Source of the DNA: Candidatus Buchananbacteria bacterium RIFCSPHIGHO2_02_FULL_56_16
GTDB lineage: Bacteria; Patescibacteriota; Patescibacteriia; Buchananbacterales; UBA6539
DNA: 57,335 nt
Reading direction: 5' to 3'
NCBI GenBank assembly: GCA_001817495.1
Contig: MHIL01000023.1
Coordinates: forward strand, 1 to 57,335
This document shows positions 1 to 57,335 of the stretch, piece after piece. Within the stretch, counting starts at the first letter, position 1, and each line of letters starts with the position of its first letter. The notes beneath the pieces were generated by a model. That model made no database searches, was not told where the DNA came from, and saw only the letters and a program-made list of their open reading frames with translations. Position numbers and translations under genes: made by a program.

Positions 1-7903: not shown

Positions 7904-9739
7904 TCAGTTGTTGCCGTGATACTTTCGTTTCGTGTTGACGTACCAATCTTCAATGTTGTTGAAGCGGTCGGCGGGGAGAATAATTCGATGGACGTCGAGC
8001 CCTTTAATTTTTTGATCGGCGACGTAGGTGTAGGTCGGGTTGTAGAGGAAGATGGCCGGCAGGTCGGCAAGGATCGTTTCCTCGAACGTCCGGTACAGCG
8101 GCTGGCGGGCGGCCTCATCGGCGGCTTTGCGCGCATCCTCCAGCGCCTTATCAACGTTGCGGTTGGCGTACAGCGCCAGGTTCAAGCCGGGATCCTGGAC
8201 CTGCGAGGAGTGCCAGAACGGGAAGGGGTCGGGATTTGAGCCGACGATGATGCCGAAGAGCAGCGCCTCGTAGCGGCGCGGCTTGATGACGTCGCGGCTG
8301 ATTCGGCCGCCGCTGATGATCTCGAGTTCAACCTTGACGCCGACCGCCCGCCAGAAATCTGAAACCAGTTCCGCTGCCTTGACGTTCTCCGACTGATCGA
8401 CGGTGGTCAGCTTGACAGTTAAAATCTTTTCTCCCTGCTGGCGGTAGAACGCTTGAGTCGGCTCGCCACGCTTCGCGGGCGAAGCGGGCTGGTCGTCACC
8501 GACCAGCTTCGCAGTATCAGTCGTCGTCGCCTGGCTCGCCGTTGTCGCTTCGGTCGTCGTCGCAGTCTCGGTTTGACGGGCGAGCCAGTCAGCGTACTCT
8601 AGGGGCGTGATTTGCTTCCAGCCGGCCTGATCGAGCAGCGCGCTGGCTTGGGTGGGGTCGTAGGCAATCTTTGGCAGATTGTTTCCGGCGTCGGTCGAGC
8701 CCGGCAGGATCGGTCCGTCAATGATTTCACCTTCGAGCTGGAGCGCCTGGGAGAGAATCGCCGGTTTGTCGATCGCCAGCGCCAGCGCCTGGCGGACGTC
8801 TTTGGTGGCGAGCGACTCGTTCTCTTTTTGGTTGAAAAAAACCGCGGTGTACTGGGGGAGTGCGAGCGAGTACTGGTTGAGGTTCTTGAGTCCCGCCAGG
8901 TCTTTCTTGAGATCTTTGGGCAGAAAGCTCAAGCCCTCGATTGAATTATTTTTTAAGGCTTGGATGCCGGTTTGAAAATCGGGGTAAAACTTGAAGGTGA
9001 GTTTTTCGAGAAAGGGTTTGGATCCGTAGTAGTACGGGTTAGGTACCAGGGTGTACGATCTGATGTTACCGAGCCGGTCTTTGGTCAGCGACTTAAATTG
9101 CCAGGGTCCGGCGCCGACTGGCCGGAGGTTATACTCGGTCAGGTTGGCGTTGACCGGCGGAATTTCACCCCAGATATGTTCAGGCAACAAGCCGAAGGTC
9201 ATCACCTCCAAAAAATCGGGGTACGCTTCCGGCAGGCTGAAGCTGACCGTCCGGTCGTCAATTTTCTTAACCTCGACGCCCCGCAGGCTCACCAGGAGCG
9301 GACTCTTGAAGTCGGGGTCCTGGATGCTCTTGACCGTGAACACGACATCGTCGGCGGTGAGGGGCTGGCCATCGTGCCAGCGCAGGTTTTCCCGCAAGAC
9401 GAAGGTGTAGGTCGTCTGAGCTTCATCAATTTCCCAGCGCTCGGCCAGGTCCGGCGCGAGCTCGAGGCTCTTATCGTAGGCGACCAGACCCGAGAAGATG
9501 AGCCGGGCGAGGTCCGAATCAACGTCGTTGGTTTGCGAGAGGAGGGGATTGGCGTACTGCGGCGCGCCGATCAACCCTTCGGTGTACTCGCCGCCGGCGA
9601 CCGGCACGGGAATAAAGTTCTGCAGGTAGAAGCTACCGGCGATAAAAATCAACGAGCCGACCAGCGCCGCCATCGCTCCTCGAAACAGCCGCCGTTCCTT
9701 GGTTGAGAGGACTTTGGGCAGATGCTTGAGTTGCCGCAA
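7904..9739 (-). CDS. Membrane-anchored ABC-transporter family-5 (peptide/nickel, OppA/DppA-like) solute-binding protein; start codon uncertain
   Basis: It has an N-terminal TM anchor followed by a typical SBP_bac_5 layout (..LRWHDGQPLTADDVVFT.., ..NPYYYG.KP.L..). No permease or ATPase gene is adjacent. Confidence 0.75.
   Translation of the reverse strand: MRQLKHLPKVLSTKERRLFRGAMAALVGSLIFIAGSFYLQNFIPVPVAGGEYTEGLIGAPQYANPLLSQTNDVDSDLARLIFSGLVAYDKSLELAPDLAERWEIDEAQTTYTFVLRENLRWHDGQPLTADDVVFTVKSIQDPDFKSPLLVSLRGVEVKKIDDRTVSFSLPEAYPDFLEVMTFGLLPEHIWGEIPPVNANLTEYNLRPVGAGPWQFKSLTKDRLGNIRSYTLVPNPYYYGSKPFLEKLTFKFYPDFQTGIQALKNNSIEGLSFLPKDLKKDLAGLKNLNQYSLALPQYTAVFFNQKENESLATKDVRQALALAIDKPAILSQALQLEGEIIDGPILPGSTDAGNNLPKIAYDPTQASALLDQAGWKQITPLEYADWLARQTETATTTEATTASQATTTDTAKLVGDDQPASPAKRGEPTQAFYRQQGEKILTVKLTTVDQSENVKAAELVSDFWRAVGVKVELEIISGGRISRDVIKPRRYEALLFGIIVGSNPDPFPFWHSSQVQDPGLNLALYANRNVDKALEDARKAADEAARQPLYRTFEETILADLPAIFLYNPTYTYVADQKIKGLDVHRIILPADRFNNIEDWYVNTKRKYHGNN
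8460..8489. repeat. 30-nt in-frame palindromic element (copy in the solute-binding protein gene)
   Basis: The sequence is ggctcgccacgcttcg-cggg-cgaagcgggc, read as [10 protein letters not shown] inside a Thr/Ala-rich insertion. Confidence 0.85.
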
Positions 9740-9939
9740 CGTCGGCAGCTTACGCGGATTGAGGGCGTGGACCAGCTTGCGGTCGAGCTCATTCTGCTCT
9801 TTGACATCGGTTTTTGTTTCTGACTTCCGCCACGATTTTAATGTAGGCCAAGAGAAGTTGATATGCTTGGTACGTTAATCATCAACCAGTGATGAAACCC
9901 AATCCGGCCCTCGACGCGTCCGGTGCGGTGCGGGGCAGG

Positions 9940-10149
9940 TTAGCTCACCGCGTTGATGAACGCGATGACGAGAAAGATGGCCGAGAGGCCGATGGTGGCG
10001 ATGAAGAGGGTTTTTTCTACCCCTCGTTTGGTGTGGTAGATGTTGCCACTGCCACCAAAAGCAGCGCCGAGTCCGGCGCCCCGATTTTGGAGGAGAATCG
10101 TTGTGACGAGGAGAACCGCGATGATAAGTTGGACAATATCTAACAGCAT
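9940..10149 (-). CDS. secG: Preprotein translocase subunit SecG
   Basis: It is a small two-TM protein with the LLQ..G.GLG.AFGG motif. I prefer the ATG at 10149 over the CTG at 10173. Confidence 0.8.
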   Translation of the reverse strand: MLLDIVQLIIAVLLVTTILLQNRGAGLGAAFGGSGNIYHTKRGVEKTLFIATIGLSAIFLVIAFINAVS

Positions 10150-10209
10150 ACAAGGATGATTACAGGATAGCAAAAAAAAGCTCCGCTGTCAACTCTGTGT
10201 ATTCCCTCC

Positions 10210-10368
10210 TCAATCCTTGCGGCCTTTCCGGGTGATGATGCGCTGGAGCTCAAAGACTCGTTTACCGCTGACACGCATCGGCCGGCGGGTGCGTTTGGTG
10301 CGGCGATCGGCTCGTTTTACCGCGAGCTGTTCGGCGCGTTCTTCGAGCGTCAGTCGGGTGGTTGCCAT
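10210..10368 (-). CDS. Possible 52-aa highly basic small protein, below the ORF-track length cutoff
   Basis: My translation gives ATG..TGA encoding MATTRLTLEERAEQLAVKRADRRTKRTRRPMRVSGKRVFELQRIITRKGRKD. Its third-codon positions are G/C-rich like the neighbouring genes, unlike the overlapping plus-strand ORF 10217-10408. Confidence 0.3.
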   Translation of the reverse strand: MATTRLTLEERAEQLAVKRADRRTKRTRRPMRVSGKRVFELQRIITRKGRKD

Positions 10369-10397
10369 AGGCCGTCAGCGTCTGCTCCCGGTTAATC

Positions 10398-10422
10398 ACT
10401 ATCACTGATAGTATGGTATAAT
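10398..10422 (+). promoter_or_regulatory. Extended -10 promoter (TGgTATAAT) preceded by a 15-bp perfect palindrome with tetO-like half-sites
   Basis: The palindrome actatcaCtgatagt spans 10398-10412. TGgTATAAT spans 10414-10422, 12 nt upstream of the dsbA-like ATG. Confidence 0.4.
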
Positions 10423-10434
10423 GAAAGGGAACCT

Positions 10435-11202
10435 ATGTATAGTCCCGATACCAATCCCGACGTTTCTGAATTACCATTCTTTGAGCGGGGTACGCCGGGT
10501 CGGAAACGCTGGTACCACCGCTGGTGGGGCAAGCTGCTGCTGCTCGCGCTCGCCCTCGGGTTGGTCGTCGCGGTGGCGTTTGGCATCTACGTGCTGCGGG
10601 TGAGCTCCCTGATTCGCAGCGGTCAGCTCGACCCGCAGTCGTTTCTTAACCAGCCGGCGTCCGGCAGCCAGCCGGCGGCTGATCGTTCAAGTCTGGCTAC
10701 CGATGACGACCCGAGCGTGGGGCCGGCCGGCGCCGCGGTCGTTATCGTCGAGTTCAGCGACTTTGAGTGTCCGTATTGCGGCCAAGTCTACCCGGTCGTC
10801 AAGCAGCTGATTCGCGACTACGGTGACCGCGTGCGCTTCATCTACCGCGACTTCCCGCTGGTTGACACTCACCCCCGGGCGCTGCCGGCGGCGCTGGCGG
10901 CCAACTGTGCCTTTGAGCAGGGAAAATTTTGGGAGATGCACGATAAAATTTTTGAGAATCAGGCCGCCCTCGAGGAAGCTGACCTCAAGCGCTACGCCAT
11001 CCAGATTGGTTTGAACAGCGTGGCGTTCGGCGGCTGCTTGAGCTCGGGTAAGTATGTGAAAGAAATTGAAGATGACTACAACGCCGGCATCGAAGCCGGA
11101 GTCGAGGCGACGCCTACATTCTTCGTGAACGGCACACTCGTGCGCGGCGCGGTGCCCTACGAGGCGCTACAGCAGCTGATCGTCGCCGAGCTCAATCGTT
11201 AG
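10435..11202 (+). CDS. Membrane-anchored DsbA-family thiol:disulfide oxidoreductase
   Basis: It has an N-terminal TM segment and a thioredoxin fold with a CPYC active site (FSDFECPYCG). Confidence 0.8.
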   Translation: MYSPDTNPDVSELPFFERGTPGRKRWYHRWWGKLLLLALALGLVVAVAFGIYVLRVSSLIRSGQLDPQSFLNQPASGSQPAADRSSLATDDDPSVGPAGAAVVIVEFSDFECPYCGQVYPVVKQLIRDYGDRVRFIYRDFPLVDTHPRALPAALAANCAFEQGKFWEMHDKIFENQAALEEADLKRYAIQIGLNSVAFGGCLSSGKYVKEIEDDYNAGIEAGVEATPTFFVNGTLVRGAVPYEALQQLIVAELNR

Positions 11203-11211
11203 GTTCGCGCT

Positions 11212-12063
11212 ATGAATCAACCTCGTTTCTATATCCTCTTTCTCCTCCTCGTGGCGTTGTCTGCTGCTGGTCCAGCCGTTGTCTGGGCAGCCGATGGCAG
11301 CTCGGCGCCCAATCTGGCGCCGGAGCTCCAGATCAAGATTGGCGACTTTGGCCAAGCGTCCGATTTTCAGGCCGGCTATGGGGTGGGATCGTGCCCACCC
11401 GAAAAGAGCCAGTATGGGAAATGCCTGGAGGTACCCTGGATCAGCCAGTACATCGGCGCCCTCTACCGCTACGGCGTGGCTTTGGCCGCAGCCTTGGCGA
11501 TGCTGATGATCACCATTGGCGGCGCCATCTGGCTGACCGCCGGCGGCAGTTCAGAACGAGTCTCGACCGCCAAGAGCTTCATCATTTCGGCGATCTCCGG
11601 TCTCATGCTGGCGCTGTTCTCCTACGTTATTCTCTACACCGTCAACCCCCGCCTGGTGGCGCTTGAGCCGTTGAGCGTGCCGGTGGTCAGCGATGTGCCA
11701 GAACCAAAACTAAGTGAAAAAACTACCAGCCAGTACACTCAGGCTAAGTATCACTGCTTATTTAACGGCGAGTGCCTTCAATCGTCAGAGAAGCAGGAAT
11801 GCGAATCCATGGGCGGACAGTTCGTTGACGATAGTAACTACGAGGCGATGTGCGGTATAAGGGAGTCGTGCGCGTGCTACCAATATGAAGTCAATGAAGG
11901 CACTCCTTTAGGCAGGCTGTATACCTGCGGCGAGCATCCTAAAGGCGTGGATTGGTTTCTTTGCAAAGAAAAACCTTTTTCCAAAGTTCGTTGCTTTAAG
12001 CAGCCAGTACTCTGCTCTGATGTTCCTGACACGCGGAATAATATTTACTGGGGTGACCCTTAA
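11212..12063 (+). CDS. T4SS pilin-like (TrbC/VirB2-type) protein with a Cys-rich C-terminal domain
   Basis: It has a signal peptide followed by a two-TM hairpin core (YIGALYRYGVALAAALAMLMITIGGAIWLTAGGSSERVSTAKSFIISAISGLMLALFSYVILYTVNP). The core is nearly identical to that of the next gene. Confidence 0.55.
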   Translation: MNQPRFYILFLLLVALSAAGPAVVWAADGSSAPNLAPELQIKIGDFGQASDFQAGYGVGSCPPEKSQYGKCLEVPWISQYIGALYRYGVALAAALAMLMITIGGAIWLTAGGSSERVSTAKSFIISAISGLMLALFSYVILYTVNPRLVALEPLSVPVVSDVPEPKLSEKTTSQYTQAKYHCLFNGECLQSSEKQECESMGGQFVDDSNYEAMCGIRESCACYQYEVNEGTPLGRLYTCGEHPKGVDWFLCKEKPFSKVRCFKQPVLCSDVPDTRNNIYWGDP

Positions 12064-12067
12064 AACC

Positions 12068-13150
12068 ATGCAAGAAAAATTTTTACCGTTCGTGGGGGTT
12101 GTTACTGTCTTATTCTTTTTATCCCCCGTACTCGTCGGCGCTGCGGACACTCCCCAGCTGAACGTGAAGATTGGTAATACGGGTGCATCGGCGATCTTTA
12201 AGGCCGTCAGCTGCACGGGGGGGTACTGCACCATCGGCTGGATCGGTGACTACATCGGGGCGGTTTACCGCTATGGCGTAGCGTTGGCCGCCGCCCTCGC
12301 GATGCTGATGATCACCATCGGCGGCGCCGTCTGGCTGACCGCCGGCGGCAGCCCCGAGCGGGTCTCGACCGCCAAGAGCTTCATCATCTCGGCGGTGGTG
12401 GGACTGGTGATAGCGCTTTTTTCATACAACATCCTCTACACGGTAAATCCGGCGCTGACCGAGCTTAAGCCGCTGAAGATTCCGGAAGTAGAAAACATCC
12501 GCCTCGCCCAGGCCGGTGACCCGAGCACTGATGCGCTGGTCGGTAAGATTGCGTGTGAGACGTCAACTCGCACCATCTCATATGATTCCGTTGGGTTGCC
12601 GCAGCAAACCCCCGATGTACTGGCTGATGATCTGTCACCGCTGCCAACGCTCGAGGAAACAAATCTTGCGCCGTCTCGGCTGGGAGCGTTAGCGGTTCCT
12701 TCGGGCTGCCGTGATTATAATTTCGATGGCTACGGCGTGGACTCCCGAATTTTGCGGGCGATTGCCTCAACTGAATCTGGTTGTAATCCCAGTGCCCGAG
12801 GTGAAGATGGAGAATGTGGCATGATGCAGATGTTGCCAACGACTGCCGACCGCGATTGTGATTATTTACTTGATCATCCCCAAGAAAGTATTGAACTAGC
12901 CGCTAGGTATATCCAACAGAATGAGGCGTTTCATGAGGGAAACATTTCTCACATTTTGGCTGGCTATAACGGTGGTTACGGCACTACGCCGAGAAATGGT
13001 AAAAGGCCGCCCCTGGCTCCCAGTGTCGATTGTCCTGGCTTCAGAGCTTATGAGTGTTGTATTAATCCTGGTGGTTTAGAAAGCAATCAAGGTTATGTAA
13101 TTCGGGCGATGCGCTACTACCAGGGGGCGCAGGACAACCAGTACCAGTAG
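12068..13150 (+). CDS. T4SS pilin-like core fused to a lytic transglycosylase (SLT, VirB1-like) domain
   Basis: The pilin core is the same as in 11212-12063. The C-terminus carries SLT motifs (IASTESGCNP....GECGMMQM..TTA ... YNGG). I chose the ATG at 12068 to avoid the 44-nt overlap of the ORF-track start. Confidence 0.6.
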   Translation: MQEKFLPFVGVVTVLFFLSPVLVGAADTPQLNVKIGNTGASAIFKAVSCTGGYCTIGWIGDYIGAVYRYGVALAAALAMLMITIGGAVWLTAGGSPERVSTAKSFIISAVVGLVIALFSYNILYTVNPALTELKPLKIPEVENIRLAQAGDPSTDALVGKIACETSTRTISYDSVGLPQQTPDVLADDLSPLPTLEETNLAPSRLGALAVPSGCRDYNFDGYGVDSRILRAIASTESGCNPSARGEDGECGMMQMLPTTADRDCDYLLDHPQESIELAARYIQQNEAFHEGNISHILAGYNGGYGTTPRNGKRPPLAPSVDCPGFRAYECCINPGGLESNQGYVIRAMRYYQGAQDNQYQ

Positions 13151-13197
13151 GTTTTTAAAACCCTGTTTTCAAATGTCATTACAGAGTTAGCAAGTTT

Positions 13198-13261
13198 GTA
13201 GTCAGTAGTCTGTAGTCGGTAGTAAATTGTTAATCCTCTACTGACTACTTACTATAGACTA
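13198..13261. repeat. Intergenic hairpin, word family 1
   Basis: gtagtcagtag (13198-13208) pairs with ctactgactac (13238-13248). Confidence 0.65.
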
Positions 13262-13292
13262 AAAGCTGCAAGCTTTCCATTACTACTTACAT

Positions 13293-13316
13293 CCCGATGC
13301 ACCCCATCGGGTTTTA
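13293..13316 (+). terminator. Rho-independent terminator after the pilin operon
   Basis: The hairpin cccgatg-caccc-catcggg is followed by TTTT. Confidence 0.6.
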
Positions 13317-13326
13317 TCATGTGTGC

Positions 13327-13355
13327 TTGACGGTTTGCCGCAAGCAGTGTATCAT
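13327..13355 (+). promoter_or_regulatory. Candidate sigma70-type promoter for uvrA
   Basis: TTGACG (13327-13332) is separated by 17 nt from TATCAT (13350-13355). Confidence 0.4.
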
Positions 13356-13372
13356 GTATCCGTTTACAACTG

Positions 13373-16222
13373 ATGGTACCCATGGCCAGTAAAACGATAA
13401 AAATTCGCGGCGCGCGCGTCCACAATTTGAAAAACATTGACGTTGAGATTCCCCGCGATAAGCTGGTGGTCATCACGGGTATTTCCGGTTCCGGCAAGTC
13501 GTCACTGGCGTTTGACACCATCTACGCCGAAGGCCAGCGCCGGTACGTGGAGTCACTGTCCACCTACGCCCGGCAATTTTTAGGACTGATGGATAAGCCG
13601 GAGGTCGACTCGATTGAGGGTCTGTCTCCGGCGATTTCAATTGACCAACGGTCGGGTTCGAACAACCCCCGCTCGACGGTTGGTACGATTACCGAAATCT
13701 ATGACCACCTTCGCCTGCTGTTCGCCCGGATCGGCCGCATGCACTGCTACCGCTGCGGCAAGGCGGTGAGCCGCCAGCGCACCAGCGAGATTATCGAGCA
13801 CATTGCCGCGCTCAAGGACCGGGCGAAAACCGTGCTGGCGCCGGTGGTGATGAACCAAAAAGGGGAGCATAAGAAAGTCCTCTCCGAAATCAAGAACGCG
13901 AGTTTTTTACAGGTGCGGATCGACGGTCAGTTTCACCACCTGGCGGATCTGCCGTCGGGCGGACTCGACGCCAAGTCTGCCCACCGGATTGAGGTGGTAG
14001 TTGGTCAGGTTACGGCCCAGCGCGACGCCCTCTCGCGGCTGGTGGAACTCGCGCTCGATCTGGGTAACGGCCAGCTCATCGTTTTGGATACCGCCGGCCG
14101 GGAGAGACAGTTTTCCCAGTACTACCATTGCCCCGACTGCGGCATTGACCTGCCCAACGTTGAACCCCGTAACTTTTCCTTCAACAGCCCGGCCGGCGCT
14201 TGCCCCAAGTGTCTGGGCCTGGGCACGCGCCTCGAGGTTGATTCAAGCCTCGTCATTCCCAACCGTAAGCTGACCCTGGCCCAGGGGGCGATCAAGCCCC
14301 TCGCGCGCAATTTTTCCAACCAGAACCAGTACTGGCAGCTGCTCAAGGCCGTCGCCGCCAGCCACCACATTTTACTCGACGTGCCGGTCGGTGAACTGTC
14401 CGATCAGACGCTGGGGCTGATCTTAAACGGCACCGGCGGCACCACCTACGCGGTCGGCGCGACCAAGGCGACGTTTCCCGGCGTGATTGTGATCCTTGAA
14501 CAAAAGCACCAGGAAACAACCTCGGACTACCTCCGCCAGGAGATCGAGCAGTACATGCGCGTCCTGACCTGTCCCGCCTGCCAGGGCAAACGGCTCAAGC
14601 CTGAATCGCTCTCGGTAACGCTGGGCGGGCGCACCATCGCCGACATCACCGCTCAAACCATTGATCAGGCGGTACTATTTTTTAAAAATTTAAGCAAGCC
14701 CACTACTGCCAGCGACGGGCTGACCAGCCGCGAACAAAAAATCGCCAGCCTGGCGCTCAAAGAGATTGGCGCCCGGCTGGCCTACCTGCAGAACGTAGGC
14801 CTCGGCTACCTCACGCTCGACCGCAGCTCGACGACGCTGGCCGGCGGCGAGGCCCAGCGGATCCGCCTCGCCACCCAGCTGGGGCTGTCGCTCACCGGTA
14901 TCGTCTACATTTTGGATGAACCGTCAATCGGGCTGCACCAGCGCGATAACCAGAAGCTGATTGACACCCTGAAGTACCTGCGCGACCTGGGTAACACCGT
15001 GATCGTGGTTGAGCACGACGAGCTGACCATGGAAGCCGCCGACGAGCTGATTGACATCGGCCCGGGCGCCGGCGAGACGGGCGGCCGGGTGGTGGCCCAG
15101 GGCACGCCGGCAGAAATCAAGAAAGACAAGAAATCGCTGACCGGCAAGTACCTCTCCGGCGCGCTGCGGATCGAGCCGCCCAAACAGTACCGGCCGGGCA
15201 ACGGCCGGGCGCTCGAGGTGCTCGGCGCTTCCGAATTCAACTTAAAAAATGTTGACGTCAAGATTCCGCTGGGCCGGTTCATCTGCCTGACTGGCGTTTC
15301 CGGTTCGGGCAAGTCGACGCTCCTGGTCGATATTCTGGTCAAGGCGCTGGCCCAGAAATTTTACCGCGCCAAGGACCTGCCCGGCGCCCACCGCGAGATT
15401 CGGGGCAGTGAGCACATCGACAAGGTAATCGCCATTGACCAGTCGCCGATCGGCCGCACCCCGCGGTCAAACCCGGCGACCTATACCGGCGTCTTCACCT
15501 ACATCCGCGATTTGTTCGCCCAGACCAAAGAGGCGAAGATCCGCGGCTACAGCGTCGGTAAGTTCAGCTTCAACGCCAAGGAAGGCCGCTGCGAGACCTG
15601 CGGCGGCGAAGGCCTCGTCCGAATCGAGATGCAGTTTCTGCCTGACGTCTACGTGCCGTGCGAAGAGTGCCACGGCAGACGCTACAAGGCGGAGGTACTC
15701 GAGATTCACTACCAGGGCGCGAGCATCGCCGACGTGCTGGCGCTGTCGGTTGGGGAGGCGATGCGTTTCTTCCGCCAGCATCCCAACATTTACCATAAGC
15801 TCAAGACGCTTTACGGCGTGGGCCTGGGCTACGTCAAGCTCGGCCAGCCGGCGACGACGCTCTCCGGCGGCGAGGCCCAGCGGGTGAAGCTGGCCACCGA
15901 GCTCTCTCGCCGCTCAACCGGCAAGACGCTCTACGTGCTTGACGAGCCGACGACCGGCCTGCACTTCGAAGACATCAAGCGCTTGCTCGACGTGCTCAAC
16001 AAGCTGGTTGACAAGGGTAACACGGTTTTGATTATCGAGCATAACCTCGACGTGATTAAGTGCGCCGACTGGGTGATTGACCTGGGGCCGGAAGGCGGTG
16101 AAAAAGGCGGCACGATCGTCGCCCAGGGCACACCCCGGGAGATTACCGCCGCCGCTAAGAGCTACACCGGCAAGTACCTCAAAGCGGTCCTCGAGAAGCA
16201 CGAGAAGGCGGGTAAAAGCTAG
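13373..16222 (+). CDS. uvrA: Excinuclease ABC subunit A
   Basis: It has two ABC ATPase modules (GISGSGKSS and GVSGSGKST Walker A; LSGGEAQR signatures) and zinc-finger cysteines, in 949 aa. Confidence 0.97.
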
Positions 16223-16250
16223 CTTGGAGAGTCGCGGTGAGCGGTGTATA

Positions 16251-16294
16251 ATTAAGTAAAGTAAGAAGTAAGTAAATTAAGTGAGTAAGTAAAA
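16251..16294. repeat. Stop-codon-rich spacer, word family 2 (AAGTAAGTAAATTAAGT)
   Basis: The 15-mer GTAAGTAAATTAAGT at 16268-16282 is also present at 21263-21277 and 50910-50924. Confidence 0.7.
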
Positions 16295-16296
16295 GC

Positions 16297-16352
16297 GGGT
16301 AGGTTGGAGCCTCTGCTCCAACCGAGCCGAGAGCAGAGGCTCTCGGCTACCC
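16297..16352. repeat. Y-shaped two-hairpin element upstream of leuS
   Basis: The outer stem gggtag/ctaccc encloses gttggagc-ctct-gctccaac and ccgagagc-agag-gctctcgg. The second hairpin is shared with 5557-5579. Confidence 0.55.
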
Positions 16353-16382
16353 GTCTGTAGGTACAATCCATCAAACGTATAT

Positions 16383-18899
16383 ATGGCTTCCTACGACCCG
16401 AACATAATTGAACCGAAGTGGCAAACGTACTGGGAGGAAAAGAAGCTGTTCGCCGCCGCCGACCGCTCCTCTAAACCCAAGTACTACTGCTTGATCGAGT
16501 TTCCGTACCCGTCCGGTGAGGGGCTGCACGTCGGCCACCCCCGGCCCTACACCGCGCTGGACGTACTGGCCCGGAAGCGCCGGATGCAGGGCTACAATGT
16601 GCTCTACCCGATTGGGTTTGACGCCTTTGGCTTACCAACGGAAAACTACGCCATCAAGACCGGCGCCCATCCGCAGACCATCACCGAGCGCAACGTCGCC
16701 ACCTTCACGGCCCAGCTCAAGGCGCTGGGCTTGAGTTTTGATTGGGACCGGCAGGTGGTCACCACCGACCCGGCCTACTACCGCTGGACCCAGTGGATTT
16801 TTTTAAAGCTGTTTGAGCACGGCTTGGCCTACAAGGCGAAGATGCCGATCAACTGGTGTCCGTCGTGCAGGATTGGTTTGGCCAATGAAGAGGTCGCGGG
16901 GGGCGCCTGCGAGCGCTGCGGCACCGCGGTCGAGCAGCGCGAGAAGGAGCAGTGGTTGCTCAAGATTACGAGGTACGCTGACCGGCTGGCTGACGACCTC
17001 GCTCCGGTTGACTACCCCGAGCGGATCAAGACCCAGCAGATCAACTGGATCGGCCGCAAAGAGTGGATTGATATTGACTACCCGGTTGTCGGGACTAACG
17101 AATCAGTCGTTGTTTCGACGACGCGGCCCGATACCAACTTCGGCGCCACGTTTGTGGTGCTCGCGCCCGAGCACCCGCTGGTGTCGGCCGAAAAGGGGTT
17201 GATACCCGCGGAACGGCGGAAAGCGGTTGAACAGTATATCGCGGCCGCTCGAAAAAAAACCGACCAGGAGCGCATGGCCGAAGGTCGGAAAAAGACCGGG
17301 GTGTTCGCCGGCTTGTACGGCTTGAACCGATTAAATAACAAGCAGCTGCCGATTTGGATTAGTGATTTTGTGCTCACAACCGTCGGGACGGGCGCGGTCG
17401 TCGGCGTGCCCGGTCACGACCGGCGCGATTTTGAATTCGCTACGGCGTTCGGTTTGCCGGTCATTCGCGTGGTCGTCGGCCGTGACGGCGATACGAGCGA
17501 CCTTACTCGGATTGAGCAGGTGCAAGAAGCAGAAGGAACCATGGTCCATTCGGAGTTTTTAGATGGGCTGGATATCCATCGCGCCACCGCCATCATTATG
17601 GATTACCTGGAAAAGAAAGGCTGGGGCAAACGAGCGACCCGCTATAACCTTCGTGACTGGGTCTTTTCGCGCCAGCGCTACTGGGGCGAGCCGATTCCAT
17701 TGGTGTTTTGCGGGGCATGTCAGGATAAAATCAAAAAGCAAAAATCAAAAAGCAAAAATAAGGAATACAGTCAGGGGGAATTACTCAATCCAGGCTGGAT
17801 TGCGGTACCCGAGAATCAGTTACCAGTCGCGTTGCCCGAGGTGAAAAAGTATGAGCCGACCGATACCGGTGAATCGCCGCTCGCGACCATGACCGGCTGG
17901 GTGACCGTTACCTGCCCGCGCTGCGGCGGACCGGCCCGCCGCGAGACCGACACGATGCCCAACTGGGCCGGCTCGAACTGGTACTTTTTGCGCTACGCTG
18001 ACCCCGCGAACGCTAAGGCGCTGGCCGCGCCTGACCAACTCGCCTACTGGCTGCCGGTCGACTGGTACAACGGCGGTATGGAGCACACGACGCTCCACCT
18101 GCTCTACTCGCGCTTCATCTATAAGTTTCTCTACGACATCAAGGTCGTGCCCGAGTCGTGCGGCAATGAACCGTACCGCAAGCGCACCTCGCACGGTTTG
18201 ATTCTGGGCGAGGGCGGCGAAAAGATGTCGAAGTCGCGGGGTAACGTGGTCAACCCCAGCGAAATTGTCGCTGCCTACGGCGCCGACACCCTGCGGCTCT
18301 ACGAGCTGTTCATGGGGCCGTTCGAGCAGGCAATCCCCTGGGATACCGCTGGGGTGAGGGGCGTGCGGCGATTTTTGGAAAAAGTCTGGGATACGTTCGA
18401 GCGATCCGAGCTGGTTTCGGCCGACCACGAAGACGCCGCCGCCAAAACGCTCCTGCACCGCACCGTCAAGAAAGTGAGCGATGACATCGAAACCCAAGAC
18501 TACAATACGGCCGTGTCGGCGCTGATGATTTTAAGCAATACGCTGGCCGGGCAACCGACCATCAGCCGTTCGACCGCCGAGACGTTCCTGCGGCTGCTCG
18601 CGCCGTTCGCGCCCCACCTGGCCGAAGAGCGCTGGCGGAAGCTGGGTCACCGCCGGTCAATCTTTCAAGCCTCGTGGCCGGCGTTTGATGAAAAGCTGAT
18701 TGTGGCGACCGAGATCACGCTCGTCGTTCAGATCAACGGCAAGGTTCGGGATTCGCTCCACGCGCCCGCCGACATCACCGAGCAGGTGGCGGAGCGAGCC
18801 GCCCGGGCGCGTCCGAAGATCGCCGGCTACCTCGAGGGCAAGCAGGTGAAGAACATCATCTTCGTACCCGGGCGGCTGATTAACTTTGTAGTAGAATAA
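16383..18899 (+). CDS. leuS: Leucine--tRNA ligase
   Basis: It has the HVGH (HIGH) and KMSKS motifs, a CP1 editing domain and Zn-binding cysteines, in 838 aa. Confidence 0.97.
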   Translation: MASYDPNIIEPKWQTYWEEKKLFAAADRSSKPKYYCLIEFPYPSGEGLHVGHPRPYTALDVLARKRRMQGYNVLYPIGFDAFGLPTENYAIKTGAHPQTITERNVATFTAQLKALGLSFDWDRQVVTTDPAYYRWTQWIFLKLFEHGLAYKAKMPINWCPSCRIGLANEEVAGGACERCGTAVEQREKEQWLLKITRYADRLADDLAPVDYPERIKTQQINWIGRKEWIDIDYPVVGTNESVVVSTTRPDTNFGATFVVLAPEHPLVSAEKGLIPAERRKAVEQYIAAARKKTDQERMAEGRKKTGVFAGLYGLNRLNNKQLPIWISDFVLTTVGTGAVVGVPGHDRRDFEFATAFGLPVIRVVVGRDGDTSDLTRIEQVQEAEGTMVHSEFLDGLDIHRATAIIMDYLEKKGWGKRATRYNLRDWVFSRQRYWGEPIPLVFCGACQDKIKKQKSKSKNKEYSQGELLNPGWIAVPENQLPVALPEVKKYEPTDTGESPLATMTGWVTVTCPRCGGPARRETDTMPNWAGSNWYFLRYADPANAKALAAPDQLAYWLPVDWYNGGMEHTTLHLLYSRFIYKFLYDIKVVPESCGNEPYRKRTSHGLILGEGGEKMSKSRGNVVNPSEIVAAYGADTLRLYELFMGPFEQAIPWDTAGVRGVRRFLEKVWDTFERSELVSADHEDAAAKTLLHRTVKKVSDDIETQDYNTAVSALMILSNTLAGQPTISRSTAETFLRLLAPFAPHLAEERWRKLGHRRSIFQASWPAFDEKLIVATEITLVVQINGKVRDSLHAPADITEQVAERAARARPKIAGYLEGKQVKNIIFVPGRLINFVVE

Positions 18900-18913
18900 G
18901 AAATAGCTTTTTA

Positions 18914-18961
18914 GCTTCTTAGCTTTTTAGGGGATGACCCTGCCCTAAAAAGCTAAGAAGC
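18914..18961 (+). terminator. Perfect 19-bp stem hairpin after leuS (word family 3), with no U-tract
   Basis: I checked base by base that gcttcttagctttttaggg (18914-18932) pairs with ccctaaaaagctaagaagc (18943-18961). Confidence 0.5.
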
Positions 18962-18982
18962 CACAAGCTACTTACCTAAACT

Positions 18983-20008
18983 ATGTCCATCGTCGAAATC
19001 ACTGACAAGGCCCGCGAGCCGTGGGACACCTTTGTTAAAGCCTACGCGCCGGACGGCGGCTTGCTGCAGTCGTGGGGCTGGGGCGAGGTTCAGAAGGCGC
19101 TCGGCAATCCCGTCTTTCGGCTGGCGGTGCTCGACGAGCAGGGCCAGTTCCGGGCCGCCCTGCTCCTGGTCCGGCACGAGCTGCACTTTGAGTACAACTA
19201 CCTCTACGCGCCGCGCGGACCGGTGATGGACACGTTGAACGCCCACGAGCTCTCGGAGCTTTTGGGCGCGGTTAAGCGCCGTGCCCGCGAACTCAAGAGC
19301 TTCATGCTTCGGTTCGACCCGCCCTGGCTCGTGGGCGCCGAGCCGGTGTTGGCCGAGAGCGGTTTGCGCAAGAGCGAGGGCGAGCTGCAGCCGAAGTGTA
19401 ACTTCATCATGCCGATCACCGATTCACCCGATGCGCTCCTCGCGGCGATGAAACCGAAAACGCGCTACAACCTCGGCCTGGCCCAGAAGCACGGCGTTAC
19501 CCTTCAGATCAGCGACCAGGAATCTGACCTTGAGGGCTTTTGGCAGCTGCTTAAGCAGACCAGCGCCAGGGATCACTTCCAGCCTCACCCCAAAGAGCAC
19601 TACAAAAAAATGCTCGAGCTTCTAAATCCGGACGGAACGCTGAAACTCTTGCTGGCAATCTACGACCAGCAGATTGTCGCCGCGGCATTGGTTGCTTTTT
19701 TTGGCAAAACGGCGACCTACCTCCACGGAGCATCGGCCGACCTCTACCGCGAGGTGATGGCGCCGTACCTCCTGCACTGGGAGGCGATTTTGGCAGCGAA
19801 GCAGCTTGGCTGCCGCGCCTACGATTTCGGCGGCGTCAACGGCCAAACCTGCCACCACCCGAACTGGGTGGGCATGACGAAGTTCAAAACCGGCTTCGCC
19901 CCCACTCAGGCGCCGGCCGAGTACGTCGGCAGCTTTGAAGCGGTCATAAACCCGCTGGTGTTCGCCGGCTACCGGTTCGTTAAGCAGATTCGAGGCGGGT
20001 ACACGTAG
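18983..20008 (+). CDS. FemAB-family peptidoglycan bridge-forming aminoacyltransferase (FemX-like)
   Basis: The length and N-terminal W..F......GG.LQSW.WGE pattern fit the family, as does the C-terminal YLHGAS...R...APYLLHWEAI..AK..G...YDF.G region typical of FemAB/MurM. Confidence 0.75.
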   Translation: MSIVEITDKAREPWDTFVKAYAPDGGLLQSWGWGEVQKALGNPVFRLAVLDEQGQFRAALLLVRHELHFEYNYLYAPRGPVMDTLNAHELSELLGAVKRRARELKSFMLRFDPPWLVGAEPVLAESGLRKSEGELQPKCNFIMPITDSPDALLAAMKPKTRYNLGLAQKHGVTLQISDQESDLEGFWQLLKQTSARDHFQPHPKEHYKKMLELLNPDGTLKLLLAIYDQQIVAAALVAFFGKTATYLHGASADLYREVMAPYLLHWEAILAAKQLGCRAYDFGGVNGQTCHHPNWVGMTKFKTGFAPTQAPAEYVGSFEAVINPLVFAGYRFVKQIRGGYT

Positions 20009-20039
20009 AGACGAGGCATTGCCTCGTCTCTACGTGTAC
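19999..20039. repeat. 41-nt near-perfect palindrome (20-bp arms) spanning the stop codon of the FemAB gene
   Basis: The arms are gtacacgtagagacgaggca and tgcctcgtctctacgtgtac, separated by one t. The TAG stop at 20006-20008 lies in the left arm. Confidence 0.8.
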
Positions 20040-20057
20040 GTGCCCCTCGCGGTGAAT

Positions 20058-20675
20058 ATGCGCATCCTAAAGCCAAACCGAACTGGCCTTGCTCAAGCCG
20101 TCCGTGTCCTGCGCCGCGGCGGCGTGATCGTTTACCCGACCGACACCGCCTACGGCCTGGGCGGCGTTTTTGATTCGCCGGCGGTGACCAGAAAAATTTT
20201 GCGGATCAAAAACCGGACGGATAAAAAATTTACCCTGGTGGCCTCGAGCCGGCGGCAGGTGGAGCGGTTCTTCCCGTTACATCCGCTGCAAAAAAAGTTG
20301 GCCGGGCACTACTGGCCCGGGCCGCTGTCACTGGTTGTTTCCCGGCGGTTCGCCGTCCGGGTGCCGGCTCACCCCGTTGCCCGCACGCTGTGCCGCCGCG
20401 CCGGCCGGCCGCTGATCGCCAGCTCGGCCAACCGTTCCGGCCAGCCGAGTCCCTACCGGGTAACAACGGTCGTCGCCCAATTCAGAAACCAAAAAGACCA
20501 GCCGGAGCTGATCATTGACGCCGGGCCGCTGCCGCGGCGGAAATCCTCAACTGTGGTTGCCATCCGGGCCGGCCGGCTGAAGCGGCAGCCAACTTCGACG
20601 ATGGTGGCGGTGAAACGGCACCAGCTCGTCATTATTCGTTCTGGCCGTCTGACGCCGCACCTTATTAGGTGGTAA
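20058..20675 (+). CDS. tsaC: L-threonylcarbamoyladenylate synthase (YrdC/Sua5 family)
   Basis: It has the VIVYPTDTAYGLGG and SSANRSG motifs. I prefer the ATG at 20058, because the ORF-track TTG start lies inside the palindrome. Confidence 0.8.
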   Translation: MRILKPNRTGLAQAVRVLRRGGVIVYPTDTAYGLGGVFDSPAVTRKILRIKNRTDKKFTLVASSRRQVERFFPLHPLQKKLAGHYWPGPLSLVVSRRFAVRVPAHPVARTLCRRAGRPLIASSANRSGQPSPYRVTTVVAQFRNQKDQPELIIDAGPLPRRKSSTVVAIRAGRLKRQPTSTMVAVKRHQLVIIRSGRLTPHLIRW

Positions 20676-20683
20676 GAGCGCAG

Positions 20684-21208
20684 CTACTTTTTAGTACCAG
20701 TGCCGATGAATGAGTCGATACCAAAAAATTTTGGATATAAAGATTTTGCGCCACCAAGGATGTAGCGCCCGGGTGCAAAAGGCGGCGGAAACGGCGTATA
20801 GAAAATCAAAGGGCAGATATCCATCGAGGTCGCGCCTTCATAGCCAAATGTTTGAACCTCGCCCCAAGGGAATGGTGGCGGTACTTCTAAGCACCAGCAA
20901 TTACAGATTAGACAACGGCATGGCTCCCCGCCCTGACAGGATCTCCCGCATGATGGTGCGACAAAAGTAATAATGCCGGCAATAGTGACCGGGTACAACG
21001 ATGGAGGGGTAATAGTGACCGGGCGCAATGAAGGTTTGACCACTTGGGTTTGACCACGAAGAAACGGCGACAAAGTGCGACCACTTTTACGCTGGCCAGC
21101 GGCTTGGCCGGCGATGGCCCACACGACAACAATCACCAGTAACAAAATGACTATACCCGCGACCCAGCCCTTAATTCGTTTTTGCATGATATCGGAGAGG
21201 TAGACCAT
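20684..21208 (-). CDS. Hypothetical membrane-anchored Cys/Pro-rich protein; start uncertain (21187, 21208 or 21253)
   Basis: It has a single TM segment followed by a Cys-cluster (CGRSCQGGEPCRCLICNCWC). It is visibly AT-richer than its neighbours, and I recognised no family. Confidence 0.4.
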   Translation of the reverse strand: MVYLSDIMQKRIKGWVAGIVILLLVIVVVWAIAGQAAGQRKSGRTLSPFLRGQTQVVKPSLRPVTITPPSLYPVTIAGIITFVAPSCGRSCQGGEPCRCLICNCWCLEVPPPFPWGEVQTFGYEGATSMDICPLIFYTPFPPPFAPGRYILGGAKSLYPKFFGIDSFIGTGTKK

Positions 21209-21230
21209 AGGCTTAGTATAGGCTGTATCA

Positions 21231-21330
21231 GTGAGTAAGTCAAGATAAGTCAAGTAAGTGAAGTAAGTAAATTAAGTAAATTAAGCTGGCAAGCTGGCAA
21301 GCAAACTTGCTCACTTGTAAATTTACTAGC
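21231..21330. repeat. Stop-codon-rich spacer, word family 2
   Basis: It contains aagtaagtaaattaagt at 21261-21277 and the tandem aagctggc-aagctggc, and forms an imperfect inverted repeat (gtgagtaagt / acttgctcac). Confidence 0.6.
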
Positions 21331-21346
21331 TAACAAACTTCTCATA

Positions 21347-22189
21347 ATGCTCGACCAGATAAAAAAACTCTGTAAAGCCTACGGCATTACCCCCCAGCGC
21401 AGCAAGGGGCAGCATTTTTTAATGGACGCTACAGTCATTGATACCATGGTTGAAACCGCCCGGCTGGATCAGCGCGACACCGTGCTCGAGGTCGGGCCGG
21501 GGCTGGGGATTCTGACCGAAGCGCTGGTTGCCCGTGCCGGTCGCGTCGTCAGCGTCGAGCTCGACCGGAAACTCTTCGGCCTGCTGCAGGCAAAGTTCAT
21601 TGTCAGCCGTAACCTCGAGCTGGTTAACGACGACATTTTGCGCTGCGACTTCGCCGGCCGTCTGGGCGCCGGCTACAAGGTGGTGGCCAACCTTCCCTAC
21701 AACATCACGTCTCGTTTTTTGAAAAACATCCTCACGGCGGCGGTCAAGCCGTTGGTCGCGGTGGTCCTGGTCCAAAAGGAAGTGGCCGAACGAATCTGCG
21801 CGAAGCCAGGTGATTTAAGTCTGCTGGGCATTTCCGTCCAGCTCTACGGCCGGCCGGCCGTGGTTGCCACCGTGGGCCGCCAGCAGTTCTGGCCGATGCC
21901 GGCCGTTGATTCGGCCATCGTGGCAATTCGCGACATCCAGCCGGCGGCAGCCATCGCCGCCCGGCTCAAGCCGGTAACCGAAAAGCAGTTTTGGCAGCTG
22001 GTGCGGATCGGCTTTTCGGCCAAGCGCAAGAAGCTGGTCAATAACCTGGCCGCCGGCCTCAAAGTCAGCGGTACCATTATCGAAACTGCAGCGGCTGAAG
22101 CCGGTCTGACACCCAATGTTCGGGCGCAAAACCTCGCCGTGGCTGATTGGCAGCAGCTTGCAAAAAAGTTGGTTATGTATCTTAATTAA
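21347..22189 (+). CDS. rsmA: 16S rRNA (adenine1518/1519-N6)-dimethyltransferase
   Basis: It has the KGQHFL, VLEVGPGLGILT and ANLPYNITS motifs. Confidence 0.92.
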   Translation: MLDQIKKLCKAYGITPQRSKGQHFLMDATVIDTMVETARLDQRDTVLEVGPGLGILTEALVARAGRVVSVELDRKLFGLLQAKFIVSRNLELVNDDILRCDFAGRLGAGYKVVANLPYNITSRFLKNILTAAVKPLVAVVLVQKEVAERICAKPGDLSLLGISVQLYGRPAVVATVGRQQFWPMPAVDSAIVAIRDIQPAAAIAARLKPVTEKQFWQLVRIGFSAKRKKLVNNLAAGLKVSGTIIETAAAEAGLTPNVRAQNLAVADWQQLAKKLVMYLN

Positions 22190-22204
22190 TTGTTACTTTT
22201 TCGC

Positions 22205-22233
22205 TTGTTTGCTTTTTGAAAATTTAGTATAAT
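22205..22233 (+). promoter_or_regulatory. Candidate promoter of the giant-gene operon
   Basis: TTGTTT (22205-22210) is separated by 17 nt from TATAAT (22228-22233). A structured leader of about 130 nt follows. Confidence 0.4.
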
Positions 22234-22363
22234 ATATTCAATTGACCCCTCGACTAAACTTGGGGTTATCTCGATTGCAATCGAGAGATGAACTGGCTAT
22301 TGCATCTGCCCGCCTCTGGCGGGGAGAGGGTTTGGATGTATCACGCCGCCGCGTCTAATACTT

Positions 22364-23218
22364 TTGAAAAAAATGGCCCAATCAGCCAAAAAATCAACCA
22401 ACTTAACTATCCTGTCTGATATCTACCAAGAGCAAGAGACCGGATCATCGGCGAACCGCGGCGAGCGGTACCCAGTCAGCGAAAAAATTAAGGCGTATTT
22501 TAACGCCCCCCAAACGGTGGAAAAGTGGTTAGCGGGGGCGGTTTTATTTTTCGGCGCCGCTGGCATCATCTTTGGTTTTAACCACTTTAAAAGTTTGATT
22601 GCCAAACCCTTCGACCGTCCGCTGCCCGAAAGCAACACCAGCTTCGCCGCCGCGACCAACCCTGTTGATCAAGACCTGCTTGGCTTACGCCAGAAAGACA
22701 CGGACCAGGACGGCCTCTCGGACTACGACGAGCTCTACGTCTACCAGACCAGCCCCTTTCTCGAGGATTCAGATTCGGATGGTATAGAGGATCAGAAAGA
22801 AATTGCCAGTAATAGCAACCCCAACTGTCCGAAGGGCGCTGATTGCACCGGCGCCGCGGCCGAACGTACCGTGGCTGAAAATACCGCGCCAGCCGCGGCC
22901 GACCTGGACGCCGGCTCGCTTCGGACATTGCTGCAAAACGCCGGCGTATCAGCTGATGTGCTGAACGCCATCAGCGATGAGGAGCTGCTGCGCACCTACC
23001 TCGAGGTAACCGGCGGTACGGTCGCGAGCTCCACCGCCACCACGGCGGGGCCGGCCCAGCCGGCGGGCAGCTCATCGGCCGCTGACCAGATTAGTCAGCT
23101 TACCCCGGCCCAGCTGCGGCAGCTGCTGCAAGAGCAGGGGATTCCGCCGGAAACGTTGCGTCAAGTGAGCGACGAGGAGCTTCTTAAGCTGGTTTCAGAG
23201 ACGCTTCAGGGTTACTAA
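22364..23218 (+). CDS. Membrane-anchored protein with thrombospondin-type-3 Ca-binding repeats and a duplicated C-terminal helical motif
   Basis: It has a TM segment and DTDQDGLSDYDE...DSDSDGIEDQKE repeats. The motif LR.LLQ..G......L..(I/V)SDEELL occurs twice. The start is TTG at 22364 or ATG at 22373, and the gene ends 6 nt before the giant gene. Confidence 0.6.
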   Translation: MKKMAQSAKKSTNLTILSDIYQEQETGSSANRGERYPVSEKIKAYFNAPQTVEKWLAGAVLFFGAAGIIFGFNHFKSLIAKPFDRPLPESNTSFAAATNPVDQDLLGLRQKDTDQDGLSDYDELYVYQTSPFLEDSDSDGIEDQKEIASNSNPNCPKGADCTGAAAERTVAENTAPAAADLDAGSLRTLLQNAGVSADVLNAISDEELLRTYLEVTGGTVASSTATTAGPAQPAGSSSAADQISQLTPAQLRQLLQEQGIPPETLRQVSDEELLKLVSETLQGY

Positions 23219-23224
23219 ACTACC

Positions 23225-26200
23225 ATGATACACCAAGTACACCAAGACAAGCAGCGCGAGGCAAACCGCAGGAGCCGGCCGGTGGCGAGGTTCATCCTGT
23301 CGGGTTGCATGTTGCTGACGCTGGCGCTGGGCTTGGTCGCGCCGGCAATGCTCTACCCGACCCCGGCGGCCGCGGCCGGCATACCGACCTTTGACGCCGC
23401 GAACCTTCGAGCGTGGTTTAGCCAAATCGGCTATAACTTCGCTGAACAAGCTGAACGTCTAGCACAGCAGATCGAGAAGCGGACGGCGGCGATTGCTTTC
23501 AAATCAGCCTTACATTTATTCCTCAACAACCTTGCTTACGATTCGGCGACCTGGCTGGCCGCCGGCGGCAAGGGCCAGACCCCGTACTTTCATACTGATA
23601 GCTGGGGAGCGTACCTGACCAAGGCCGCTGACGGCGCGGCCGGTGATTTTATCAGCAAACTCGGTGAATCGTGGCTTGACGGCTTCAACGTCTGCCAGCC
23701 GGATCTGCCGTTTCGGATTAACGTGGCTCAAGGGTTTCAAGACAATTTTATCCGTCGCCAGCCCGACTGTACCGCCAGCGAACTGGCCCGAGACTGGGAG
23801 CGCTTCGTCCAGCGCGACGACTTTCTTAGCCAGTTCGTCAAGCAATTCAATTCGCAGCAGAACGAGGTTCTCATCGGCTTGACGCTTTGGGACAAGTACT
23901 ATCAAGCCCTCTCGTTTGAAACCAAGACTAAAGAGCAGGATCGAATCGAAGGCCAGGGTTTCCAGCCGGTTACGTCGGCGATATCCGGCAAGATTCTTAC
24001 CCCCGCCAGCCTGACCAAAGCCCAGGCGGATGCCTTGATTAACAATCAGGCCGACGCCGAGAAAATCAGCACCGGCGACATCGTGGCTGACGCCATCAGC
24101 ACGTTTATTAATACCTTAGCCGGCAAGCTGTTTCAGCGGCTGTTCAAGGAAGGACTGGCGAGCCTGCGGGATGATGATGATGCTCGGCGAAGTTTCATTA
24201 GCCGTGATCTCTATACCGGTGAGAGCGGCCGCGACCTGTTCACCGGCCGGCAGGCGGCCGAGGCGCGCTACGTAACGCTGGTTGACGCCGGCATCATTAC
24301 CGGCGGGCCGTACGAACTTTTGCAGCAGCTCGCCACCTGCCGGGATTTGAGCAACCCGGGCCCGGAAGAGTGCGTCATTGACCAAAATTTTCGTTTGGCG
24401 ATTGAGCAAGAGATGACGGTTCGGGAGGCGATTGACGCCGGCTACCTGGACGGCAGCGCGCCGTTCGGCTTTATTTCCCCGGGGGTTGCGCCGCCCTACG
24501 CCGGGGACAAGAAGGGCTACCCCTACCGCAGCCTGCTGATTCTGCGGGCCCACCGGATCATCCCGGTTACTTGGGAGGTGGCCGCTAAAATTATTGATGA
24601 GGGATTTACCGGCAGCGACCGGGTCGTGACGCTGAATGCCTTGATTGCCGAGTATGATAACTCGGACAGCCCCTTCTACCGCCTGATTGACCAATACTGG
24701 GTGCTGAAAGCGCCGGAAGCGTTCTGCAAGGCGGAAGGCTACGGGCCGGTCATCATCAGCGATCAGGTCAGCAACGACGGCCAGCGGATCGTGACGCGCA
24801 GCCAGTACTGCGCCGACTACCAGTCGTGCATTGAGAAAGACAGCAAGGGCAAGTGCATCTACGGCTACTGCACCGAGGAACAGCCAACCTGGAACCTCCA
24901 GGCCGAGAGCTGCCTGCCCGAGTACAGCACCTGCCAGACTTTCGTGAACGGCGGCGGCCAGACGGTTTCCTACCTCCAGAATACCCTTAACTACAACAGC
25001 TGCAGCGCGGACAACGCCGGCTGCCAGTGGTACTGCCAGTCGTACAATGTTCCGAGCGCCACCTGGGCTTGCGTTAATGCCGGCGAGCAGGTGCTGAAAC
25101 CGTGCGCCGCGCCCAGCGGCTGCCCGCTCAACGCCGGCTGCAGCATCGCTGAAGCCGGGACATTCTGCACCGACGCGGTCAGTGGCGCGAACCTGACCAT
25201 CAGCACCGCCTGCAGCCCCAGCACCCAGTGGTGGCAAGCCGATCTCTTCGGAACGGGTGTCGGCGGCTGCCAGGCCGGCGCCAGCTGCACCGTCGAGTAC
25301 CAGGGAGTTCAGTGCGTCCAGACCGGCTGCGAGAGCCGCCAGAACCTGCTGCCCAACCCCGGCTTTGAAACCGCCGCCCCGGCCGGCACCCTGGCCGCGA
25401 AGTGGGGCGGGGATCCGGCCTACTTCGAACGGGTGAGCGGCGGGCAGGAGCGGATCCACCGCGGCCGCAGCAGCGTGCGCTTCTACAATGCCGGCAGTAT
25501 GGCCGGCGTAACGATGCGGTCCGATGAGCTGACCGTACCCCGCGCCGGCGCCTACACCGTGAGCGGCTACGTCTTTGACCGGCTGAATGTCGGGTCAATC
25601 TCGTTCAGCGTTTTGGTAAACGGCGGCGCCGTGGCTGACCCGCCGGTCATGCTGACCCAAACCGCCAAGAATCGCTGGTACCAGGTGAGCTTTGATACGC
25701 CGGCGCTGAACGCGAACGACAGGATCAAGATCGTGGTAATCGTCGCCGGCGAGCAGGTCAGCGGCCTGGCCTGGTTCGACGACTTCAGCCTGACCGAGAG
25801 CTGCCTGGTCAATCCGGTGACCCTGACGCTGGCCGGCGCCATCGCCGAAGATGAGAGCAAGATCCACTTCGACCGCGACGCGAAGCAGTGCAGCGCCGAA
25901 GCTGACGGCTGCTCCCAGTTCTACGCTTCGCCGACCCGGCGGATCAGCAACCTCCTGTTTAGCGTTACCGACCCGAGCTTTGAGCTGTACCAAGACAGTA
26001 CCACCCAGCCCGGGGATCAGGATTTCAAGAACTGGACTGCCGTCAGAGCCGTTGTTAAAGCCAGCAGCGATGCTCACAGCGGCGGAGCCGCGATGCAGCT
26101 GCGAGACGACAGTGGCGGCGCCGAAACCTATGTTTCGCTCACGTTTGATACGGGCGAGCCGCTCAACGAGCGGATGTTCATTGTTTCCTACTACGCGAAA

Positions 26201-29200
26201 ACGGTCAACGCTGATGACTTTCAATGTAACGGCAGCGATGAAAATATAGTCCCGCCAAATCTTCGAGGGGGCTGCCATGAGTGGGACAAGAATTACGCTA
26301 ACTTTGTCCGATCGCCTGACGCCGTCGGCGGCAACATCATGATCAACGGTATCAGTTCAGTTGGGCTCAACGACCAGTGGCAGCGGTTCTCGGCGGTCCT
26401 CGCCATCAACGATCCCGTGTTCGACGCCGCTAAAAAACTGGAAATTATTTTGTACACTATTACTCAAGGTACCGGCTCGATCCTCTACGATGACATCCAG
26501 CTCGAGGAGGTTACCGGCAGCGTCCGGACTGAAGCGGTGCCGTTCCAAGGCTACACCACGCTGACGGAAACCCACCTGCGCAAGGCGCCGGACTACCTTG
26601 GCTGCCAGGGCTTCAGCCTGGAACGGCCCAGCGACTATGTGCTCAACGGCGTGACCGAAGCCAGCTGTATCGGTGACACTCTGGTTTGGCGGCCGGAGAG
26701 CTGCGTTGGCGGCTTCTGCTGCCGCCAGATAGACCCGCCCGAGTGCGCCGGCTACGCCCCGTACTGCCAGGCCGACGAGATCGGCTGCCAGTCGTTTACG
26801 CCGCTCCAGGGCGGGCTGCCCGTTCCCGGTGTCGCCGCTGCCGACGACTACTGCGGCGCTGAATGCGTGGGCTACGACGCGTTCAAGCAGGCGCCGACCT
26901 ACTTTGAGCGGACCCAGTCCATCGAATTCTTCATCCCCAAGACCGCGGAACAGTGCAGCCTGGCCCAGGCCGGCTGCGACGAGTTCACCAACCTCGACGA
27001 GGCAGGGGCCGGCGGCGAAGATCGCGAGTACTACCAGTACCTGCGCCAGTGCACCAAACCCGGCGCGGCCGGGGTGAGCTGCGGCACCTTCTACAGCTGG
27101 CAGGGTTCGGACGACAGCGGCTATCAGCTCTCAACCTACAGTTTAAAGACCGCCGGTGCCAGCCCCAACGAGGTCATCGAGTACAATCCGGCCAGCCCCG
27201 ACGAGGTCGCCTACCCTGACGCCTGGTGCGACAACAAATCCGACGGTGATGGCGACGGTTCACCAGACTGCTGCGACGCCTCTGAAGACTTAACCCAGAA
27301 CCCGTTCTGCCGGGAATTCTTCGACCGCGACGGAGGCGTTCACTACGTCCTGGAACAAAACACGATCACCTGTTCAGATGATTGCCACCCCTACCGAAAG
27401 ACCCGCCTCGGAGAAACCGATGCCGAAGCCCAGGCGAACTGTTCGGCCTCGAACCCGGCCTACACGGGAGCGGCACTGAATCCCGGCTGGCAGGACAACG
27501 CCTGCGTCTACTACGCCATCCCCGATCAGGGTGTCGCCTGCCCGGCCCAAGCCGCGGGCTGCCGCGAGTACCGCGGCAACGCCGGCGGCAACGTCTTCAC
27601 CGCGTTTTACGACAGCTTTGAAGACGGCGACAGCCTCGGCTGGCAGACCGGTCAGATGAGCAGCCTGGCGCTCTCGGTCGGCGGCCACTCGATCAAGAGC
27701 CAGTCGGGCACGCTCCAGACCATGGCCGCCTCGATGGGCGCGGCAACCTGCGACGCTGCCCTGACGGTCTGCGACGGAGCAACGTATCCCTGCTACCAAG
27801 CGGCGACGAACACCTGCCTCGCCCAAGAGCCAACCGGCCAGACCTGCGAGGTCGCGCTTGGGACGACTGATTGCGGCGTGTTTGATGCCGCTTTCGCGAG
27901 CGGCCGTGACTACCTGCTCACCTTCTGGGCCCGGAGCGAATCGGGCAATACGCCGGTTACCATGCAGCTTACCGACAGCGCTGGGGCGACGACAATTGCC
28001 CAAGTCGCGCTGACCGCGAACTGGCAGTACTACACGTTCGGGCCGATCCGCTACGACTGGCCGCGCGGCACCAAGCTGGTTGCCCGGAACGCGAATAGCA
28101 AGGACTTCTTCTTCGACAACGTTACCTTCAAGGAGATTACCGGCTACGTCTACGCCATTAAAAATTCCTGGCAGACGCCAACGAGCTGCGACACCAACCC
28201 GTTCGTCAGCCCGGCGGTGCCCGCGCCGCAGTTTATGCTCGGCTGCCAGCAGTACCGGGATTCCAGTAACCAAATCCACAACCTCAAGTCGTTTTCCAGC
28301 CTCTGCCGCGAAGACGCGGTCGGCTGCGAAGCGCTGCTCGACACCTTTAACTCGGACGACCCGTTCGCGAGTGAGTTTAACACCGCCGACGCCGCCGGCA
28401 CGGTGACGGTACCCCAGGATCGGGTGGTTACCATGGTCAACAGCGCCGAGTTCCGCTGCGACTCGACCCAGGAAGGCTGCCAGCGCCTCGGCCGGCCCAG
28501 CCTCGACCAGAGCGGCGCGGTGGCCGGCTACACCGATGCGTACGTCTTGAACGATCCGGATCAGTACCCAACCACGCTCTGCGGCAGCGGCGAAGTGGGC
28601 TGCGCCGAGTTTCAGACCAACCATGGCTTCTTCTACTTCAAAGCGCCCGGGCTGCAGACCTGCGAGTACCGGCAGATTCCCAACCAGCCGGGCGGCTTTG
28701 GCTGGTTTAAGATCGGTTCCGCCTCGGCCACGCCGGACTGCCCGATTACCCGCTCGCCTTTGGGTATCGTCCACCCGGCGACCGGCTGGACCGGGCTGTG
28801 TCCGGCCGGCGCGGCCAGCTGCACCGAGTTCATTGATCCGGTGAGTAACAATGCGAAGAACTTGATTTTTAACGTGGACTTTAAGCAGGATCTCGACCTT
28901 AACGGCAAACCCGACGGCTGGAGCAGTTTGCTCAGCGCGCTGGAGCAAACGATCACCCTGACGCGCAACACCCTCTACACCGTGGCGATCAGCTCGAACG
29001 GCACCGCGCTGGACAGTTCCGATCTTGAGGTACAGATTACCGGCTGCCCGGGTATCACTTCACCCGACCACTCAATGGTCAGCGCCGGCACGGACGCGCT
29101 CCAGCTGCCGGTCTCCGACTTCAAGGGCGACCGGCTGCGCCGGCCCGACCTGCCGGATGAACGGCAGTACTCGGCCCGGTTCTTCGTGCCGGCGGCGGGC

Positions 29201-32200
29201 GGCGGCACCTGTACGCTGCGGCTCAACCCGGGCGGCGCCTCCTCAATCACCAGCCTCTTGCAGGCGGTGGCCGTACGCGAGAGCGGGGTGGACTACGTGC
29301 TCGCAAGCGACGTTAACAAGACCGGCTGCAACGGCATCGTCAACGAGCTCAACGGCTGCGTCTTGTTTAACGACCGCAGCGGTGTCAACTACAAGATCGG
29401 AGAGACCGACAACTCGTACCTCCGCTTCGACGCCGACATGAGCCGGCCGGGCGTCAACAGCAGCGTGCCGGTGGCAAACTGCGGCGGCGCCTGCGACAGC
29501 AGCACCATTTTGAAGGTTCGTCCGGACCGAACCTGCGGCCAGTGGCTCGACTGCCAGACCAAGGTTAAGTCGGTTGACGCGAGCGGCAACGAGGTTACCT
29601 ACTGCGTCGAGCTCGCGGCTTGCGATGAATTGAACGAGTCCGGCGAGTGCACGAACTTCATCTTATCCGACCGCCAGAAGGTTAACGGCTCGAATGACAA
29701 CACCACGGTTGAGTTCCTTAACCACGATAAAATTGCCTACCTCTCGGGCTACGCCAAAGCCGGTTCAACCCTTGCCGACGCAACGGGTGCGCAGGGGGTG
29801 ATACCCGGCGCGGCGTTTGATGCCGCTAACACCTTCAACGGCTACTACCCGTTCAACCTGATGAGCCAGTTCGGCGAGGTGGCGAAGGTGCCGAACGGCA
29901 GCTTTGAGGACTACCCCGAGGTCGAGTACCCGGTTGGTTGGGCCTGGCAGAACGGCGACGGCCGGCGCTGGGGCAGCCACCTCTTCCGGGTGATCTCGAG
30001 CGTGGTTGAGGCCCAGGACAACGAGGGCATCACGCTGCAGGGCCGGGCGTCGCTTAAGCTGAATGCAGACAACGTCGTCATTTCTGATCCGATTTCAGTT
30101 TTACCCAATACCGACTATACCTTGAGCGCCAGTATTAATACGTTAAACCTTCAGCCGACTGAAGCCGAGGCGATTGTTGATCTGGTTGACGCTTCGGGTA
30201 ACCAGCTCGCCCCGCCCGTCGAGCTCCGGCTCAAAGCGCGGCTGGACTGGACCAGCCTTTCGGTGATCGTTAACCGTACCGCCATTACCGGTACCGAAGT
30301 CAGGGTTCGCCTCCGCAACTTCCATCCCAATACCGCACTGATTGCCGAGTCTTCCTACTTTGATAACATCCAGATGCTGCCTACCCTCGAGGTTCAGGCG
30401 CTGCCGCCGTACACCGGCGAGAAGAATTACGTCAGCCGCTCCTGCCGCGTCTTCCCCCAGCAGGACTCGCTGGCCTGCAGCTACCGCGATACGGCCGGCG
30501 CCATCCAGCAGGGCTGGTCCGGCTACTGTTTGGAGCCAGACCCCCAGCGGTCCGGCGTCTGCCTCCAGTGGTGGCCGGTTGACCTGATCAAGGGCGACGC
30601 CTTCGGCACCTACATTGGCTACAACGGCCGGCTGCCGCTCTACTACTGCATGGAGACGAGCATGTCCACGACGCGGATAGAGTTCCTTAAAGAAGGAGAT
30701 ATGACGATCAGTGGTGACTATAATGACGTAACACCAGAGATTGATAAGAACAATTTGGATAAAGATAAATGTATTACGTATAAGAAGCCAAATGGCGGAA
30801 AACTTGAATTTCCCGATGGGTCGAGCGTTACGTTAACCGGCGGAAATAGATGCGGGTCCGACTGGGTGGTCGGCGTCTGTAAGTATGAGGGAGAAAAAAC
30901 CGCTGATATTGATATTTTTCATAAGAACCTCATTGACCGGATTAGGGTCTTTAGCCTTGCAGATGATGGTGACGTTGCCCACAGCATGGAGGGCTGGCTT
31001 GGTTACTGCTTTAACATGTCCGTGGAGGGTAAGGTCGAGTTTTTTGATGTTGAAGCAACTCCTAAATTTGGAGGTACGGTGCCAGTTACCGCCAGTCCAA
31101 ACCAAACTTGGCTCGCGGCCACTAACGGCAAGGTTTGCTCATACGGGGGTAAAGCAATTTTTGACAAGGAAGGATTACTGGATCAGATGTGGTTTTGGAT
31201 CGCCGATCAATCTAGTAAGTGCACCCATAACTTCGAGTGGCAAATTGGGGTTGATGTTCATCTGAATCGGAACTATTGTACGCTGCTGGCTCAAACCGTG
31301 ACGCCTGTCGGTGAGAACAAAGCCTGGGTGTCACGGGTGGCAGAAGGCAGCTCGTACGACGACCTCGAGTGCACGGTTAATGGCACGAAGCCGCTCTTCT
31401 CGATTAACGGTGCCTGCGCGCCGGGAGTTGACTGCGTGTTCGTCAATAGCGAAAAGACGTACCGTTGCGATACCGATGCGAACTTTGACGGTGTACCGGA
31501 TGGAGCACGCTGCAGCGTCTGCGAGTACAACACCGACTACGCGCCGTTCGGCGCCGCGGTACCCGAGGATCCCTACAATATTACCAACTCGGACAAGCTC
31601 TACTGGCAATTGCCGGACACGGAAAACTTTGAGCCGCCCTACCAGGCGCGTATGGGCCAGGTGCCCTACACCTATGGCACGGCGCCCAGCGCCTACAGCA
31701 CCTACCTCAAGCGCCTGTTCGCCCAGAGCTTCAGCTTCTGGAAATGGCAAGAGATTGGGGATCTGGTTTGCCTAGGCGGAACTAATGACGGAAAGGTCTG
31801 CACTGATAGCAGCCCGCAATGTCCCCAAGGTTCATGCATTGATCGTGGCACCCTTTGTCAAGGTAATACCTCAACGCGAGGGGCGGAGTGCAACGTGGCA
31901 GCGTGTGGTTTTGATAGCGGTGGTGTGAGTATCCCCTGCATAGAAGTTAATGACCTAAGTGAGTGCGAGGGTAGTGCCTGTGATAAAGTTTTCGCTTGTG
32001 ACTTCAACGCTAACGGCAGTTGGGATGTTGGCACAGATAAGCGCTGTTGTCCCGTGTCTGTTGCCGGTGGTCCGGATCCAACTTGTGAACAGAAGTATAG
32101 CTGTTCAGATGATAGTTTGAATGCGGGGCAAGAGTGTACGTTCAATGCTGATGAGTGTCCGGGTGGCACCTGCGCGCAGCAGCGTCAGGGTTTCCAGCCG

Positions 32201-33133
32201 GACTTAAGAGTCACTTGTCCAGCAGGAATTCTCTGCTTGCAGGTCACAGGAACTGATGAGTTCCGCTGCGGCGGCACTTCCGGCGGCGCGCTTTGCAGCC
32301 CTTTCCGCTGGAGTCCGCCTGACCGGTTGTGTGAGACGCTGACTGGTCTGAATGACAATAGCCGGCCGACAACGTTGAATTTCAGTACCGATGCCGACTA
32401 CTGCGCCATCGCGCCGCTGGTTAAAAACATCCTGATTAACGGCCAGAACGGAACCGCTGCGCCGCTCAAAATTATTAACCAGCGCGGTTCCGGCTCGGCG
32501 ACCCTGCTGTTTAACGCGGTGCTTGACGGCAACCAGCTGCCGCTGACCGCCTACCAGGTTGACTGGGGCGATGGCTCCAAGGTGGCGGTGTCCGGCACCA
32601 ACCTGCGCGACCGCTCGAACACCGTGGCGCCTTACAAGCTGACCCACTCCTACAGCTACTACGAAATTTTATCCCAGAATCAGAGCGGCGACCGGATCTA
32701 CTGTTCGGCCGTGCTTGGCGATGTGCCAGCTGGGGTGCTGCCTAAAGGCTTTTGCTCCGGCGGTCCAACGCCCGGCGCCAGCTGCGAGAATTCGACGCAG
32801 TGTTCGCCGGGCGGCGTCTGTAACCTCACTTGGTGCGCGGTCAAGCCGCGGATTCAGATTCAGGACAACTGGGGCTGGTGCAACGGCAGCATTGATCCGG
32901 GCAGCGGCGTGCTCCTGGGGCCGCAGTGGGGCTATCGCGTCGGCAGCGGAGCGCCCAACTGCAGCAGCGACGGCAGCGGCGTCTGTGCCGGAGGTACCGC
33001 GCCCGGTAGTGCATGTACGACGGTAGCGCCGTGCGCTGGCGGCGGGGTCTGCCAGCTCGATAACGCTGACGCCTGGACGACGTTTGGCGGTGCGAGCGCG
33101 AGCGGCTACGTCATTGTCGGGATCAACGATTAG
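23225..33133 (+). CDS. Giant (3302 aa) Cys-rich extracellular protein with an N-terminal signal-anchor; putative adhesin or pilus-tip protein
   Basis: It is a single uninterrupted ORF with genome-typical codon bias. It has an N-terminal TM segment, several jelly-roll/CBM-like domain starts (NLLPNPGFE, VPNGSFEDY), a PKD-like YQVDWGDGS motif, a recurrent GC-x-(E/Q)-(F/Y) motif and C-terminal C-x-GG-x-PG-x-C knots. Confidence 0.85.
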   Translation: MIHQVHQDKQREANRRSRPVARFILSGCMLLTLALGLVAPAMLYPTPAAAAGIPTFDAANLRAWFSQIGYNFAEQAERLAQQIEKRTAAIAFKSALHLFLNNLAYDSATWLAAGGKGQTPYFHTDSWGAYLTKAADGAAGDFISKLGESWLDGFNVCQPDLPFRINVAQGFQDNFIRRQPDCTASELARDWERFVQRDDFLSQFVKQFNSQQNEVLIGLTLWDKYYQALSFETKTKEQDRIEGQGFQPVTSAISGKILTPASLTKAQADALINNQADAEKISTGDIVADAISTFINTLAGKLFQRLFKEGLASLRDDDDARRSFISRDLYTGESGRDLFTGRQAAEARYVTLVDAGIITGGPYELLQQLATCRDLSNPGPEECVIDQNFRLAIEQEMTVREAIDAGYLDGSAPFGFISPGVAPPYAGDKKGYPYRSLLILRAHRIIPVTWEVAAKIIDEGFTGSDRVVTLNALIAEYDNSDSPFYRLIDQYWVLKAPEAFCKAEGYGPVIISDQVSNDGQRIVTRSQYCADYQSCIEKDSKGKCIYGYCTEEQPTWNLQAESCLPEYSTCQTFVNGGGQTVSYLQNTLNYNSCSADNAGCQWYCQSYNVPSATWACVNAGEQVLKPCAAPSGCPLNAGCSIAEAGTFCTDAVSGANLTISTACSPSTQWWQADLFGTGVGGCQAGASCTVEYQGVQCVQTGCESRQNLLPNPGFETAAPAGTLAAKWGGDPAYFERVSGGQERIHRGRSSVRFYNAGSMAGVTMRSDELTVPRAGAYTVSGYVFDRLNVGSISFSVLVNGGAVADPPVMLTQTAKNRWYQVSFDTPALNANDRIKIVVIVAGEQVSGLAWFDDFSLTESCLVNPVTLTLAGAIAEDESKIHFDRDAKQCSAEADGCSQFYASPTRRISNLLFSVTDPSFELYQDSTTQPGDQDFKNWTAVRAVVKASSDAHSGGAAMQLRDDSGGAETYVSLTFDTGEPLNERMFIVSYYAKTVNADDFQCNGSDENIVPPNLRGGCHEWDKNYANFVRSPDAVGGNIMINGISSVGLNDQWQRFSAVLAINDPVFDAAKKLEIILYTITQGTGSILYDDIQLEEVTGSVRTEAVPFQGYTTLTETHLRKAPDYLGCQGFSLERPSDYVLNGVTEASCIGDTLVWRPESCVGGFCCRQIDPPECAGYAPYCQADEIGCQSFTPLQGGLPVPGVAAADDYCGAECVGYDAFKQAPTYFERTQSIEFFIPKTAEQCSLAQAGCDEFTNLDEAGAGGEDREYYQYLRQCTKPGAAGVSCGTFYSWQGSDDSGYQLSTYSLKTAGASPNEVIEYNPASPDEVAYPDAWCDNKSDGDGDGSPDCCDASEDLTQNPFCREFFDRDGGVHYVLEQNTITCSDDCHPYRKTRLGETDAEAQANCSASNPAYTGAALNPGWQDNACVYYAIPDQGVACPAQAAGCREYRGNAGGNVFTAFYDSFEDGDSLGWQTGQMSSLALSVGGHSIKSQSGTLQTMAASMGAATCDAALTVCDGATYPCYQAATNTCLAQEPTGQTCEVALGTTDCGVFDAAFASGRDYLLTFWARSESGNTPVTMQLTDSAGATTIAQVALTANWQYYTFGPIRYDWPRGTKLVARNANSKDFFFDNVTFKEITGYVYAIKNSWQTPTSCDTNPFVSPAVPAPQFMLGCQQYRDSSNQIHNLKSFSSLCREDAVGCEALLDTFNSDDPFASEFNTADAAGTVTVPQDRVVTMVNSAEFRCDSTQEGCQRLGRPSLDQSGAVAGYTDAYVLNDPDQYPTTLCGSGEVGCAEFQTNHGFFYFKAPGLQTCEYRQIPNQPGGFGWFKIGSASATPDCPITRSPLGIVHPATGWTGLCPAGAASCTEFIDPVSNNAKNLIFNVDFKQDLDLNGKPDGWSSLLSALEQTITLTRNTLYTVAISSNGTALDSSDLEVQITGCPGITSPDHSMVSAGTDALQLPVSDFKGDRLRRPDLPDERQYSARFFVPAAGGGTCTLRLNPGGASSITSLLQAVAVRESGVDYVLASDVNKTGCNGIVNELNGCVLFNDRSGVNYKIGETDNSYLRFDADMSRPGVNSSVPVANCGGACDSSTILKVRPDRTCGQWLDCQTKVKSVDASGNEVTYCVELAACDELNESGECTNFILSDRQKVNGSNDNTTVEFLNHDKIAYLSGYAKAGSTLADATGAQGVIPGAAFDAANTFNGYYPFNLMSQFGEVAKVPNGSFEDYPEVEYPVGWAWQNGDGRRWGSHLFRVISSVVEAQDNEGITLQGRASLKLNADNVVISDPISVLPNTDYTLSASINTLNLQPTEAEAIVDLVDASGNQLAPPVELRLKARLDWTSLSVIVNRTAITGTEVRVRLRNFHPNTALIAESSYFDNIQMLPTLEVQALPPYTGEKNYVSRSCRVFPQQDSLACSYRDTAGAIQQGWSGYCLEPDPQRSGVCLQWWPVDLIKGDAFGTYIGYNGRLPLYYCMETSMSTTRIEFLKEGDMTISGDYNDVTPEIDKNNLDKDKCITYKKPNGGKLEFPDGSSVTLTGGNRCGSDWVVGVCKYEGEKTADIDIFHKNLIDRIRVFSLADDGDVAHSMEGWLGYCFNMSVEGKVEFFDVEATPKFGGTVPVTASPNQTWLAATNGKVCSYGGKAIFDKEGLLDQMWFWIADQSSKCTHNFEWQIGVDVHLNRNYCTLLAQTVTPVGENKAWVSRVAEGSSYDDLECTVNGTKPLFSINGACAPGVDCVFVNSEKTYRCDTDANFDGVPDGARCSVCEYNTDYAPFGAAVPEDPYNITNSDKLYWQLPDTENFEPPYQARMGQVPYTYGTAPSAYSTYLKRLFAQSFSFWKWQEIGDLVCLGGTNDGKVCTDSSPQCPQGSCIDRGTLCQGNTSTRGAECNVAACGFDSGGVSIPCIEVNDLSECEGSACDKVFACDFNANGSWDVGTDKRCCPVSVAGGPDPTCEQKYSCSDDSLNAGQECTFNADECPGGTCAQQRQGFQPDLRVTCPAGILCLQVTGTDEFRCGGTSGGALCSPFRWSPPDRLCETLTGLNDNSRPTTLNFSTDADYCAIAPLVKNILINGQNGTAAPLKIINQRGSGSATLLFNAVLDGNQLPLTAYQVDWGDGSKVAVSGTNLRDRSNTVAPYKLTHSYSYYEILSQNQSGDRIYCSAVLGDVPAGVLPKGFCSGGPTPGASCENSTQCSPGGVCNLTWCAVKPRIQIQDNWGWCNGSIDPGSGVLLGPQWGYRVGSGAPNCSSDGSGVCAGGTAPGSACTTVAPCAGGGVCQLDNADAWTTFGGASASGYVIVGIND

Positions 33134-33155
33134 TACGAGCAAGAAGAATTTCTTA

Positions 33156-33640
33156 AGTACCCCGTTCTTGGGGTAAGAGGGGGAACTAAGGTTAAAATGA
33201 TCGGGCCCGCTACGCCAACGCGTTAGCGTGGCGAGGGAGTTACGAGAATAGGTCAAAGCCGTAACCCCTTCTAACTTCCCCTTAACGTAAGGGGAAGGAT
33301 ACTTGGGCAGCGCTTTATGCTTATTCGCAGCATTTGCCTTGACAAGAAGAACATCGTAAGCACCCCCCTCTTGGGTTAAGAGGGGGAGCTAAGGTGAGAT
33401 TAAGTGGGCCCGCTACGCCAACGCGTTAGCGTGGCGAGGGAGTTACGAGTAATGCTGAAGCCTGCCCGCGCGCGGCGCGCAGGCGGGCCGTAACCCCTTC
33501 CCCGCCTCGACTCGCCTTCGGTAAAGCCACGGCGAGGCGGGTAACTTCCCCTTAACGTAAGGGGAAGGATACCAGGTAAGAGCTTTATGCTTATCTGCCT
33601 GAGCGTTGCACGCAGACAGGTTCGCAGCATTCGCATGAGT
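33156..33640. repeat. Two tandem copies of a structured intergenic module of about 200-280 nt (candidate ncRNA or MITE pair)
   Basis: Copy 1 is about 33156-33348 and copy 2 about 33357-33640. They share identical blocks of 44 nt (33203-33246 = 33407-33450) and 31 nt (taacttccccttaacgtaaggggaaggatac). Copy 2 differs by three inserted hairpins. Confidence 0.75.
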
Positions 33641-33678
33641 TCGCATCATTAGCATCGCGTATTGAAAAAAAGATTACG

Positions 33679-36600
33679 ATGAAAACGTGGAGGAACATCC
33701 TGAATCGGCGAACGGTCCTGACGGCGCTGTGTCTTTTCGCGCTTGCCGTTACCGTTTTTACCGTTGCCGTATCCGCGCCACTCGTATTGGCTCAAGAAGA
33801 GCCGCCCCGCCCAACGAGCGACTACGAGCAAGACGATCTTGGGCCGTTAGAGGCCGGGTCCTCCGGCGCTTTCAATACACGGCCAACACCTGTCAAAAAG
33901 GCCGAGGCAGAAGAATCAAATGTCTTTCTCTCAACCTTCGTAAATCTACTGGTCGGAGGATTGGCCAGGATCGTCATCTGGCTCGAGGGGTTTGTCATAA
34001 CTGCTCTGATCGCGATCTTGCTCCTCGTGGTTAAGTATAACAGCTTCGCGACCGCTGGGGCGGTCAGCAACGGCTGGACCTTGGTCCGTGACGTTGCCAA
34101 CCTGTTCTTCGTGGTCGTGCTGCTGGGTATCGCGCTGGCCACGATCCTGCGGGTTGAATCCTACAACTTCAAGAAGCTGCTGCCCAAGCTGATCCTGATG
34201 GCGATTCTGGTCAACTTCAGCAAGGTCATCGCCGGCCTGATCATTGACTTCGCCCAGGTGGTGATGCTCACCTTCGTCGCCGCCTTCGCCGGCGTTTCCG
34301 GCGCCGGCAACATGGTAACTACCCTGCAGATCCAGTCAATTATTACCTACAACTGGTCCAACGCCGCGGAGGCGAGCGCGGCAAACTTCACGGGTACGGC
34401 GCTGCTGATGGCGATCATGCTGCTGATTACCATTGGGGTCCTGCTGGTGATGCTCGTCGTGCTGGTGATGCGCATCGTGATGCTCTGGGTGCTGGTGGTG
34501 CTCTCGCCGCTGGCCTACATCATGGCCGCGTTTCCCCAGGGGCAGCGCTACGCCCAGCAGTGGTGGCAGGAGTTCACCAAGTACGTGATTGTCGGCCCGG
34601 TGCTCGGATTCTTCCTCTGGCTGACCTTCGCCGTCGCCAGCGCCGGGGACATTGCCCAAAAAGAGTTTGGCAGCCAGAAAGGCTTAGCCGCTGCCGGCGC
34701 CGGTGACGCGTTGAGCGCGAAGCTTGCCAAGCAGGCCGGAGTTCAAACGAAAATCGGCCAAACCGACCATCTGCTGTCGTTTATCATCGCCATTGCCATG
34801 CTGATGGGGTCCTTGGTCATTACCCAGCAGATCGGCGTGGCCGGCAGCCAGTTCGCGGGGTCGATGTTTAATAAGATTCGCCAAACCGGGCTCAAGGCGC
34901 TCCTGGCGCCGGGCAGGGCGGTGGGCTGGACCGCGAAGACCGCGGCCAAGGCGCCGTTTCAATTTGTCGGCCGCAAGGTCAATGAGGCAATCGGTGAAGG
35001 CAAATTGCCGGCCTGGGCGAGTCCGGCCGGGATGGTTCGCGGGTGGGGTGCACGGCGGGCAGAATTGTATGATGTATCAAAACGTAAAGCTGCCGCTGCT
35101 GGCCATGAAAAATGGGAACAGCTTTTTACCGGAACATCGTTGCCTCGGGTATCACAAATTGAATTAGCGGAAGAATCTAAGTTCGCTAAAGATTTTGCGG
35201 ACGTATACGATAAAGAACAAATGGCAGCAGAGTGGGTTGGATTAAGGAACGCGCCGCAATCGGCGGAAATTAGGGCTAAAAAAAGAGGCTTGATCAAGGC
35301 TGGCGGCGTAGCGGGTTTTTTGGATGATATAATGGCTCATCCGGAAACGAAAGCACATACTCGCAATTACATCAAGAATTTGTATAAAACGACCAAGGAT
35401 GATCAACTAAAAGCGGCTATGGATGAAAAGGATGAGAAAACCGGCTTAAGTCTAATGGATAATGTAAACGATGATAAGGGTGCATGGTACAACTGGCAAA
35501 CACTCCATTTCTTTTTGCAAGAGTCTCTCGGGAGCGATCAGGCCGGGATGACGACGATGCAAACCCTTGAAGATATTGGCAAAAAAAATGGTCATCCAGA
35601 ATACGGTGGCCATGATACCTATCGATCATCACTCGAAGGCGGCCACGACGAGATGGAAATGGAAAGGATTTATGATCAAAAAGACGCTGCCGGTAAAATT
35701 ATTAGAAAATCTGGTCAAAAACGCATGCAGACTGAACTTTCTAAAATGCAGGGTCGCAGCAGGCTTGGTTTAGCGCCGCATGCATTTATGGCAATGAATA
35801 ATGATGGTACCTACGCTATGGGAATGCCAGAGCGGTTGGCGGCGACAGCTATGTTCGGCGCCCAGGGCGCAAGAATTTTTGAGCACTCTCAAAAGCGAGA
35901 TTGGACCATGGCTATGGGTGGCAGCCCAGATGAAGTGAACTGGGTCGAAGGTCAGGAAACAGAAGTTGCGAATTTTGATAAACCAGATGCATCACTGCGA
36001 AACATAATCAACCACGCCAAAGGTTTTGCTTTTCTTATGCAAAGTGCTGCTAATCCACGAGAGCCAGTCGACGTAATTGTTAAAACGGCGTGGAAAACAA
36101 CTGGTGGAAAAGGTGAGCCCCAGTTTCAGGTTAATGGAAAGGTCTATGGCGCTGATGAATTCTTAAGCGAGTTTGGAGAACAGGCACACGCAACGCCGTC
36201 GCCCGCGCCTACGCCTGGTTCAGCCCCAGCGCCCGGCCCCAGCGCCCCGATGGCTGATATTGACATCGCTAAGCACGAGCGAACCAAGCAGGCGATTGAC
36301 GCCTTTAGCGCTCAAACTGGTTTATCAGCGGCTGATTTTTACCAGTCTCGGTCGTACAAGGCTGATCAGTATACTGCCCAAGGAGATTTTGAGCGTAACG
36401 AGCAGCTGATGGGTGGCTGGCGGCAAGAAATTGGCCGTATCAGGCCGGACGTTGATCAGGCTAACCCCGAGGCGGTCGAGCAGGCGATTCGTGAAGAGCA
36501 GGGTAAAGTTCGGGGTGTGAAGTCGGCTAGCGGCAAAGGTGAAGGTGAGCAGGCCGGCGTTGGGCTTGACTTCTCCGATAAAGACGTCCAGCGCATCTTT

Positions 36601-38430
36601 GGCGTCAATCAGTCACAAGCAGGTGCCTACTACAAACAAGGCGATCTAACCAAGGCACAAAAGACTTTCCTCGGGGATAAATATCATACGCAGTTGTTAA
36701 ATGAAGGGGTTGATGAAAAAACGGCGGTAGAGAGGTGGGCGGCTTTCGACGAGACATTGGACAAGGTTGGTTCCCTCCGGATGACCAATAATAGCGGCTA
36801 TGCCTCACGCCTTGAAACCGGCCGTCATGAACGGGCCCACCCGGAAATTGAGAAGCTTGCTCCAGCCCAGATTGATGAAATCTACAATTCAATTGAGAGC
36901 GACCGCCGACTCCAGATGGAAGCTGAAGTCAAGGCTCGGTGGGGTAACATTAGTCCGCTGGATGCCAAGAAAGAAATTCTGACCCAGGGTTTGGCCAGCT
37001 ACGGCCGTTCAGATGCCCGCGAACCGTTGCAGCTCACTGACGCGGCGGCTCGAGCCATGGCGGCAACCGGTGCCGTTAAGATGAGCAACGCGGCGAAGCA
37101 GCGGCTCGATCAGGCGTACCCTGAGGCTGCCGTGACCAAGGGAGAACTCAAGACGATTGATAAGCAGCGTGCCGCAACGGCCAAAGCCCAGGCGCGTGAC
37201 GCTAAGGCCGCGGCTCAAGCCGAACGCCAAACCGTTAAGGAACGGCAGCGGCAGCTGCAGCAGCGCGAGGCACAAAACGCGCCGGTATACACCCAGGCGA
37301 TCAGCGCTTTGAGTACGCTCAATCCCAGCCAGCTCGGCCAGCTGTGGGGTAAGCTGTCAGCGGCTCAGCAGTCGGCGCTAACGGAGGAGGTACGAGAATC
37401 CTACCCGGCAGCCGCCCGCTCTGTTCCTGTTGGCGATTACAACTTGCAGCTGGCGGCGTTGAGCCGGGCGCTGGCGCGAACGAATCTCGAACCGGCGGCG
37501 AAAGATAGTTTGCATCTCGACGCAACCGTCGTCGAGGCGATAAAGAGCCAGGGAATCGATACGGCATCAGTCGGTACTAAAAATGAGCTTTACCGTCAGG
37601 CGCAGCAAACTCAGGGTACCTACCAGCAGCGCCGCACCGAGTATGAGCAGCTAGCGGCTCGGAAGGCTAACTACGGTGATGCGATGCGGCAGAAACAGGC
37701 GGAAAACAACGCCGAGGTTAAGCAGCGGAATGAAGCGGCCCGCACCGCCGCCAGCCGTGGCGATATGCCAGCCGCCGCAGAGGCAAGAAAGATGGCTGAA
37801 TTCTTACAAAAAGAGAACGCTCGCATTGACCAAGATGTGGCCAAAAAAGGCAAAGAATTTGACGTTGATATTAATAAAGCAAAGTCAAAAATGCAAGCCG
37901 CGTTGGATCAGGTTATGGATTTGGAAACTCGGCGTCGACCCGAACCATCAGTACCGCAAGCCGTCCACCAAGCCTTCTCAACCGTTGCTCACCCGGTCAA
38001 TGAACAAGCCCGCCAGCAGGCGCAGCAGGTTATTGCGCAGGCGCCACCGGCCGAGGTTGTTGCGGCAGCGCAGGAAGCAGTAGATAAAGAAGGTGAAGAG
38101 CTGAAGCGGGCGACAGGCAGTGCTGATAACGGGGCAATCCTTGCGGTATTGACGAGTATTGAGAGTATTTTGGAGGGGGTGAAATCATCACTTGACAAAT
38201 TATCTGGAGACAAGGTTAATAGCGCTGAGCGGTCGCACTTTGATGACCTCATGCGTCAAGTCAGTTTGAGCCGAGGATCGATGGCCGCCGGTGGTCAGCT
38301 CGACCCAGGATCGGTGGCTGGGCTGCTTCGTGATGTCAACAATAATTTAAAGAGCATCTATCGCAAGACTGGTCAAAAAACGGGCAGCATGCCGACGGAA
38401 ATACCACCCAAGACTTCAGGTGAGGAATAA
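33679..38430 (+). CDS. 1583-aa polytopic membrane protein (VirB6/TrbL-like N-terminal region) with a long Ala/Gln/Lys-rich helical C-terminal extension
   Basis: It has a signal peptide and about 6-8 TM segments in aa ~90-400. About 1150 aa of soluble, coiled-coil-like sequence follows. The functional call comes from topology and context only. Confidence 0.45.
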   Translation: MKTWRNILNRRTVLTALCLFALAVTVFTVAVSAPLVLAQEEPPRPTSDYEQDDLGPLEAGSSGAFNTRPTPVKKAEAEESNVFLSTFVNLLVGGLARIVIWLEGFVITALIAILLLVVKYNSFATAGAVSNGWTLVRDVANLFFVVVLLGIALATILRVESYNFKKLLPKLILMAILVNFSKVIAGLIIDFAQVVMLTFVAAFAGVSGAGNMVTTLQIQSIITYNWSNAAEASAANFTGTALLMAIMLLITIGVLLVMLVVLVMRIVMLWVLVVLSPLAYIMAAFPQGQRYAQQWWQEFTKYVIVGPVLGFFLWLTFAVASAGDIAQKEFGSQKGLAAAGAGDALSAKLAKQAGVQTKIGQTDHLLSFIIAIAMLMGSLVITQQIGVAGSQFAGSMFNKIRQTGLKALLAPGRAVGWTAKTAAKAPFQFVGRKVNEAIGEGKLPAWASPAGMVRGWGARRAELYDVSKRKAAAAGHEKWEQLFTGTSLPRVSQIELAEESKFAKDFADVYDKEQMAAEWVGLRNAPQSAEIRAKKRGLIKAGGVAGFLDDIMAHPETKAHTRNYIKNLYKTTKDDQLKAAMDEKDEKTGLSLMDNVNDDKGAWYNWQTLHFFLQESLGSDQAGMTTMQTLEDIGKKNGHPEYGGHDTYRSSLEGGHDEMEMERIYDQKDAAGKIIRKSGQKRMQTELSKMQGRSRLGLAPHAFMAMNNDGTYAMGMPERLAATAMFGAQGARIFEHSQKRDWTMAMGGSPDEVNWVEGQETEVANFDKPDASLRNIINHAKGFAFLMQSAANPREPVDVIVKTAWKTTGGKGEPQFQVNGKVYGADEFLSEFGEQAHATPSPAPTPGSAPAPGPSAPMADIDIAKHERTKQAIDAFSAQTGLSAADFYQSRSYKADQYTAQGDFERNEQLMGGWRQEIGRIRPDVDQANPEAVEQAIREEQGKVRGVKSASGKGEGEQAGVGLDFSDKDVQRIFGVNQSQAGAYYKQGDLTKAQKTFLGDKYHTQLLNEGVDEKTAVERWAAFDETLDKVGSLRMTNNSGYASRLETGRHERAHPEIEKLAPAQIDEIYNSIESDRRLQMEAEVKARWGNISPLDAKKEILTQGLASYGRSDAREPLQLTDAAARAMAATGAVKMSNAAKQRLDQAYPEAAVTKGELKTIDKQRAATAKAQARDAKAAAQAERQTVKERQRQLQQREAQNAPVYTQAISALSTLNPSQLGQLWGKLSAAQQSALTEEVRESYPAAARSVPVGDYNLQLAALSRALARTNLEPAAKDSLHLDATVVEAIKSQGIDTASVGTKNELYRQAQQTQGTYQQRRTEYEQLAARKANYGDAMRQKQAENNAEVKQRNEAARTAASRGDMPAAAEARKMAEFLQKENARIDQDVAKKGKEFDVDINKAKSKMQAALDQVMDLETRRRPEPSVPQAVHQAFSTVAHPVNEQARQQAQQVIAQAPPAEVVAAAQEAVDKEGEELKRATGSADNGAILAVLTSIESILEGVKSSLDKLSGDKVNSAERSHFDDLMRQVSLSRGSMAAGGQLDPGSVAGLLRDVNNNLKSIYRKTGQKTGSMPTEIPPKTSGEE

Positions 38431-38456
38431 TCAGTTACTATATAATGAAATGAGTC

Positions 38457-39707
38457 ATGATTGACAATCGTTTAGAAAAAATAAAAAAAATCACGCCAGA
38501 CCAGTTAGAGACGGCCGATATTTTGGATTTGTTAAAACTTTTAACCAGTGGGTACTTGGACGGTTTTCAAGTTGGCGAAGCCAAGGAACTTTGGTGGGCA
38601 TTAAGTCGGCTGATCACTGGTCTTCAAGCTAAAACCATAAGTCAAAAAACAATGAACCAAGTTAATCGCTTGATGGTTGACTTAGGTTGGTTGGCTTTGC
38701 CTTTTTTACCGGATTCGGCAGTTGAAAATTTATTTAAGGCTGATTTATTAAGAGCCCTTAGCCTTGAAATTGACGTCTTGGCAAAAATAAAAACTTTTTT
38801 TAGTTTTTCTTACGGTAATTTTAATTTACTGGAACAGCAGCGTCGGCTGATGATTAGCGCGCTTAAAATAAATGAAGAATTAATTGGCGATCGGGCAATA
38901 AAAATTTCCGACGTCGGTGAAGAAGTGGCGCCGGCGATTAAAAATTGGTTAAAGGATTATGATCAGTCCAGTAACGTCAATCAGCGCTCAAGGCGCTTAA
39001 ATCTAGTTGAGTATATTAACACTAATAATAATGTTCGTCAGCTGTCAGCTGAGCAAAAGGAAACATTGCGCCGGGTTTTGCAAGTTTATGATTTTGTCCG
39101 ATTTTTAAACCAGCTAGAAAGTGTTAGTGAAACCGGCCACAAAATTCCAGCGGAAAAAGTAACTGTTTTGGACCGAGAGGACCTGGCATCATCACCGGTC
39201 GAAGACGAATCATCTAAAGAGCAGCAAGAAATTTTTCAGGCTTATCAAGGTGATCAAAAACGGGCCAAGGCAATCGACCGCGAGCAGGCAAAGCTGGCCA
39301 AAAAAATCAGCGGCAAGGTTGACCAGCTCCCCGCCATTTTTTACCAGGCGGTTCAGACCAAAAACGTTGCCGCCACCGTCGCCGCGCTGCGGCTGATGGC
39401 CGAAACTGACACGCTGGGAAACTTTTTGCAAACCGATGAGAAGCTCAAGCAATTTTTGAGCCTGACCTGGGAAAAACAGTATGGTAAGGCGACGGCCGAG
39501 GCGTTTAAGCGCAACCCGAATCAGCCGAAGTTCGTCAGGCTATTCTTACAGTACGTTTTGCAGCAGCGGCTGGGTTTGGACAGCAGCGAAGCGGCGCGGC
39601 TGGGGCTGCACATCGGCAATATATTTGTCAAGAGTGGCAAAAAAGAGTATAATAGGCTGGCGTACTTTGACGTGAAGAGCAAGCAGTTTAGGTGGTTTGA
39701 AGGCTAG
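38457..39707 (+). CDS. Hypothetical protein (416 aa), AT-richer than its surroundings
   Basis: It is a long ORF with coherent codon usage and a helical, Lys/Glu-rich sequence. I recognised no motif. Confidence 0.6.
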   Translation: MIDNRLEKIKKITPDQLETADILDLLKLLTSGYLDGFQVGEAKELWWALSRLITGLQAKTISQKTMNQVNRLMVDLGWLALPFLPDSAVENLFKADLLRALSLEIDVLAKIKTFFSFSYGNFNLLEQQRRLMISALKINEELIGDRAIKISDVGEEVAPAIKNWLKDYDQSSNVNQRSRRLNLVEYINTNNNVRQLSAEQKETLRRVLQVYDFVRFLNQLESVSETGHKIPAEKVTVLDREDLASSPVEDESSKEQQEIFQAYQGDQKRAKAIDREQAKLAKKISGKVDQLPAIFYQAVQTKNVAATVAALRLMAETDTLGNFLQTDEKLKQFLSLTWEKQYGKATAEAFKRNPNQPKFVRLFLQYVLQQRLGLDSSEAARLGLHIGNIFVKSGKKEYNRLAYFDVKSKQFRWFEG

Positions 39708-39719
39708 GCCAAGCGTATC

Positions 39720-39754
39720 AGGAATTAGGAATTAGGTTGTAGCTTGTAGTTCTT
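39720..39754. repeat. Left arm of the inverted repeat bracketing the four-helix-bundle gene
   Basis: The reverse complement of aggaattaggaattaggttgtagcttgtagttctt matches 40160-40194, apart from a 7-nt indel and one mismatch. Confidence 0.75.
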
Positions 39755-39798
39755 TAGTAACAATCAACATGGCGCCATTCATTATTAATACTGTTACT

Positions 39799-40161
39799 AT
39801 GGCGCAAGTTGTGAGTTACCGAGATCTCACCGTTTGGCAGCGGTCAATGGAGCTCGTTGTTGCTATTTATACCTTAACTGACCAGTTGCCCGACGCCGAA
39901 AAATATGGGTTAACTGCTCAAATGAGACGTGCCGCTATTTCAATCCCTTCAAACATAGCCGAAGGGAGACGGCGGAGCAGCCGGAAAGATTTTCGTCAGT
40001 TTCTCATTATCGCATACGGTTCAGGTGCAGAACTCGAAACTCAAATTGAAATTGCCAAGAGATTATCATTTATTCAAGCTGAAAATTCTAAAAAGTCAGA
40101 GCTGCTACTTGGGGAAGTGATGAGAATGCTCAATAAATTGCAATCAATTCTGAAAAGCTAA
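39799..40161 (+). CDS. Four-helix-bundle protein of the 23S rRNA intervening-sequence (IVS) protein family
   Basis: It has the hallmark sequence YRDL.VWQ....L...IY.LT..LP..EKYGL..QMRRAA.SI..NIAEG..R.S.K.F..FL.IA.GS..E..T. Confidence 0.85.
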   Translation: MAQVVSYRDLTVWQRSMELVVAIYTLTDQLPDAEKYGLTAQMRRAAISIPSNIAEGRRRSSRKDFRQFLIIAYGSGAELETQIEIAKRLSFIQAENSKKSELLLGEVMRMLNKLQSILKS

Positions 40162-40254
40162 GAACTACAACCTAATTCCTAACTCCTAACTCCTAACTCC
40201 TAACTCCTAACTCCTAACTCCTAACTCCTAACTCCTAACTCCTAACTCCTAACT
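40160..40254. repeat. Right arm of the inverted repeat, followed by a (TAACTCC)x10 perfect heptamer microsatellite just upstream of metK
   Basis: The arm is aagaactacaacctaattcc. Ten perfect TAACTCC units span 40180-40249, followed by a partial unit. The metK ATG is at 40259. Confidence 0.9.
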
Positions 40255-40258
40255 AAAC

Positions 40259-41425
40259 ATGCCCAAACGCTACATCTTCACCTCCGAGTCGGTAACCGAG
40301 GGCCATCCCGACAAAATTTGCGATCAGATTTCTGACGCTATCTTAGATGAATTGATAAAGCAGGATCCCCACTCGCACGCGGGCATCGAGACGCTGGTGA
40401 CTACCGGATTGGTCGTGGTTGCCGGTGAAATCAGAACTAAGGGGTACGTTGATATCGCCGCGGTCGTCCGCAAGACGATCAGAGAAATCGGCTACGATGA
40501 CCACGCCATCGGCTTCCACTGGGAGGATTGCGGGGTGATGGTGGCGATTGACGAGCAGAGCCCGGACATCGCGCAGGGCGTTGACGCCGGTCGCGGTAAG
40601 TTTAAAAAACAGGGCGCCGGCGACCAGGGGTTGATGTTCGGCTACGCGACGCGCGAAACGCCCGAGCTGATGCCGCTGCCGATCATGCTGGCTCATAAGC
40701 TGACCCACCGGCTGGCTCAGCTGCGCAAGAATAAGACGATGCCGTACCTGCGGCCGGACGGCAAAGCCGAAGTGGCGGTCGAGTACCTCGGCGGCAAGCC
40801 GCGGCGGGTTGACACGGTTGTCATCGCCGCCAGCCACGGCGAGCACGTGCACGAGCAGCGGGTGGAGCGCGACGTCATCAATAAGGTGATTAAGCCGATC
40901 TGCAAGCGCTACCTCGACGGCAAGACGCGGTTCTTCGTCAACGCTACCGGCCGGTTCGTCAAGTGCGGCCCGCCTTCGGACGCGGGGCTGACCGGCCGAA
41001 AAATTATCGTTGACACCTACGGCGGCCAGGGCAGCCACGGCGGCGGCGCGTTCTCCGGCAAAGATCCTTCCAAGGTTGACCGGTCGGCGTCATACATGGC
41101 GCGCTATGTCGCCAAGAACATCGTGGCGGCCGGACTGGCCGACCGTTGCGAGCTGCAGGTGGCGTACGTGATTGGCGTCGCCGAACCGATCAGCATTCTG
41201 GTTGACACGTTTGGTACCGGAACGATCAGCGAAGAGCGAATCGTCAGCCTGGTGAAAAAGCACTTTCCGCTGACGCCGCAGGGAATCATAACGCACCTCA
41301 AGCTGCTGCGGCCAATCTACCGCGCCACCGCCGCCTATGGCCACTTCGGCCGGAGCGGATTTAGCTGGGAGCAGACGGACATGGCAGCGAAGTTACGGCG
41401 CGCAGCCGGGTTGAAATCCCAATAA
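40259..41425 (+). CDS. metK: S-adenosylmethionine synthase
   Basis: It has [28 protein letters not shown] and other canonical MAT motifs. Confidence 0.97.
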
Positions 41426-41435
41426 CCAAATTGAA

Positions 41436-41477
41436 AGCTTATAGCTTATAGCTTATAGCTTATAGCTGATAGTTGTT
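41436..41477. repeat. (AGCTTAT)x4 heptamer tandem repeat plus two degenerate units (word family 3)
   Basis: agcttat is repeated at 41436, 41443, 41450 and 41457, followed by agctgat and agttgtt. Confidence 0.85.
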
Positions 41478-41568
41478 AGAGGCTGCGGTACTAAAGCAAC
41501 CTTCTATACCCTAAAAGCTAACAGCTAAAAGCTGATCTATGATTTAGTGCTTAGAATTTATCACTGCT

Positions 41569-42870
41569 ATGGCCGCTGATCAGCCAAATAAAAACGACGA
41601 ATTTTTTCAGCTCCTAGCCGCCGAGCCCGGCGGGCCGGGCGGTACCGCTGTCCGGAATCCGTTTAATGATGACGAGATTGTCTTTCGGGATGAACGCGGC
41701 GAAATTAAGGTGCTCAAGGGAAAACAGGTAACGCCGTTAGCTCGGGCCGGCGTCCAGCGGCGGGAATCAACCGGTCCGGCGGTTGAGCCGGCTTCACCGC
41801 CCCCCGAACCGCTTCCGGCAGCGCCGCCGCCAGCGACCGCCGGCCTGCCGTCGCCGAGCGCGTCGATTGCTCAAGCCGCGACGCGTCACCGGCAGGCTAT
41901 TGCCGACACCGTGGAGTCAATCACCGCCAGCCATCAGCTCAAAAAAACTTTTGCCGAAGCAGCGCTCGAGAAACGATTTAAAAATCTAATCCTCTCGATG
42001 CTGACCGGCGTGCGTAACGCCGTCGAGACGAGGGAGATGCTCACCCGGCCAGTGGCGGAAGGCGGCCTGGAATTTAGCCAGCCGGAAGCGGCAGACGTGC
42101 TGGCGGCTATTGATCAAGCGAACCGTTCAATCACCGGTCAGGCTCACCACCAGCCGCCACCGGCGTTGAGCCTTGAAGGTCAGCAGCTGTTGAGCGATAC
42201 CGCCGCACCGGCTCCGCCCACGCTCACCTTCACCGACCCGCTACGCCCGCGTAGCGTGGCGAGCCCGATCCTCACATCGGCTGTCGCTCCGTCATCCTCG
42301 CCGCTGCCGCCGGTTGCCCCGCCAAATCCGATAGCGCCGCCCCGCCCCGTGAAGGCGTTTCAAGAGCCGCCGGCTCCGGTGGTTGCCGTCCGGCCCAGGC
42401 CAGCGGCCGCTGCCGAGACGCCAATTGGTCGTCAGACGGTTCAACCGGCGGAAGGCTCGCCACGCTTCGGCGGCGAAGCGGGCTCGCCACGCTTCGGTGG
42501 CGAAGCGGGCAGACCGAAGATCGAGGATGTAAAGTTTAAGCCAAAATCAATGGGTCCGGTCGAGGAGATTGGCGCGCTCACGGCGCTCGATTTCCGCCGG
42601 CTCGGCGCCAACCCGAACGAGGCGGGTCTGGCGATTATGGAAAAAATTGAGCAGCTGGAGCAGGAGTCGTTTAGCCAGCGGATCGCGGCGATTAGGGCCT
42701 GGCAGGACAGCCCCGTCTACCGGCTGTACCTCGAGCTCGGCGGCGCGAGCATGGAAGAGAAGAAGCCGGTCGCGACCGTCATCGCCGAACGGCAGGCGGC
42801 GCGCACGCCAACGCTGACCGAACCGGAGTTTGAGGCGATTTCGGATTTAAACCAGAAGCTAAGACATTAG
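41569..42870 (+). CDS. Pro/Ala-rich hypothetical protein (433 aa) carrying three copies of the palindromic element
   Basis: It is a long ORF with a disordered Pro-rich middle and a conserved-looking helical C-terminus. It is bracketed by a perfect 19-bp inverted repeat. Confidence 0.65.
   Translation: MAADQPNKNDEFFQLLAAEPGGPGGTAVRNPFNDDEIVFRDERGEIKVLKGKQVTPLARAGVQRRESTGPAVEPASPPPEPLPAAPPPATAGLPSPSASIAQAATRHRQAIADTVESITASHQLKKTFAEAALEKRFKNLILSMLTGVRNAVETREMLTRPVAEGGLEFSQPEAADVLAAIDQANRSITGQAHHQPPPALSLEGQQLLSDTAAPAPPTLTFTDPLRPRSVASPILTSAVAPSSSPLPPVAPPNPIAPPRPVKAFQEPPAPVVAVRPRPAAAAETPIGRQTVQPAEGSPRFGGEAGSPRFGGEAGRPKIEDVKFKPKSMGPVEEIGALTALDFRRLGANPNEAGLAIMEKIEQLEQESFSQRIAAIRAWQDSPVYRLYLELGGASMEEKKPVATVIAERQAARTPTLTEPEFEAISDLNQKLRH
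42237..42265. repeat. Inverted-orientation copy of the in-frame palindromic element with compensatory stem changes
   Basis: The sequence is cccgctacgcccgcgtagcgtggcgagcc. Its stem is cgctacg/cgtagcg instead of cgcttcg/cgaagcg, and it is read as [10 protein letters not shown]. Confidence 0.8.
42454..42510. repeat. Two tandem copies (27-nt period) of the in-frame palindromic element
   Basis: The sequence is ggctcgccacgcttcg-gcgg-cgaagcgggctcgccacgcttcg-gtgg-cgaagcgggc, read as GSPRFGGEAGSPRFGGEAG. Confidence 0.9.
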
Positions 42871-43094
42871 TTTAGAAATTCTAAGCACTAAATCCTAGAA
42901 CGAGCTGTTAGCTTCATTGAGGAGTTAGGAATTAGCTTTTTAGCTTCCGAGTTGCCGAGACTTACCGTTTCCTCAAAAGCTACAAGCTAAGAAGCTACTT
43001 CCTAAAAATCTAACAGCCGCTAAAAGCTATAAGCTATCTTTGGTCATTTGGATTTATGTAGAGTTGAGAGCTTAGGATTTAGGATTTTGATAAA

Positions 43095-43562
43095 ATGCAG
43101 CAATTCGTCGTCCCCCAATTCATTGACGTTGAAGATAAAATCATCGGTCCGATCACCGTTCGGCAATTTTTGATTTTGCTGGCCGGCGCCGGGGTGTCCT
43201 TTGTCGCCTACAAGCTCTCCGACCTCACCCTCTTTGTCTTTGAGTTCGCGGTCATCTCGCTCATCTTCTTCACCTTCGCGTTCATCAAAATTAACGGCAA
43301 GCCGATTCACTATCTCTTCCTTAACCTCATTCAAACTTCTCGTCGCGCCCGCTTGCGGGTGTGGAAGAAAAAAGTTTTTCATAAGGCCGAGCTGCATAAG
43401 TTGAGTAAAGAAAAAAAAGCCGAGCTGCCGGTGGTGGTTATCGCCAAAAATAAGGTCAAGGCTTCGCGGCTGGCCGAGCTGTCGCTGATCGTTGACACGG
43501 GCGGCATCTACCAGGGCGAGGCGCTCCCGCTGGCTAAGGGCGGCAAGGAGCAGCTGTTATGA
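43095..43562 (+). CDS. PrgI-family (VirB3-like) small T4SS membrane protein
   Basis: It has the N-terminal VPQFIDVEDKIIGPITVRQF motif followed by two TM helices. Its stop overlaps the next start (ATGA). Confidence 0.65.
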   Translation: MQQFVVPQFIDVEDKIIGPITVRQFLILLAGAGVSFVAYKLSDLTLFVFEFAVISLIFFTFAFIKINGKPIHYLFLNLIQTSRRARLRVWKKKVFHKAELHKLSKEKKAELPVVVIAKNKVKASRLAELSLIVDTGGIYQGEALPLAKGGKEQLL

Positions 43563-44236
43563 AATCAAAAAAGTTAGCCGGTAAAAAAGTTCAGGCCTCC
43601 ACCCAGCAGTACCTCGACATCGCGGAGATTAAAGAGGACACGGTGGTGCTCAAAGACGGAACGCTGCGGTCGGTCATCTTGGTCTCGAGCATTAACTTCG
43701 CCCTCAAATCGGAAGACGAACAGAACGCGATTATCGCCGCTTACATCAGCTTTTTGAACTCGCTCGATTTTCCGCTCCAAATTTCTATCCAGTCGCGGGT
43801 GCTGGACGTTGACGGCTACCTCGACCGGCTCAAGAAGCTGGAGAAAGAGCAGACCAATGAGCTGCTCCGCATCCAGACGACCGAGTACCGCCAGTATGTC
43901 TCTGAACTCGTCAAGCTCGGCGACATCATGACCAAGCGGTTCTACGTAGTCGTGCCGTACGATCCGGTTTCCGACAAGCAAAAGTCGTGGCGGAACCGGT
44001 TCACGGAAGTTTTCAGCGCCGCCAGCGACCTTAAGCTGAACCAGGAGCAGTTCCTCAAGCGCCGGCGCGCGCTGTCGCAGCGGGTTGAGCACATCCTTAG
44101 CTACCTGGCGAGCATGAGCCTTAAGGCAGTGGTGCTCGACACCCAGAGCCTGATTGAGCTCTACTACAACACCTACAACCCCGGGCTGTACAAGCGGGAG
44201 AAGCTGGTTGAGGTTAATAAAATTCAAGTTGAGTAG
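43559..44236 (+). CDS. VirB4/TrsE-type N-terminal domain encoded as a separate ORF
   Basis: The STQQYLDIAEIKEDTVVLKDG.LRSV..VSSINF.LKSEDEQ..II..Y..FLNSLDFP.QI pattern resembles the N-terminus of Gram-positive-type VirB4 ATPases. It ends 2 nt before the ATPase ORF, in another frame. Confidence 0.5.
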   Translation: MKSKKLAGKKVQASTQQYLDIAEIKEDTVVLKDGTLRSVILVSSINFALKSEDEQNAIIAAYISFLNSLDFPLQISIQSRVLDVDGYLDRLKKLEKEQTNELLRIQTTEYRQYVSELVKLGDIMTKRFYVVVPYDPVSDKQKSWRNRFTEVFSAASDLKLNQEQFLKRRRALSQRVEHILSYLASMSLKAVVLDTQSLIELYYNTYNPGLYKREKLVEVNKIQVE

Positions 44237-44238
44237 CC

Positions 44239-46158
44239 ATGGCGATTACCCCGCGGACAATCAAAGAGCAAGAGCAGCGCCGCTTGTTGCCGCCCGAGGC
44301 GGCAGTCGCGCCGGCCGAGCAGCGCGAGCGCGAGGCGGGAGCGGCGGCGGCGGAAAAATCAGTCATCGAGGAGGAACGAATCTTCCGCGAGGGCGTGGTT
44401 TCGATCAAAGACCTGATCAGCCCGGCCGCGATGGAGGTCAACCCGCGCTTCATTAAGCTCGGCGAGCGGTTCGCGAGCACGCTGTTCGTCATCAGCTATC
44501 CGCGCTACATCTCGATCGGCTGGTTCGCGCCGATCATCAACCTAAGCGTGGCGCTGGACATCTCGATGTTTTTTTATCCGGTGAAATCCCACATCATCTT
44601 AAAGCAGCTGCGGAAGAAAGCCGGCGCGCTGGAAGCCCAGCTGCTCTCGGACCGGGAGAAGGGCGCGCCGCGCGATCCGGTGCGTGAGACGGCGCTGCGC
44701 GATATTGAGAAGCTGCGCGACGACCTCACCCAGGGTACCGAGCACTTTTTTCAGTTCGGCCTGTACGTCACCGTCTACGCCGACACCAAAGAAGAGCTCG
44801 GCCGGCTGACCGAAGACATTGAGTCACTCTTCGGCTCGCGCCTCGTGTACTCCAAGAAGGTGCTCTACCAGGCGGAGCAGGGATTTAACTCCACCCTGCC
44901 GATGGGCAACGATGAGCTGATGATTGGGTTTAACATGAACTCATCGCCGATCGCCGCTTCATTTCCGTTTATTTCCTCCGAACTAACCTCCGACGACGGC
45001 GTGCTCTACGGCATCAACCGGCACAATAACAGTCTGATCCTCTTCGACCGGTTCTCCCTCCAGAACGCCAACACGGTGGTGTTCGCCACCTCCGGCGCCG
45101 GCAAGAGCTACGCGATCAAGCTCGAGGTGCTCCGGAGCATGATGCTGGGCACCGACGTGCTGGTGATTGACCCGGAGCGCGAGTACAAGCACCTCGCCGA
45201 CGCGGTCGGCGGGACCTACATCAACATTTCGTTGAGTTCAGAGAGCAAGATTAACCCCTTCGACCTGCCGCGGCCTATCGGCGAGCAGCGGACATCTGAT
45301 ATCATCCGGGCGTCGGTCATCACGCTCAAGGGTCTGCTGCGTCTGATGCTGGGCAGCCTCACCCACCAGGAGGACTCGATCATTGACCGGGCGCTCCTGG
45401 AAACGTACGCCAAGAAAGACATTACCTCGGAGTCCGATCTCGCCAAGATCGAACCGCCGATCATGCAGGACTTGCAAGACGTGCTCGAGGGTATGGAGGG
45501 CGCGGCTGATTTGGCGCTGCGCCTTAAGAAGTACACCCAGGGGACGTTCTCCGGCCTGTTCAACAGCCCGACCAACGTTGACGTTAATAACCAGCTCGTG
45601 GTCTTTTCGGTCCGCGACCTCGAGGATGAGCTGCGGCCAATCGCCATCTACACGATTGTCACCTACATCTGGAACGTGGTGCGCTCGAAGCTGAAGAAAC
45701 GCCTCCTGATTATTGACGAAGCCTGGTGGCTGATGCAGAATGAAGATTCGGCCAAGTTCATCTACGCGCTGGTCAAGCGCTGCCGCAAGTACTACCTCGG
45801 CGTGACCAACATTACCCAGGACGTCAATGACTTTCTGCTTTCGCCCTACGGCCACGCCATCGTCAATAACTCGGCGCTCCAGCTCTTGATGCGCCAGTCG
45901 CCGGCGGCGATCGACCTCGTCCAGCAAACCTTTTTGCTGACCGAGGGTGAGAAGTACCTCCTCCTCGAGTGCGGGGTGGGCGAGGGGATTTTTTTCGCCG
46001 GCGAGAAGCACGCCGCGATTAAAGTCGTCGCCTCCTATTCGGAAGACCAGCTGATCACGTCTGATCCGCGCCAGCTCCTGGAAATTGAAGAGGCCAAGCG
46101 GGAGTTTGAGCAGCAGCTGCCAAACCAAGAGCCCGCGGCTGAACCAGCCGCTCCCTAG
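44239..46158 (+). CDS. VirB4-like T4SS ATPase
   Basis: It has Walker A (FATSGAGKSY) and Walker B (RLLIIDEAWWLM). It also has the upstream ISP....V.....KLG.....TLF...YPRY...GW pattern typical of VirB4/TraE. Confidence 0.8.
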   Translation: MAITPRTIKEQEQRRLLPPEAAVAPAEQREREAGAAAAEKSVIEEERIFREGVVSIKDLISPAAMEVNPRFIKLGERFASTLFVISYPRYISIGWFAPIINLSVALDISMFFYPVKSHIILKQLRKKAGALEAQLLSDREKGAPRDPVRETALRDIEKLRDDLTQGTEHFFQFGLYVTVYADTKEELGRLTEDIESLFGSRLVYSKKVLYQAEQGFNSTLPMGNDELMIGFNMNSSPIAASFPFISSELTSDDGVLYGINRHNNSLILFDRFSLQNANTVVFATSGAGKSYAIKLEVLRSMMLGTDVLVIDPEREYKHLADAVGGTYINISLSSESKINPFDLPRPIGEQRTSDIIRASVITLKGLLRLMLGSLTHQEDSIIDRALLETYAKKDITSESDLAKIEPPIMQDLQDVLEGMEGAADLALRLKKYTQGTFSGLFNSPTNVDVNNQLVVFSVRDLEDELRPIAIYTIVTYIWNVVRSKLKKRLLIIDEAWWLMQNEDSAKFIYALVKRCRKYYLGVTNITQDVNDFLLSPYGHAIVNNSALQLLMRQSPAAIDLVQQTFLLTEGEKYLLLECGVGEGIFFAGEKHAAIKVVASYSEDQLITSDPRQLLEIEEAKREFEQQLPNQEPAAEPAAP

Positions 46159-46171
46159 CAGCCAAGTTCTG

Positions 46172-46247
46172 CTGACTACTGACTACTGACTACAGACTAC
46201 AGACTACTTACTACTACTTACTACTACTTACTACTACTTACTACGGT
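46172..46247. repeat. One-armed tandem arrays of family-1 words: (TGACTAC)x3, (AGACTAC)x2, (TTACTACTAC)x3.7
   Basis: I read these directly. The complement 11-mer ctactgactac occurs at 46176 and 46183. Confidence 0.85.
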
Positions 46248-46254
46248 CTAACCT

Positions 46255-46830
46255 ATGACCCGACGAACCAAAACTGTCATCGCCGTTGCCCTCGCACTCT
46301 TGGTATTGCTGATTATTCTTGGCCTGCTGTGGTGGCTCTGGGGCCGGGGACCGGCAACGCCGACCAACGTTAACCAGCCGATTACGGAACCCGAGCGGTT
46401 GCCTCTTGAGATTATCGATAAGCAGCCGTCGCCGGTGAAAGCGCCGGATGTGGAGGCGTCATTAAAGGCGACCGCCTCGACGTTTACCGAACGTTTCGGC
46501 AGCTTCTCGAACCAGGGCAGCTTTGAGAACCTGGAAGACGTCCGGCCGCTCCTGACCGTCAAGATGCGGGGCACGGTCGACGCGCTCATCGCCGACCAAC
46601 GGAGCACGGCCGCGGCGGACGGTCCCTACTACGGCGTTACTACCCAAGCCCTCGTGGTGACCATCACCGGCTACGACGAGTCGCTCGGTCGCGCTGACGT
46701 AACGGTCAATACCCAGCGGGCCGAGTCAAAGGGCACGACCGCCAATCCAAGAGTTTTTTACCAAAAAATAAACCTCAAGCTGGTAAAAACCGGTGATGCT
46801 TGGAAAGTTGACGAAGCGGTCTGGGAGTAG
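46255..46830 (+). CDS. Bitopic membrane protein (191 aa); possible VirB8-like component
   Basis: It has an N-terminal TM helix and an extracytoplasmic alpha+beta domain of about 140 aa. It lies immediately after VirB4. The functional call is purely contextual. Confidence 0.3.
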   Translation: MTRRTKTVIAVALALLVLLIILGLLWWLWGRGPATPTNVNQPITEPERLPLEIIDKQPSPVKAPDVEASLKATASTFTERFGSFSNQGSFENLEDVRPLLTVKMRGTVDALIADQRSTAAADGPYYGVTTQALVVTITGYDESLGRADVTVNTQRAESKGTTANPRVFYQKINLKLVKTGDAWKVDEAVWE

Positions 46831-46860
46831 TAAGTTAGTAAAGTAAGCAAGACAAGGAGG

Positions 46861-46886
46861 TAAGTAAAGTAAGCTTACTTTACTTA
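46861..46886. repeat. Perfect 26-nt palindrome (word family 2)
   Basis: I checked taagtaaagtaagcttactttactta pair by pair. Confidence 0.9.
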
Positions 46887-46960
46887 ATTTACTTACTCGC
46901 TTACACGCTTGTTCAATTAAAGCTCAACGTAGCGCCAGCGTAGATTCGTAACCTGACGCT

Positions 46961-47617
46961 ATGAAAAAATTCATCGAGTTTCTCTCGTCGCTGCTGTTTC
47001 CGATTCAGTGTGTGGGTTGCCGGGCCGCGGATCAATGGCTGTGCGCCCGCTGCGCTCAAACGGTCCGCCTCAACAGTTTCGAGCCGGTCCGTTTTCGTCC
47101 CAGCGGTTCGCAGCTGACCATCAAGGTACTGGTAGCGGCCGACTACTCCCAGCCGCTGCTCCAGCGGTTACTCTCGACCTACAAGTACCGATTCGTGGTT
47201 GACCTCGGCGACCGGCTCGGAGACCTGCTGGTCGATTTTTTAAAAACGGCCAAGGGTCTGCCGGCGATTGATCTGGTTGCGCCGGTGCCGCTCGCCAGCC
47301 GCCGGTTGCGCTGGCGGTCGTTTAACCAGTCGGAGATTCTCGCCCGCCGGGTTGGTCAGGCGTTCAGCTGGCCGGTCGACCCTGGACTGCTCGTTCGCCA
47401 CCATTACCGCCATCCGCAAGTGGGCTTGGATGCCCAACGACGCCGGCAAAACGTCCGGCACGCGTTCCGGGTGGCTGATCCGGCGAGCGTGCGCGGCAAG
47501 CGGGTGCTGCTGGTTGACGACGTGGTGACAACCGGCTCAACATTGACCGAATGCGCCGCCGGACTGTGGGCTGCCGGCGCCCGGGAAGTCTGGGGATTGG
47601 TCATCGCTCACGGTTGA
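46961..47617 (+). CDS. comF: ComF-family protein (phosphoribosyltransferase-type competence protein ComFC)
   Basis: It has an N-terminal CxxC..CxxC zinc finger and a C-terminal PRTase motif (VLLVDDVVTTGSTL). Confidence 0.85.
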   Translation: MKKFIEFLSSLLFPIQCVGCRAADQWLCARCAQTVRLNSFEPVRFRPSGSQLTIKVLVAADYSQPLLQRLLSTYKYRFVVDLGDRLGDLLVDFLKTAKGLPAIDLVAPVPLASRRLRWRSFNQSEILARRVGQAFSWPVDPGLLVRHHYRHPQVGLDAQRRRQNVRHAFRVADPASVRGKRVLLVDDVVTTGSTLTECAAGLWAAGAREVWGLVIAHG

Positions 47618-47734
47618 TGGGCAAGGGTTTACAAAACGGTATTTTTATTGTACGATAGAATAACAAAAGAAGAACCGCCAATCTAATCTAACAACTAAAA
47701 ACCAAAAACTAAAAACTGTTCGCATAGCGAACCT

Positions 47735-47821
47735 GGAGAGGTGGCTGAGTGGCTGAAAGCAACACACTGCTAATGTGTTGAGCCTTCACGGGCTCCGTGG
47801 GTTCGAATCCCACCCTCTCCG
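47735..47821 (+). tRNA. tRNA-Ser (anticodon GCU), class II, no encoded CCA
   Basis: I folded it by hand. The acceptor is GGAGAGG/CCTCTCC, the anticodon stem is ACACA/TGTGT with loop CTGCTAA, the variable arm is 18 nt, and the T arm is GTGGG-TTCGAAT-CCCAC. Confidence 0.9.
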
Positions 47822-48042
47822 TCTTCGCCTCGCCGAAGCTCTGCGAAGCAGAGCGAAGGCGGGCCCTCATCTTTCCTTTCGGCTCGGCTACGACGTGATA
47901 CAATCCGTATGTACTATCTTCGCCTCGCCGAAGCCTCGATGGGTCGGGGACAGAGGTCCGGCTCGAACGTTTGACGAACCGTCAGGATTTAGGGTAAGCT
48001 TCGATTGCAGCTTAGCGTATCCCAACCAAAAAAGAAAAAGGT

Positions 48043-48564
48043 ATGGACGAGCAAAAAACCAAAGATAATAATGACGAGACCGCGGCGCCGGCGGATCACG
48101 GCCAGGTATTTTTCAGCTGGCAGTTTCCCGAATTTCCCCGCTACGAGCGCAGCCGGCGGTGGTACGTCGGGGCGGCGATCAGCGGCGGCCTGCTGCTGCT
48201 CTTTGCTGCCTTCACCAGAAATTTTCTGTTCGCCATTATCACGATCATCGCGGCGCTGACGATCACGCTGATTCACCGGAATCCGCGCCAGATTAGATTT
48301 CAGATCACCGAAGACGGCCTCGTGGTCAATGATACGTTTTTTGACTACGACGCCATTAAAAACTTTTACATCATCTACCAGCCGCCCGAGGTTAAAACGC
48401 TGTACTTCGAGCTCAAGAGTTTTTTCAAACCGCGAATTCCCGCCGCGCTGGAAGACCAAGACCCCGCCAAGATTCGAGCGGTGCTGACGCGGTACCTGAC
48501 CGAAGACTTGGAACGCGAGCACGAGCCCGTCTCTGATCAGTTCTCGCGGCTGTTCAAGCTGTAG
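48043..48564 (+). CDS. Hypothetical two-TM membrane protein (173 aa)
   Basis: It is an ATG-started ORF with genome-typical codon bias, two adjacent TM helices and a soluble C-terminal domain. Confidence 0.6.
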   Translation: MDEQKTKDNNDETAAPADHGQVFFSWQFPEFPRYERSRRWYVGAAISGGLLLLFAAFTRNFLFAIITIIAALTITLIHRNPRQIRFQITEDGLVVNDTFFDYDAIKNFYIIYQPPEVKTLYFELKSFFKPRIPAALEDQDPAKIRAVLTRYLTEDLEREHEPVSDQFSRLFKL

Positions 48565-48652
48565 CCGCGTACTGCCGAGTCCCTGTAGCTTCCGCCAGAG
48601 GCGGACCCGCCTATGGCGGGCAACGGATACTCGCCCGACTCGCCTGATTTAT

Positions 48653-48729
48653 GTCCCCATAGCTCAGCTGGATAGAGCGCAAGCTTGCGGAGCTTGAGGT
48701 CGTAGGTTCAAACCCTACTGGGGACGCCA
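48653..48729 (+). tRNA. tRNA-Arg (anticodon GCG) with encoded CCA
   Basis: I folded it by hand. The acceptor is GTCCCCA/TGGGGAC, the D arm is GCTC..GAGC, the anticodon stem is CAAGC/GCTTG with loop TTGCGGA, and the T arm is GTAGG-TTCAAAC-CCTAC, followed by G-CCA. Confidence 0.85.
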
Positions 48730-48819
48730 GGAATTTTGTTCCGTAAAATTAGTTGTTAGTTTGAAGCTGACTTTTTTTCTAAAAACAAAAATTAAGAGCG
48801 ATCAACTATTCGAGCGGTG

Positions 48820-50883
48820 ATGCGAATTCAGCTCACAACACCGGTTTCCGCTTTAAGCATGGTCGGCAGCACCACGGCCGACCGGCTGAAAAAGTTAGGG
48901 ATCTCAACTGTTCTAGATCTCCTTTTTTATTATCCGTTTCGTTACGAAGATTTGAGCGTCGTCTCACCCATCGGTTCACTCCAACCCTTCTCGACTGCGA
49001 CGGTCAAAGGCCGGATCGAACTTCTAGACAACCGGCGCAGCTGGCGGCGCCGGACGATCCTCACCGAGGGTTTGGTGAGCGACCCGAGCGGATCGGTGAA
49101 GGTGATTTGGTTTAACCAGCCGTTCATCACCAAGGTGCTCACGCCCGGCGATGAGGTGTACCTGGCCGGCAAGGTGGCCGCTGACCAGTACGCCCTTCAG
49201 CTGGTGAACCCGATCTATGAAAAGATCAAGCGGGCTGGCGAGACCGTCCATACGGCGCGAATCATTCCAATCTACCCGCTGACCGAGAAGCTGACCCAAA
49301 AGCAGCTTCGGTGGCTGATGAAGCTGGCACTGTCGGCGGCCGACCAGGTGCGGGACTGGCTGCCTCCGGAAATCCGGACAACGCTATCGCTCCTGACGTT
49401 GCCTCAAGCGCTGCGGCAGGTTCACTTTCCCGACAGTCAGGCCAGCGCCGACGCGGCGACGCGGCGCCTTAAGTTTAATGAGCTTTTCCTGTTTCTGCTT
49501 CAGTCAAAAACCGTCAAGCGCGAGCTGCAGTCAGCCCAGGCGTTGCCGGTTACGTTCGCGGAAACCGCGACCAAGCAGTTCGTTTCGTCCCTGCCGTTTA
49601 CCCTGACCGCGGACCAGCGCCGTGCCGCCTGGCAGATTCTGTGTGACCTCGAGCGGCCAGCACCGATGAACCGGTTGCTCGAGGGGGAAGTCGGCAGCGG
49701 CAAGACGGTCGTTGCCGCCATCGTAATGCTCAACGCCGGCCTTGCCGGGTTGCAGACGGTGCTGATGGCGCCGACTGAAATTCTGGCGCGCCAGCATGCC
49801 ATGACGCTGCAGCAGCTGCTGGCCGGTACCCCGCTCAAAGTGGCGCTGCTTACCCATTCCTACCACCAGCTGGTGACCCGGACCTGCTCACGGGCCGCGC
49901 TCGCGACGGCGATTCGTAACGGCAGCGTCGACGTGGTCATCGGCACCCACGCGCTGATCCAGCAGGACATAAAGTTTCACCGCCTGGCGCTGGCAATTAT
50001 CGACGAGCAGCACCGGTTCGGCGTTGAGCAGCGCAAGCTGCTCCACCAGAAGGGTTCAGCGCCGCACTTTCTCTCGATGACCGCGACCCCGATTCCGCGG
50101 TCGCTCGCGCTCACCCTCTACGGTGACCTCGACCTCTCGGTGATCCGTGAGCTGCCCAAGGAACGCAAGCGAGTCATCACGCGCCTCATCGGCCCGGCGC
50201 AGCGTATGGACTGCTACCAGTTCATCAGCGAGCAGATTGCCTCGGGCCGCCAGGTCTTTGTCGTCTGTCCGTTGATTGACCCTTCCGACAAGCTGGGCGT
50301 GAAGTCCGTTACCGAATCTTTTGAGAAACTAAAGGAGCAGGTGTTCCCGAACCTCAAGATCGCGAAGCTCCACGGCAAGCTAAAGCCGCGAGAGAAGGAA
50401 TCGGTAATGGCTGATTTTGTGGCTAAGAAGAGCGATATTCTAGTGACTACGTCAGTCATTGAGGTTGGCGTTGACGTACCGAACGCTTCGGTAATGCTGA
50501 TTGAAGACGCCGAGCGATTTGGGCTGGCCCAGCTCCACCAGTTTCGCGGCCGGGTTGGCCGGGCTGCTCACCAGTCGTACTGTTTTTTACTGACCGGCAG
50601 CAGCAACCAAAAAACTACCGCCCGGCTGGAAGCGCTGGTAACCGCCCGTGATGGATTTGAGCTGGCTGAGCTTGATCTCAAGTTCCGCGGTCCCGGTGAG
50701 CTGTTCGGCTTGAGCCAGTCGGGCTGGCCGGCGTTTCGAATCGCCAGTCTGTTTGATTATGACTTAGTTGCGTTAGCCCAAGCGAGTGCCGAGAAAATCA
50801 TTACTGCCGACCCGACGCTGCAGCGCCATCCCGAGTTGCGGCAGAAGCTGGACCAGCTGAACCGCGAGGTACATCTTGAGTAA
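48820..50883 (+). CDS. recG: ATP-dependent DNA helicase RecG
   Basis: It has a wedge/OB N-terminus and SF2 helicase motifs (GEVGSGKT, IIDEQHRFG, MTATPIPRS, QLHQFRGRVGR). Confidence 0.95.
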   Translation: MRIQLTTPVSALSMVGSTTADRLKKLGISTVLDLLFYYPFRYEDLSVVSPIGSLQPFSTATVKGRIELLDNRRSWRRRTILTEGLVSDPSGSVKVIWFNQPFITKVLTPGDEVYLAGKVAADQYALQLVNPIYEKIKRAGETVHTARIIPIYPLTEKLTQKQLRWLMKLALSAADQVRDWLPPEIRTTLSLLTLPQALRQVHFPDSQASADAATRRLKFNELFLFLLQSKTVKRELQSAQALPVTFAETATKQFVSSLPFTLTADQRRAAWQILCDLERPAPMNRLLEGEVGSGKTVVAAIVMLNAGLAGLQTVLMAPTEILARQHAMTLQQLLAGTPLKVALLTHSYHQLVTRTCSRAALATAIRNGSVDVVIGTHALIQQDIKFHRLALAIIDEQHRFGVEQRKLLHQKGSAPHFLSMTATPIPRSLALTLYGDLDLSVIRELPKERKRVITRLIGPAQRMDCYQFISEQIASGRQVFVVCPLIDPSDKLGVKSVTESFEKLKEQVFPNLKIAKLHGKLKPREKESVMADFVAKKSDILVTTSVIEVGVDVPNASVMLIEDAERFGLAQLHQFRGRVGRAAHQSYCFLLTGSSNQKTTARLEALVTARDGFELAELDLKFRGPGELFGLSQSGWPAFRIASLFDYDLVALAQASAEKIITADPTLQRHPELRQKLDQLNREVHLE

Positions 50884-50910
50884 AGGCAAAATTAACAGCA
50901 GGTAAGCTGG

Positions 50911-50961
50911 TAAGTAAATTAAGTAAAGTAAGTGGATAGGCTCATGGGCTTAATTTACTTA
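50911..50961. terminator. Hairpin (word family 2) between convergent recG and the L,D-transpeptidase gene
   Basis: The 13-bp stem pairs taagtaaattaag (50911-50923) with cttaatttactta (50949-50961). Confidence 0.5.
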
Positions 50962-50987
50962 TCTTGCTTACTTCACTTACCTACTTC

Positions 50988-51848
50988 TCAGCTTATCTCT
51001 ACCTTCGTTCCCACCTGAGCAAACTGGTACAGCCGCTCCATGTTCGGGTAGGCGACGTTGACGCAGCCATGGCTCATCGGCCGGCCGAAATTATTATGCC
51101 AGTAGGCGCCGTGGATGTAGTAGCGCAGGCGCTTCGTTGTGAAGTGGAGGTTCCACTTGGTGTTGGGGTAGTAAAAATCGTAGCCGGTCCCGCCATAGAC
51201 TTTGGTTGGCACTTTGTCGAGGATGCTAAACTCGCCGGTCGGCGTTGGCATTGACCGGACGCCGGTCGAAACGGCGAAGCGATCAAGCAGAACGCCGTTA
51301 AACGAGTAGGCGAGCTCCTGGCCGGCGAGGCTGACGGTAATGAACTTCTCAATCGTCCCCGCGTCAGCCGAGCGCGGGTCATGGCCCTGGTCAATCTCAT
51401 CGCCATCGCTAAACCCGTCGCCGTCGGTATCGGGGTTGAGAAGATCCAAACCTAATCGAATCTCCCAGCTGTCGGCCGCGCCGTCGGCGTCTGAATCAAT
51501 CGCGTTGAGTTTGGTCGGTTCAGCGTGGCGGGGAGAGTAGCCGTGGTAGACTTCCTGGAAGTCGTCAAACCCGTCGCCGTCGGTGTCGGCCTTGAGCGGA
51601 TCGGTGTGGTACAGCGTTAGCTCTACTTGATCATTAAATCCGTCGCCGTCAGTATCGGCAATTGGTTCGGCTTCGCTCAGGGTCGCCTTGGGTACTGTCG
51701 AACTGGCAATTGGTTCGGCGGCTGACGCCTGGAAACCGAAGGCAACAAAAAAGAGCGCGAGCGACGCGCCGAAGAGTTTAAAAAAGATGTTTTTTTTGAA
51801 ACTAGCTTTTTTCATTTTTGTTTTAATTTGTTTTAAGCCGGGCTGCAC
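50988..51848 (-). CDS. L,D-transpeptidase (YkuD domain) with N-terminal thrombospondin-type-3 Ca-binding repeats
   Basis: It has a signal peptide and four D-x-D-x-DG-x-x-D repeats. The catalytic motif is HG......G...SHGCVN. Confidence 0.85.
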   Translation of the reverse strand: MQPGLKQIKTKMKKASFKKNIFFKLFGASLALFFVAFGFQASAAEPIASSTVPKATLSEAEPIADTDGDGFNDQVELTLYHTDPLKADTDGDGFDDFQEVYHGYSPRHAEPTKLNAIDSDADGAADSWEIRLGLDLLNPDTDGDGFSDGDEIDQGHDPRSADAGTIEKFITVSLAGQELAYSFNGVLLDRFAVSTGVRSMPTPTGEFSILDKVPTKVYGGTGYDFYYPNTKWNLHFTTKRLRYYIHGAYWHNNFGRPMSHGCVNVAYPNMERLYQFAQVGTKVEIS

Positions 51849-51920
51849 TCGTGTTTTTATTGTTCTATAAACAGTATAGCACGTTTATAGCATTTTGTCA
51901 ATTTTCTTTTCCCAAACTAG

Positions 51921-52484
51921 CTAGAGTTTAGAAACGAATTGGTTATCCTTAAGGTAAAACCGCCACGGCTTGGTTTTGTACGCGCCGGCGTACTCGACGC
52001 CGATACGCGGTGCTCTTTTAATTTGACGAGCGCTGATGACAACGCCGCGGTCTTCAATCCAGAGCCGGGCGCGCGGACCGGTTGCCGGCGTTTCGTTGAG
52101 CGTTGTGTCAACGCCAAACGCCTGGCAGAGCTTGCCGGGTCCGTTTGTTTTTTGATTGGGCGGTATGCCGCTGATCGGTTCAACCGCCCGGATCAAGATT
52201 GCTGCCGGGTACCCCGGCGCCTCGGTAACAATATTGAGGCAGTAGTACATGCCGTAGATCAGGTAGATGTACCAGTAGCTACCGGGGCCAAACATTACCG
52301 CCGTACGCTTCGTCCTGCCTCGGCTGGCGTGCGAGGCGAGATCGTGCGGCCCGACGTAGGCTTCAACTTCAACGATCATGCCCACCCGTTGCCGGTGCGC
52401 CGTTTCGGTAACTAAAAACTTTCCCAGCAGCTGGGGGGAAAGTTTGAGCGTCGGCCTTACGTAGAACGGTCGGGTGAGCCTCAT
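51921..52484 (-). CDS. mpg: DNA-3-methyladenine glycosylase (Mpg/AAG family)
   Basis: It has the FY.R....L...LLGK.LV......G.IVEVEAY.G..D.ASH....RT.R...MFGP.G..Y.Y..YG...C.N.V pattern. Confidence 0.85.
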   Translation of the reverse strand: MRLTRPFYVRPTLKLSPQLLGKFLVTETAHRQRVGMIVEVEAYVGPHDLASHASRGRTKRTAVMFGPGSYWYIYLIYGMYYCLNIVTEAPGYPAAILIRAVEPISGIPPNQKTNGPGKLCQAFGVDTTLNETPATGPRARLWIEDRGVVISARQIKRAPRIGVEYAGAYKTKPWRFYLKDNQFVSKL

Positions 52485-52489
52485 CGTTG

Positions 52490-53752
52490 CTACTTGAGCT
52501 GGATCCGGTAGAGCCGGCCGTCGGTCTTGCTGGTGAAGTAGAGGTAGCGCCCGTCGGCTGACGGGATGAGCTGTTCGATGTTGTGGCCGCCTTCCGGGGT
52601 GGCGACGAGAGATTTGAGGCCGGTGGTGAGGTCAATCCGGTAGATATCGGCTGGTGAGCTGTCCATCTCGGCGGCAAAGATGCCCGCGTTTTCCGGCAAA
52701 TTTTTTGGCACGGCGCAGTAGGCGGTCGTATGGTTGCTAAATGTACACTTATCAACCCAGGTGTCGAGGTTGAGCTTGCGCCGGTTTTGGCCAATGTTGT
52801 CGCCCTGGGCCGACACCACCCAAAGCGTCGGCCTGAAGCCGGACTCGCTCGAGTAGACGCTGTAGAGCAGCTGGTCACCACCCGGCGACCACTGGCCGCG
52901 GAAGTCGCGCCCCTCGATGATGGTGGCGGGGAAGTTCTCCTGGTTTTTACCCACGAAGTAGAGCGTCTGCCGGTCGAAGTCCTTATCCTCGCTGTAGAGC
53001 GCCACGACCGTGTCGCTGGGCGACCACAGCGGGTAGACGGAAGCGTCTTTATCGCCGAGGTGCTCAATCTTTTGAGCTTTGGATCCATCGGCGCCGGCGA
53101 TCGAAAGCCAGCGCGACTCTTCGCCGCTGCCCATGCTCTTGAACACCAGCTCGTTGCCGTTAGGCGAAAAGTCAAAATCTTTCCAGTGGGCGGGCAGCGT
53201 TACCTGCTGCTTCGTGGTGAAGTCGTAGAGGATGTTGGCGCCGTCAGGGTACTCGAGGACCGCCTTTCCTTTATCGGGTGACCAGGTAATCTGCTCAACC
53301 TGGAAAAAGATTTTGTCACTCAACGGCGTTGTCCGGCCGTCAGCAGTCACCCGCATGAAGAGGCCGGAGTTTCGATCATAGAACTGCACGCTCGAGCCAT
53401 CTCCGCTCAAGGTCGAGCCGTAGCTCCGGCCGTCGGTCAGCGCCGTGCTCCTGGTCAGCCCGCCGCTCGCGACCGTTGAAGCGGCGGCTGCGGCGGCGGC
53501 TGGTTGCGTCGGCGGGCCCGGCACGCCGGCGTTGACGTTTGCTCCAGGCAGCGTTCCCGGCGCGTTAGCGTTAACGGCAATGTTCGCGTTCTCGTTAGTG
53601 CCCGGTAACGTTCCCGGCGCCTGGTTGGTGGTGGTCGGAGTAGTGATCGGTACGCTCGGCCGCAGCAAAAAGAAGTAGAGGAGGTACGCCAGCAGCAGCA
53701 CCGCGGCGACGAAGCCGATGACGAGGAGGATGCGTTTCCAGTTGAGGGACAT
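52490..53752 (-). CDS. Membrane-anchored TolB-like beta-propeller (PD40/WD40-like repeat) protein
   Basis: It has an N-terminal TM segment and a low-complexity linker. Repeated ..SPDG..(L/V)(V/Y)... blades follow (SPDKGKAV, SPNGNELVF, SPSDTVVA, SPGGDQLLY, SADGRYLYF). Confidence 0.65.
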   Translation of the reverse strand: MSLNWKRILLVIGFVAAVLLLAYLLYFFLLRPSVPITTPTTTNQAPGTLPGTNENANIAVNANAPGTLPGANVNAGVPGPPTQPAAAAAAASTVASGGLTRSTALTDGRSYGSTLSGDGSSVQFYDRNSGLFMRVTADGRTTPLSDKIFFQVEQITWSPDKGKAVLEYPDGANILYDFTTKQQVTLPAHWKDFDFSPNGNELVFKSMGSGEESRWLSIAGADGSKAQKIEHLGDKDASVYPLWSPSDTVVALYSEDKDFDRQTLYFVGKNQENFPATIIEGRDFRGQWSPGGDQLLYSVYSSESGFRPTLWVVSAQGDNIGQNRRKLNLDTWVDKCTFSNHTTAYCAVPKNLPENAGIFAAEMDSSPADIYRIDLTTGLKSLVATPEGGHNIEQLIPSADGRYLYFTSKTDGRLYRIQLK

Positions 53753-53762
53753 AGAATAGCGG

Positions 53763-53842
53763 GGTCAGTAAGTAGTAAGTAGCCGGTAGTCAGTAGGGCT
53801 CCGTTGAGTCTCTACTGACTACTCACTACCGACTACTGACTA
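53763..53842. repeat. Intergenic hairpin, word family 1
   Basis: gtagtcagtag (53786-53796) pairs with ctactgactac (53812-53822). The loop and right arm are homologous to 3275-3312. Confidence 0.7.
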
Positions 53843-54832
53843 AGGGCTGCTGCTAGAGAATCCGCCGATCAAGGCCTTTAATCCTTGCCACATCGCGCCC
53901 ATCACAATCTTAATCGTTTCCAGCGGGTGGATAAAGATGTAGCCGATCGTGCCGACAAACAGAAGCAGCAAAAAGATAACCGTGAAGATAATCAAATCAG
54001 CGAAGATGACCAGCGCTTTTTTCCACCAGGCGATCTTGTACTGGGGATTGATCACCGCCGAGTAGAGCCACTCGCCGTGGGCGACGAAGATGAATACCCA
54101 GGCCGAGAAGAACACCTCGCCGAGCGAGCCGAGCCCGCCGGTAAAGAGCTTGACCGCGTCAACCGCCCGCTGGACGCTCCGGTAGCGGCTGCCGACGGCG
54201 ACCGAAGCGCCGACCTGTTGGCCTCTGGTCGCCCGCCGGACGAGCTGCCGGGCGGCCCGTAACCCGCGGCGAAGCGCTGACTCGTCAGGTTCATCAGGCG
54301 CTGCGTTTGCCTGGTCGGCTCGTTTAGTTTGTCGGTCTTGACGTTGTTTTTCTGCTCCGGTAAATTCTCGATTGGCTGCTCCTTGAGGATCTTTTTTCCG
54401 TTCGTCTAAATTTTTTTGCCCATCCTGTTGCCGTTGCTGTTTTTCTTCATGACTCAAAGGCGTACCCGATCCTCGAACTCCCGCGGCGCCGCCGGGGCCA
54501 TAGACGCGATCATCCGGTGAGCCGCTATGCTTCGACTGGCCGCTGCCCGGCGCGGATTGGGTTGGTGCACCCTGCTTATCTTCTTGAGCGGGTTTATTGC
54601 CCGGCCAGTTCTGTTCCGCCCAGGAAGGCTGCTGGCCGGCGTCAGATTTTTTTGGCGCCTGTTTTTGTTTTGATTTTGGTACCTTGTAACCAAACGTTAA
54701 CTTAATTACGGCTCGGCGACCTTTTGGTCCAATTGGTCCAAAACCGCTCCCGCCCGTCGACGCGCCCTGCTGTTGGCGGGCCTGGTGCTGCTCTCCGCGC
54801 AGGTCTCGCCTCCGTTGTAGGTCGTCAGCCAT
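53840..54832 (-). CDS. Hypothetical protein with a disordered Gln/Lys/Arg-rich N-terminal half and a C-terminal multi-TM domain
   Basis: Its start overlaps the clpC stop (TGATG). I recognised no family. Confidence 0.55.
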   Translation of the reverse strand: MADDLQRRRDLRGEQHQARQQQGASTGGSGFGPIGPKGRRAVIKLTFGYKVPKSKQKQAPKKSDAGQQPSWAEQNWPGNKPAQEDKQGAPTQSAPGSGQSKHSGSPDDRVYGPGGAAGVRGSGTPLSHEEKQQRQQDGQKNLDERKKDPQGAANREFTGAEKQRQDRQTKRADQANAAPDEPDESALRRGLRAARQLVRRATRGQQVGASVAVGSRYRSVQRAVDAVKLFTGGLGSLGEVFFSAWVFIFVAHGEWLYSAVINPQYKIAWWKKALVIFADLIIFTVIFLLLLFVGTIGYIFIHPLETIKIVMGAMWQGLKALIGGFSSSSP

Positions 54833-57335
54833 CAGCGAAAGGTTAGGCTGTCGTGCTCGACGTCAATGGTGATGGTGTCGCACGGCTGGCTCAAGACGAC
54901 GTGGGCGATATGATGTTCAATCAAGTTCTGAATGTTTTGGCGGATTGCTCGCGCCCCGCCCTCGGGTAAGTAACTTTGGGCAGCGAGCAGCCGGGCGACC
55001 GCCGGCGTAGTGGTGACGGTCACACCTTGCGCGTTGAGCCGCTCCACGAGCTCGGCGAGCTGGAGTTCGGCGATGGCGGTCAGGTGCTGGCGCTCGAGCG
55101 GCTGAAAGACGACGATACGATCGAGACGGTTTAGAAATTCGACCGGCAGCTGCTGTTTAAGCTGCTTGAGCACCTGCTGTTCGGCGGCGGCAAAGCTATG
55201 GGTAATCTGTCGGTGTTCAGCTGGCGTTTGGGCGTCAAAGCCCAGCGCGGCCTGTTGCCGAAACTGGTCCGAGCCGATGTTCGAGGTCATGATGACAATG
55301 GTATTTTTGAAATTAATTTTTTTGCCGGTAGCGTCGGTCAGGTGGCCGTCTTCGAGGATTTGAAGCAAGAGGTTAAAGATGTGGGGGTGAGCTTTCTCAA
55401 TCTCGTCGAAGAGAACGACCGAGTAGGGCCGGCGCCGGACGAGGTCGGTGAGCTTCGTGCCCTCGCGGTAGCCGACGTAGCCGGCCGGCGCGCCGATCAG
55501 TTTCGAGATGTTGAAGCTCTCGGCGAACTCGGACATGTCAATTCGAACCAGAGCGTCGGGATTGTTAAAGACGGTCGCGGCCAGCACCTTGGCCAGCTCG
55601 GTTTTACCCACCCCGGACGGCCCCAGGAACATGAATGACCCGACCGGACGGTTGCTGCTGGCGATGCCGGCCCGGGCCCGGCGGATGGATTGCGCCACCG
55701 CAGCGAGCGCTTCAGGCTGGCCGATGATTTTTTTAGCCAAAAGCTGCTCGAGCTTGAGCAGGCGGGCTTTTTCCGTCGCCAGCAGGGTGGCGGTGGGCAC
55801 GCCGGTTACGTGGGCGACGATCGCGGCGACGTCGGCCGCGGTTACGACTGCCAGCGGCTTGCGCTGCTTGGCGGTGCGCTGGGCGCGCAGCGCCGTCAGC
55901 TGCTCGGTAAGCGCTTCAGCCTGCTGCTTGTAGTCCAGCGCGCTCGAGAACTCGCCCCGGTGGACCTTGTCGGCTTTTTTATCGGCCAGCACCCCGAGCG
56001 TGTCTTCTATTTTTTTTATCTCCAAAAAGAGCCGGTCGGTTCCCTGCTTGATCTTGATCGCCGAAGCGGCTTCGTCAATCAGGTCAATGGCTTTGTCGGG
56101 CAGGAAGCGGTCGGTGAGGTAGCGCTCGGAGAGCTCCGCCGCCGCGGCGATGGCATCGTCACCGATGGCAACCTGGTGAAACGTTTCGTAGCCGGGCTTG
56201 ATTCCCTGGAGGATTTGAACGGTTTTTTCGACGTCGGGCTGGTTGACGATGATCGGCTGAAACCGCCGCTCGAGCGCCGCGTCAGGCTCAATGTACTTTT
56301 TGTAATCTTCAAGGGTAGTGGCGCCGATGCAGCGGATTTCGCCGCGGGCCAGGGCGGGTTTTAAGATGTTGGCCGCGTCCATCGAGCCGGCGGCCGAGCC
56401 GGCGCCGATGATGTTGTGCAGCTCATCAATGAACAGGATGATCGAGGGGTCGTTTTTGACTTCGAGCAGGATTTGCCGGAGGCGGTTTTCAAACTCGCCG
56501 CGGAAGCTCGTGCCGGCGACCACGGCGCTGATGTCCAGGGCGTAGATCTTTTTGTCGCTCAAAAACTCCGGAACATGGCCTTCCACGATCTGCTTGGCTA
56601 ACCCTTCGGCGATCGCGGTTTTGCCGACCCCGGGATCACCCAGCAGCACCGGGTTGTTTTTGGTCCGGCGGGACAAGATTTGGATCAGCCGTTCAATCTC
56701 CGCCTCGCGGCCGATGACCGGGTCAATCCGTTTCTGGCTGGCACGGTCGGTCAGGTTGGTGGCAAAAAAGTCCAGGCTCAAGGCCGGGGCAGCTTTTGCC
56801 TCCCGGCCAAAGCCCAACACCGGCCGTTCGCGCTCGCCACGCTTCGCGGGCGAAGCGGGCTCGCCAAAGTCGGGCTCGGCGATGGCGCCCAGCAGGTCGG
56901 GGAACTTCGCCGCGCTGTGCAGCGCCGTGAGGACCTGGCGGCGGAGGGTTTCAGCGTCAACGCTGGTGGCGGTCAGGAAGTCGTTGATTTTTTCGTCGTT
57001 CAGCTCGAGCAGCGCCGCCAGCAGGTGCTCGGTGCCGACGTAGCAGTGGCGGTTGTAACTCGCCGCCAGGACCGACTTTTCCAGCAGCTTCTTGCTCGAG
57101 AGGTTGAGCGTCACCTCGGTCAGGCGCGTGCTCGCTACCGCATCATCTTTGATCGTCTGCTTAAACTTGAGCGAGTCAAAGCGCGCCTGGGCCAGAATCG
57201 CCGCGCCGACGCTGCCGCGCTGCTGGGCCAGGCTGTGGAGGATGTGGCGGGGACTGACGCGCTGGTGGCCTAACGAAACCGCCAGGCCGAACGCGTTTTT
57301 GAGCGTCTGCTTGGAGTGGGCGGTGAACTGTTGGA
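54832..57335 (-). CDS. clpC: ClpC-type AAA+ chaperone ATPase, 5'-truncated by the window edge
   Basis: The frame stays open upstream of the ORF-track GTG, and my translation gives a first Clp_N repeat (..[18 protein letters not shown]..). It has two AAA modules (GDPGVGKT and GPSGVGKTE Walker A) and a short M-domain. Confidence 0.9.
56831..56860. repeat. 30-nt in-frame palindromic element (copy in clpC, in the linker between the N-domain and AAA1)
   Basis: The sequence is cgctcgccacgcttcg-cggg-cgaagcgggc, read as [10 protein letters not shown]. Confidence 0.85.

What the first reader, a model, noticed from the sequence alone, without database searches (positions are those of the whole stretch)
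11212..13150. Tandem T4SS-pilin-like paralogues with a near-identical core and divergent AT-rich tails, one fused to a lytic transglycosylase
Nucleotides ~11449-11590 and ~12251-12392 encode an almost identical two-helix core (YRYGVALAAALAMLMITIGGA.WLTAGGS.ERVSTAKSFIISA) with high nucleotide identity. The downstream halves are unrelated and AT-richer. The first is a Cys-rich domain, and the second carries SLT motifs (ESG...GMMQ...YNGG). A VirB2-like pilin covalently joined to a VirB1-like muramidase is an unusual fusion. The conserved core next to variable tails suggests gene conversion in the core and diversification or module swapping in the exposed parts. The operon starts with a DsbA, consistent with disulfide-dependent folding of the pilin tail and the giant protein.
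Basis: partly seen in the sequence, partly recalled or inferred. Interest (0 to 1): 0.65.

Follow-up and report, generated by a model that had tools for sequence, protein, structure and literature searches.

The report
Pilin-like pair, one fused to muramidase
Two neighbouring genes of a Patescibacteria-type bacterium encode secretion-system pilin-like membrane hairpins kept nearly identical by gene conversion, one carrying a cysteine-rich outer domain and the other a cell-wall-cutting enzyme; this fusion is real, widespread, not described in the papers I searched, and may supply the wall-opening enzyme that their type IV secretion system seems to lack.

Summary
Genes 11212-12063 and 12068-13150 each encode a signal peptide, a short disulfide loop and a two-helix membrane hairpin of Pfam family PF18895 (T4SS_pilin). 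Their outer tails are unrelated: one has 10 cysteines, the other is a family-1 SLT lytic transglycosylase with its catalytic Glu and the GMMQ and AGYNGG motifs.

The fusion is not an artefact. 95 of 169 relatives in hand have hairpin then SLT in that order. In Moranbacteria-type loci it is the last gene of the PrgI–VirB4 T4SS operon.

The unit DsbA–pilin–pilin-SLT recurs in five further lineages. In every lineage that carries two or more copies, the hairpins cluster by genome rather than by orthology. In the window a ~144-nt tract has dS 0.5, while flanks that keep the same amino acids are saturated. This points to gene conversion.

The tails are mosaic: GC3 is 45-53% against ~77% for the genome, and their synonymous divergence from a close relative is saturated.

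Homology to canonical VirB2 could not be shown with my tests, and whether a filament forms is unknown. I read the hairpin as a shared T4SS assembly or anchoring module that displays swappable tails, with the SLT tail acting as the VirB1 equivalent. This is a new variant of the known Patescibacteria pilin arrays.

The parts
10435..11202 (+). Membrane-anchored DsbA-like thiol:disulfide oxidoreductase (N-terminal TM helix, CPYC motif); first gene of the unit
   Evidence: Pfam Thioredoxin_4 3e-30 and DSBA 2e-21. Hydrophobic segment at residues 29-62. Lies 9 nt upstream of gene 1. A DsbA gene precedes the pilin gene(s) in L001, L003 and L005, and sits upstream with POR genes between in L004, L006, L009 and L010.
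11212..12063 (+). Gene 1: PF18895 pilin-like protein with a Cys-rich tail. Signal peptide 11212-11289; disulfide-loop ectodomain 11290-11433; hairpin 11434-11658; tail 11659-12060.
   Evidence: PF18895 at 23 bits. AF2 helices at residues 75-109 and 114-144 with pLDDT >90. 10 Cys in the tail. Orthologue P0010 in L003 keeps all 10 tail Cys at 40% tail identity.
12068..13150 (+). Gene 2: PF18895 pilin-like hairpin fused to an SLT lytic transglycosylase. Signal peptide 12068-12142; hairpin 12236-12460; low-confidence linker 12461-12703; SLT 12704-13138.
   Evidence: PF18895 at 27.0 bits and SLT at 61.5 bits. AF2 gives SLT pLDDT ~90 and linker <50. Foldseek top hits are Slt, MltE and MltC. 95 relatives have the same order of domains.
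11449..11592 (+). Homogenised (gene-converted) tract, copy in gene 1: helix 1, the predicted cytoplasmic loop and the start of helix 2
   Evidence: 87.5% nt identity to 12251-12394. dS is 0.50 here against 3.4 (5' flank) and 2.4 (3' flank). 30 of 42 identical-residue codons use the same codon, against 17.8 expected, P=8e-5.
12251..12394 (+). Homogenised tract, copy in gene 2
   Evidence: Same evidence as for the gene-1 copy. The orthology signal present upstream disappears from this point on in the window/L003 quartet.
11644..11655 (+). NPxL motif (NPRL) closing helix 2, at the junction between the constant hairpin and the variable tail. The gene-2 equivalent, NPAL, is at 12446-12457.
   Evidence: N145, P146 and L148 are invariant in 22 sequences. 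NPxL is present in 169 of 191 hairpins. Identity between window and L003 gene 1 drops soon after this point.
12773..12775 (+). Codon of the catalytic Glu (E236 of the 360-aa form) in the TESG motif
   Evidence: Invariant in alignment A1. Aligned with the ES motif of MltC and EtgA.
13028..13075 (+). Family-specific Cys-rich insert in the SLT domain (DCPGFRAYECCINPGG)
   Evidence: C322, E329, C330, C331, P334 and G335 are invariant in A1. This peptide was the pattern that retrieved the Falkowbacteria locus.
13293..13311 (+). Terminator-like hairpin plus T-run that ends the DsbA–gene 1–gene 2 unit. A promoter-like site for uvrA follows at 13327-13355.
   Evidence: Consensus scan only.
33679..38430 (+). 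VirB6/TrbL-like giant membrane protein, part of the candidate partner T4SS elsewhere in the window
   Evidence: Weak Pfam TrbL hit, 8.7e-4, below the cutoff.
43095..46158 (+). T4SS core genes: PrgI/VirB3-like 43095-43562; a 225-aa gene at 43559-44236 in the position of TraC-like; VirB4-like ATPase 44239-46158
   Evidence: PrgI 2e-9; P-loop_TraG 2e-28, AAA_10 and DUF87. The same gene order is seen in L002, L007 and L008, where it ends with the pilin-SLT gene. The TraC-like call in the window rests on position only.

Best explanation
The locus is a three-gene unit of a Patescibacteria-type chromosome: a membrane DsbA followed by two members of the Patescibacteria T4SS_pilin (PF18895) family.

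Shown:
- Each pilin-like protein has a Sec-type signal peptide, a short loop with two Cys, and a two-helix hairpin joined by a short basic loop (TAGGS-ERVSTAK).
- The hairpin ends in an invariant NPxL motif and is followed by a C-terminal tail.
- One tail is a 10-Cys module. The other is a family-1 lytic transglycosylase with an intact active site.
- The fusion is conserved across several lineages and sits at the end of the T4SS operon in some of them.
- About 144 nt of the hairpin have been homogenised between the two paralogues.
- The tails have a different composition and a deeper divergence than the rest of the genes.

Inferred:
- Both termini face outwards, so the tails are extracytoplasmic and DsbA oxidises their cysteines.
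- The hairpin is the common module through which both proteins are recognised by, and assembled at, the same T4SS (PrgI/VirB3, VirB4 and VirB6-like, encoded 20-33 kb downstream).
- The assembled form is either subunits of a mixed pilus-like polymer or membrane-anchored satellites of the channel.
- Conversion keeps that interface identical so that different tails remain compatible with one machine.
- The SLT tail does the VirB1 job. It cuts MurNAc-GlcNAc bonds next to the apparatus to let it cross the cell's own wall, and possibly the wall of the host cell the bacterium attaches to.
- The Cys-rich tail is a fast-evolving surface or adhesion module exchanged by recombination at the conserved hairpin.
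For: - Domain calls: PF18895 and SLT; 22/22 and 69/71 relatives hit PF18895.
- Structure: AF2 hairpin pLDDT >90 and SLT ~90; Foldseek and PDB profile hits to Slt, MltE, MltC and EtgA with the catalytic Glu aligned.
- Fusion conserved: 95 of 169 proteins, always hairpin before SLT. Named examples come from Ca. Falkowbacteria and Ca. Moranbacteria.
- T4SS link: in L002, L007 and L008 the fusion is the last gene of PrgI–TraC-like–VirB4–…, and it is the only hairpin gene in those 21-kb loci. The window itself has PrgI, VirB4 and VirB6-like genes.
- DsbA synteny in 8 loci.
- Conversion: dS 0.50 in the core against >2.4 in both flanks. Same-codon excess P=8e-5, while the flanks are at the codon-usage expectation. 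Hairpins are sister within the window group, L005, L006 and L004, and nearly identical in L009. The orthology signal is present in the flanks and erased in the core.
- Mosaic tails: GC3 is 45-53% against ~77%. Between window and L003 gene 1, dS is 0.6-0.8 in the N-terminal part but saturated in the tail.
- Other relatives carry SLT_3, 3D, NlpC/P60, Amidase_2, VanY/M15 or CHAP tails, so wall hydrolases on this hairpin are a recurring theme.
- Literature: VirB2-like pilin arrays are widespread in Patescibacteria and essential in S. epibionticum. Most genomes with VirB2-like genes lack a recognised VirB1 (PMC12102498, PMC10633639, PMC12857230).
Against: - In the window and in the ABY1-type loci, the pair is not next to T4SS genes. 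It sits beside DsbA and housekeeping or POR genes.
- Homology of the hairpin to canonical VirB2/TrbC is not demonstrable here. There is no PF04956 hit and no pilin among PDB sequence hits. hhalign against a VirB2 profile gives only 9.8% probability. The best solved-pilin fold match has E=1.5.
- Gene 1 alone is below the Pfam cutoff.
- No filament, enzymatic activity, topology or disulfide has been observed.
- A 17-kDa domain on each subunit may be hard to fit in a VirB2-type filament.
- Clustering of hairpins by genome could in part reflect repeated duplication.
Confidence: 0.6

Rival explanations
1. The hairpin is only a generic two-helix membrane anchor or export carrier. Both proteins are ordinary envelope enzymes or adhesins that remodel the cell's own wall, work with DsbA, and have no functional tie to the T4SS and no polymerisation.
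For: The pair is 20-33 kb from the window's T4SS genes and sits in a housekeeping neighbourhood. In ABY1-type loci it lies inside the POR operon. VirB2 homology is unproven. Many relatives carry assorted wall hydrolases.
Against: The fusion is the terminal gene of the T4SS operon in L002, L007 and L008. In the literature, PF18895 genes lie near virB4 in 1135 of 1948 assemblies (PMC12102498). A generic anchor would not need an invariant NPxL and a conserved loop, nor conversion-maintained identity between paralogues. Proteins with 2-4 tandem hairpin units suggest that hairpins pack against each other.
Confidence: 0.22
2. The near-identical cores reflect independent recent duplications of the hairpin in each lineage, followed by capture of new tails, rather than gene conversion between old paralogues.
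For: Hairpins cluster by genome. Non-SLT tails are not recognisably homologous between distant genomes.
Against: Within the window, the sequence on both sides of the 144-nt tract is homologous between the paralogues but saturated at synonymous sites: dS is 3.4 and 2.4 against 0.5 in the tract. This is the pattern of a conversion tract inside an old duplication. Gene-1 and gene-2 flanks show clear orthology between window and L003 (51 orthology-type nt sites against 4) and partly between L005 and L006. The DsbA–pilin–pilin-SLT order is shared across lineages that are 40% identical.
Confidence: 0.1
3. Core identity is due only to strong purifying selection on the protein, or on an RNA element, without recombination.
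For: The core peptide is identical in the window, L001 and L003.
Against: Helix 2 (ALFSY.ILYTVNP) is equally conserved in protein, yet only 5 of 15 of its codons are identical, which is at the codon-usage expectation. The core has 30 of 42 identical codons.
Confidence: 0.05
4. The fusion is an artefact (missed stop, chimeric assembly) or a phage holin–endolysin cassette.
For: L001, a 2-kb contig at 1.2x coverage, looks like the gene-1 N-terminus joined to an SLT tail and could be a chimeric assembly.
Against: The frame is open from 12068 to 13150. The same architecture occurs in 95 proteins from many samples and in long contigs. PHROGs matches only the SLT domain and no holin family. There are no phage genes nearby.
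Confidence: 0.02

Closest known systems
VirB2-like pilin arrays of Patescibacteria T4SS (PF18895; Wang et al. 2023 PMC10633639; Quiñonero-Coronel et al. 2025 PMC12102498)
   Same: Same Pfam family. Tandem paralogues in a chromosomal, monoderm-type T4SS background (PrgI, VirB4, VirB6-like) with no relaxase seen in the window.
   Different: Published arrays are described as highly divergent, with mean identity 25% and a maximum of 54%. I found no mention of enzymatic tails. Here the hairpins are 83-96% identical within a genome through concerted evolution, and each carries a 130-230-aa tail, one of them an SLT. The pair is linked to DsbA rather than to virB4.
T4SS cell-wall hydrolases: VirB1 (Agrobacterium), and PrgK, TraG of pIP501 and CwlT of monoderm conjugation systems
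   Same: An SLT-type lytic transglycosylase associated with a T4SS. As in the monoderm enzymes, it is membrane-tethered by an N-terminal hydrophobic segment. In Moranbacteria-type loci it is encoded in the T4SS operon.
   Different: The tether is a pilin-family hairpin behind a cleavable signal peptide, not a single TM helix. There is no second CHAP or NlpC/P60 domain in this protein. The SLT domain has a family-specific Cys-rich insert (DCPG..AYECCINPGG).
FlgJ (flagellar rod cap fused to a muramidase) and the EscI–EtgA pairing in T3SS
   Same: A structural or assembly module of a trans-envelope machine is physically coupled to a peptidoglycan-cleaving domain, so that the wall is opened only where the machine grows. 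EtgA is among the best sequence matches in the PDB.
   Different: These are different machines with unrelated structural modules. The comparison is an analogy of logic, not homology.
Variable pilin systems: Bartonella and Anaplasma VirB2 paralogue arrays, Neisseria pilE/pilS gene conversion, R64 PilV shufflon
   Same: A constant assembly part combined with variable exposed parts, and recombination between repeated copies.
   Different: Here conversion homogenises the constant part instead of diversifying the variable part. No silent cassettes and no invertible segment were found: a 17-nt inverted repeat exists, but the simulated inversion yields no ORF.

Membership tests
Pfam PF18895 T4SS_pilin (Patescibacteria/monoderm VirB2-like pilins) | Score at or above the curated gathering threshold (26.6 bits) | tested here: met
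   Gene 2 scores 27.0 bits, just above the threshold. Gene 1 scores 23.0 bits, below it. All 22 members of the family alignment hit the model, best E 1.8e-10, as do 69 of 71 non-SLT relatives, best E 9.8e-28. Gene 1 is therefore a member by transitivity, not on its own score.
Pfam PF18895 T4SS_pilin (Patescibacteria/monoderm VirB2-like pilins) | Signal peptide followed by a two-helix hydrophobic hairpin with a short polar loop | tested here: met
   AF2 helices at residues 75-109 and 114-144 (gene 1, pLDDT >90) and at 57-91 and 96-126 (gene 2). Hydropathy segments agree. The N-termini have AXA-type sites, VWA|AD and VGA|AD, read from the sequence.
Pfam PF18895 T4SS_pilin (Patescibacteria/monoderm VirB2-like pilins) | Encoded with T4SS genes (virB4 neighbourhood) | tested here: inconclusive
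   The window has PrgI and VirB4 31-33 kb downstream and a VirB6-like gene 20 kb downstream, with housekeeping genes between. Relatives L002, L007 and L008 have the fusion inside the T4SS operon. ABY1-type loci do not.
Canonical VirB2/TrbC conjugative pilins (PF04956) | Sequence or profile similarity to VirB2/TrbC | tested here: not met
   No PF04956 hit at E<=1. A hairpin profile finds no pilin in PDB sequences at E<=10. hhalign against a 120-sequence VirB2 profile gives 9.8% probability, although the two helices align in register.
Canonical VirB2/TrbC conjugative pilins (PF04956) | Fold match to solved conjugative pilins | tested here: inconclusive
   No Foldseek hit at E<=0.001. The best pilin match is 8dfu, the Aeropyrum pernix conjugation pilus, with E=1.5, TM(target) 0.60 and 30% identity over 71 columns. 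It sits among generic helical hairpins such as ATP synthase subunit c.
Canonical VirB2/TrbC conjugative pilins (PF04956) | Small mature protein (about 70-120 aa) that polymerises into an extracellular filament | not testable with these tools
   Sizes are 283 and 360 aa, with 130-230-aa tails. Filament formation needs microscopy or biochemistry.
Family-1 lytic transglycosylases (Pfam SLT PF01464; VirB1-like) | Domain score above the threshold and a goose-lysozyme-like fold | tested here: met
   61.5 bits against a cutoff of 21.3. The PDB profile hits MltC, EtgA, Slt70 and MltE. AF2 pLDDT is ~90 and Foldseek has probability 1.00 for Slt and MltE.
Family-1 lytic transglycosylases (Pfam SLT PF01464; VirB1-like) | Catalytic Glu in the E-S motif, plus the G-L/M-M-Q and A-Y-N-x-G motifs | tested here: met
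   E236-S237, G251-M-M-Q254 and A298-G-Y-N-G-G303 are present. E236, G251, M253, Q254, G299, Y300, N301 and G303 are invariant in 8 fusion proteins that are 32-63% identical. The Glu aligns with the ES motif of MltC and EtgA.
Family-1 lytic transglycosylases (Pfam SLT PF01464; VirB1-like) | Peptidoglycan-cleaving activity that serves T4SS assembly | not testable with these tools
   The only evidence is operon position in relatives.
DsbA-like thiol:disulfide oxidoreductases | Thioredoxin fold with a CxxC motif, exported or membrane-anchored | tested here: met
   Thioredoxin_4 at 105.8 bits and DSBA at 77.4 bits. The CPYC motif is read from the sequence. One N-terminal hydrophobic segment is present.
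Shufflon or invertible pilin-tail switch | Inverted repeats at the constant/variable junction whose inversion creates alternative ORFs, with a recombinase nearby | tested here: not met
   A 17-nt perfect inverted repeat exists (11440-11456 and 12612-12628; 0 of 300 shuffles reach 17). The simulated inversion gives no ORF, the repeat is absent in relatives, and no recombinase gene was found among the ORFs I scanned around the pair and the T4SS genes.

The most novel reading that the evidence does not exclude
The hairpins are true T4SS pilins that co-polymerise into a mixed filament. Its surface is studded with enzymatic (SLT and other wall hydrolases) and Cys-rich adhesin domains, an 'armed pilus' with which an epibiotic Patescibacterium opens its own wall and drills the host's. 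Gene conversion keeps the polymerisation interface identical among paralogues. The invariant hairpin also acts as a recombination handle for swapping tail cassettes between strains, which tunes host range. The proteins with 2-4 tandem pilin units ending in SLT would then be pre-assembled filament segments or polyprotein precursors.
Probability: 0.2. Interest if true: 0.85.

Novelty: new variant of a known kind. Interest (0 to 1): 0.6.

Why it matters
Patescibacteria make up a large share of bacterial diversity. In the one genetically tractable species, the T4SS and its pilin array are essential for life on the host, yet what the 'pilins' do is unknown. A 2025 survey concluded that most genomes with VirB2-like genes lack a VirB1.

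A conserved pilin–SLT fusion changes that picture. It lies at the end of the T4SS operon in some lineages, and it belongs to a wider set of pilin-like hairpins carrying other wall hydrolases. The wall-opening enzyme may therefore be built onto the pilin module itself.

The fusion also gives concrete handles for experiments: a catalytic Glu to mutate, a hairpin to tag, and tails to swap. These can address whether the proteins form a filament, anchor enzymes at the channel, or attack the host wall.

The conversion-plus-mosaic pattern is also a clean natural example of a constant assembly module with exchangeable exposed modules.

Tried and rejected
- A homologue search with the gene-1 tail alone found nothing. 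Local BLAST found only the L003 orthologue at 40%. The tail fold stayed at low confidence (pLDDT 48-78), so I did not classify it.
- VirB2 homology was tested in three ways: a hairpin profile against PDB sequences, hhalign against single VirB2 and against a 120-sequence VirB2 profile, and Foldseek against the PDB. All were non-significant.
- The shufflon or inversion idea prompted by the 17-nt inverted repeat was rejected.
- The holin–endolysin idea was rejected: there is no holin PHROG and no phage context.
- A search for extra hairpin copies in the window found none beyond the two.
- The genome-contig scan used a narrow peptide pattern and returned only one locus. The taxonomic breadth therefore comes mainly from the exhaustive protein search and two source names.
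- I did not determine the taxon of the window directly. Patescibacteria is inferred from gene content and from the named relatives of this gene pair.
- dN/dS for the tails could not be computed because synonymous sites are saturated.
Full report
1. WHAT IS THERE

Three closely spaced genes lie on the + strand:
- 10435-11202, 255 aa.
- 11212-12063, 283 aa ("gene 1").
- 12068-13150, 360 aa ("gene 2"). An alternative ATG at 12020 would overlap gene 1.

The gaps between them are 9 and 4 nt. A terminator-like hairpin with a T-run follows at 13293-13311. A promoter-like site for the next gene, uvrA, is at 13327-13355 (consensus matches only).

Pfam calls the first gene a DsbA/Thioredoxin_4 protein. 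Both following genes hit PF18895 T4SS_pilin, at 23.0 and 27.0 bits against a cutoff of 26.6. The C-terminal half of gene 2 is an SLT lytic transglycosylase at 61.5 bits.

The two pilin-like proteins are 51% identical over their first 171 residues and unrelated afterwards. The DNA repeat is 248 nt at 77%. The window holds only these two copies.

2. ANATOMY

Each protein begins with a signal-peptide-like N-terminus (VWA|AD and VGA|AD), followed by a short segment with two Cys.

AlphaFold then predicts two long helices. In gene 1 they span residues 75-109 and 114-144, with pLDDT >90 when 22 sequences are used. In gene 2 they span 57-91 and 96-126. They are joined by TAGGS(S/P)ERVSTAK. Hydropathy agrees.

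Helix 2 ends in NPxL, which is invariant in the alignment and present in 169 of 191 hairpins examined.

The gene-1 tail has 10 Cys in 133 residues.

Gene 2 has an ~80-residue low-confidence linker and then the SLT domain (pLDDT ~90):
- Its best structural matches are Slt, MltE and MltC.
- Its best PDB sequence matches are MltC, the T3SS enzyme EtgA and Slt70, with the catalytic Glu aligned.
- E236, GMMQ and AGYNGG are invariant across eight fusion proteins that are 32-63% identical.
- A family-specific Cys-rich insert, DCPG..AYECCINPGG, is invariant as well.

3. THE FUSION IS REAL AND COMMON

A word-indexed search found seven further hairpin-SLT proteins down to 31% identity. An exhaustive profile search of 1.84 billion representatives gave 1052 hits below 1e-30.

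Of the 169 proteins in hand, 95 carry both modules, always with the hairpin first and with linkers of 31-166 residues.

Source names include 'transglycosylase SLT domain-containing protein [Candidatus Moranbacteria bacterium]'. One locus is from Ca. Falkowbacteria. The pilin part is not reflected in any source name I saw.

Among 71 close non-SLT relatives, 69 hit PF18895. Several carry other wall hydrolases: SLT_3 ×5, 3D ×4, NlpC/P60 ×4, and one each of Amidase_2, VanY, Peptidase_M15 and CHAP. Most of the others have Cys-rich tails.

4. GENOMIC CONTEXT

I saw two kinds of context.

(a) DsbA-linked loci.
- In the window, L003 and L005, DsbA is followed directly by the pilin pair; L003 is cut inside its second gene. 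L001 has DsbA followed by one hybrid gene (see section 6).
- In L004, L006 (Falkowbacteria), L009 and L010, DsbA lies upstream and the pilin genes sit inside the pyruvate:ferredoxin oxidoreductase operon.

(b) T4SS-operon loci. In L002, L007 and L008 the fusion is the last gene of an operon: PrgI/VirB3 – TraC-like – VirB4 – 154 aa – Rce1-like protease – ~850 aa – pilin-SLT. It is the only hairpin gene in 21 kb.

The window itself encodes the following:
- A 3302-aa Cys-rich protein.
- A 1583-aa protein with a weak VirB6/TrbL match.
- PrgI.
- A gene in the TraC-like position.
- A VirB4 ATPase at 43095-46158.

These are separated from the pilin pair by uvrA, leuS, femAB, sua5 and ksgA. Its 137 Cys would still make it a plausible DsbA client in trans.

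5. CONCERTED EVOLUTION OF THE HAIRPIN

Within the window, synonymous divergence between the paralogues varies sharply along the alignment:

| Segment | dS |
|---|---|
| 5' flank | 3.4 |
| 48-codon core | 0.50 |
| 3' flank | 2.4 |

The 3' flank (ALFSY.ILYTVNP) is conserved in protein.

I then restricted the count to codons for identical residues:
- Core: 30 of 42 are the same codon, against 17.8 expected from the window's codon usage (Monte Carlo P=8e-5).
- Outside the core: 16 of 39, against 16.7 expected.
- Core against helix 2: Fisher P=0.011.

Across genomes, hairpin protein identity within a genome is far higher than between genomes:

| Comparison | Hairpin identity |
|---|---|
| Window, gene 1 vs gene 2 | 83-87% |
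| L005, within genome | 71-74% |
| L006, within genome | 70% |
| L004, three paralogues | 91-96% |
| Between genomes | 36-64% |

The L009 pair is again nearly identical in helix 1, the loop and most of helix 2.

In a neighbour-joining tree the hairpins group by genome, whereas the SLT domains behave as orthologues.

In the window/L003 quartet the upstream region carries 51 orthology-type nucleotide sites against 4 of the concerted type. From YIGA onwards that signal disappears. The paralogue dS in the core (0.50) is about the same as the orthologue dS of the hairpin between window and L003 (0.57). The last homogenisation is therefore roughly as old as that strain split.

The L005/L006 quartet shows a patchy mix: 8 concerted-type against 3 orthology-type amino-acid sites. 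This evidence is weaker.

6. MOSAIC TAILS

GC3 differs sharply between segments:

| Segment | GC3 |
|---|---|
| Housekeeping genes | 75-83% |
| Both hairpins | 85% |
| Gene-1 tail | 53% |
| Gene-2 SLT | 45% |
| L001 SLT | 76% |

Between the window and L003, gene 1 has dS 0.84 in the signal peptide and ectodomain and 0.57 in the hairpin. Its tail is saturated (pS 0.85) at 40% protein identity, with all 10 Cys kept.

L001 joins a gene-1-type head, 98% identical in DNA to the window, to an SLT tail only 67-78% identical. The switch falls inside the homogenised tract. That is what unequal recombination between the two cores would produce. However, the contig is 2 kb at 1.2x coverage, so it could be an assembly chimera.

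Together these results support exchange of tails at the conserved hairpin.

7. IS IT A PILIN?

Membership of PF18895 is sound at the family level.

Homology with canonical VirB2 is not shown by my tests:
- There is no PF04956 hit.
- No pilin appears among PDB sequence matches.
- hhalign against a verified VirB2 family profile gives 9.8% probability, although the helices align in register.
- The best solved-pilin fold match, the Aeropyrum pernix conjugation pilus 8dfu, has E=1.5.

The 'VirB2-like' label therefore rests on the Pfam name and on published structure-based annotation (PMC10633639, PMC12102498, PMC12857230).

Fourteen relatives contain 2-4 complete pilin units in one polypeptide, several ending in SLT. 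This suggests that hairpins pack side by side. It does not distinguish a filament from a membrane bundle.

8. MOST LIKELY MECHANISM

- DsbA oxidises the exported Cys-rich parts (inferred from synteny and Cys content).
- The hairpin is the shared module by which both proteins are handled by one T4SS (inferred from family, operon position in relatives, and conversion-maintained identity of helix 1 plus the loop).
- The SLT tail provides the local wall-cutting function that VirB1, PrgK or CwlT provide elsewhere. The active site is shown; the role is inferred.
- The Cys-rich tail is a rapidly exchanged surface module (inferred).
- I put about 0.6 on this overall reading. Within it, I put about 0.2 on the stronger version, in which the proteins co-polymerise into a decorated pilus.

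9. NOVELTY

Tandem VirB2-like pilin arrays in Patescibacteria are known (PMC10633639, PMC12102498).

Three things did not appear in the papers I searched:
- The fusion to SLT and other wall hydrolases.
- The DsbA linkage.
- The concerted evolution of the hairpin with mosaic tails.

Five full-text searches found no description. The 2025 survey states that most genomes with VirB2-like genes lack VirB1. I rate this a new variant of a known kind, of moderate to high interest to T4SS and Patescibacteria specialists.

Noticed in passing
window 11440-11456 and 12612-12628: A 17-nt perfect inverted repeat. One arm encodes ISQYIG at the start of the gene-1 hairpin and the other lies in the gene-2 linker. 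None of 300 shuffles reaches 17 nt. It is not conserved in relatives, and a simulated inversion gives no ORF. Its origin and any role are unexplained.
   Followed up: yes
proteins P0038, P0046, P0065, P0081, P0093 and nine others: Relatives with 2-4 complete pilin units in a single polypeptide. Each unit has the pre-hairpin LEMPL-type motif, the hairpin and NPxL. Several end in an SLT domain. They could be polyprotein precursors or pre-linked bundles. One is misnamed 'succinate dehydrogenase hydrophobic anchor subunit' by its source.
   Followed up: partly
window 11644-11655 and 12446-12457; family-wide: An invariant NPxL motif sits exactly at the junction of helix 2 and the variable tail (169 of 191 hairpins). 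An Asn-Pro bond at a constant/variable junction raises the possibility of processing, by analogy with N|PTH autocleavage in FlhB/YscU. This comparison is from memory and untested.
   Followed up: no
L002 6586-7260; L007 and L008 6820-7497: An Rce1-like (CPBP) intramembrane protease gene sits inside the T4SS operon, two genes upstream of the pilin-SLT gene. It is a candidate pilin-processing enzyme. No equivalent was seen next to VirB4 in the window.
   Followed up: no
L004 4203-7654; L006 5015-6840; L009 5569-7308; L010 7296-9035: In ABY1-type genomes the pilin genes are inserted within the pyruvate:ferredoxin oxidoreductase operon, between porA and the TPP-binding subunit, downstream of DsbA. 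L006 also has GIY-YIG-like small ORFs interspersed.
   Followed up: partly
L001 677-1819 (contig ERZ5996431 NODE_67627): A single gene combines the gene-1 head (98% nt identity to the window) with a divergent SLT tail that has native GC3. The switch falls inside the homogenised core. Its DsbA is truncated to 141 aa, and only its last ~100 nt resemble the window. It is either a natural unequal-recombination product or a low-coverage chimera.
   Followed up: partly
window 23225-33133 and 33679-38430: A 3302-aa protein with no Pfam hit and 137 Cys (4.15%) is followed by a 1583-aa protein with only a weak VirB6/TrbL match and a single Cys. They lie upstream of PrgI and VirB4, with metK in between.
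   Followed up: partly
window 13151-13372: An AT-rich (36-43% GC) intergenic region after gene 2 holds a 16-nt imperfect inverted repeat (13193-13208 and 13238-13253) built of GTAGTC-like short repeats. It lies ahead of the terminator-like hairpin.
   Followed up: no
window 22364-23218 and 50988-51848: Two proteins with bacterial TSP3 repeats. The second is fused to a YkuD L,D-transpeptidase domain. These are further envelope-remodelling genes flanking the T4SS region.
   Followed up: no

Follow-up and report, generated by a model that had tools for sequence, protein, structure and literature searches.

A chromosomal, relaxase-less type IV secretion locus in Candidatus Buchananbacteria with a giant cysteine-rich protein encoded upstream of the VirB6-like gene

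Genomic setting

The window analysed here, a stretch of 57,335 nucleotides, derives from a groundwater genome of Candidatus Buchananbacteria (Patescibacteria, class ABY1), a small-genome member of the CPR, as an earlier note made from the letters of this DNA had suspected. Proteins encoded in the window match those deposited for this genome, being either identical or more than 90% identical. Annotation of the open reading frames in the 57 kb window places a block of type IV secretion system (T4SS) genes on the chromosome, flanked on both sides by housekeeping genes as the note had described (flank genes TrpRS, RNase J, UvrA, LeuRS, FemAB, Sua5, KsgA, ComFC, RecG, YkuD, MPG and ClpC), and the ORFs it had listed are all intact reading frames at the coordinates it gave. 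None of the large ORFs has a relaxase, integrase or VirD4-type ATPase domain in a Pfam scan, in agreement with the earlier reading; for VirD4 this statement applies to the 57 kb window. As the window is part of a genome and many Patescibacteria genomes have VirD4-like genes, usually at a distance from virB4 (PMC12102498), an ordinary integrated conjugative element with relaxase, coupling protein and integrase just beyond the window has to be considered. We regard this as very improbable: housekeeping genes with no integrase domain fill 22 kb before the block and 10 kb after it, the source contig, at 61.7 kb, is hardly longer than the window, many genomes have the locus in this same chromosomal setting, GC content along the window is uniform except for a dip at 38-40 kb, and relaxases are rare in the phylum (109 in 103 genomes; PMC12102498).

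T4SS genes of the block

We show the locus encoding a VirB4 ATPase, a TrsD-type protein, a PrgI/VirB3 protein, an extended VirB6/TrbL protein and a probable VirB8/PrgL-like protein, all on the + strand. The two-TM PrgI/VirB3-like protein (43095..43562; Pfam PrgI E=2.4e-9 with 38 bits against a cut-off of 27 bits) is followed with a 4 bp overlap by the TrsD-type gene (43559..44236), its 225-aa product being a separately encoded homologue of the N-terminal domain of VirB4 with a precomputed PF26593 TraC-like match and a family profile aligning to pSK41 TrsD (hhalign, 83%, P=8.5e-6), which bears out the VirB4 N-domain proposed for this ORF. The VirB4-family ATPase (44239..46158) matches P-loop_TraG (2e-28), AAA_10 and DUF87, all above the Pfam cut-off, has intact Walker A (ATSGAGKS) and Walker B (LLIIDE) motifs and shares 72-84% identity with VirB4 of ABY1 loci; within its 90%-identity cluster a 623-aa member carries the NCBI name 'conjugal transfer protein TraC'. 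The PrgI/VirB3 and VirB4 assignments of the earlier note are thereby confirmed. The next gene (46255..46830) encodes a bitopic protein of 191 aa with one N-terminal TM segment, whose family profile aligns to pCF10 PrgL over 89 columns (hhalign, 59%, P=9.1e-5), PrgL being its top match among the 17 pCF10 proteins compared. Three family members show weak matches to NTF2_YvbJ and the UniRef name is 'Tim44-like'; judged by the profile alignment the protein is probably VirB8/PrgL-like. It directly follows VirB4 in 40 of 80 loci.

Upstream of PrgI lies the gene for a 433-aa Pro/Ala-rich cytoplasmic protein, here P433 (41569..42870, + strand), its Pro content of 12.7% fitting the Pro-rich protein noted before. 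P433 has a conserved C-terminal domain of ~110 aa and is without match in Pfam, the PDB or the Prg/Trs proteins. A homologue lies directly upstream of PrgI in 55 of 80 loci and, where found, always adjoins PrgI on this side. Within the gene a palindromic element occurs three times, always in-frame, two of the copies being identical and in tandem and the third lying on the reverse strand with 3 mismatches. P433 is preceded by an IVS-protein gene (39769-40161; Pfam 23S_rRNA_IVP) and metK (40259-41425; Pfam MetK).

The extended VirB6/TrbL-like polytopic membrane protein of 1583 aa (33679..38430, + strand) carries a signal peptide, is polytopic within residues 80-390 and ends in a soluble, nearly Cys-free tail of ~1,200 aa. 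Its own TrbL/VirB6 match in Pfam (residues 147-321) stays below the cut-off, with ~19.5-21 bits against 25.9 bits. The VirB6-like assignment nevertheless holds at the level of the family: TrbL is matched by the TM domains of 9 of 17 members (best 1.5e-6), no other family is matched by these 17, and many homologues, 780-2,000 aa long with variable tails, carry precomputed matches to PF04610 (TrbL) or PF19590 (TrbL_3). The gene is followed by one for a soluble 416-aa protein (38457..39707, + strand), which has no Pfam family, no TM segment and no similarity to the pCF10 and pSK41 T4SS proteins; homologues occupy this position, immediately behind the VirB6-like gene, in 25 of 80 loci as well as in L096.

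DsbA-pilin operon

We show that 10 kb upstream a DsbA gene is followed by two VirB2-like pilin genes, one of them fused to a lytic transglycosylase, which substantiates the operon described earlier at 10435-13150. The first gene (10435..11202, + strand) encodes a DsbA-like thiol-disulfide oxidoreductase (Thioredoxin_4 3e-30, DSBA 2e-21) anchored by an N-terminal TM segment. In 14 related loci a DsbA homologue is the gene immediately downstream of the VirB8-like gene. Pilin paralogue 1 (11212..12063, + strand) has a signal peptide, a hydrophobic hairpin and a Cys-rich C-terminal extension (12 Cys in the protein), its T4SS_pilin score of 23.0 bits lying below the 26.6-bit cut-off, whereas paralogue 2 (12020..13150, + strand), fused to a VirB1-like SLT domain (7e-17), lies barely above it with 27.0 bits; the two genes have 248 nt in common at 77% identity. 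The fusion (37-41% identity) and the order DsbA-pilin-pilin/SLT are kept in the related loci L089 and L091, and shorter matches to the fusion occur in L090 and L092, both interrupted by contig ends.

Giant protein and anchored neighbour

Directly before the VirB6-like gene, the block encodes a secreted giant protein of 3302 aa (23225..33133, + strand), with 137 Cys, a signal peptide and a single N-terminal hydrophobic segment matching the Cys-rich extracellular protein proposed earlier. A conserved N-domain is followed by CBM-like beta-sandwich modules between Cys-rich linkers and by a C-terminal stretch in which, read by eye, a WGDGS motif appears as in PKD domains. The UniRef name is 'CBM-cenC domain-containing protein', with the CBM_4_9 score below cut-off. 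Modelled with AF2, residues 1150-2150 give matches to CBM22, to a porphyran-binding CBM and to chains of Cry and binary toxins, the two AF2 models made being of modest confidence (mean pLDDT 64-66). The modelled central region appears to contain CBM-like folds typical of receptor-binding proteins, in keeping with the adhesin-like character that had been supposed. The N-domain family comprises 1,261 sequence clusters, and among the best 150 of these nearly all are giant.

The gene 6 bp upstream (22364..23218, + strand) encodes a bitopic membrane protein of 284 aa with one TM segment followed by extracellular TSP3-like DxDxDG repeats (TSP3_bac below cut-off). DTDxDGLSDYDE repeats and a CPxGxxC motif are kept in 10 homologues, supporting the Ca-binding anchored protein suggested before. 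Of the gene proposed at 22364-23218 the ORF stands, but judged by an alignment of homologues its conserved start is probably the ATG at 22373 and not the TTG at 22364. In 12 of 80 VirB6-seeded loci, and likewise in L093 and L096, a homologue immediately precedes the giant gene; the protein is a candidate membrane dock for the giant protein.

Conserved gene order and the place of the giant protein

Across related genomes the order anchored protein, giant, VirB6-like protein, then P433-PrgI-TrsD-VirB4-VirB8-like recurs. Among the 55 informative loci, i.e. those with at least 6 kb of upstream sequence present, 42 carry a giant homologue upstream on the same strand; the synteny of the giant gene with the VirB6-like and VirB4 genes, which the earlier note had wanted checked, is thus found in most related genomes. 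A contig retrieved via a giant homologue reads KsgA, anchored protein, giant, a 193-aa ORF and VirB6-like. Part of this synteny reflects a conserved chromosomal backbone, because KsgA, LeuRS, metK, comF and recG are conserved neighbours too. The functional link between giant protein and T4SS still has conserved gene order as its one basis, as when first proposed, and adjacency alone is no proof since the housekeeping genes are likewise conserved neighbours.

The giant might accordingly be a surface protein independent of the T4SS genes beside it, for instance an adhesin for glycans, a polymer scavenger or an envelope or S-layer-like protein, a reading that we hold to be rather unlikely. Besides KsgA, LeuRS and metK sharing the conserved neighbourhood, 13 of the 55 loci are without a giant homologue within 10 kb, and unrelated genes intervene in some lineages, Falkowbacteria-type loci having a tRNA synthetase and other genes between giant and VirB6-like gene. 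The N-domain shows no significant sequence or fold link to T4SS proteins. In our locus, moreover, giant and VirB6-like gene are separated by a non-coding 545-bp spacer (33134..33678) with duplicated units (a 107-nt and a 53-nt unit, two copies each, the latter bearing the hairpin CTTCCCCTTAACGTAAGGGGAAG), with no + strand ORF of at least 80 aa and no Rfam match. Against such independence, this gap measures just 4-61 bp in five close relatives, the adjacency spans Buchananbacteria, Falkowbacteria and Uhrbacteria at 25-40% protein identity, and the order is like that of adhesin-first monoderm T4SS operons such as pCF10. The mature N-terminus also shows a weak recurrent match to DUF4141 (TraI of Bacteroides conjugative transposons). 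A VirB5-like role of the N-terminus is a weak lead.

Competence-related neighbours

On the same strand the VirB8-like gene is followed, after 130 bp, by a ComFC-like gene (46961..47617, + strand; Pribosyltran match and weak double zinc ribbon match), with recG next. Inability to synthesise nucleotides is a general trait of Patescibacteria, presumed for the source organism. The T4SS might be a ComB-like DNA-uptake machine, drawing environmental or host DNA to the membrane, passing it on to the neighbouring competence and recombination proteins and so supplying nucleotides and genes, with the giant binding DNA-carrying surfaces or polymers. In related loci the VirB8-like gene is followed by ComF (4 loci) or by DsbA plus RadA, comF, recG and radA are reported close to virB4 in ABY1 (PMC12102498), and H. 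pylori ComB is cited as a DNA-importing T4SS without VirD4 (PMC11665869, PMC12857230). We nevertheless judge this reading improbable: Southlakia needs its T4SS but can do without competence (PMC11665869, PMC12857230), comFC and recG could belong to the chromosomal backbone, as do metK and KsgA, and neither comEC nor dprA is among the scanned ORFs of the window.

Discussion

The reading we favour, with somewhat better than even confidence, is a chromosomal, non-conjugative Buchananbacteria T4SS serving contact or transfer, with the giant protein as its receptor-binding adhesin. The T4SS parts would assemble a membrane-spanning channel at the cell surface, possibly with a short pilus, contacting another cell and moving macromolecules across in one direction or the other, plasmid conjugation not being its use. 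The giant protein would be exported by Sec, its many cysteines presumably being oxidised by DsbA, and would be kept at the surface by the Ca-binding anchored protein, putatively co-transcribed with it, by the VirB6-like platform or by both. Through its CBM-like modules it may act as the receptor-binding adhesin of the apparatus, a role likened to that of the PrgB adhesin serving the pCF10 T4SS.

T4SSs of Patescibacteria are already published (Wang 2023; Quinonero-Coronel 2025, PMC12102498), the latter reporting TrsD, PrgI, VirB6, pilin arrays, a missing relaxase and comF/recG neighbours in ABY1, and Southlakia cannot grow epibiotically without a homologous T4SS (PMC10633639). The core locus is this already-known chromosomal relaxase-less T4SS of ultra-small Patescibacteria. 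The same gene set being published without a relaxase supports the non-conjugative reading of the earlier note, which is the published view (PMC10633639, PMC12102498, PMC12857230) and not new. Like the systems of this clade (Southlakia epibionticum SEML1_0006-0019; PMC12102498), the locus is chromosomal and without relaxase, has VirB4 with adjacent TrsD, PrgI/VirB3 and VirB6, VirB2-like pilin paralogues despite a monoderm envelope, and the comF/recG neighbours of ABY1. It differs in its pilins lying 10 kb off in a DsbA operon with one SLT-fused, in the ~1,200-aa VirB6 tail, and in the conserved module of anchored protein and giant CBM-rich protein preceding the VirB6-like gene. The giant Cys-rich protein upstream of this gene is the one feature possibly unreported, the survey in PMC12102498 having detected no adhesins such as PrgB.

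In H. pylori ComB, as in our window, VirD4 and relaxase are absent, and the competence link of ComB is mirrored by the ComFC-like gene adjoining the VirB8-like gene. ComB is a diderm DNA-uptake T4SS that has VirB7, VirB9 and VirB10 and no giant adhesin. The VirB6 paralogues of the Rickettsiales Rvh system are an example of extended VirB6. Our protein likewise joins a polytopic VirB6 core to a C-terminal domain that is large and hydrophilic, a class described in PMC12857230, but it is encoded by a single gene instead of a paralogue array, and no sequence similarity was detected in its tail.

The T4SS belongs to a lineage related to monoderm (MPF-FATA) conjugation machines without conjugation-specific genes: unlike pCF10 (prgA-prgL, pcfC) and pSK41/pGO1 (trsA-trsM), the locus lacks relaxase, VirD4/PcfC, topoisomerase and SSB genes and is chromosomal and vertically conserved. 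Its VirB6-like domain has a match in Pfam TrbL and none in PrgH or TrsL, and the giant protein is without LPXTG motif and detected similarity to PrgB. The order PrgI-TrsD-VirB4 equals trsC-trsD-trsE of pSK41/pGO1, and the 191-aa family matches PrgL of pCF10. In pCF10 the genes for VirB6, VirB3 and VirB4 are preceded by prgB, which encodes a large surface adhesin, the same-strand order being prgB, then prgH-I-J, then prgL, and the order of our locus resembles that of this adhesin-first monoderm T4SS operon.

Results

[quoted passage not shown] Near virB4 lies the gene of a PrgI/VirB3 membrane protein (43095-43562; Pfam PrgI, E=2.4e-9, above cut-off), and a 225-aa ORF (43559-44236) adjoins virB4 with a gap of 2 bp. 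This ORF has a precomputed match to PF26593 (TraC-like), and its family profile aligns with TrsD, a homologue of the VirB4 N-terminal domain, of the monoderm conjugative plasmid pSK41 at 83% probability and P=8.5e-6 in hhalign.

In the 1583-aa protein (33679-38430), the polytopic N-terminus gives a weak TrbL/VirB6 match (19.5-21 bits at a cut-off of 25.9 bits), and the transmembrane (TM) domains of its family match TrbL in 9 of 17 members (best 1.5e-6) and other Pfam families in none of the 17. Among full-length homologues, many have precomputed annotations for PF04610 or PF19590, and the TM profile matched neither PrgH, TrsL nor any PDB sequence, so that the profile support comes from Pfam TrbL alone. 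Members range from 780 to 2,000 aa, sharing a core of about 350 aa that is conserved and differing in their tails, and stem from Buchananbacteria, Kerfeldbacteria, Falkowbacteria and Uhrbacteria, which we take to belong to the Patescibacteria class ABY1 in the GTDB taxonomy. The T4SS families that the earlier note had proposed by eye were thereby recovered by profile HMMs, with PrgI, VirB4 and one T4SS_pilin above the Pfam cut-off and VirB6 by way of the TrbL matches of its family.

The bitopic 191-aa protein (46255-46830) is probably the VirB8 equivalent: the VirB8-like PrgL was the top match of its family profile among 17 proteins of the conjugative plasmid pCF10 compared by hhalign (59%, P=9.1e-5), three family members show weak Pfam matches to NTF2_YvbJ, UniRef labels the protein Tim44-like, and a PDB sequence search returned no match. 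The VirB8 reading agrees with the phylum survey of Quinonero-Coronel et al. 2025, which places VirB8-like matches in Patescibacteria mainly in ABY1 (PMC12102498). The 433-aa protein (P433; 41569-42870) is Pro-rich, and its C-terminal ~110 aa form a conserved domain; both it and the 416-aa protein (38457-39707) lack matches in Pfam, in the PDB and, by hhalign, among all pCF10 Prg/Pcf and pSK41 Trs proteins.

The pilin genes are not adjacent to the other T4SS genes but lie 10 kb apart from them, in an operon comprising DsbA (10435-11202, Pfam), a first pilin (11212-12063) and a second pilin fused to an SLT domain (12020-13150; SLT 7e-17, Pfam). The pilins score 23.0 and 27.0 bits, respectively, against T4SS_pilin (cut-off 26.6 bits), and their genes are paralogous with 77% identity over 248 nt. 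The operon recurs beside LeuRS in two metagenome contigs at 37-41% identity. At 12020-13150 and in two related loci (L089:9818-10840, L091:2268-3305), a single polypeptide combines a VirB2-like pilin with a VirB1-like SLT lytic transglycosylase, a fusion of which we found no mention in the parts of the 2025 survey consulted (PMC12102498). DsbA is tied to the T4SS neighbourhood by 14 Falkowbacteria-type loci in which its gene directly follows the VirB8-like gene, and its presence near the T4SS fits the abundance of Cys in the pilins and in the giant protein. In one related locus the order is VirB8-like, DsbA, RadA (L087:19345-21629); unlike in the Falkowbacteria-type loci, DsbA heads the pilin operon in the window, 10 kb upstream of the genes for the anchored and giant proteins.

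The window has a GC content of about 57% without a compositional island, apart from a lone dip to 46% at 38-40 kb. Every ORF named in the earlier note is intact in the position assigned to it, and the encoded proteins are identical to deposited Candidatus Buchananbacteria proteins from Rifle groundwater (locus tags A3J59_03035 to A3J59_03120, on a 61.7-kb contig) or share a 90%-identity cluster with them. As had been claimed, the flanks are mostly housekeeping by Pfam, the other large ORFs encoding TrpRS, RNase J, a solute-binding protein, UvrA, LeuRS, FemAB, Sua5, KsgA, ComFC, RecG, YkuD, MPG and ClpC besides a few unknowns, and among the large ORFs of the 57-kb window neither a relaxase, a VirD4-type coupling ATPase or an integrase domain nor att sites were found. 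That the block is an ordinary integrated conjugative element with a relaxase outside the window appears highly improbable to us. A promoter and terminator scan was uninformative because site counts did not exceed those of shuffled sequence.

The giant protein (3302 aa, 23225-33133) contains 137 Cys residues and a signal peptide with likely cleavage at AAA|G, and its sequence has neither a C-terminal anchor nor an LPXTG motif. An exhaustive HMMER search with residues 40-500 retrieved, at E<=1e-3, 1,261 sequences that each represent a 50%-identity cluster (1,104 at E<=1e-10), and nearly all of the best 150 of these are 2,000-3,800 aa long and carry the domain N-terminally. A word-indexed search with the same domain or its profile returned one fragment only; as it overlooked the whole family that HMMER retrieved, giant proteins of this kind may be under-reported by index-based searches.

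Of 139 matched homologues, 124 align over most of residues 1150-2150 with a span of similar length. The AF2 model of this region is beta-rich (mean pLDDT 64, several stretches 75-90) and yields 119 Foldseek matches in the PDB at E<=1e-3, led by a CBM22 tandem, a porphyran-binding CBM, Cry toxin chains and chains of the iota toxin Ib pore and of C. difficile CDTb, with TM-scores of 0.60-0.64 on single CBM domains. The model thus predicts a beta-sandwich carbohydrate-binding-module fold, one module scores just under the Pfam cut-off for CBM_4_9, and UniRef names the protein 'CBM-cenC domain-containing'. These three lines support, at the fold level, an adhesin or receptor-binding reading with predicted carbohydrate binding.

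For the N-terminal domain, the AF2 model (mean pLDDT 66; residues 360-500 above 85) found no fold match in the PDB, and the profile had no sequence match there. Against Pfam and NCBIfam, only DUF4141 appeared, below its cut-off: 4 of 18 homologues match it weakly (best 1.6e-5, 24.6 bits at a 30-bit cut-off), over the signal peptide and the first ~25 mature residues only, and the giant protein of the window is itself unmatched. DUF4141 genes of Bacteroides conjugative transposons are listed beside traJ or among tra genes, and we take DUF4141 to be the TraI family and TraJ to be a VirB6 homologue. A VirB5-like role of the N-terminal domain is kept as a weak lead and not as a result.

With the TM-domain profile of the VirB6-like protein we fetched 80 genome loci, and every ORF in them was compared with the proteins of the window. 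The order downstream of the VirB6-like gene is invariant, with P433 in 55 loci, directly upstream of PrgI in each, PrgI in 54, TrsD in 52, VirB4 in 50 and the 191-aa protein after VirB4 in 40, the lower counts resulting partly from contig ends or the 10-kb flank limit; a 416-aa homologue follows the VirB6-like gene in 25 of the 80. Synteny of the giant gene with the T4SS genes, which the earlier note had drawn from this locus, extends to relatives: a giant homologue lies upstream on the same strand in 42 of the 55 loci having at least 6 kb of upstream sequence, only 4-61 bp from the VirB6-like gene in five close relatives. The homologue of the anchored protein (284 aa, 22364-23218) precedes the giant gene wherever the flank suffices, in 12 of the 80 loci as well as in L093 and L096, and a contig seeded from a giant homologue reads KsgA, anchored protein, giant, 193-aa ORF, VirB6-like, 416-like.

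This adjacency supports a functional link between the giant protein and the T4SS without proving it, since the proximity of KsgA, LeuRS, metK, comF, recG and radA is likewise conserved, some lineages have a tRNA synthetase and further genes between the giant and VirB6-like genes, and a 545-bp hairpin-rich spacer parts the two here. With the same evidence in view, a giant protein functionally independent of the T4SS is a real possibility, if an unlikely one. The neighbours also bear on a ComB-like role of the T4SS in DNA uptake, which is favoured by the adjacency of comFC and recG in the window; comF, recG and radA adjoin virB4 in ABY1 according to the survey (PMC12102498). In Southlakia, however, the T4SS is essential and competence dispensable, and we consider DNA uptake an unlikely role.

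The spacer itself (33134-33678) has no Rfam match and contains duplicated units of 107 nt and 53 nt, the latter bearing the hairpin CTTCCCCTTAACGTAAGGGGAAG. In four Falkowbacteria-type loci a conserved membrane protein of ~190-210 aa is encoded between the giant and VirB6-like genes (L036:9284-9856, L050:9287-9877, L076:9207-9842, L081:9269-9889), and the related locus L096 has at the same position a 193-aa ORF (9350-9931) without BLASTP similarity to these proteins. This gene is absent from the window, and tblastn found no trace of a remnant in the spacer.

The 284-aa protein shares its TSP3-type Ca-binding repeats with a YkuD L,D-transpeptidase (50988-51848; 1e-17), which suggests that the organism decorates envelope proteins in a common way. 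Six copies of a 29-nt palindromic unit, GCTCGCCACGCTTCGNNGGCGAAGCGGGC, are present (4887-4915, 8461-8489, 42236-42264, 42455-42483, 42482-42510 and 56832-56860) where none is expected by chance, always within ORFs and in frame. The TPR protein, the SBP_5 protein and ClpC, all on the minus strand, translate it as PASP(A/T)KRGE, while two exact tandem copies in the plus-strand 433-aa protein read GSPRFGGEAG; by its appearance the unit is a palindromic mini-element read in frame, similar to the Rickettsia palindromic elements.

In the middle of the T4SS block sit metK and a gene of the 23S-rRNA-IVS family (39769-40161; Avd-like four-helix bundle), whose surroundings at 38-40 kb have the lowest GC content of the window (46%). 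A tandem (CTAACTC)n heptamer array fills the gap between the two (40158-40255), and related GACTACT/AGTAGTC-type arrays occupy other intergenic gaps (13193-13290, 46168-46221, 53767-53835), among them the gap that follows the pilin-SLT gene and the one between the VirB4 and VirB8-like genes. Relatives carry the IVS gene at varied sites, i.e. after metK, between TrsD and VirB4 or between PrgI and TrsD (L020:16264-16629, L060:17045-17431, L066:15766-16131), and judged from these shifting positions it behaves as if mobile. A diversity-generating retroelement at this gene was rejected because neither a reverse transcriptase nor a TR/VR-like repeat pair was found in the window.

Discussion

We favour, with moderate confidence, a Patescibacteria-type T4SS that would serve contact with another cell and macromolecule transfer rather than conjugation, the giant CBM-rich protein being its probable adhesin, which the Ca-binding anchored protein and/or the VirB6-like platform would hold at the surface. 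The DNA-uptake and independent-giant readings overlap with this interpretation in sharing the T4SS identity. A more speculative proposal, to which we assign a low probability, is that the giant protein constitutes the missing tip or stalk adhesin of the Patescibacteria T4SS, i.e. a VirB5/PrgB counterpart, with its N-terminal domain docking on the extended VirB6 or the tip of the VirB2-like pilus and its disulfide-rich CBM-like modules recognising host cell-wall glycans. Variation within the family (>1,200 sequence clusters) would then help set the host range of ABY1 episymbionts, and the protein would offer a direct handle on what the Patescibacteria T4SS does. Reviews describe the function of this system as completely unknown, yet it is essential in the single species tested; a 2024 perspective calls its role in Saccharibacteria "completely unknown" (PMC11665869). 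If truly part of the T4SS, the giant protein would be the host-recognition component that is missing for ABY1 and would offer concrete targets for work on enrichment cultures by pull-downs, antibodies and cryo-ET, making the module a testable lead to T4SS function.

The earlier interpretation holds as regards a T4SS without conjugation genes and a syntenic giant gene but is not new, since all core features are already published (PMC10633639, PMC12102498), and for the core machine the locus contributes nothing new. Epibiotic growth in Southlakia requires a T4SS of Gram-positive-like type that has an array of pilins but no coupling or relaxase protein that could be recognised (Wang et al. 2023, PMC10633639), and the 2025 survey reports the TrsD, PrgI, VirB6 and VirB2 repertoire, rare relaxases and scattered VirD4-like genes in Patescibacteria (PMC12102498). 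What could matter is the conserved module of anchored protein, giant protein and extended VirB6, which may be unreported so far, as the survey states that it detected no adhesins such as PrgB (PMC12102498) and we came across no account of a giant protein beside VirB6 in the literature searched. Compared with the plasmid systems, PrgI, TrsD and VirB4 follow the order of trsC-trsD-trsE in pSK41, and the giant-first arrangement has a precedent in kind in pCF10, where the gene of the large adhesin PrgB is likewise placed upstream of the VirB6-, VirB3-, VirB4- and VirB8-like genes.

What the first reader, a model, noticed from the sequence alone, without database searches (positions are those of the whole stretch)
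23225..33133. 3302-aa Cys-rich modular extracellular protein of unrecognised architecture
This is a single uninterrupted 9.9-kb ORF with an N-terminal signal-anchor. At least five segments begin like beta-jelly-roll/CBM4_9-type modules: NLLPNPGFE at ~25340, DPSFELY at ~25965, FYDSFEDGD at ~27605, NLIFNVDF at ~28858 and VPNGSFEDY at ~29888. It has a PKD-like YQVDWGDGS motif at ~32555. The C-terminus has repeated small disulfide knots (C-x-GG-x-x-PG-x-x-C-x5-C-x-GG-x-C at ~32750-32830 and ~32985-33055). Cysteine is extremely abundant, which fits the dedicated DsbA in the pilin operon. I could recognise no enzymatic motif and no cell-wall anchor motif. Giant proteins of this kind in reduced genomes are prime candidates for host-interaction factors.
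Basis: partly seen in the sequence, partly recalled or inferred. Interest (0 to 1): 0.8.

Follow-up and report, generated by a model that had tools for sequence, protein, structure and literature searches.

The report
Giant secreted lectin-like protein beside VirB6
The 3302-residue gene is real and belongs to a large, so far undescribed family of giant, secreted, disulfide-rich proteins with sugar-binding-type modules that ultra-small Patescibacteria (here Candidatus Buchananbacteria) almost always encode right next to a type IV secretion channel gene, making it a strong candidate for the missing host-contact part of that machine.

Summary
Window 23225-33133 (+) is one uninterrupted ORF of 3302 aa with 137 Cys, and every quoted motif sits where stated. 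It is not an orphan. A full HMMER scan found about 1,000 family clusters at 50% identity, nearly all 2,400-3,800 aa and collinear along most of their length. 523 GTDB species representatives encode a relative (Buchanan-, Falkow-, Uhr- and Kerfeldbacteria). The same 3302-aa protein occurs on independent contigs.

The family has a Sec-type signal peptide, so cleavage is more likely than a signal-anchor. A ~550-aa N-terminal domain follows, with no Pfam, NCBIfam or PDB relative. Four of the five proposed jelly-roll modules are supported as CBM4/22-like, by profile comparison for M1, M2, M3 and M5 and by AlphaFold plus Foldseek for M1 and M2. Ten C-x6-C hairpins are about 100% conserved. The inserts and the C-terminal knots are lineage-specific. 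Membership of the PKD family is not supported.

The gene sits in a conserved block: small TSP3-repeat membrane protein, giant, extended VirB6-like protein, ~420-aa protein. This block lies inside the ABY1-type Patescibacteria type IV secretion neighbourhood (PrgI, TrsD-like, VirB4, VirB2-like pilins, DsbA).

My best reading is an extracellular glycan-binding stalk or adhesin coupled to that secretion system. The function is inferred, not shown.

The parts
22364..23218 (+). Small membrane protein of 284 aa: cytoplasmic N-terminus, one TM helix at about aa 52-72, extracellular TSP3-type Ca-binding repeats. It is the conserved upstream partner and ends 6 nt before the giant gene.
   Evidence: Pfam TSP3_bac is sub-threshold. 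TM segment. A homologue lies directly upstream in 62 of 65 loci that have enough flank. The genes overlap by 4 nt in L083.
23225..33133 (+). Giant ORF, 3302 aa. Candidatus Buchananbacteria OGY51122.1 / UniProt A0A1G1YFK1 differs from it by one residue (N1677Y).
23225..23377 (+). Signal peptide, aa 1-51: basic n-region, hydrophobic core, then ...PTPAAAA|GIP.
   Evidence: Single hydrophobic window. A-x-A-type sites are seen by eye in many homologue N-termini. SignalP was not available.
23378..24724 (+). Family-defining N-terminal domain, aa 52-500. It has long helices plus a confidently modelled alpha/beta subdomain (aa ~365-495). Near-invariant motifs include AYDTATWLASGGKGQxPMF, GYPYRSxxILRKxRIxPVGWExAA and LVDPxWVLKAP.
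   Evidence: Conserved in 150 of 150 hits. Alignments A1/A2. AlphaFold pLDDT is 80-93 only for aa ~365-495. No Pfam family in 20 members. No PDB match by sequence or fold.
24725..25321 (+). Cys-rich region 1, aa 501-699. The first ~120 aa have 12 invariant or near-invariant Cys (YCADEQSCIxExxDGSCxxYGYCTEE...NTCQTF...). The remainder is variable.
25322..25834 (+). Jelly-roll module M1, aa 700-870. Present in only about 30% of family members.
   Evidence: AlphaFold pLDDT 85-92. Foldseek matches CBM22, CBM61, CBM4 and CBM16. hhalign to M5 98%. Occupancy.
25937..26509 (+). Jelly-roll module M2, aa 905-1095.
   Evidence: AlphaFold pLDDT 80-89. hhalign M1~M2 96.8%. Orthologues P0016 and P0043 have Pfam CBM_4_9 at 54.7 and 59.7 bits at this position.
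26510..27586 (+). Conserved Cys-rich region 2, aa 1096-1454, with C-x6-C hairpins at aa 1181, 1244 and 1439 and motifs such as CSAxxxGCDEFTNLD and CREFY...CHPYR.
27587..28159 (+). Jelly-roll module M3, aa 1455-1645, carrying a lineage-specific 6-Cys insert at aa 1509-1550.
   Evidence: Pfam CBM_4_9 E=2.4e-4, 21.9 bits, below the 25.9 cut-off. hhalign M1~M3 89%. Insert.
28160..28831 (+). Run of four C-x6-C hairpin units at aa 1694, 1745, 1786 and 1859. All Cys are about 100% conserved.
28832..29314 (+). Module M4, aa 1870-2030. It starts like the others (NLxFNxxF), but the fold is unverified.
   Evidence: hhalign to M1-M5 gives only 4-49% probability. No Pfam hit.
29315..29866 (+). Conserved Cys-rich region 4, aa 2031-2214 (CNGxVxxxxGCVLFN...PDRxCxxWLxC).
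29867..30409 (+). Jelly-roll module M5, aa 2215-2395.
   Evidence: hhalign M1~M5 98% over 142 columns. The family profile hits CBM4-2 and CBM16 PDB chains at E 0.002-0.007 over full length. 6 of 15 members hit CBM_4_9 below threshold.
30410..31759 (+). Middle region, aa 2396-2845, of unknown fold. Conserved at aa 2400-2450 (CRLYPxxDSLSC...GWxGYCLE...WWPVD) and at about aa 2650-2830. A variable insert lies at aa 2500-2650.
31760..32386 (+). Lineage-specific Cys-dense block, aa 2846-3054, with about 22 Cys, most in fewer than 25% of members.
32387..32704 (+). Conserved module with LPLxxYxVDWGD, aa 3055-3160. Probably an Ig-like sandwich. PKD membership is not supported.
   Evidence: Occupancy 0.96. 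0 of 21 members hit PKD in Pfam. The only PDB sequence hit is a designed Ig at E=0.011.
32705..33133 (+). Variable C-terminal tail, aa 3161-3302, with two 4-Cys 'C-x-GG...PG...C-x5-C-x-GG-x-C' units. No anchor motif.
   Evidence: (EB and Dickkopf_N, sub-threshold).
33134..33678 (.). 545-nt spacer holding a tandemly duplicated, hairpin-rich element. It is a lineage-specific insertion between the giant gene and the VirB6-like gene.
   Evidence: Relatives have gaps of 4-35 nt at this position.
33679..38430 (+). Extended VirB6/TrbL-like protein, 1583 aa: signal/TM segment, about 9 TM helices, then a ~1200-aa hydrophilic tail.
   Evidence: Pfam TrbL E=8.7e-4, below cut-off. 612 homologues, many carrying PF04610 or PF19590. 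TM segments. Downstream of the giant gene in 22 of 25 informative loci.
38457..39707 (+). Conserved 416-aa soluble protein of unknown function. It is the fourth gene of the block.
   Evidence: Equivalent genes of 412, 423 and 445 aa follow the VirB6-like gene in L002, L086 and L088. Homology was confirmed by tblastn only for L002, L018 and L027.
43095..46158 (+). T4SS core genes: PrgI (VirB3-like) 43095-43562, 225-aa TrsD/TraC-like 43559-44236, VirB4-like ATPase 44239-46158.
   Evidence: TraC-like PF26593 on the equivalent gene in L002 and L087.
10435..13150 (+). DsbA (10435-11202) and two VirB2-like T4SS pilins with Cys-rich tails (11212-12063, 12020-13150).
   Evidence: The same DsbA-pilin pair is near the giant gene in loci such as L056, L062, L064 and L075 and L085.

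Best explanation
The gene encodes a Sec-exported, strongly acidic protein of about 3,250 residues, probably stapled by disulfides. It is the Candidatus Buchananbacteria member of a large conserved family in ABY1-type Patescibacteria.

Architecture, read N to C:
- a novel ~450-aa helical plus alpha/beta domain;
- a conserved scaffold of short C-x6-C hairpins and other Cys-rich linkers;
- four to five CBM4/22-like jelly-roll modules carried on that scaffold;
- an Ig-like module;
- lineage-specific Cys-dense inserts and a variable tail.

Proposed mechanism (inferred, not shown):
1. After export, oxidative folding by the neighbourhood DsbA makes a long, rigid extracellular stalk.
2. Its conserved N-terminal domain is held at the cell surface by the products of the flanking genes, the small TSP3-repeat membrane protein and the extended VirB6-like channel subunit.
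3. Its lectin-type modules and variable inserts bind surface glycans of the host cell.
4. This positions or stabilises the Patescibacteria type IV secretion apparatus at the contact site. That adhesin role was reported as undetected in this phylum.
For: **Shown**
- The ORF is real and recurs in independent assemblies.
- The family is large. There are 1318 representatives at E<=1e-3 and 1025 at E<=1e-30, mostly 2.4-3.8 kaa. 523 GTDB species loci encode a relative.
- Members are collinear over aa 50-600, 850-2450 and 3050-3200.
- The N-terminus is of export type.
- 58 of 137 Cys are at least 80% conserved, in pairs. The mature protein has an even 136 Cys and a pI of 4.5.
- The jelly-roll CBM fold is supported for M1 and M2, with homology extending to M3 and M5.
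- The same tandem CBM-cenC modules dominate phage tail-fibre and receptor-binding proteins in the viral structure library.

**Context**
- A TSP3-like gene lies upstream in 62 of 65 loci. A VirB6-like gene lies downstream in 22 of 25 loci, and in 49 loci overall.
- The VirB6 linkage survives in 7 loci that have lost the ksgA neighbour.
- Gaps are small or overlapping in many loci.
- The block is contiguous with or near PrgI, TrsD-like and VirB4 in the window, L002 and L087.
- DsbA and Cys-rich VirB2-like pilins are in the same neighbourhood.

**Literature**
- The Patescibacteria T4SS derives from the monoderm MPF-FATA type. It is essential for epibiotic growth in Saccharibacteria, and no PrgB-like adhesin was detected in the phylum (PMC12102498; PMC12857230; PMC10633639).
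- ABY1 T4SS loci typically carry comF, recG and radA and lie near ksgA, as this window does.
Against: - No experiment bears on this, and there is no direct evidence of a physical link to VirB6 or the T4SS.
- The neighbourhood also conserves housekeeping genes (leuS, ksgA, metK). Part of the synteny may therefore be simple genome collinearity.
- In L086 and L088 no VirB4 lies within 10 kb of the block.
- The family seems restricted to ABY1-type lineages, whereas the T4SS is phylum-wide. It cannot be a universal component.
- In most of the loci where the gap could be measured (about 32 of 47), 0.3-3 kb separates the giant gene from the VirB6-like gene, usually with one to three small ORFs.
- Sugar binding is inferred from fold only. 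Binding-site residues were not examined.
- The window's own modules are below Pfam thresholds.
- The N-domain models have low confidence outside aa 365-495.
- Retention at the surface has no identified anchor.
Confidence: 0.5

Rival explanations
1. It is a general cell-surface coat or adhesin protein, working like an S-layer or spacer, independently of type IV secretion. On this view its position beside virB6 is inherited genome order rather than functional coupling.
For: Housekeeping genes (leuS, ksgA, metK) are also syntenic around it. VirB4 is not nearby in L086 and L088. About 32 of 47 measured loci have 0.3-3 kb between the giant gene and virB6. The fixed architecture and conserved scaffold look structural.
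Against: Linkage to the TSP3-like gene (62 of 65) and the VirB6-like gene (22 of 25) exceeds that to ksgA (46 of 56), and persists in 7 loci where ksgA is gone. Gaps are tight or overlapping in a sizeable minority of loci. In L046 the downstream genes are T4SS pilins instead. No SLH or other S-layer anchoring domain was found.
Confidence: 0.27
2. It is a giant secreted enzyme. The novel N-terminal domain, with invariant D, E, R and W residues, would be a new glycan- or peptidoglycan-cleaving catalytic domain. The CBM-like modules would target it to host or self cell wall, supplying the VirB1-type wall-opening activity that is rarely found beside Patescibacteria virB4.
For: Invariant or near-invariant D91, R390, R396, R399, W405, E406, D444 and W447 in the N-domain alignments. 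CBM4/22 modules are normally appended to glycoside hydrolases. VirB1 homologues are scarce near virB4 in most Patescibacteria classes.
Against: No hit to any catalytic family in Pfam, NCBIfam, PHROGs or PDB, by sequence or fold. The domain is predicted to be largely long helices. The window already has an SLT-like motif fused to a pilin. Conserved charged residues are equally expected at a protein-protein interface.
Confidence: 0.12
3. It is a polymorphic toxin or effector of the RHS/YD or MuF type, or a secretion-system substrate with a variable C-terminal toxic tip.
For: The C-terminal third is variable. The protein is giant and sits next to a secretion system.
Against: No RHS/YD repeats, toxin domains or immunity-like small gene were found. 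The variable parts are Cys-rich knots, not enzyme-sized domains. A Sec signal peptide argues against T4SS-dependent export from the cytoplasm.
Confidence: 0.03
4. It is an assembly artefact or a fusion of several genes.
For: None found.
Against: Near-identical 3302-aa proteins (1-2 differences) are on three contigs from different sources. An independent contig is 99.94% identical. 58 complete orthologous ORFs of 2248-3851 aa exist in species representatives, and none is interrupted.
Confidence: 0.01

Closest known systems
CBM4 / CBM16 / CBM22 / CBM61 carbohydrate-binding modules (Pfam CBM_4_9, 'CBM-cenC')
   Same: Modules M1 and M2 are modelled as the same beta-jelly-roll. Foldseek gives target-normalised TM-scores of 0.61-0.75, rmsd 3.5-4.4 A. 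The M5 family profile aligns over full length with CBM4-2 and CBM16 chains. Orthologues pass the Pfam CBM_4_9 threshold at the M2 position. UniProt already labels a near-identical protein (A0A1G1YFK1, one residue different) 'CBM-cenC domain-containing'.
   Different: The modules here are not attached to any recognisable glycoside hydrolase. The window's own modules are below the Pfam cut-offs. They are embedded in a conserved disulfide-hairpin scaffold about 3,000 aa long. Ligand-binding residues were not checked.
Surface adhesins of Gram-positive conjugative T4SS (PrgB/aggregation substance and PrgC of pCF10) and external adhesins of the H. pylori Cag T4SS (CagL, CagI)
   Same: These are large or specialised extracellular proteins encoded with a type IV secretion system, and they make the cell-cell contact. 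That is the role proposed here, and it fills the 'no adhesin detected' gap noted for Patescibacteria.
   Different: There is no sequence or domain relationship and no LPXTG sortase anchor. This protein is 2-3 times larger and Cys-rich. It is linked to virB6 rather than to a regulated prgA-C cassette. The function is not tested.
Patescibacteria T4SS loci (Quinonero-Coronel et al. 2025; Wang et al. 2023)
   Same: The window has the described ABY1-type set: PrgI, TrsD-like, VirB4, VirB6-like and VirB2-like pilins, with comF- and recG-type neighbours and ksgA nearby.
   Different: In the sections and term searches I read, those studies do not mention the giant protein. Genes without Pfam, NCBIfam or TIGRFAM hits were left unannotated.
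Phage tail fibres, minor tail proteins and tip attachment proteins with tandem CBM-cenC modules
   Same: These are the best structural matches in the viral library, E down to 9e-17. They too are elongated devices that use tandem jelly-rolls to recognise bacterial cell-surface glycans.
   Different: The similarity is confined to the jelly-roll modules. There are no tail-fibre N-terminal or trimerisation domains and no phage context.
Giant proteins of other uncultivated bacteria, such as the Omnitrophota giant genes (West-Roberts et al. 2023, listed)
   Same: They are very large secreted multi-domain proteins in host-dependent or predatory uncultivated lineages.
   Different: Comparison rests on the title and abstract only; I did not read that paper or compare sequences. 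This family is about ten times smaller than the largest proteins the abstract mentions (~40,000 aa or more). Here the architecture is fixed and collinear, and the gene has a specific secretion-system neighbour.

Membership tests
CBM_4_9 / CBM4-22-type jelly-roll modules | Beta-jelly-roll (galactose-binding-domain-like) fold of about 150-170 aa | tested here: met
   The AlphaFold model has pLDDT 80-92 for M1 and M2. Foldseek matches 2xon CBM61 (TM 0.75), 8xmz (0.73), 2y64 CBM4-2 (0.69) and 2zey CBM16 (0.68), with 255 PDB hits at E<=1e-3.
CBM_4_9 / CBM4-22-type jelly-roll modules | Score above the Pfam PF02018 gathering threshold (25.9 bits) | tested here: not met
   For the window protein there is no hit on the whole protein, and the best module (M3) scores 21.9 bits. 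The threshold is met by orthologues P0016 (54.7 bits) and P0043 (59.7 bits) at the collinear M2 position, and 6 of 15 M5 orthologues give sub-threshold hits. Membership therefore holds at family level by homology.
CBM_4_9 / CBM4-22-type jelly-roll modules | Sugar-binding cleft with aromatic residues; structural Ca site | not tested
   No residue-level comparison or ligand docking was done.
PKD domain | Match to PKD profiles | tested here: not met
   0 of 21 family members hit any PKD family at E<=0.1. The window segment has no hit. The family profile against PDB gives only a designed Ig at E=0.011.
PKD domain | WDFGDG-type motif in an Ig-like sandwich | tested here: inconclusive
   The motif (Y)xVDWGD is conserved across the family. 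No structure model was made for this segment.
Gram-positive T4SS adhesins (PrgB-like) | LPXTG sortase signal with C-terminal hydrophobic tail | tested here: not met
   There is no LPXTG followed by a TM or charged tail, and the C-terminus is ...GYVIVGIND.
Gram-positive T4SS adhesins (PrgB-like) | PrgB adhesin or polymer-adhesin domains | tested here: not met
   No Pfam or NCBIfam hits.
Gram-positive T4SS adhesins (PrgB-like) | Encoded within or next to the T4SS gene cluster | tested here: met
   The gene lies next to the VirB6-like gene (545-nt spacer) and 10 kb from PrgI, TrsD-like and VirB4. The arrangement is conserved.
RHS/YD polymorphic toxins | YD/RHS repeats and a C-terminal toxin domain | tested here: not met
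   None in Pfam or NCBIfam for the window protein or for three orthologues.
S-layer proteins | SLH or other wall-anchoring domain | tested here: not met
   No such Pfam hit. Self-assembly cannot be tested here.
Sec-secreted protein with cleavable signal peptide | n-h-c tripartite N-terminus with an A-x-A cleavage motif | tested here: inconclusive
   The pattern was seen by eye in the window protein (PAAAA|G) and in many of the homologue N-termini printed; in 12 of the 132 examined no hydrophobic N-terminal segment was found. No SignalP-type predictor was available, and the 21-residue hydrophobic core could also act as an anchor.
VirB6/TrbL (the downstream neighbour, not the giant) | Polytopic membrane domain matching TrbL profiles | tested here: inconclusive
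   The window protein scores TrbL 19.5 bits against a 25.9 cut-off and has about 10 hydrophobic segments. Many homologues carry PF04610 or PF19590 in precomputed annotation.

The most novel reading that the evidence does not exclude
The family is the missing extracellular arm of the ABY1 Patescibacteria type IV secretion machine. It would be a ~3,000-residue, disulfide-stapled stalk whose novel N-terminal domain docks on the extended VirB6 subunit and the TSP3-repeat membrane protein. Its lectin modules and hypervariable inserts would select the host. A monoderm T4SS would then reach and hold another cell through a single giant protein, rather than (or in addition to) a pilus or a sortase-anchored adhesin.
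Probability: 0.3. Interest if true: 0.85.

Novelty: new variant of a known kind. Interest (0 to 1): 0.62.

Why it matters
Patescibacteria make up a large share of bacterial diversity and live attached to other cells. Their type IV secretion system is essential for epibiotic growth in the one genetically tractable lineage. What it contacts and transports is unknown, and a phylum-wide survey reported no adhesin.

This work identifies a giant exported protein family with lectin-type modules. It has about 1,000 sequence clusters and occurs in 523 species-level genomes. It is encoded beside the VirB6-like channel gene and has no Pfam model. I found no description of it in the literature I searched.

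That gives a concrete candidate for the host-recognition part of the system in the ABY1 class. It also supplies defined modules for glycan-binding assays. The pattern of conserved and variable regions can be used to predict host range from metagenomes. The ~450-aa N-terminal domain is itself a new, widely distributed domain of unknown fold.

Tried and rejected
**Searches that failed or gave little**
- A whole-protein search with the search for homologous proteins timed out.
- The same tool with the N-terminal 560 aa found only one hit, because of its word index. The exhaustive HMMER scan was needed.
- Pfam, NCBIfam, PHROGs and PDB sequence searches on the whole protein gave nothing.
- Self-BLAST found no internal repeats. 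Profile-profile comparison of family sub-alignments was needed to relate the modules.

**Structure prediction**
- The first AlphaFold run of the N-domain, with 20 sequences, gave pLDDT 52.7 and no Foldseek hit.
- The final run, with 41 rows, improved only the jelly-roll part.
- N-domain profiles against PDB found nothing below E=0.48.

**Other negative results**
- Several look-ups of distant homologues ended at contig ends right after the giant gene, which limited the downstream context.
- Near-identical strain variants differ by only 1-2 residues, too few for any test of diversifying selection.
- The promoter and terminator scan was not above the shuffled expectation.
- Rfam found nothing in the intergenic repeat.

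**Readings rejected**
- RHS/YD toxin, S-layer with SLH, LPXTG adhesin, misassembly, and bona fide PKD domain.

Full report
**1. The observation**

Window 23225-33133 (+) is a single ATG-initiated ORF of 3302 codons. At about 60% G+C roughly 3% of random codons are stops, so an open run of this length cannot arise by chance. The longest antisense shadow ORF is 524 aa.

The protein has 137 Cys (4.15%). Only one hydrophobic segment exists, at the N-terminus. There is no LPXTG-type anchor. DsbA (10435-11202) next to a T4SS-pilin gene (11212-12063) is confirmed.

The ORF is not an assembly artefact.
- Three contigs of 30.9, 50.4 and 61.7 kb from different sources carry a 3302-aa protein differing by at most two residues. 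One of these is GenBank OGY51122.1 from Candidatus Buchananbacteria, UniProt A0A1G1YFK1.
- An ENA contig is 99.94% identical to the window over 28.2 kb.

**2. It is a large family with a fixed architecture**

An exhaustive HMMER scan with aa 1-1200 found 1318 representatives of 50%-identity clusters at E<=1e-3, and 1025 at E<=1e-30. Nearly all are 2,400-3,800 aa.

BLASTP of the full protein against the best 150 shows collinear similarity over aa 50-600 (all of them), 850-2450 (110-140 of 150) and 3050-3200.

A scan of one genome per GTDB species found 523 loci encoding a relative. The best 80 are from Buchanan-, Falkow- and Uhrbacteria and from unclassified Parcubacteria and Patescibacteria MAGs. 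A Kerfeldbacteria homologue turned up separately. In 58 of those 80 loci the orthologous ORF is complete, at 2248-3851 aa with a median of 2900. Of the other 22, 20 run off the end of the DNA held. None is interrupted.

A 128-sequence full-length alignment shows that 58 of the 137 Cys are at least 80% conserved, typically in pairs. The family's Cys content is 2.5-5.9%. The mature protein has 136 Cys, an even number, and a pI of 4.5.

Variable or lineage-specific segments are:
- aa 600-850, which includes module M1 (present in about 30% of members);
- aa 1000-1050;
- aa 1500-1550;
- aa 2500-2650;
- aa 2850-3050;
- the last ~150 residues.

**3. Domain anatomy**

*N-terminus.* Most homologues have a classic basic / hydrophobic / A-x-A signal peptide, for example ...VKA|Q or ...AFA|Q. 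The window protein has ...PTPAAAA|GIP. I read this as a cleavable Sec signal. No predictor was available, so a signal-anchor is not excluded.

*N-terminal domain (aa ~52-620).* This is the family signature, with invariant Cys, D, E, R and W positions and long motifs.
- It has no Pfam family in any of 20 members.
- It has no PDB relative by profile.
- AlphaFold models it as long helices of low confidence plus one confident alpha/beta subdomain at aa ~365-495, and Foldseek finds nothing for it.

*Jelly-roll modules.*
- Profile-profile comparison of family sub-alignments links M1 to M5 (98%, 142 columns), to M2 (96.8%) and to M3 (89%). M4 is only weakly related.
- In the second AlphaFold model, M1 and M2 are confident beta-sandwiches with pLDDT 80-92. 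They match CBM22, CBM61, CBM4-2 and CBM16 structures at target-normalised TM-scores of 0.61-0.75, with 255 PDB hits at E<=1e-3.
- The M5 family profile aligns over full length with CBM4-2 and CBM16 chains at E 0.002-0.007.
- 6 of 15 M5 orthologues give sub-threshold CBM_4_9 hits.
- Orthologues P0016 and P0043 pass the Pfam CBM_4_9 threshold at the M2 position.
- The window's own modules stay below threshold, with M3 best at 21.9 against 25.9 bits.
- In the viral structure library the best matches are phage tail fibres, minor tail proteins and tip-attachment proteins with tandem CBM-cenC modules, E down to 9e-17.

*Between the modules.* Ten copies of a short motif C-x5-[GS]-C-x-x-[FYL] are present. 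Their Cys are about 100% conserved, and family members have a median of 8 such motifs.

*The 'PKD-like' region.* The segment is conserved (LPLxxYxVDWGD), but 0 of 21 members match PKD in Pfam. The only PDB sequence match is a designed Ig at E=0.011. An Ig-like fold is plausible. PKD membership is not supported.

**4. Genomic context**

The window carries the Patescibacteria-type type IV secretion set:
- VirB6/TrbL-like protein of 1583 aa immediately downstream (33679-38430; weak TrbL hit; about 10 TM segments followed by a 1,200-aa hydrophilic tail; homologues carry PF04610 or PF19590);
- PrgI, 43095-43562;
- a TrsD/TraC-like 225-aa protein;
- a VirB4-like ATPase, 44239-46158;
- two VirB2-like pilins beside DsbA;
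- ComF-like and RecG neighbours.

This is the arrangement reported for class ABY1.

Across the 80 species loci, the figures are as follows (raw hits).

| Neighbour | Loci with it / loci with enough flank |
|---|---|
| TSP3-repeat membrane protein, upstream | 62 / 65 |
| VirB6-like gene, downstream (>=3.5 kb of flank) | 22 / 25 (49 loci overall) |
| ksgA, upstream | 46 / 56 |

Seven loci have lost ksgA but keep the VirB6-like gene. Only one shows the reverse.

Gene spacing is often tight.
- The window has a 6-nt gap between the TSP3 gene and the giant gene.
- L083 has a 4-nt overlap at that junction.
- The giant gene and the VirB6-like gene are 4-35 nt apart in L002, L086 and L088.
- The VirB6-like gene and the following ~420-aa gene are 2-26 nt apart or overlapping.

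In many Falkowbacteria-type loci, however, one to three small ORFs lie between the giant gene and the VirB6-like gene. The commonest belong to a family of membrane proteins, mostly 165-220 aa.

PrgI, TrsD-like and VirB4 follow within about 10 kb in the window, L002 and L087. They do not in L086 and L088.

**5. Interpretation**

Shown:
- an export-type N-terminus;
- a conserved Cys framework;
- lectin-type jelly-rolls;
- variable inserts and tail;
- conserved linkage to a TSP3-repeat membrane protein and an extended VirB6-like protein, inside a T4SS neighbourhood that also encodes DsbA.

Inferred: the protein forms an extracellular, disulfide-stabilised stalk whose N-domain is held by its two neighbours. 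Its CBM-like modules and variable parts bind host surface glycans and so act as the adhesin or spacer of the T4SS.

The literature fits this reading.
- The Patescibacteria T4SS derives from the monoderm MPF-FATA type.
- It usually lacks a relaxase, and a coupling-protein gene is rarely near virB4.
- It is essential for epibiotic growth in Saccharibacteria.
- 'No adhesins, such as PrgB' were detected phylum-wide.
- Genes without Pfam, NCBIfam or TIGRFAM hits were left grey in that survey, and the giant protein would be one of them.

Rivals:
- a T4SS-independent surface protein whose position reflects conserved genome order, because housekeeping genes are syntenic too;
- a giant enzyme with a novel catalytic N-domain;
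- a polymorphic toxin;
- an artefact.

The first two cannot be excluded with these tools. The last two are contradicted by the evidence.

**6. Novelty and score**

The modules are of a known kind, and UniProt's automatic label for the near-identical A0A1G1YFK1 is already 'CBM-cenC domain-containing protein'. New here are four things:
- recognition of a very large family with fixed architecture;
- a novel, widely distributed N-terminal domain;
- a conserved disulfide-hairpin scaffold;
- systematic linkage to the VirB6-like gene of the Patescibacteria T4SS.

I found none of these in the papers searched. I rate it a new variant of a known kind, namely a giant secretion-system-associated surface adhesin. 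Interest is moderately high and function is unproven.

Noticed in passing
window 33134-33678: The 545-nt spacer between the giant gene and the VirB6-like gene holds a tandem duplication of a hairpin-rich element of about 200-270 nt. It includes 107-nt copies at 33140 and 33343 (87% identical), an exact 44-nt repeat at 33203 and 33406, and the perfect hairpin CTTCCCCTTAACGTAAGGGGAAG at 33275 and 33545. There is no Rfam match, and the two motifs searched for occur nowhere else in the window. Relatives have only 4-35 nt at this position. It may be a MITE-like insertion or an unknown structured RNA.
   Followed up: partly
window 11212-13150: There are two paralogous VirB2-like T4SS pilins with Cys-rich C-terminal tails (12 and 10 Cys). 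They overlap by 44 nt and lie directly after DsbA. The second (12020-13150) carries a C-terminal lytic-transglycosylase-like motif (ESGCNPSA...GMMQM), so it may be a pilin-VirB1 fusion.
   Followed up: no
loci L014-L078, e.g. L018:16667-17251 and L030:10781-11431: In about 20 other lineages a conserved membrane protein family, mostly 165-220 aa (...LIPSFGLSLIYINMHVFLRWVFP..FCKLGEEWIPK...), is encoded between the giant gene and the VirB6-like gene. A second family with 9 members also occurs there. Neither is present in this window.
   Followed up: partly
window 24000-32000: G+C is uneven inside the giant gene. It is about 63% over 24-30 kb (conserved core) and 54.5% over 30-32 kb, which covers the end of M5, the partly variable middle region and the start of the Cys-dense block. 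The window average is about 57%.
   Followed up: no
window 46255-46830 and 43559-44236: The 191-aa protein after VirB4 has one N-terminal TM helix and a small C-terminal domain, so it may be a VirB8/PrgL-like component. The 225-aa TrsD/TraC-like protein gives a weak PHROG hit to the terminase large subunit N-terminus (E=2e-7).
   Followed up: no
L086:14754-23336 and L088:18747-22800: In two relatives the giant / VirB6-like / ~420-aa block is followed by an array of four to five paralogous genes with PEP-utilizers (PF00391) domains. This is an unusual cluster of unknown meaning.
   Followed up: no
L084:2671-5667 and L085:4632-7625: In two relatives the leucyl-tRNA synthetase upstream of the block is about 1,000 aa long. 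It carries an inserted alpha/beta-hydrolase domain in one and an inserted NUDIX domain in the other, according to precomputed Pfam hits.
   Followed up: no
L087:6570-8869: In GCA_050949525.1 an IS element (rve transposase) and a Por_Secre_tail protein are inserted between the giant gene and the rest of the T4SS block. The block otherwise stays intact and runs straight into PrgI, TraC-like, VirB4 and a DsbA-like gene.
   Followed up: no

What the first reader, a model, noticed from the sequence alone, without database searches (positions are those of the whole stretch)
23372..23504. The giant protein's N-terminus resembles the TrbJ/VirB5 (minor pilin, pilus tip) N-terminal motif
Right after the signal-anchor the protein reads AAAGIPTFDAANLRAWFSQIGYNFAEQAERLAQQIEK. 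From memory, TrbJ/VirB5-family proteins start after signal cleavage with a (I/V)-(P/V)-x-F/I-D-x-x-N-L-x-Q-type motif followed by a helical LEQ..NQI segment. If this is real homology, the giant protein would be a VirB5-like pilus-tip adhesin expanded about tenfold. That would physically link it to the T4SS-like machinery. This is a short-motif resemblance recalled from memory, not a search result.
Basis: inference. Interest (0 to 1): 0.6.

Follow-up and report, generated by a model that had tools for sequence, protein, structure and literature searches.

The report
VirB5-like head on a giant protein
A 3302-residue secreted protein of an ultra-small groundwater bacterium starts, after its export signal, with the same short sequence that marks the tip protein (VirB5) of bacterial conjugation pili, and its gene sits where the VirB5 gene normally sits, so it may be the missing tip or adhesin of this group's secretion machine.

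Summary
Residues 49-86 of the 3302-aa ORF (23225-33133) read AAAGIPTFDAANLRAW…QQIEK. Cleavage after the invariant Ala50 would leave A-G-I-P-T-F-D, the same register as R388 TrwJ/VirB5 (Q-G-I-P-V-F-D).

Relatives of the giant protein carry both known VirB5 N-terminal variants (GxPV[F/I]DAAN and IPVTVTSDIP, up to 11/12 identical). This is far more than background sequence gives.

A VirB5 HMM built here ranks this protein first in its own genome (E 1e-4), but the match covers only about 40 residues. Pfam PF07996 and NCBIfam find nothing, profile-profile probabilities stay at or below 30%, and AlphaFold models give no VirB5 fold match. So aa 1-330 is not a demonstrable VirB5 domain.

Context adds support. 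The genome's only VirB6/TrbL gene lies directly downstream, as in 30 of 37 relatives. In other Patescibacteria classes the same N-terminal domain is a stand-alone 270-350-aa secreted protein inside the operon ksgA–TSP3–X–VirB6–x–PrgI–x–VirB4. That is VirB5's size and position.

Verdict: partly supported. This is probably the Patescibacterial counterpart of VirB5, enlarged into a giant adhesin in one class. No VirB5 is described for these systems.

The parts
23225..23374 (+). Sec-type signal peptide, aa 1-50: basic n-region, hydrophobic core, A48-A49-A50 cleavage site.
   Evidence: Translation. Ala50 is invariant in 77 aligned relatives.
23375..23407 (+). Predicted mature N-terminus A-G-I-P-T-F-D-A-A-N-L (aa 51-61). 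This is the VirB5/TrwJ-type signature, in the same register as TrwJ Q-G-I-P-V-F-D.
23396..23563 (+). Predicted helix-turn-helix (aa 58-82 and 86-113), followed by the conserved AYD..W.ASGGKGQxP loop.
   Evidence: AF2 secondary structure, family consensus, and a weak colinear match to the VirB5 TGxRGxG loop.
23375..24259 (+). Helical N-domain, aa 51-345. It is homologous to stand-alone 270-350-aa proteins found in T4SS operons of other Patescibacteria classes.
   Evidence: hhalign A6 against A3: probability 99.6%, E 6.5e-25. Genome-search results.
24272..24859 (+). Second, alpha/beta subdomain, aa 350-545 (GYPYRSL.ILR..RIIPV.WE, LIDPNWVLKAP). Very well conserved, with no known fold match.
   Evidence: pLDDT mostly 85-98. 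No Foldseek hit.
24860..33133 (+). About 2750-aa Cys-rich extracellular remainder of the giant protein. Relatives carry CBM_4_9-type modules.
   Evidence: Precomputed PF02018 in most relatives.
22364..23218 (+). 284-aa membrane protein with bacterial TSP3 repeats. It is the conserved upstream partner and ends 6 nt before the giant gene.
   Evidence: The same gene lies upstream of the small homologues.
33679..38430 (+). Extended VirB6/TrbL-like polytopic membrane protein, 1583 aa, with the TrbL region at 34117-34641. It is the only VirB6 in the genome.
   Evidence: PF04610 at 28.2 bits, over the cut-off.. Adjacent in 30 of 37 relatives.
38457..39707 (+). 416-aa conserved protein that follows VirB6 in all the operons examined.
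43095..43562 (+). PrgI/VirB3-like protein.
   Evidence: PF12666, E 2.4e-9.
44239..46158 (+). VirB4-type ATPase, the only one in the genome.
   Evidence: PF19044, E 2e-28. Single hit in the genome.
11212..13150 (+). Two VirB2-like T4SS pilin genes (PF18895), the second fused to an SLT lytic transglycosylase. A DsbA-like gene (10435-11202) precedes them.

Best explanation
The giant protein is exported by Sec. Signal peptidase most likely cuts after Ala50, which exposes A-G-I-P-T-F-D-A-A-N-L. That is the N-terminal signature of VirB5/TrwJ-type T4SS tip proteins. A helix-rich domain of about 300 aa follows.

This N-domain is a family of its own. In several other Patescibacteria classes it is a stand-alone 270-350-aa secreted protein. 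There it is encoded between a TSP3-repeat protein and VirB6, ahead of PrgI/VirB3 and VirB4. That is VirB5's place and roughly its size. In the window's class the same domain heads a 2000-4300-aa Cys-rich protein with carbohydrate-binding-type modules.

I therefore read the N-domain as the Patescibacterial counterpart of VirB5. It would assemble on the VirB6 platform and cap whatever fibre the VirB2-like pilins build. Its N-terminal peptide and helix would form the distal apex, as in the TrwJ pentamer. The giant C-terminal part would then be the host-surface-binding payload carried at that tip.

Shown here:
- The motif, its register and its enrichment in the family.
- Homology of the N-domain to the small operon-encoded proteins.
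- The gene order, and that the genome has a single VirB6 and a single VirB4.

Inferred, not shown:
- Cleavage after Ala50.
- Oligomerisation and contact with VirB6 or the pilins.
- Tip location and an adhesin role.
For: Motif and register:
-.
- Both VirB5 variants occur in the giant family. L055 LPVTVTSDIPGT matches VirB5 VPVTVTSDIPGT at 11/12. L049 GAPVFDAANFGQ matches GYPVFDASNFGQ at 10/12.
- Strict motif in 67 of 275 segments against 9.1 expected, and next to the AxA site in 56 of 67.
- Ala(-1) is invariant.

HMM and profile searches:
- A VirB5 HMM built from 118 VirB5 sequences (TrwJ homologues plus TraC) ranks the giant protein first among 1762 ORFs of its genome. E is 1.1e-4, the next hit is 0.054, and the match covers aa 46-84.
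- The same HMM ranks giant-family N-termini first, second and third among 1618 ORFs of related loci.
- hhalign including the signal peptide gives P 5.6e-4; reversed controls give 0.4-0.5.

Context:
- The only TrbL/VirB6 hit in the genome is the next gene (28.2 bits, over the cut-off).
- The only VirB4 lies 11 kb downstream.
- A VirB6-like gene follows directly on the same strand in 30 of 37 relatives.
- The four-gene block TSP3, giant, VirB6 and a protein of about 430 aa is conserved in a relative with a 32% identical N-terminal region.

Small homologues:
- Five were examined (270, 280, 278, 344 and 548 aa).
- Four sit in ksgA–TSP3–X–VirB6–x–PrgI–x–VirB4; the 548-aa one has the same order, but its TSP3 and VirB6 neighbours were not scanned.
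- Their mature starts are QWAVED, IFGIGD, IPVTIDLP and ATWLTID, with the Asp invariant.
- They are homologous to the giant N-domain at 99.6% probability.

Literature:
- VirB5 sits as a pentamer on VirB6 with its N-terminal part projecting at the apex (PMC9259494).
- No VirB5 is reported for the native (monoderm-type) T4SS of Patescibacteria (PMC12102498, PMC12857230, PMC12624023).
Against: - No hit to Pfam PF07996, whether in the protein, the first 400 aa or the whole genome at E up to 10. No NCBIfam VirB5/TrbJ hit.
- Tool hhalign of the N-domain profiles against a 60-sequence VirB5 profile gives P 0.006 to 0.17 and probability 6% or less.
- The bare 18-aa motif HMM is not significant. A chance 13-bit hit occurs inside a leuS-like ORF.
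- AF2 models of aa 1-545 and aa 47-345 are of low confidence in the helical part (pLDDT 46-85). Foldseek against the PDB gives nothing at E of 0.001 or lower and no VirB5-family chain.
- In R388 the contacts with VirB6 come from the C-terminal tail of VirB5 (aa 207-228), not from the N-terminal motif. No such tail was recognised here.
- Only about a quarter of the family keeps the strict motif.
- Sequences within the family are related, so the enrichment counts are not independent events.
Confidence: 0.55

Rival explanations
1. The protein belongs to the T4SS gene set, for example as a wall-spanning scaffold or an adhesin working with the extended VirB6, but it is not a VirB5 equivalent. The N-terminal xIPVxD peptide would be a convergent short motif, for instance a strand that docks into a partner after signal cleavage. 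It would say nothing about a pilus-tip role.
For: - Similarity to VirB5 is confined to about 40 residues.
- No fold or family hit.
- The VirB6-binding tail of VirB5 is absent.
- The strict motif is kept in only 24% of relatives.
Against: - Both VirB5 variants, including an 11/12-identical 12-mer, occur at the same position relative to cleavage.
- The stand-alone homologues have VirB5's size and gene position in five operons.
- No other VirB5 candidate exists in the genome.
Confidence: 0.27
2. The resemblance is chance. The giant protein is a general surface or host-attachment protein of CPR bacteria, of the kind reported for Vampirococcus. It would lie next to T4SS genes only through conserved chromosomal synteny with leuS, sua5 and ksgA.
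For: - The motif is short, and the 18-aa HMM alone gives E = 2.
- Housekeeping genes interleave the cluster in the window.
- Giant surface proteins are common in CPR bacteria (PMC8080830).
Against: - Family-level enrichment of about 90-fold over background and placement next to the cleavage site.
- Rank 1 in the whole-genome HMM search.
- VirB6 adjacency in 30 of 37 genomes.
- Small homologues embedded in contiguous T4SS operons.
Confidence: 0.1
3. The N-terminal hydrophobic segment is an uncleaved signal anchor. The N-domain would then be a membrane-proximal stalk that holds the giant protein on the cell, with the motif lying at the membrane surface.
For: AF2 models aa 18-43 as one long helix.
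Against: A small residue at -1 (Ala50) is invariant and the P-x-P-A-x-A c-region is conserved in 77 sequences. The motif follows it at a fixed distance, as in cleaved VirB5 proteins.
Confidence: 0.08

Closest known systems
VirB5 / TrwJ / TraC / TrbJ minor pilins of Gram-negative T4SS (Pfam PF07996; structures 1R8I, 7O3V/8RT9)
   Same: - Sec signal peptide.
- Mature N-terminus x-G-I-P-(V/T)-F-D in the same register, followed by a Q/E-rich helix.
- Both N-terminal variants are shared.
- The gene lies directly upstream of virB6.
- The system also has VirB2-like pilins, VirB3/PrgI and VirB4.
   Different: - 3302 aa against about 230 aa.
- No PF07996 or NCBIfam hit and no detectable helical-bundle fold match.
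- No recognisable VirB6-binding C-terminal tail.
- The host is a monoderm Patescibacterium whose T4SS is of the Gram-positive (MPF-FATA) type.
F-plasmid TraH, recently proposed as the F system's VirB5 (HInt preprint, bioRxiv 10.64898/2026.07.31.741991)
   Same: A pilus-tip protein that escapes sequence and fold searches. Only an N-terminal helix-loop-helix resembles VirB5, and it pairs with the VirB6 homologue (TraG).
   Different: TraH is a periplasmic or pilus protein of a diderm system, and its tip location has been shown experimentally. Here nothing has been tested experimentally, and the N-terminal peptide itself is much closer to canonical VirB5.
Patescibacteria T4SS as described by Quiñonero-Coronel et al. 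2025 (PMC12102498) and Wang et al. 2023
   Same: The same gene set in the window: VirB4, PrgI/VirB3, VirB6 and PF18895 VirB2-like pilins. There is no relaxase in the window.
   Different: Those studies report no VirB5 in the native Patescibacteria-clade T4SS and no adhesin. They do not describe the N-domain family or its giant form.
Enlarged T4SS core components and T4SS adhesins (extended VirB6 proteins, CagY, PrgB of pCF10)
   Same: Precedent for core T4SS proteins that carry very large extracellular extensions, and for large surface adhesins that serve mating or host contact.
   Different: None of them has a VirB5-type N-terminus. PrgB is LPXTG-anchored and unrelated in sequence.

Membership tests
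VirB5/TrbJ (Pfam PF07996, T4SS minor pilin) | Significant match to the family HMM (PF07996, or NCBIfam VirB5/TrbJ models). | tested here: not met
   No hit at E up to 1 for aa 1-400 or for the whole protein. No hit at E up to 10 in the whole genome in six frames. A custom HMM matches aa 46-84 only.
VirB5/TrbJ (Pfam PF07996, T4SS minor pilin) | Cleavable signal peptide followed at once by the conserved (Q/A)-G-I-P-V-x-D N-terminus and an amphipathic helix. | tested here: met
   AAA|AGIPTFDAANL... against TrwJ VMA|QGIPVFDGTR.... Family-level enrichment. Cleavage itself is inferred.
VirB5/TrbJ (Pfam PF07996, T4SS minor pilin) | Elongated three-helix bundle with a globular appendage (TraC 1R8I; TrwJ in 7O3V/8RT9). 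| tested here: inconclusive
   AF2 predicts long helices for aa 58-308, but pLDDT is 46-85. Foldseek against the PDB gives no hit at E of 0.001 or lower and no VirB5-family chain.
VirB5/TrbJ (Pfam PF07996, T4SS minor pilin) | Gene located in a T4SS locus next to virB6. | tested here: met
   VirB6/TrbL is the next gene. The same holds in 30 of 37 relatives. Small homologues lie upstream of VirB6, directly or one gene removed, in compact operons.
VirB5/TrbJ (Pfam PF07996, T4SS minor pilin) | Size of about 220-250 aa. | tested here: not met
   3302 aa. Stand-alone homologues of the N-domain are 270-350 aa.
VirB5/TrbJ (Pfam PF07996, T4SS minor pilin) | C-terminal tail that binds VirB6; a pentamer at the stalk or pilus tip. 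| not testable with these tools
   The R388 contacts map to TrwJ aa 207-228. No multimer prediction or experiment is available here.
Giant N-domain family of Patescibacteria (no Pfam model) | Conserved N-terminal region of about 500 aa (AYD..W.ASGGKGQ, two invariant Cys, GYPYRSL.ILR, LIDPNWVLKAP). | tested here: met
   1281 cluster representatives at E of 0.001 or lower. 110 of 121 genomes of the class. Alignments A1 and A2.
TrbL/VirB6 (PF04610), for the downstream neighbour | Match to PF04610 over its cut-off in a polytopic membrane protein. | tested here: met
   28.2 bits against a cut-off of 25.9 on the genomic stretch 34117-34641. 25.6 bits on the excised region, and 6 of 22 relatives hit. 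The orthologue in L106 scores 35 bits.

The most novel reading that the evidence does not exclude
The N-domain family is the so far missing VirB5 of the Patescibacteria T4SS, which is monoderm-type but carries pilins. In one whole class (91% of sampled genomes, single copy) the pilus or stalk tip has been fused to an adhesin of about 3000 aa with CBM-like modules. That would make this single gene the likely determinant of which host cell these episymbionts attach to and tap.
Probability: 0.45. Interest if true: 0.8.

Novelty: new variant of a known kind. Interest (0 to 1): 0.68.

Why it matters
The T4SS of Patescibacteria is essential for their host-dependent life (Wang et al. 2023, as cited in PMC12857230). 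It is unusual in combining Gram-positive-type core parts with VirB2-like pilins. Whether it builds a pilus, and what sits at the end of it, is open. The papers I read report no VirB5 or adhesin for it.

A protein with a VirB5-type N-terminus, VirB5's gene position and, in some classes, VirB5's size gives a concrete candidate for that tip. In one class the candidate is a 1%-of-genome giant with carbohydrate-binding-type modules. This makes host recognition directly testable by localisation, binding assays and co-variation with host range.

It would also be, with F-plasmid TraH, another case in which VirB5 function persists although family and fold searches fail.

Tried and rejected
- Pfam and NCBIfam scans of aa 1-400 and of the whole protein gave no VirB5/TrbJ hit. 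PF07996 against the whole genome gave nothing at E up to 10.
- A profile of the N-terminal 545 aa against all PDB sequences returned only a chance histone hit at E 0.9.
- hhalign of the N-domain profiles against a VirB5 profile gave only weak local matches at the motif and at a Gly-rich loop (SGGKGQxP against TGxRGxG). P was 0.006 to 0.17, which is not evidence of domain homology.
- An 18-aa mature-motif HMM is not discriminating on its own.
- I tested whether the 791-aa protein between the small N-domain gene and VirB6 in L105 matches the rest of the giant, which would suggest a gene fusion. BLASTP found no significant similarity.
- A word-based homologue search with the small protein P0334 found only 4 relatives, too few for a deeper profile.
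- hhalign of the VirB6-like region against the single TrwI sequence gave only P 0.019 over the conserved motif. The VirB6 assignment rests on Pfam.
Full report
**The sequence.** The window holds one uninterrupted ORF at 23225-33133 (+) of 3302 aa. The stated coordinates 23372-23504 cover residues 50-93.

**Is the remembered VirB5 motif real?** I fetched real VirB5 proteins from laboratory conjugative plasmids.
- R388 TrwJ begins MKKLVMTAAVAAILGAASPVMA|QGIPVFDGTRALDFVQQFARMKEQLDTAKDQL.
- R46/pKM101 TraC begins ...[32 protein letters not shown].
- A search with TrwJ returned 120 proteins, TrwJ included, all carrying PF07996.
- An alignment of 60 VirB5 sequences (59 of these plus TraC) has the consensus ...AGIPVxD.........Q......QL.....QL.Q....Y.S.TG.RG.G.
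- Two N-terminal variants are visible: GIP(V/T)(F/I)D(A/G)(A/S)N... and (Q)IPVTVTSD(V/I)PG....

With cleavage after Ala50 the giant protein would start A-G-I-P-T-F-D. TrwJ starts Q-G-I-P-V-F-D, so the register is identical.

**More than chance?** The protein belongs to a large family.
- 1281 cluster representatives at 50% identity match its first 540 aa.
- Nearly all are 2400-3800 aa long.
- Record titles name Buchanan-, Uhr-, Kerfeld-, Magasanik-, Komeili- and Falkowbacteria.

The strongly conserved part starts near aa 72-90, just after the motif. Even so, the stretch between signal peptide and conserved domain carries VirB5-type N-termini in many members:
- L047: AQGFPVIDAANLAK.
- L049: AQGAPVFDAANFGQ.
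- P0015: GIPVFDEGS.
- L055, L061, L068 and L072: AQ(L/I)PVTVTSDIP.

I compared every 12-mer of 275 such N-terminal segments (27,952 aa) with the mature N-terminal 12-mers of the VirB5 set.
- 13 segments reach at least 8/12 identity.
- 6 reach at least 9/12, with a maximum of 11/12.
- All ORFs of at least 80 aa in the window's own genome (399,050 aa) give two 8/12 matches and nothing higher.

A strict pattern (hydrophobic-P-[VTI]-x(1-4)-[DN]) occurs in 67 of 275 segments against 9.1 expected from shuffles. In 56 of the 67 it lies within six residues of an AxA site. The -1 alanine is invariant in a 77-sequence alignment.

Family members are related, so these are not 13 independent events. The two motif variants do occur in different branches of the family.

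**The window's protein alone.** A VirB5 HMM built here from 118 VirB5 sequences (the TrwJ homologues plus TraC) puts the giant protein first among 1762 ORFs of its genome.
- The N-terminal HMM gives E 1.1e-4; the next hit is 0.054.
- The aligned part is aa 46-84 only.
- Without the cleavage-site residues a 40-position HMM still ranks it first, at E 0.009.
- The 18-position motif alone is not significant, and it also finds a chance hit inside a leuS-like ORF of a related locus.
- Among 1618 ORFs of the related loci the three best hits are again giant-family N-termini.

**Tests for a VirB5 domain.** These fail or are inconclusive.
- Pfam and NCBIfam find no VirB5/TrbJ family in aa 1-400 or in the whole protein.
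- PF07996 finds nothing in the genome in six frames at E up to 10.
- A profile of the N-terminal 545 aa finds no PDB sequence.
- hhalign gives P 5.6e-4 (probability 30%) over 72 columns when signal peptides are included, and P 0.0027 for aa 50-135. Reversed controls give 0.4-0.5.
- The tool's own profile-profile runs give P 0.006 and 0.17. Their best local match is a Gly-rich loop: AGGKGQTPYFHTDSWGAYL against TrwJ TGGRGLGDLMRNAQLREYLP. It is colinear with the motif but weak.
- AlphaFold2 with 77 sequences predicts a helix-turn-helix (aa 58-82 and 86-113) and further long helices up to about aa 308, at pLDDT 46-85.
- It also predicts a confident alpha/beta subdomain at aa 350-545 (pLDDT mostly 85-98). 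A second model of aa 47-345 is weaker.
- Foldseek against the PDB finds nothing at E of 0.001 or lower for either model and lists no VirB5, TraC, CagL or TrwJ chain.

The first ~330 residues therefore cannot be filed as a VirB5 domain.

**Genomic context in the window.** The window carries the genome's whole T4SS set.
- Two VirB2-like pilin genes (PF18895), one fused to an SLT domain, preceded by a DsbA-like gene.
- PrgI/VirB3 and a VirB4-type ATPase. The VirB4 is the only one in the genome.
- A 1583-aa protein directly after the giant gene. Its membrane part is the only TrbL/VirB6 match in the genome, at 28.2 bits, over Pfam's cut-off.

The giant gene starts 6 nt after a 284-aa TSP3-repeat membrane protein. 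The VirB6-like gene is followed by a 416-aa protein.

A relative whose N-terminal 540 aa are 32% identical has the same order: leuS, sua5, ksgA, TSP3 protein, giant, VirB6-like, then a protein of about 440 aa. Each protein of that four-gene block (TSP3 protein, giant, VirB6-like, ~440-aa protein) is recognisably homologous to its window counterpart.

In 37 relatives' genomes with a VirB6-like hit, that gene lies directly downstream on the same strand in 30.

**Distribution, and the key extra finding.** A model of the N-terminal 545 aa hits 110 of 121 evenly drawn genomes of the window's class (104 of 113 genera). The hit is usually one copy, in ORFs of 2000-4300 aa.

Outside the class, the helical-domain model (aa 47-345) hits 13 of about 284 genomes. 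There the ORFs are mostly 274-367 aa.

I looked at five of these small homologues:
- **G065:** ksgA, TSP3 protein, a 270-aa protein, a 324-aa protein, TrbL/VirB6 (35 bits), a 386-aa protein, PrgI, a 249-aa protein, VirB4.
- **G051, G150 and G226:** the same order, with 280-, 278- and 344-aa proteins.
- **G199:** the same order, with a 548-aa protein; its TSP3 and VirB6 neighbours were not scanned.

Their predicted mature starts are AEA|QWAVEDIL, AQA|IFGIGD, ADA|IPVTIDLPRD and AHA|ATWLTIDLD. The -1 Ala and the Asp are invariant among them. They are homologous to the giant's helical N-domain (hhalign probability 99.6%, E 6.5e-25, 197 columns). Their best local match to the VirB5 profile is again the cleavage site plus IPVxD (P 0.016).

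The N-domain is thus an independent module. In compact Patescibacterial T4SS operons it has roughly the size of VirB5 and sits upstream of VirB6. In the window's class it has acquired about 2700 further residues.

**What is known.**
- In the R388 structure a VirB5 pentamer sits on a VirB6 pentamer. [quoted passage not shown] VirB2 is proposed to polymerise beneath it (PMC9259494, PMC12624023).
- The co-evolving and contacting VirB5 residues at the VirB6 interface are in the C-terminal tail (aa 207-228), not the N-terminal motif. So the shared motif would speak for apex formation or oligomerisation rather than VirB6 docking.
- A 2026 preprint reports that F-plasmid TraH is the F system's VirB5. 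[quoted passage not shown] That is a precedent for a VirB5 function that family and fold searches cannot see.
- The survey of 3,035 Patescibacteria genomes found VirB4, TrsD, PrgI/VirB3, VirB6 and VirB2-like pilins.
- It found no VirB5 in the native system and no adhesin (PMC12102498).
- Reviews list no VirB5 for Gram-positive systems and ask whether the Patescibacterial T4SS builds a pilus (PMC12857230 and PMC12624023).

**Reading.** The most likely explanation (about 0.55) is that the N-domain is the Patescibacterial counterpart of VirB5 and the giant protein is that counterpart fused to a host-binding extension.
- It stays open whether the shared N-terminal peptide reflects common descent with the rest diverged beyond recognition, or convergence on the same structural role.
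- The main rival (about 0.27) keeps the T4SS link but denies VirB5 equivalence.
- Pure chance (about 0.1) is hard to reconcile with the family-level enrichment and the operon position.
- An uncleaved anchor (about 0.08) fits poorly with the invariant AxA site.

Everything beyond sequence and gene order is inferred: cleavage, oligomer state, contacts and location.

Noticed in passing
window 22364-23218, 23225-33133, 33679-38430, 38457-39707; L083 9151-24257: A four-gene block (TSP3-repeat membrane protein, giant protein, extended VirB6-like protein, protein of about 430 aa) keeps its order in a distant relative whose giant protein is 32% identical over its N-terminal region. It also keeps its flanking leuS, sua5 and ksgA. 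ksgA precedes the TSP3 gene in every compact T4SS operon examined.
   Followed up: partly
window 24272-24859 (aa 350-545): The second subdomain of the conserved N-terminal region is predicted with very high confidence (pLDDT mostly 85-98). It has no Foldseek match in the PDB and no Pfam family. It is missing from the small stand-alone homologues.
   Followed up: partly
window 23561-23620 (aa 113-132): The near-invariant loop ASGGKGQxPxFxTxxWGxYL aligns weakly, and colinearly with the N-terminal motif, to the VirB5 loop TGxRGxGxxxxNPxLxxYLP. P is 0.006 to 0.17, which is not significant on its own.
   Followed up: yes
class-level genome search: The giant gene is close to a single-copy core gene of its class: 110 of 121 genomes and 104 of 113 genera, with genomes of about 1 Mb. 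About 1% of each genome is therefore spent on it. One genome (G265) has two copies in inverted orientation about 50 kb apart.
   Followed up: partly
L001, L007, L008, L012, L017, L019, L025 and others (record titles): Many contigs carrying this Patescibacteria-specific gene are deposited under titles such as 'uncultured Gammaproteobacteria bacterium', 'Zixiibacteriota' or 'Pirellulales'. These are probably generic labels or binning contamination.
   Followed up: no
window 33679-38430: The VirB6-like protein has a hydrophilic extension of about 1200 aa after its membrane domain. Relatives' versions range from about 650 to 2100 aa, so this part is highly variable, as in 'extended VirB6' proteins.
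   Followed up: no
window 10435-11202: A DsbA-like thioredoxin gene heads the pilin genes. This fits the very high cysteine content of the giant protein's extracellular part and of one pilin's outer domain.
   Followed up: no
L106 9071-10045: In G065 a 324-aa low-complexity protein ending in a Cys-rich hydrophobic segment lies between the small N-domain gene and VirB6. The genome search read through two TAA codons here, so the two ORFs may once have been one gene.
   Followed up: no

What the first reader, a model, noticed from the sequence alone, without database searches (positions are those of the whole stretch)
30660..32230. AT-rich patches inside the giant gene suggest swapped-in modules
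Two stretches, about 30660-31300 and 31750-32230, are visibly AT-richer with different codon choice. They use many AAA/GAT/AAT/TTT codons against the GC3-rich remainder of the same ORF. They encode a Lys/Asp/Asn-rich module and a dense Cys-knot module (CLGGTNDGKVCTDSSPQCPQGSC...). Similar AT-rich patches occur in the pilin C-termini (~11690-12060, ~12480-13150) and in the VirB6-like tail (~35050-36170). Compositional mosaicism restricted to the surface-exposed parts of this gene set suggests recombinational module exchange or recent horizontal acquisition, as in antigenic or host-range variation.
Basis: seen in the sequence. Interest (0 to 1): 0.6.

Follow-up and report, generated by a model that had tools for sequence, protein, structure and literature searches.

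The report
AT-rich variable modules in giant gene
Two sharply bounded AT-rich stretches in a 3302-residue surface protein of a tiny groundwater bacterium are real, and they are exactly the two parts of the protein that differ between related bacteria. This is the familiar pattern of variable, probably imported modules in a conserved scaffold, and I found no donor and no ongoing switching.

Summary
In the 3302-aa ORF at 23225-33133, third-codon-position GC (GC3) is 0.80. It drops to 0.47 at nt 30674-31294 (aa 2484-2690) and to 0.45 at nt 31742-32257 (aa 2840-3011). The drop is at synonymous sites and is not explained by amino-acid content (expected 0.78, observed 0.45; z = -11.9).

Three independent assemblies carry the same junctions, so it is not an assembly chimera. 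The patches coincide, within 17 codons or fewer, with the two slots where collinear homology to about 20 orthologues is lost. Relatives show no comparable dip, including two GC-rich distant ones and one closer GC-rich relative.

The genome is the GC-rich outlier of a low-GC family. About 21% of its codons fall in the same low-GC3 class, including methylases, envelope glycosyltransferases and part of an AlaRS gene. The mosaicism is therefore not restricted to this gene set.

I found no donor, no silent cassettes and no alternative alleles. The only homologues of patch 1 are a closer relative and an ORF on a phage-like 45%-GC contig.

Best reading (about 0.5): the modules were last replaced from a lower-GC gene pool. 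Main rival (about 0.3): recombination-driven GC enrichment skipped these modules. This is a known kind of feature, of moderate interest.

The parts
23225..33133 (+). Giant ORF of 3302 aa: signal-anchored, Cys-rich extracellular protein with no Pfam match. It is the conserved neighbour of the VirB6-like gene.
   Evidence: ORF list. No Pfam family. Orthologues of 2500-3900 aa in 29 of 41 relatives. A VirB6-like gene lies directly downstream in the relatives' loci.
30443..30649 (+). Conserved anchor before patch 1 (aa 2407-2475: SCRxYP...GYC..DP...CLQWWPVD...PLYYC). GC3 0.87-0.92, the highest in the gene.
   Evidence: Invariant columns C8...C76 of alignment A1. GC3 windows.
30674..31294 (+). Patch 1 = variable slot 1 (aa 2484-2690). 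GC3 0.47. Rich in K and D.
   Evidence: composition and edges. (homology to orthologues lost at aa 2484-2680). (only two true homologues in 1.84e9 proteins).
31277..31747 (+). Conserved middle block (aa 2685-2841: NYC..TVTPVGENKAW...PYQAR...LKRLFAQSFSFWKW). GC3 0.79.
   Evidence: 71% aa identity and 71.6% nt identity to relative L036.
31742..32257 (+). Patch 2 = variable slot 2 (aa 2840-3011). GC3 0.45. 11.6% Cys.
   Evidence: Homology lost at aa ~2845-3056. No homologue found.
32309..32974 (+). Conserved C-terminal block (aa 3029-3250), including the PKD-like YQVDWGDG domain. GC3 0.73-0.87.
   Evidence: It contains the only confidently modelled stretches of the AF2 model (about aa 3060-3160 and shorter stretches beyond).
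11692..12063 (+). Low-GC3 C-terminal part (aa 161-283, GC3 0.50) of T4SS-pilin-like protein 1.
12527..13102 (+). Low-GC3 C-terminal part (aa 170-361, GC3 0.43) of T4SS-pilin-like protein 2. It carries an SLT (VirB1-like) domain.
   Evidence: Relatives match only the pilin domain, aa 14-187.
33679..38430 (+). VirB6/TrbL-like gene (1583 aa). The polytopic core is at high GC3. The tail has low-GC3 segments at 35047-36978 and 37756-38427.
   Evidence: In most relatives homology ends at aa ~420-480, where the low state starts.
38457..39260 (+). Low-GC3 N-terminal two thirds (aa 1-268, GC3 0.37) of the next ORF (38457-39707).

Best explanation
The two patches are the two lineage-variable extracellular modules (slots) of an otherwise conserved giant Cys-rich surface protein. 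That protein is genetically coupled to the Patescibacteria type IV secretion-like apparatus.

This organism is the GC-rich outlier of a low-GC family. Its conserved core genes have GC3 near 0.8. A flexible fraction of the genome stays at GC3 near 0.46, which fits a genome of about 45% GC at all three codon positions.

The patches belong to that flexible fraction. Most likely each module was last replaced by recombination with a lower-GC relative or mobile element. The crossovers would lie in or next to the conserved anchor motifs that flank each slot (xenologous module replacement).

Shown: position, edges, synonymous nature, lineage specificity, and reality of the junctions.

Inferred: the import itself, its direction, and that the modules bind host surfaces.
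For: 1. The edges of the compositional steps (aa 2484, ~2691, 2840, ~3012) lie within 17 codons or fewer of the last or first invariant residues of the conserved blocks (C2475, C2685, W~2841, W3029). They also match where BLASTP homology to 16-20 orthologues stops and resumes.
2. The two 5' edges are step-like, and the adjoining anchor has the gene's highest GC3.
3. The effect is regional, not per site. In the high regions GC3 is 0.77 at fully variable sites and 0.83 at conserved sites. Other unconserved stretches (aa 3151-3302, 1921-1980, 1-60) keep GC3 of 0.72-0.93.
4. Relatives lack the dip. The distant GC-rich orthologues show 0.81 against 0.85 and 0.80 against 0.79. In the closer GC-rich relative L036, at identical amino acids, GC3 is 0.68 against 0.45 in this genome for patch 1, but 0.76 against 0.79 in the middle block. 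The last 50 residues of patch 1 are still 58% identical to L036 yet switch composition only here (0.48 against 0.80). This fits a crossover inside homologous sequence.
5. Patch codon usage is nearest to the genome's all-low gene class (rmsd 0.30, r 0.59) and unrelated to the core (r 0.04-0.13). That class holds DNA methylases, YfhO/PMT glycosyltransferases and PEP-utilizer paralogues. It is compositionally concordant at 40-46% GC, whereas in the core GC3 runs ahead of GC1 and GC2.
6. The family gene pool is 31-47% GC.
7. A homologue of the patch 1 core (E 1e-7 against 1.84e9 proteins) is the terminal ORF of a phage/mobile-like contig of 45% GC; that ORF has GC3 0.37.
8. The same layout, a conserved core at high GC3 with a non-homologous tail at low GC3, recurs in the pilin/SLT gene and the VirB6-like gene.
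Against: - No donor was found. Patch 1 has only two true homologues, at 36-43% identity, and patch 2 has none.
- Patch 1 of L036 is homologous. Its divergence relative to the middle block (0.48/0.71) lies within the range seen for vertically inherited slots in other pairs (0.45-0.94).
- Slot types among sampled genera follow relatedness.
- The flanks are too diverged from all sampled relatives (71.6% nt identity or less) for ordinary homologous recombination with them.
- The 3' edges are not resolved as sharp.
- Within the gene, GC3 correlates with conservation even outside the patches (rho 0.47), as a continuous in-situ process would predict.
Confidence: 0.5

Rival explanations
1. In-situ origin. 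The lineage's GC3 rise is driven by recombination-dependent GC-biased gene conversion, or a similar process that needs homologous partners. Hypervariable modules and strain-specific genes cannot recombine, so they stay at, or decay to, the AT-biased mutational equilibrium. No import is needed.
For: - In the core, GC3 runs ahead of GC1 and GC2, whereas the low class is concordant at 40-46% GC.
- GC3 correlates with conservation along the gene even without the patches (rho 0.47, p 2e-6).
- The low state covers accessory genes genome-wide.
- In AlaRS the low zone is centred on a lineage-specific insertion.
- No donor was found.
- Patch 1 divergence from L036 is within the vertical range.
- Low-GC relatives would show no contrast under this model, as observed.
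Against: - The 5' edges are step-like, and GC3 is highest (0.87-0.92) right next to the heterology, where conversion should be hindered.
- Equally unconserved stretches keep high GC3.
- The GC-rich relatives L029, L032 and L036 show little or no dip in their own slots.
- The conserved C-terminal 50 residues of patch 1 are low only in this genome.
Confidence: 0.3
2. Functional codon choice. AT-ending, rarer codons are selected in these modules to slow translation, for folding, disulfide formation or export.
For: Patch 2 is 11.6% Cys. A DsbA-like gene lies in the window.
Against: - Other Cys-rich parts of the same protein (aa 500-720) have GC3 of 0.83-0.92.
- Orthologues, including GC-rich ones, show no such dip.
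- GC1 and GC2 in patch 1 and its amino-acid make-up shift too.
- The same composition is seen in cytoplasmic accessory genes such as methylases.
Confidence: 0.06
3. Programmed variation: a cassette-type system (silent copies) or a diversity-generating retroelement target, giving within-population switching.
For: The location in variable, probably surface-exposed modules. Duplicated pilin paralogues lie nearby.
Against: - No second copy of either patch at DNA or protein level in the 88%-complete genome, nor among the repeats listed for the window.
- Three assemblies from different samples are 99.96-99.98% identical over 23-30 kb, with no differences in the patches.
Confidence: 0.03
4. Assembly or binning chimera joining DNA of a lower-GC organism into the gene.
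For: The genome is a 39-contig MAG with 1.75% estimated contamination.
Against: - The same junctions and an uninterrupted frame occur in at least five independently assembled contigs or fragments.
- Conserved family motifs flank each patch in the expected order.
- L036 carries the same module order.
Confidence: 0.02

Closest known systems
Mosaic genes made by recombination with diverged donors (e.g. pneumococcal pbp and Neisseria penA mosaics; recalled from general knowledge)
   Same: Sharply bounded intragenic blocks whose composition and divergence differ from the rest of an intact reading frame.
   Different: No donor lineage and no tree incongruence could be shown here. The blocks are whole variable domains, not segments of a conserved enzyme. 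The flanks are far too diverged from every sampled relative for ordinary homologous exchange.
AT-rich flexible or laterally acquired genes in bacterial genomes and their amelioration (Lawrence & Ochman 1997; Daubin et al. 2003; recalled)
   Same: The patches share codon usage with the genome's accessory low-GC3 class. Composition at all three codon positions fits a genome of about 45% GC.
   Different: Here the unit is a domain inside a conserved gene rather than a whole gene or island.
GC-biased gene conversion in bacteria (Lassalle et al. 2015; recalled)
   Same: Core, recombining sequence is GC3-rich. Non-recombining or strain-specific sequence is AT-rich. GC3 runs ahead of GC1 and GC2.
   Different: Not tested. 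The step-like 5' edges and the GC3 maxima next to the patches are not what a simple conversion gradient predicts.
Conserved scaffold with exchangeable receptor-binding modules (phage tail fibres; multiple VirB2 paralogues in Bartonella and Anaplasma, as discussed in PMC12102498)
   Same: A conserved core with variable distal modules in several genes of one surface apparatus (giant protein, two pilins, VirB6-like tail). One module type is also on a phage-like contig.
   Different: Binding function is not shown. There is no evidence of exchange among the sampled genera.
Patescibacteria type IV secretion system of monoderm-conjugation type (PMC12102498)
   Same: The window holds VirB4-like (TraG P-loop), PrgI/VirB3, TrbL/VirB6-like, PF18895 pilins and an SLT domain.
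   Different: That paper reports no adhesin in Patescibacteria. The giant protein studied here is not part of the described gene set. Its link to the system is conserved adjacency to the VirB6-like gene only.

Membership tests
Recombinational mosaic gene (imported block) | Sharply bounded block with composition unlike the rest of the gene | tested here: met
   Steps 0.85->0.47 at aa 2484 and 0.79->0.44 at aa 2840. z = -11.9.
Recombinational mosaic gene (imported block) | A donor lineage more similar in the block than in the flanks | tested here: not met
   HMMER against 1.84e9 representatives gave, for patch 1, only P0010 (36%) and P0011/L036 (about 41%). Patch 2 had no hit in the word-index searches, Pfam, PHROGs or PDB sequences. 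Donors may be unsampled.
Recombinational mosaic gene (imported block) | Tree or identity-rank incongruence between block and flanks | tested here: inconclusive
   The patches are too diverged to place. Slot types follow relatedness among relatives. The AlaRS patch shows only weak rank shifts.
Cassette-type antigenic variation (pilE/pilS, vlsE, msp2-like) | Silent donor copies of the variable segment elsewhere in the genome | tested here: not met
   tblastn and blastn of both patches against the whole assembly found only self. The assembly is 88% complete.
Cassette-type antigenic variation (pilE/pilS, vlsE, msp2-like) | Alternative alleles within a population | tested here: not met
   No differences in the patches between three assemblies. 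Read-level data were unavailable.
Diversity-generating retroelement target | Template repeat nearly identical to the variable region | tested here: not met
   No near-copy in the genome and none among the repeats listed for the window. Reverse transcriptase was not searched.
Patescibacteria T4SS gene set (PMC12102498) | VirB4 ATPase, PrgI/VirB3, VirB6, VirB2-like pilins near one another | tested here: met
   TraG P-loop 2.2e-28 and PrgI 2.4e-9. T4SS_pilin 27.0 bits in one pilin (cutoff 26.6) and 23 bits in the other. TrbL 19.5 bits is below the cutoff of 25.9, so VirB6 is a weak call.
gBGC-shaped composition | GC3 tracks local recombination rate, with AT-to-GC fixation bias | not testable with these tools
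   It needs population polymorphism.

The most novel reading that the evidence does not exclude
The giant protein is the missing adhesin of the Patescibacteria type IV secretion-like apparatus. Its two AT-rich slots, together with the pilin and VirB6-like tails, are host-specificity cassettes. They are exchanged through a shared low-GC module pool that includes phages of these bacteria: the patch 1 domain also ends an ORF on a phage-like contig. If so, in a GC-shifted lineage, composition alone would pinpoint the host-recognition determinants of an uncultured epibiont.
Probability: 0.12. Interest if true: 0.7.

Novelty: new member of a known kind. Interest (0 to 1): 0.36.

Why it matters
Patescibacteria depend on host cells. 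Their type IV secretion-like system is essential for epibiotic growth in the one strain tested, yet no adhesin is known for it (PMC12102498).

Here a shift in GC content acts as a natural stain. It separates the conserved scaffold of a T4SS-linked giant surface protein from its two variable modules to within about ten codons at the two 5' edges. The same happens in the neighbouring pilin and VirB6-like genes. This gives concrete, testable candidates for host-recognition domains.

The genome is also a clean natural case for asking whether AT-rich flexible DNA in bacteria reflects import or exclusion from recombination-driven GC enrichment. The phenomenon itself (AT-rich variable or acquired segments) is well known.

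Tried and rejected
- **Pfam, PHROGs and PDB sequence searches** of the patches: nothing.
- **Word-index protein searches** (three): only self or nothing.
- **Metagenome scan** with the C-terminal 903 aa: only distant relatives at 24-45% identity over long matches. It missed L036.
- **Phage collections:** a tblastn search of the phage records and a pattern scan of viral contigs with patch 1 gave no match.
- **jackhmmer** on a small local set was polluted by repeat proteins (P0008, P0009, P0012) and was discarded.
- **AlphaFold2** of the C-terminal 903 aa with a 17-sequence alignment: mean pLDDT 46, patches unmodelled. No fold search was run.
- **AlaRS-like gene** as an independent test of import: no clear donor. 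It showed only that its low patch resembles low-GC relatives more than GC-rich ones.
- **Read mapping for strain variation:** I used independent ENA assemblies instead.
- **Rejected explanations:** amino-acid-driven bias and site-level codon selection, assembly chimera, silent cassettes or DGR.
Full report
**1. Observation**

The ORF at 23225-33133 (+) encodes 3302 aa and has no Pfam match.
- Over most of the gene, GC3 in 60-codon windows is 0.80-0.92. It falls to 0.45-0.53 at about nt 30605-31300 and to 0.42-0.48 at about nt 31775-32200.
- A two-state segmentation gives H1-2487 (0.80), L2488-2690 (0.47), H2691-2839 (0.79), L2840-3011 (0.45), H3012-3302 (0.77).
- Maximum-likelihood step fits place the edges at aa 2484 (nt 30674), ~2691, 2840 (nt 31742) and ~3012. 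At the two 5' edges, ramps of 10-20 codons or more are rejected. The two 3' edges are unresolved.
- When codons are redrawn from the gene's own usage, the lowest 170-codon window is 0.67 +/- 0.018. The observed value is 0.45 (z = -11.9).
Patch 1 has K 7.8% and D 9.2%. Patch 2 has 11.6% Cys.

**2. The dip is synonymous and regional**
- With flank codon usage, the patch amino acids would give GC3 0.78. The observed value is 0.45, and 17 of 18 amino acids use fewer G/C-ending codons.
- In the high regions, GC3 is 0.77 at sites that vary in all orthologues and 0.83 at conserved sites. Site-level selection on conserved residues therefore does not explain it.
- Several stretches as unconserved as the patches keep GC3 of 0.72-0.93: aa 3151-3302, 1921-1980 and 1-60.

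**3. What the patches are**
- The genome (1.06 Mb, 39 contigs, 55.5% GC) is a Patescibacteria MAG. The window carries PF18895 pilins, PrgI, a VirB4-like ATPase, a weak TrbL/VirB6 match, an SLT domain and a DsbA-like gene.
- Orthologues of the giant gene (2500-3900 aa) occur in 29 of 41 relatives. In the loci fetched, a VirB6-like gene lies directly downstream in nearly all of them.
- BLASTP against these orthologues is collinear from aa 1 to about 2480. Homology is lost at 2484-2680, regained at 2680-2845, lost at 2845-3056 and regained at 3056-3250.
- In the alignment of the C-terminal 903 aa, the invariant residues bracketing the gaps are C2475 and C2685, then W~2841 and W3029. All four compositional edges therefore lie within 17 codons of the edges of conserved blocks.
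- The slots vary in length among relatives: 77-379 aa for slot 1 and 14-530 aa for slot 2.
- So the patches are the two variable modules of a conserved scaffold.

**4. Lineage specificity**
- The giant-gene and AlaRS loci fetched from same-family relatives have 31-47% GC. This genome is the GC-rich outlier.
- In the relatives, slot GC3 differs from flank GC3 by at most about 0.1. In the two distant GC-rich orthologues it is 0.81 against 0.85 and 0.80 against 0.79.
- A 1005-bp metagenome contig, L036 (57.5% GC), encodes a closer relative. It has 71% aa and 71.6% nt identity in the middle block and 48% aa identity in patch 1.
- At identical amino acids, GC3 is 0.79 here against 0.76 in L036 in the middle block. 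In patch 1 it is 0.45 here against 0.68 in L036.
- The last 50 residues of patch 1 are 58% identical to L036, yet GC3 is 0.48 here against 0.80 there.

**5. Not an artefact, and no ongoing switching**
- The 90% cluster of the protein has seven members from several assemblies. Every member that reaches the patches has the same patch sequence.
- Two ENA contigs from other samples are 99.96-99.98% identical to the window over 23-30 kb. None of the 17 differences lies in a patch.
- Neither patch has a second copy in the genome.

**6. Genome context**
- About 21% of all codons are in the low state, and 6% of 100-codon windows have GC3 of 0.50 or less.
- Whole genes in the low class include DNA methylases, YfhO and PMT glycosyltransferases and PEP-utilizer paralogues.
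- Patch codon usage is nearest to this class (rmsd 0.30) and unrelated to the core (r 0.04-0.13).
- Core genes are out of compositional equilibrium: GC3 implies 66% genome GC, but GC1 and GC2 imply 54-56%. The low class is concordant at 40-46%. Patch 1 implies 38-47% across the three positions.
- A housekeeping AlaRS-like gene also has a low-GC3 zone, centred on a lineage-specific insertion. The claim that the mosaicism is restricted to this gene set is therefore wrong.
- The layout of a conserved core with a non-homologous low-GC3 tail does recur in the pilin/SLT gene, and largely in the VirB6-like gene.

**7. Homologues of the modules**
- Full HMMER of patch 1 against 1.84 billion representative proteins gave two true hits: P0011 (which is L036) and P0010. 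The other three hits (P0008, P0009, P0012) are repeat proteins that I judged spurious.
- P0010 is a 157-aa ORF at the end of a 13-kb contig of 45% GC. That contig has primase/helicase, VRR-NUC and many small ORFs, so it looks like a phage or mobile element. The ORF has GC3 of 0.37.
- Patch 2 has no detectable homologue.
- Among the sampled genera, slot modules fall into types that follow relatedness. No slot pair is more similar than its scaffold.

**8. Mechanism**
- Best reading (about 0.5): each module was last replaced from a lower-GC gene pool, with crossovers in or near the anchors. This explains several things together:
  - the step-like 5' edges next to GC3 maxima;
  - the switch in a still-conserved segment in this genome only;
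  - the equilibrium-like 45% GC composition of patch 1;
  - the likeness to the accessory class;
  - the absence of dips in GC-rich relatives.
- Main rival (about 0.3): the lineage's GC3 rise depends on homologous recombination, and modules without partners were left behind. This is favoured by several points:
  - the GC3-conservation correlation outside the patches (rho 0.47);
  - GC3 running ahead of GC1 and GC2;
  - the lack of any donor;
  - patch 1 divergence from L036 lying within the vertical range.
- Codon choice for folding, programmed variation and chimerism are each unlikely.

**9. Comparison and novelty**
- The pattern belongs to known kinds: mosaic genes, AT-rich flexible DNA, and conserved scaffolds with variable distal modules.
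- Membership in the "imported mosaic" class is not proven, because the donor and tree-incongruence criteria were not met.
- The Patescibacteria T4SS paper reports no adhesin for the system (PMC12102498). The giant protein's conserved adjacency to the VirB6-like gene makes it a candidate, and the patches its most likely specificity determinants. That step is inference.
- Verdict: a real, well-delimited feature, interesting mainly as a pointer to variable host-interaction modules. It is a new member of a known kind.

Noticed in passing
G000 contig C27:4540-15474 (outside the window), and 4000-6900-aa frames in relatives: The T4SS-pilin-like domain of the window's pilins also matches inside a second giant ORF of this genome (3644-3649 aa, uniformly high GC3, no patches). 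It also matches giant frames in at least seven relatives. Giant proteins carrying a VirB2-like pilin domain therefore look like a family trait.
   Followed up: no
G000 contig C26:39336-41231 (L049): An AlaRS-like housekeeping gene has a low-GC3 zone (aa 274-469, GC3 0.42-0.49). The zone is centred on a 36-aa insertion (aa 385-420, GC3 0.25) that only two relatives (G009, G018) also span in a single alignment; most relatives' matches break across aa ~385-420.
   Followed up: partly
G000 contig C35:14285-21886: A 2533-aa repeat-rich protein (TINATTTNVGTL-type repeats) carries six separate low-GC3 patches. It is a second strongly mosaic large gene.
   Followed up: no
L035:1-474 (JGI 3300009285, contig Ga0103680_10003886): A 157-aa ORF at the end of a phage/mobile-like 13-kb contig (primase/helicase, VRR-NUC, radical SAM) is homologous to the core of patch 1. 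Its conserved motif is IFD..G.LDQ.WFW.ADQSS.
   Followed up: partly
L036:1-1005 (JGI 3300025323): The closest relative of the giant gene found is a 1-kb contig with a frameshift (three stop codons) between the N part of patch 1 and the rest. This is either a sequencing error or a pseudogene.
   Followed up: no
whole genome G000: In core genes GC3 implies about 66% genome GC, but GC1 and GC2 imply 54-56%. All sampled family relatives have 31-47% GC. The lineage therefore seems to be in the middle of, or held in, a GC3-specific rise.
   Followed up: partly
window 11436-11683 and 12238-12485: The two adjacent pilin genes share a 248-nt repeat at 77% identity (their pilin domains), followed by unrelated low-GC3 C-termini. 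The second carries an SLT lytic transglycosylase domain, so it is a pilin-VirB1 fusion.
   Followed up: partly
window 40144-40275, 3229-3315, 13193-13287, 46169-46225, 53767-53850: Arrays of 7-base repeats (CTAACTC, AGTAGTC and similar) fill many intergenic spacers, often as inverted pairs. Earlier notes of this scan already cover them.
   Followed up: no
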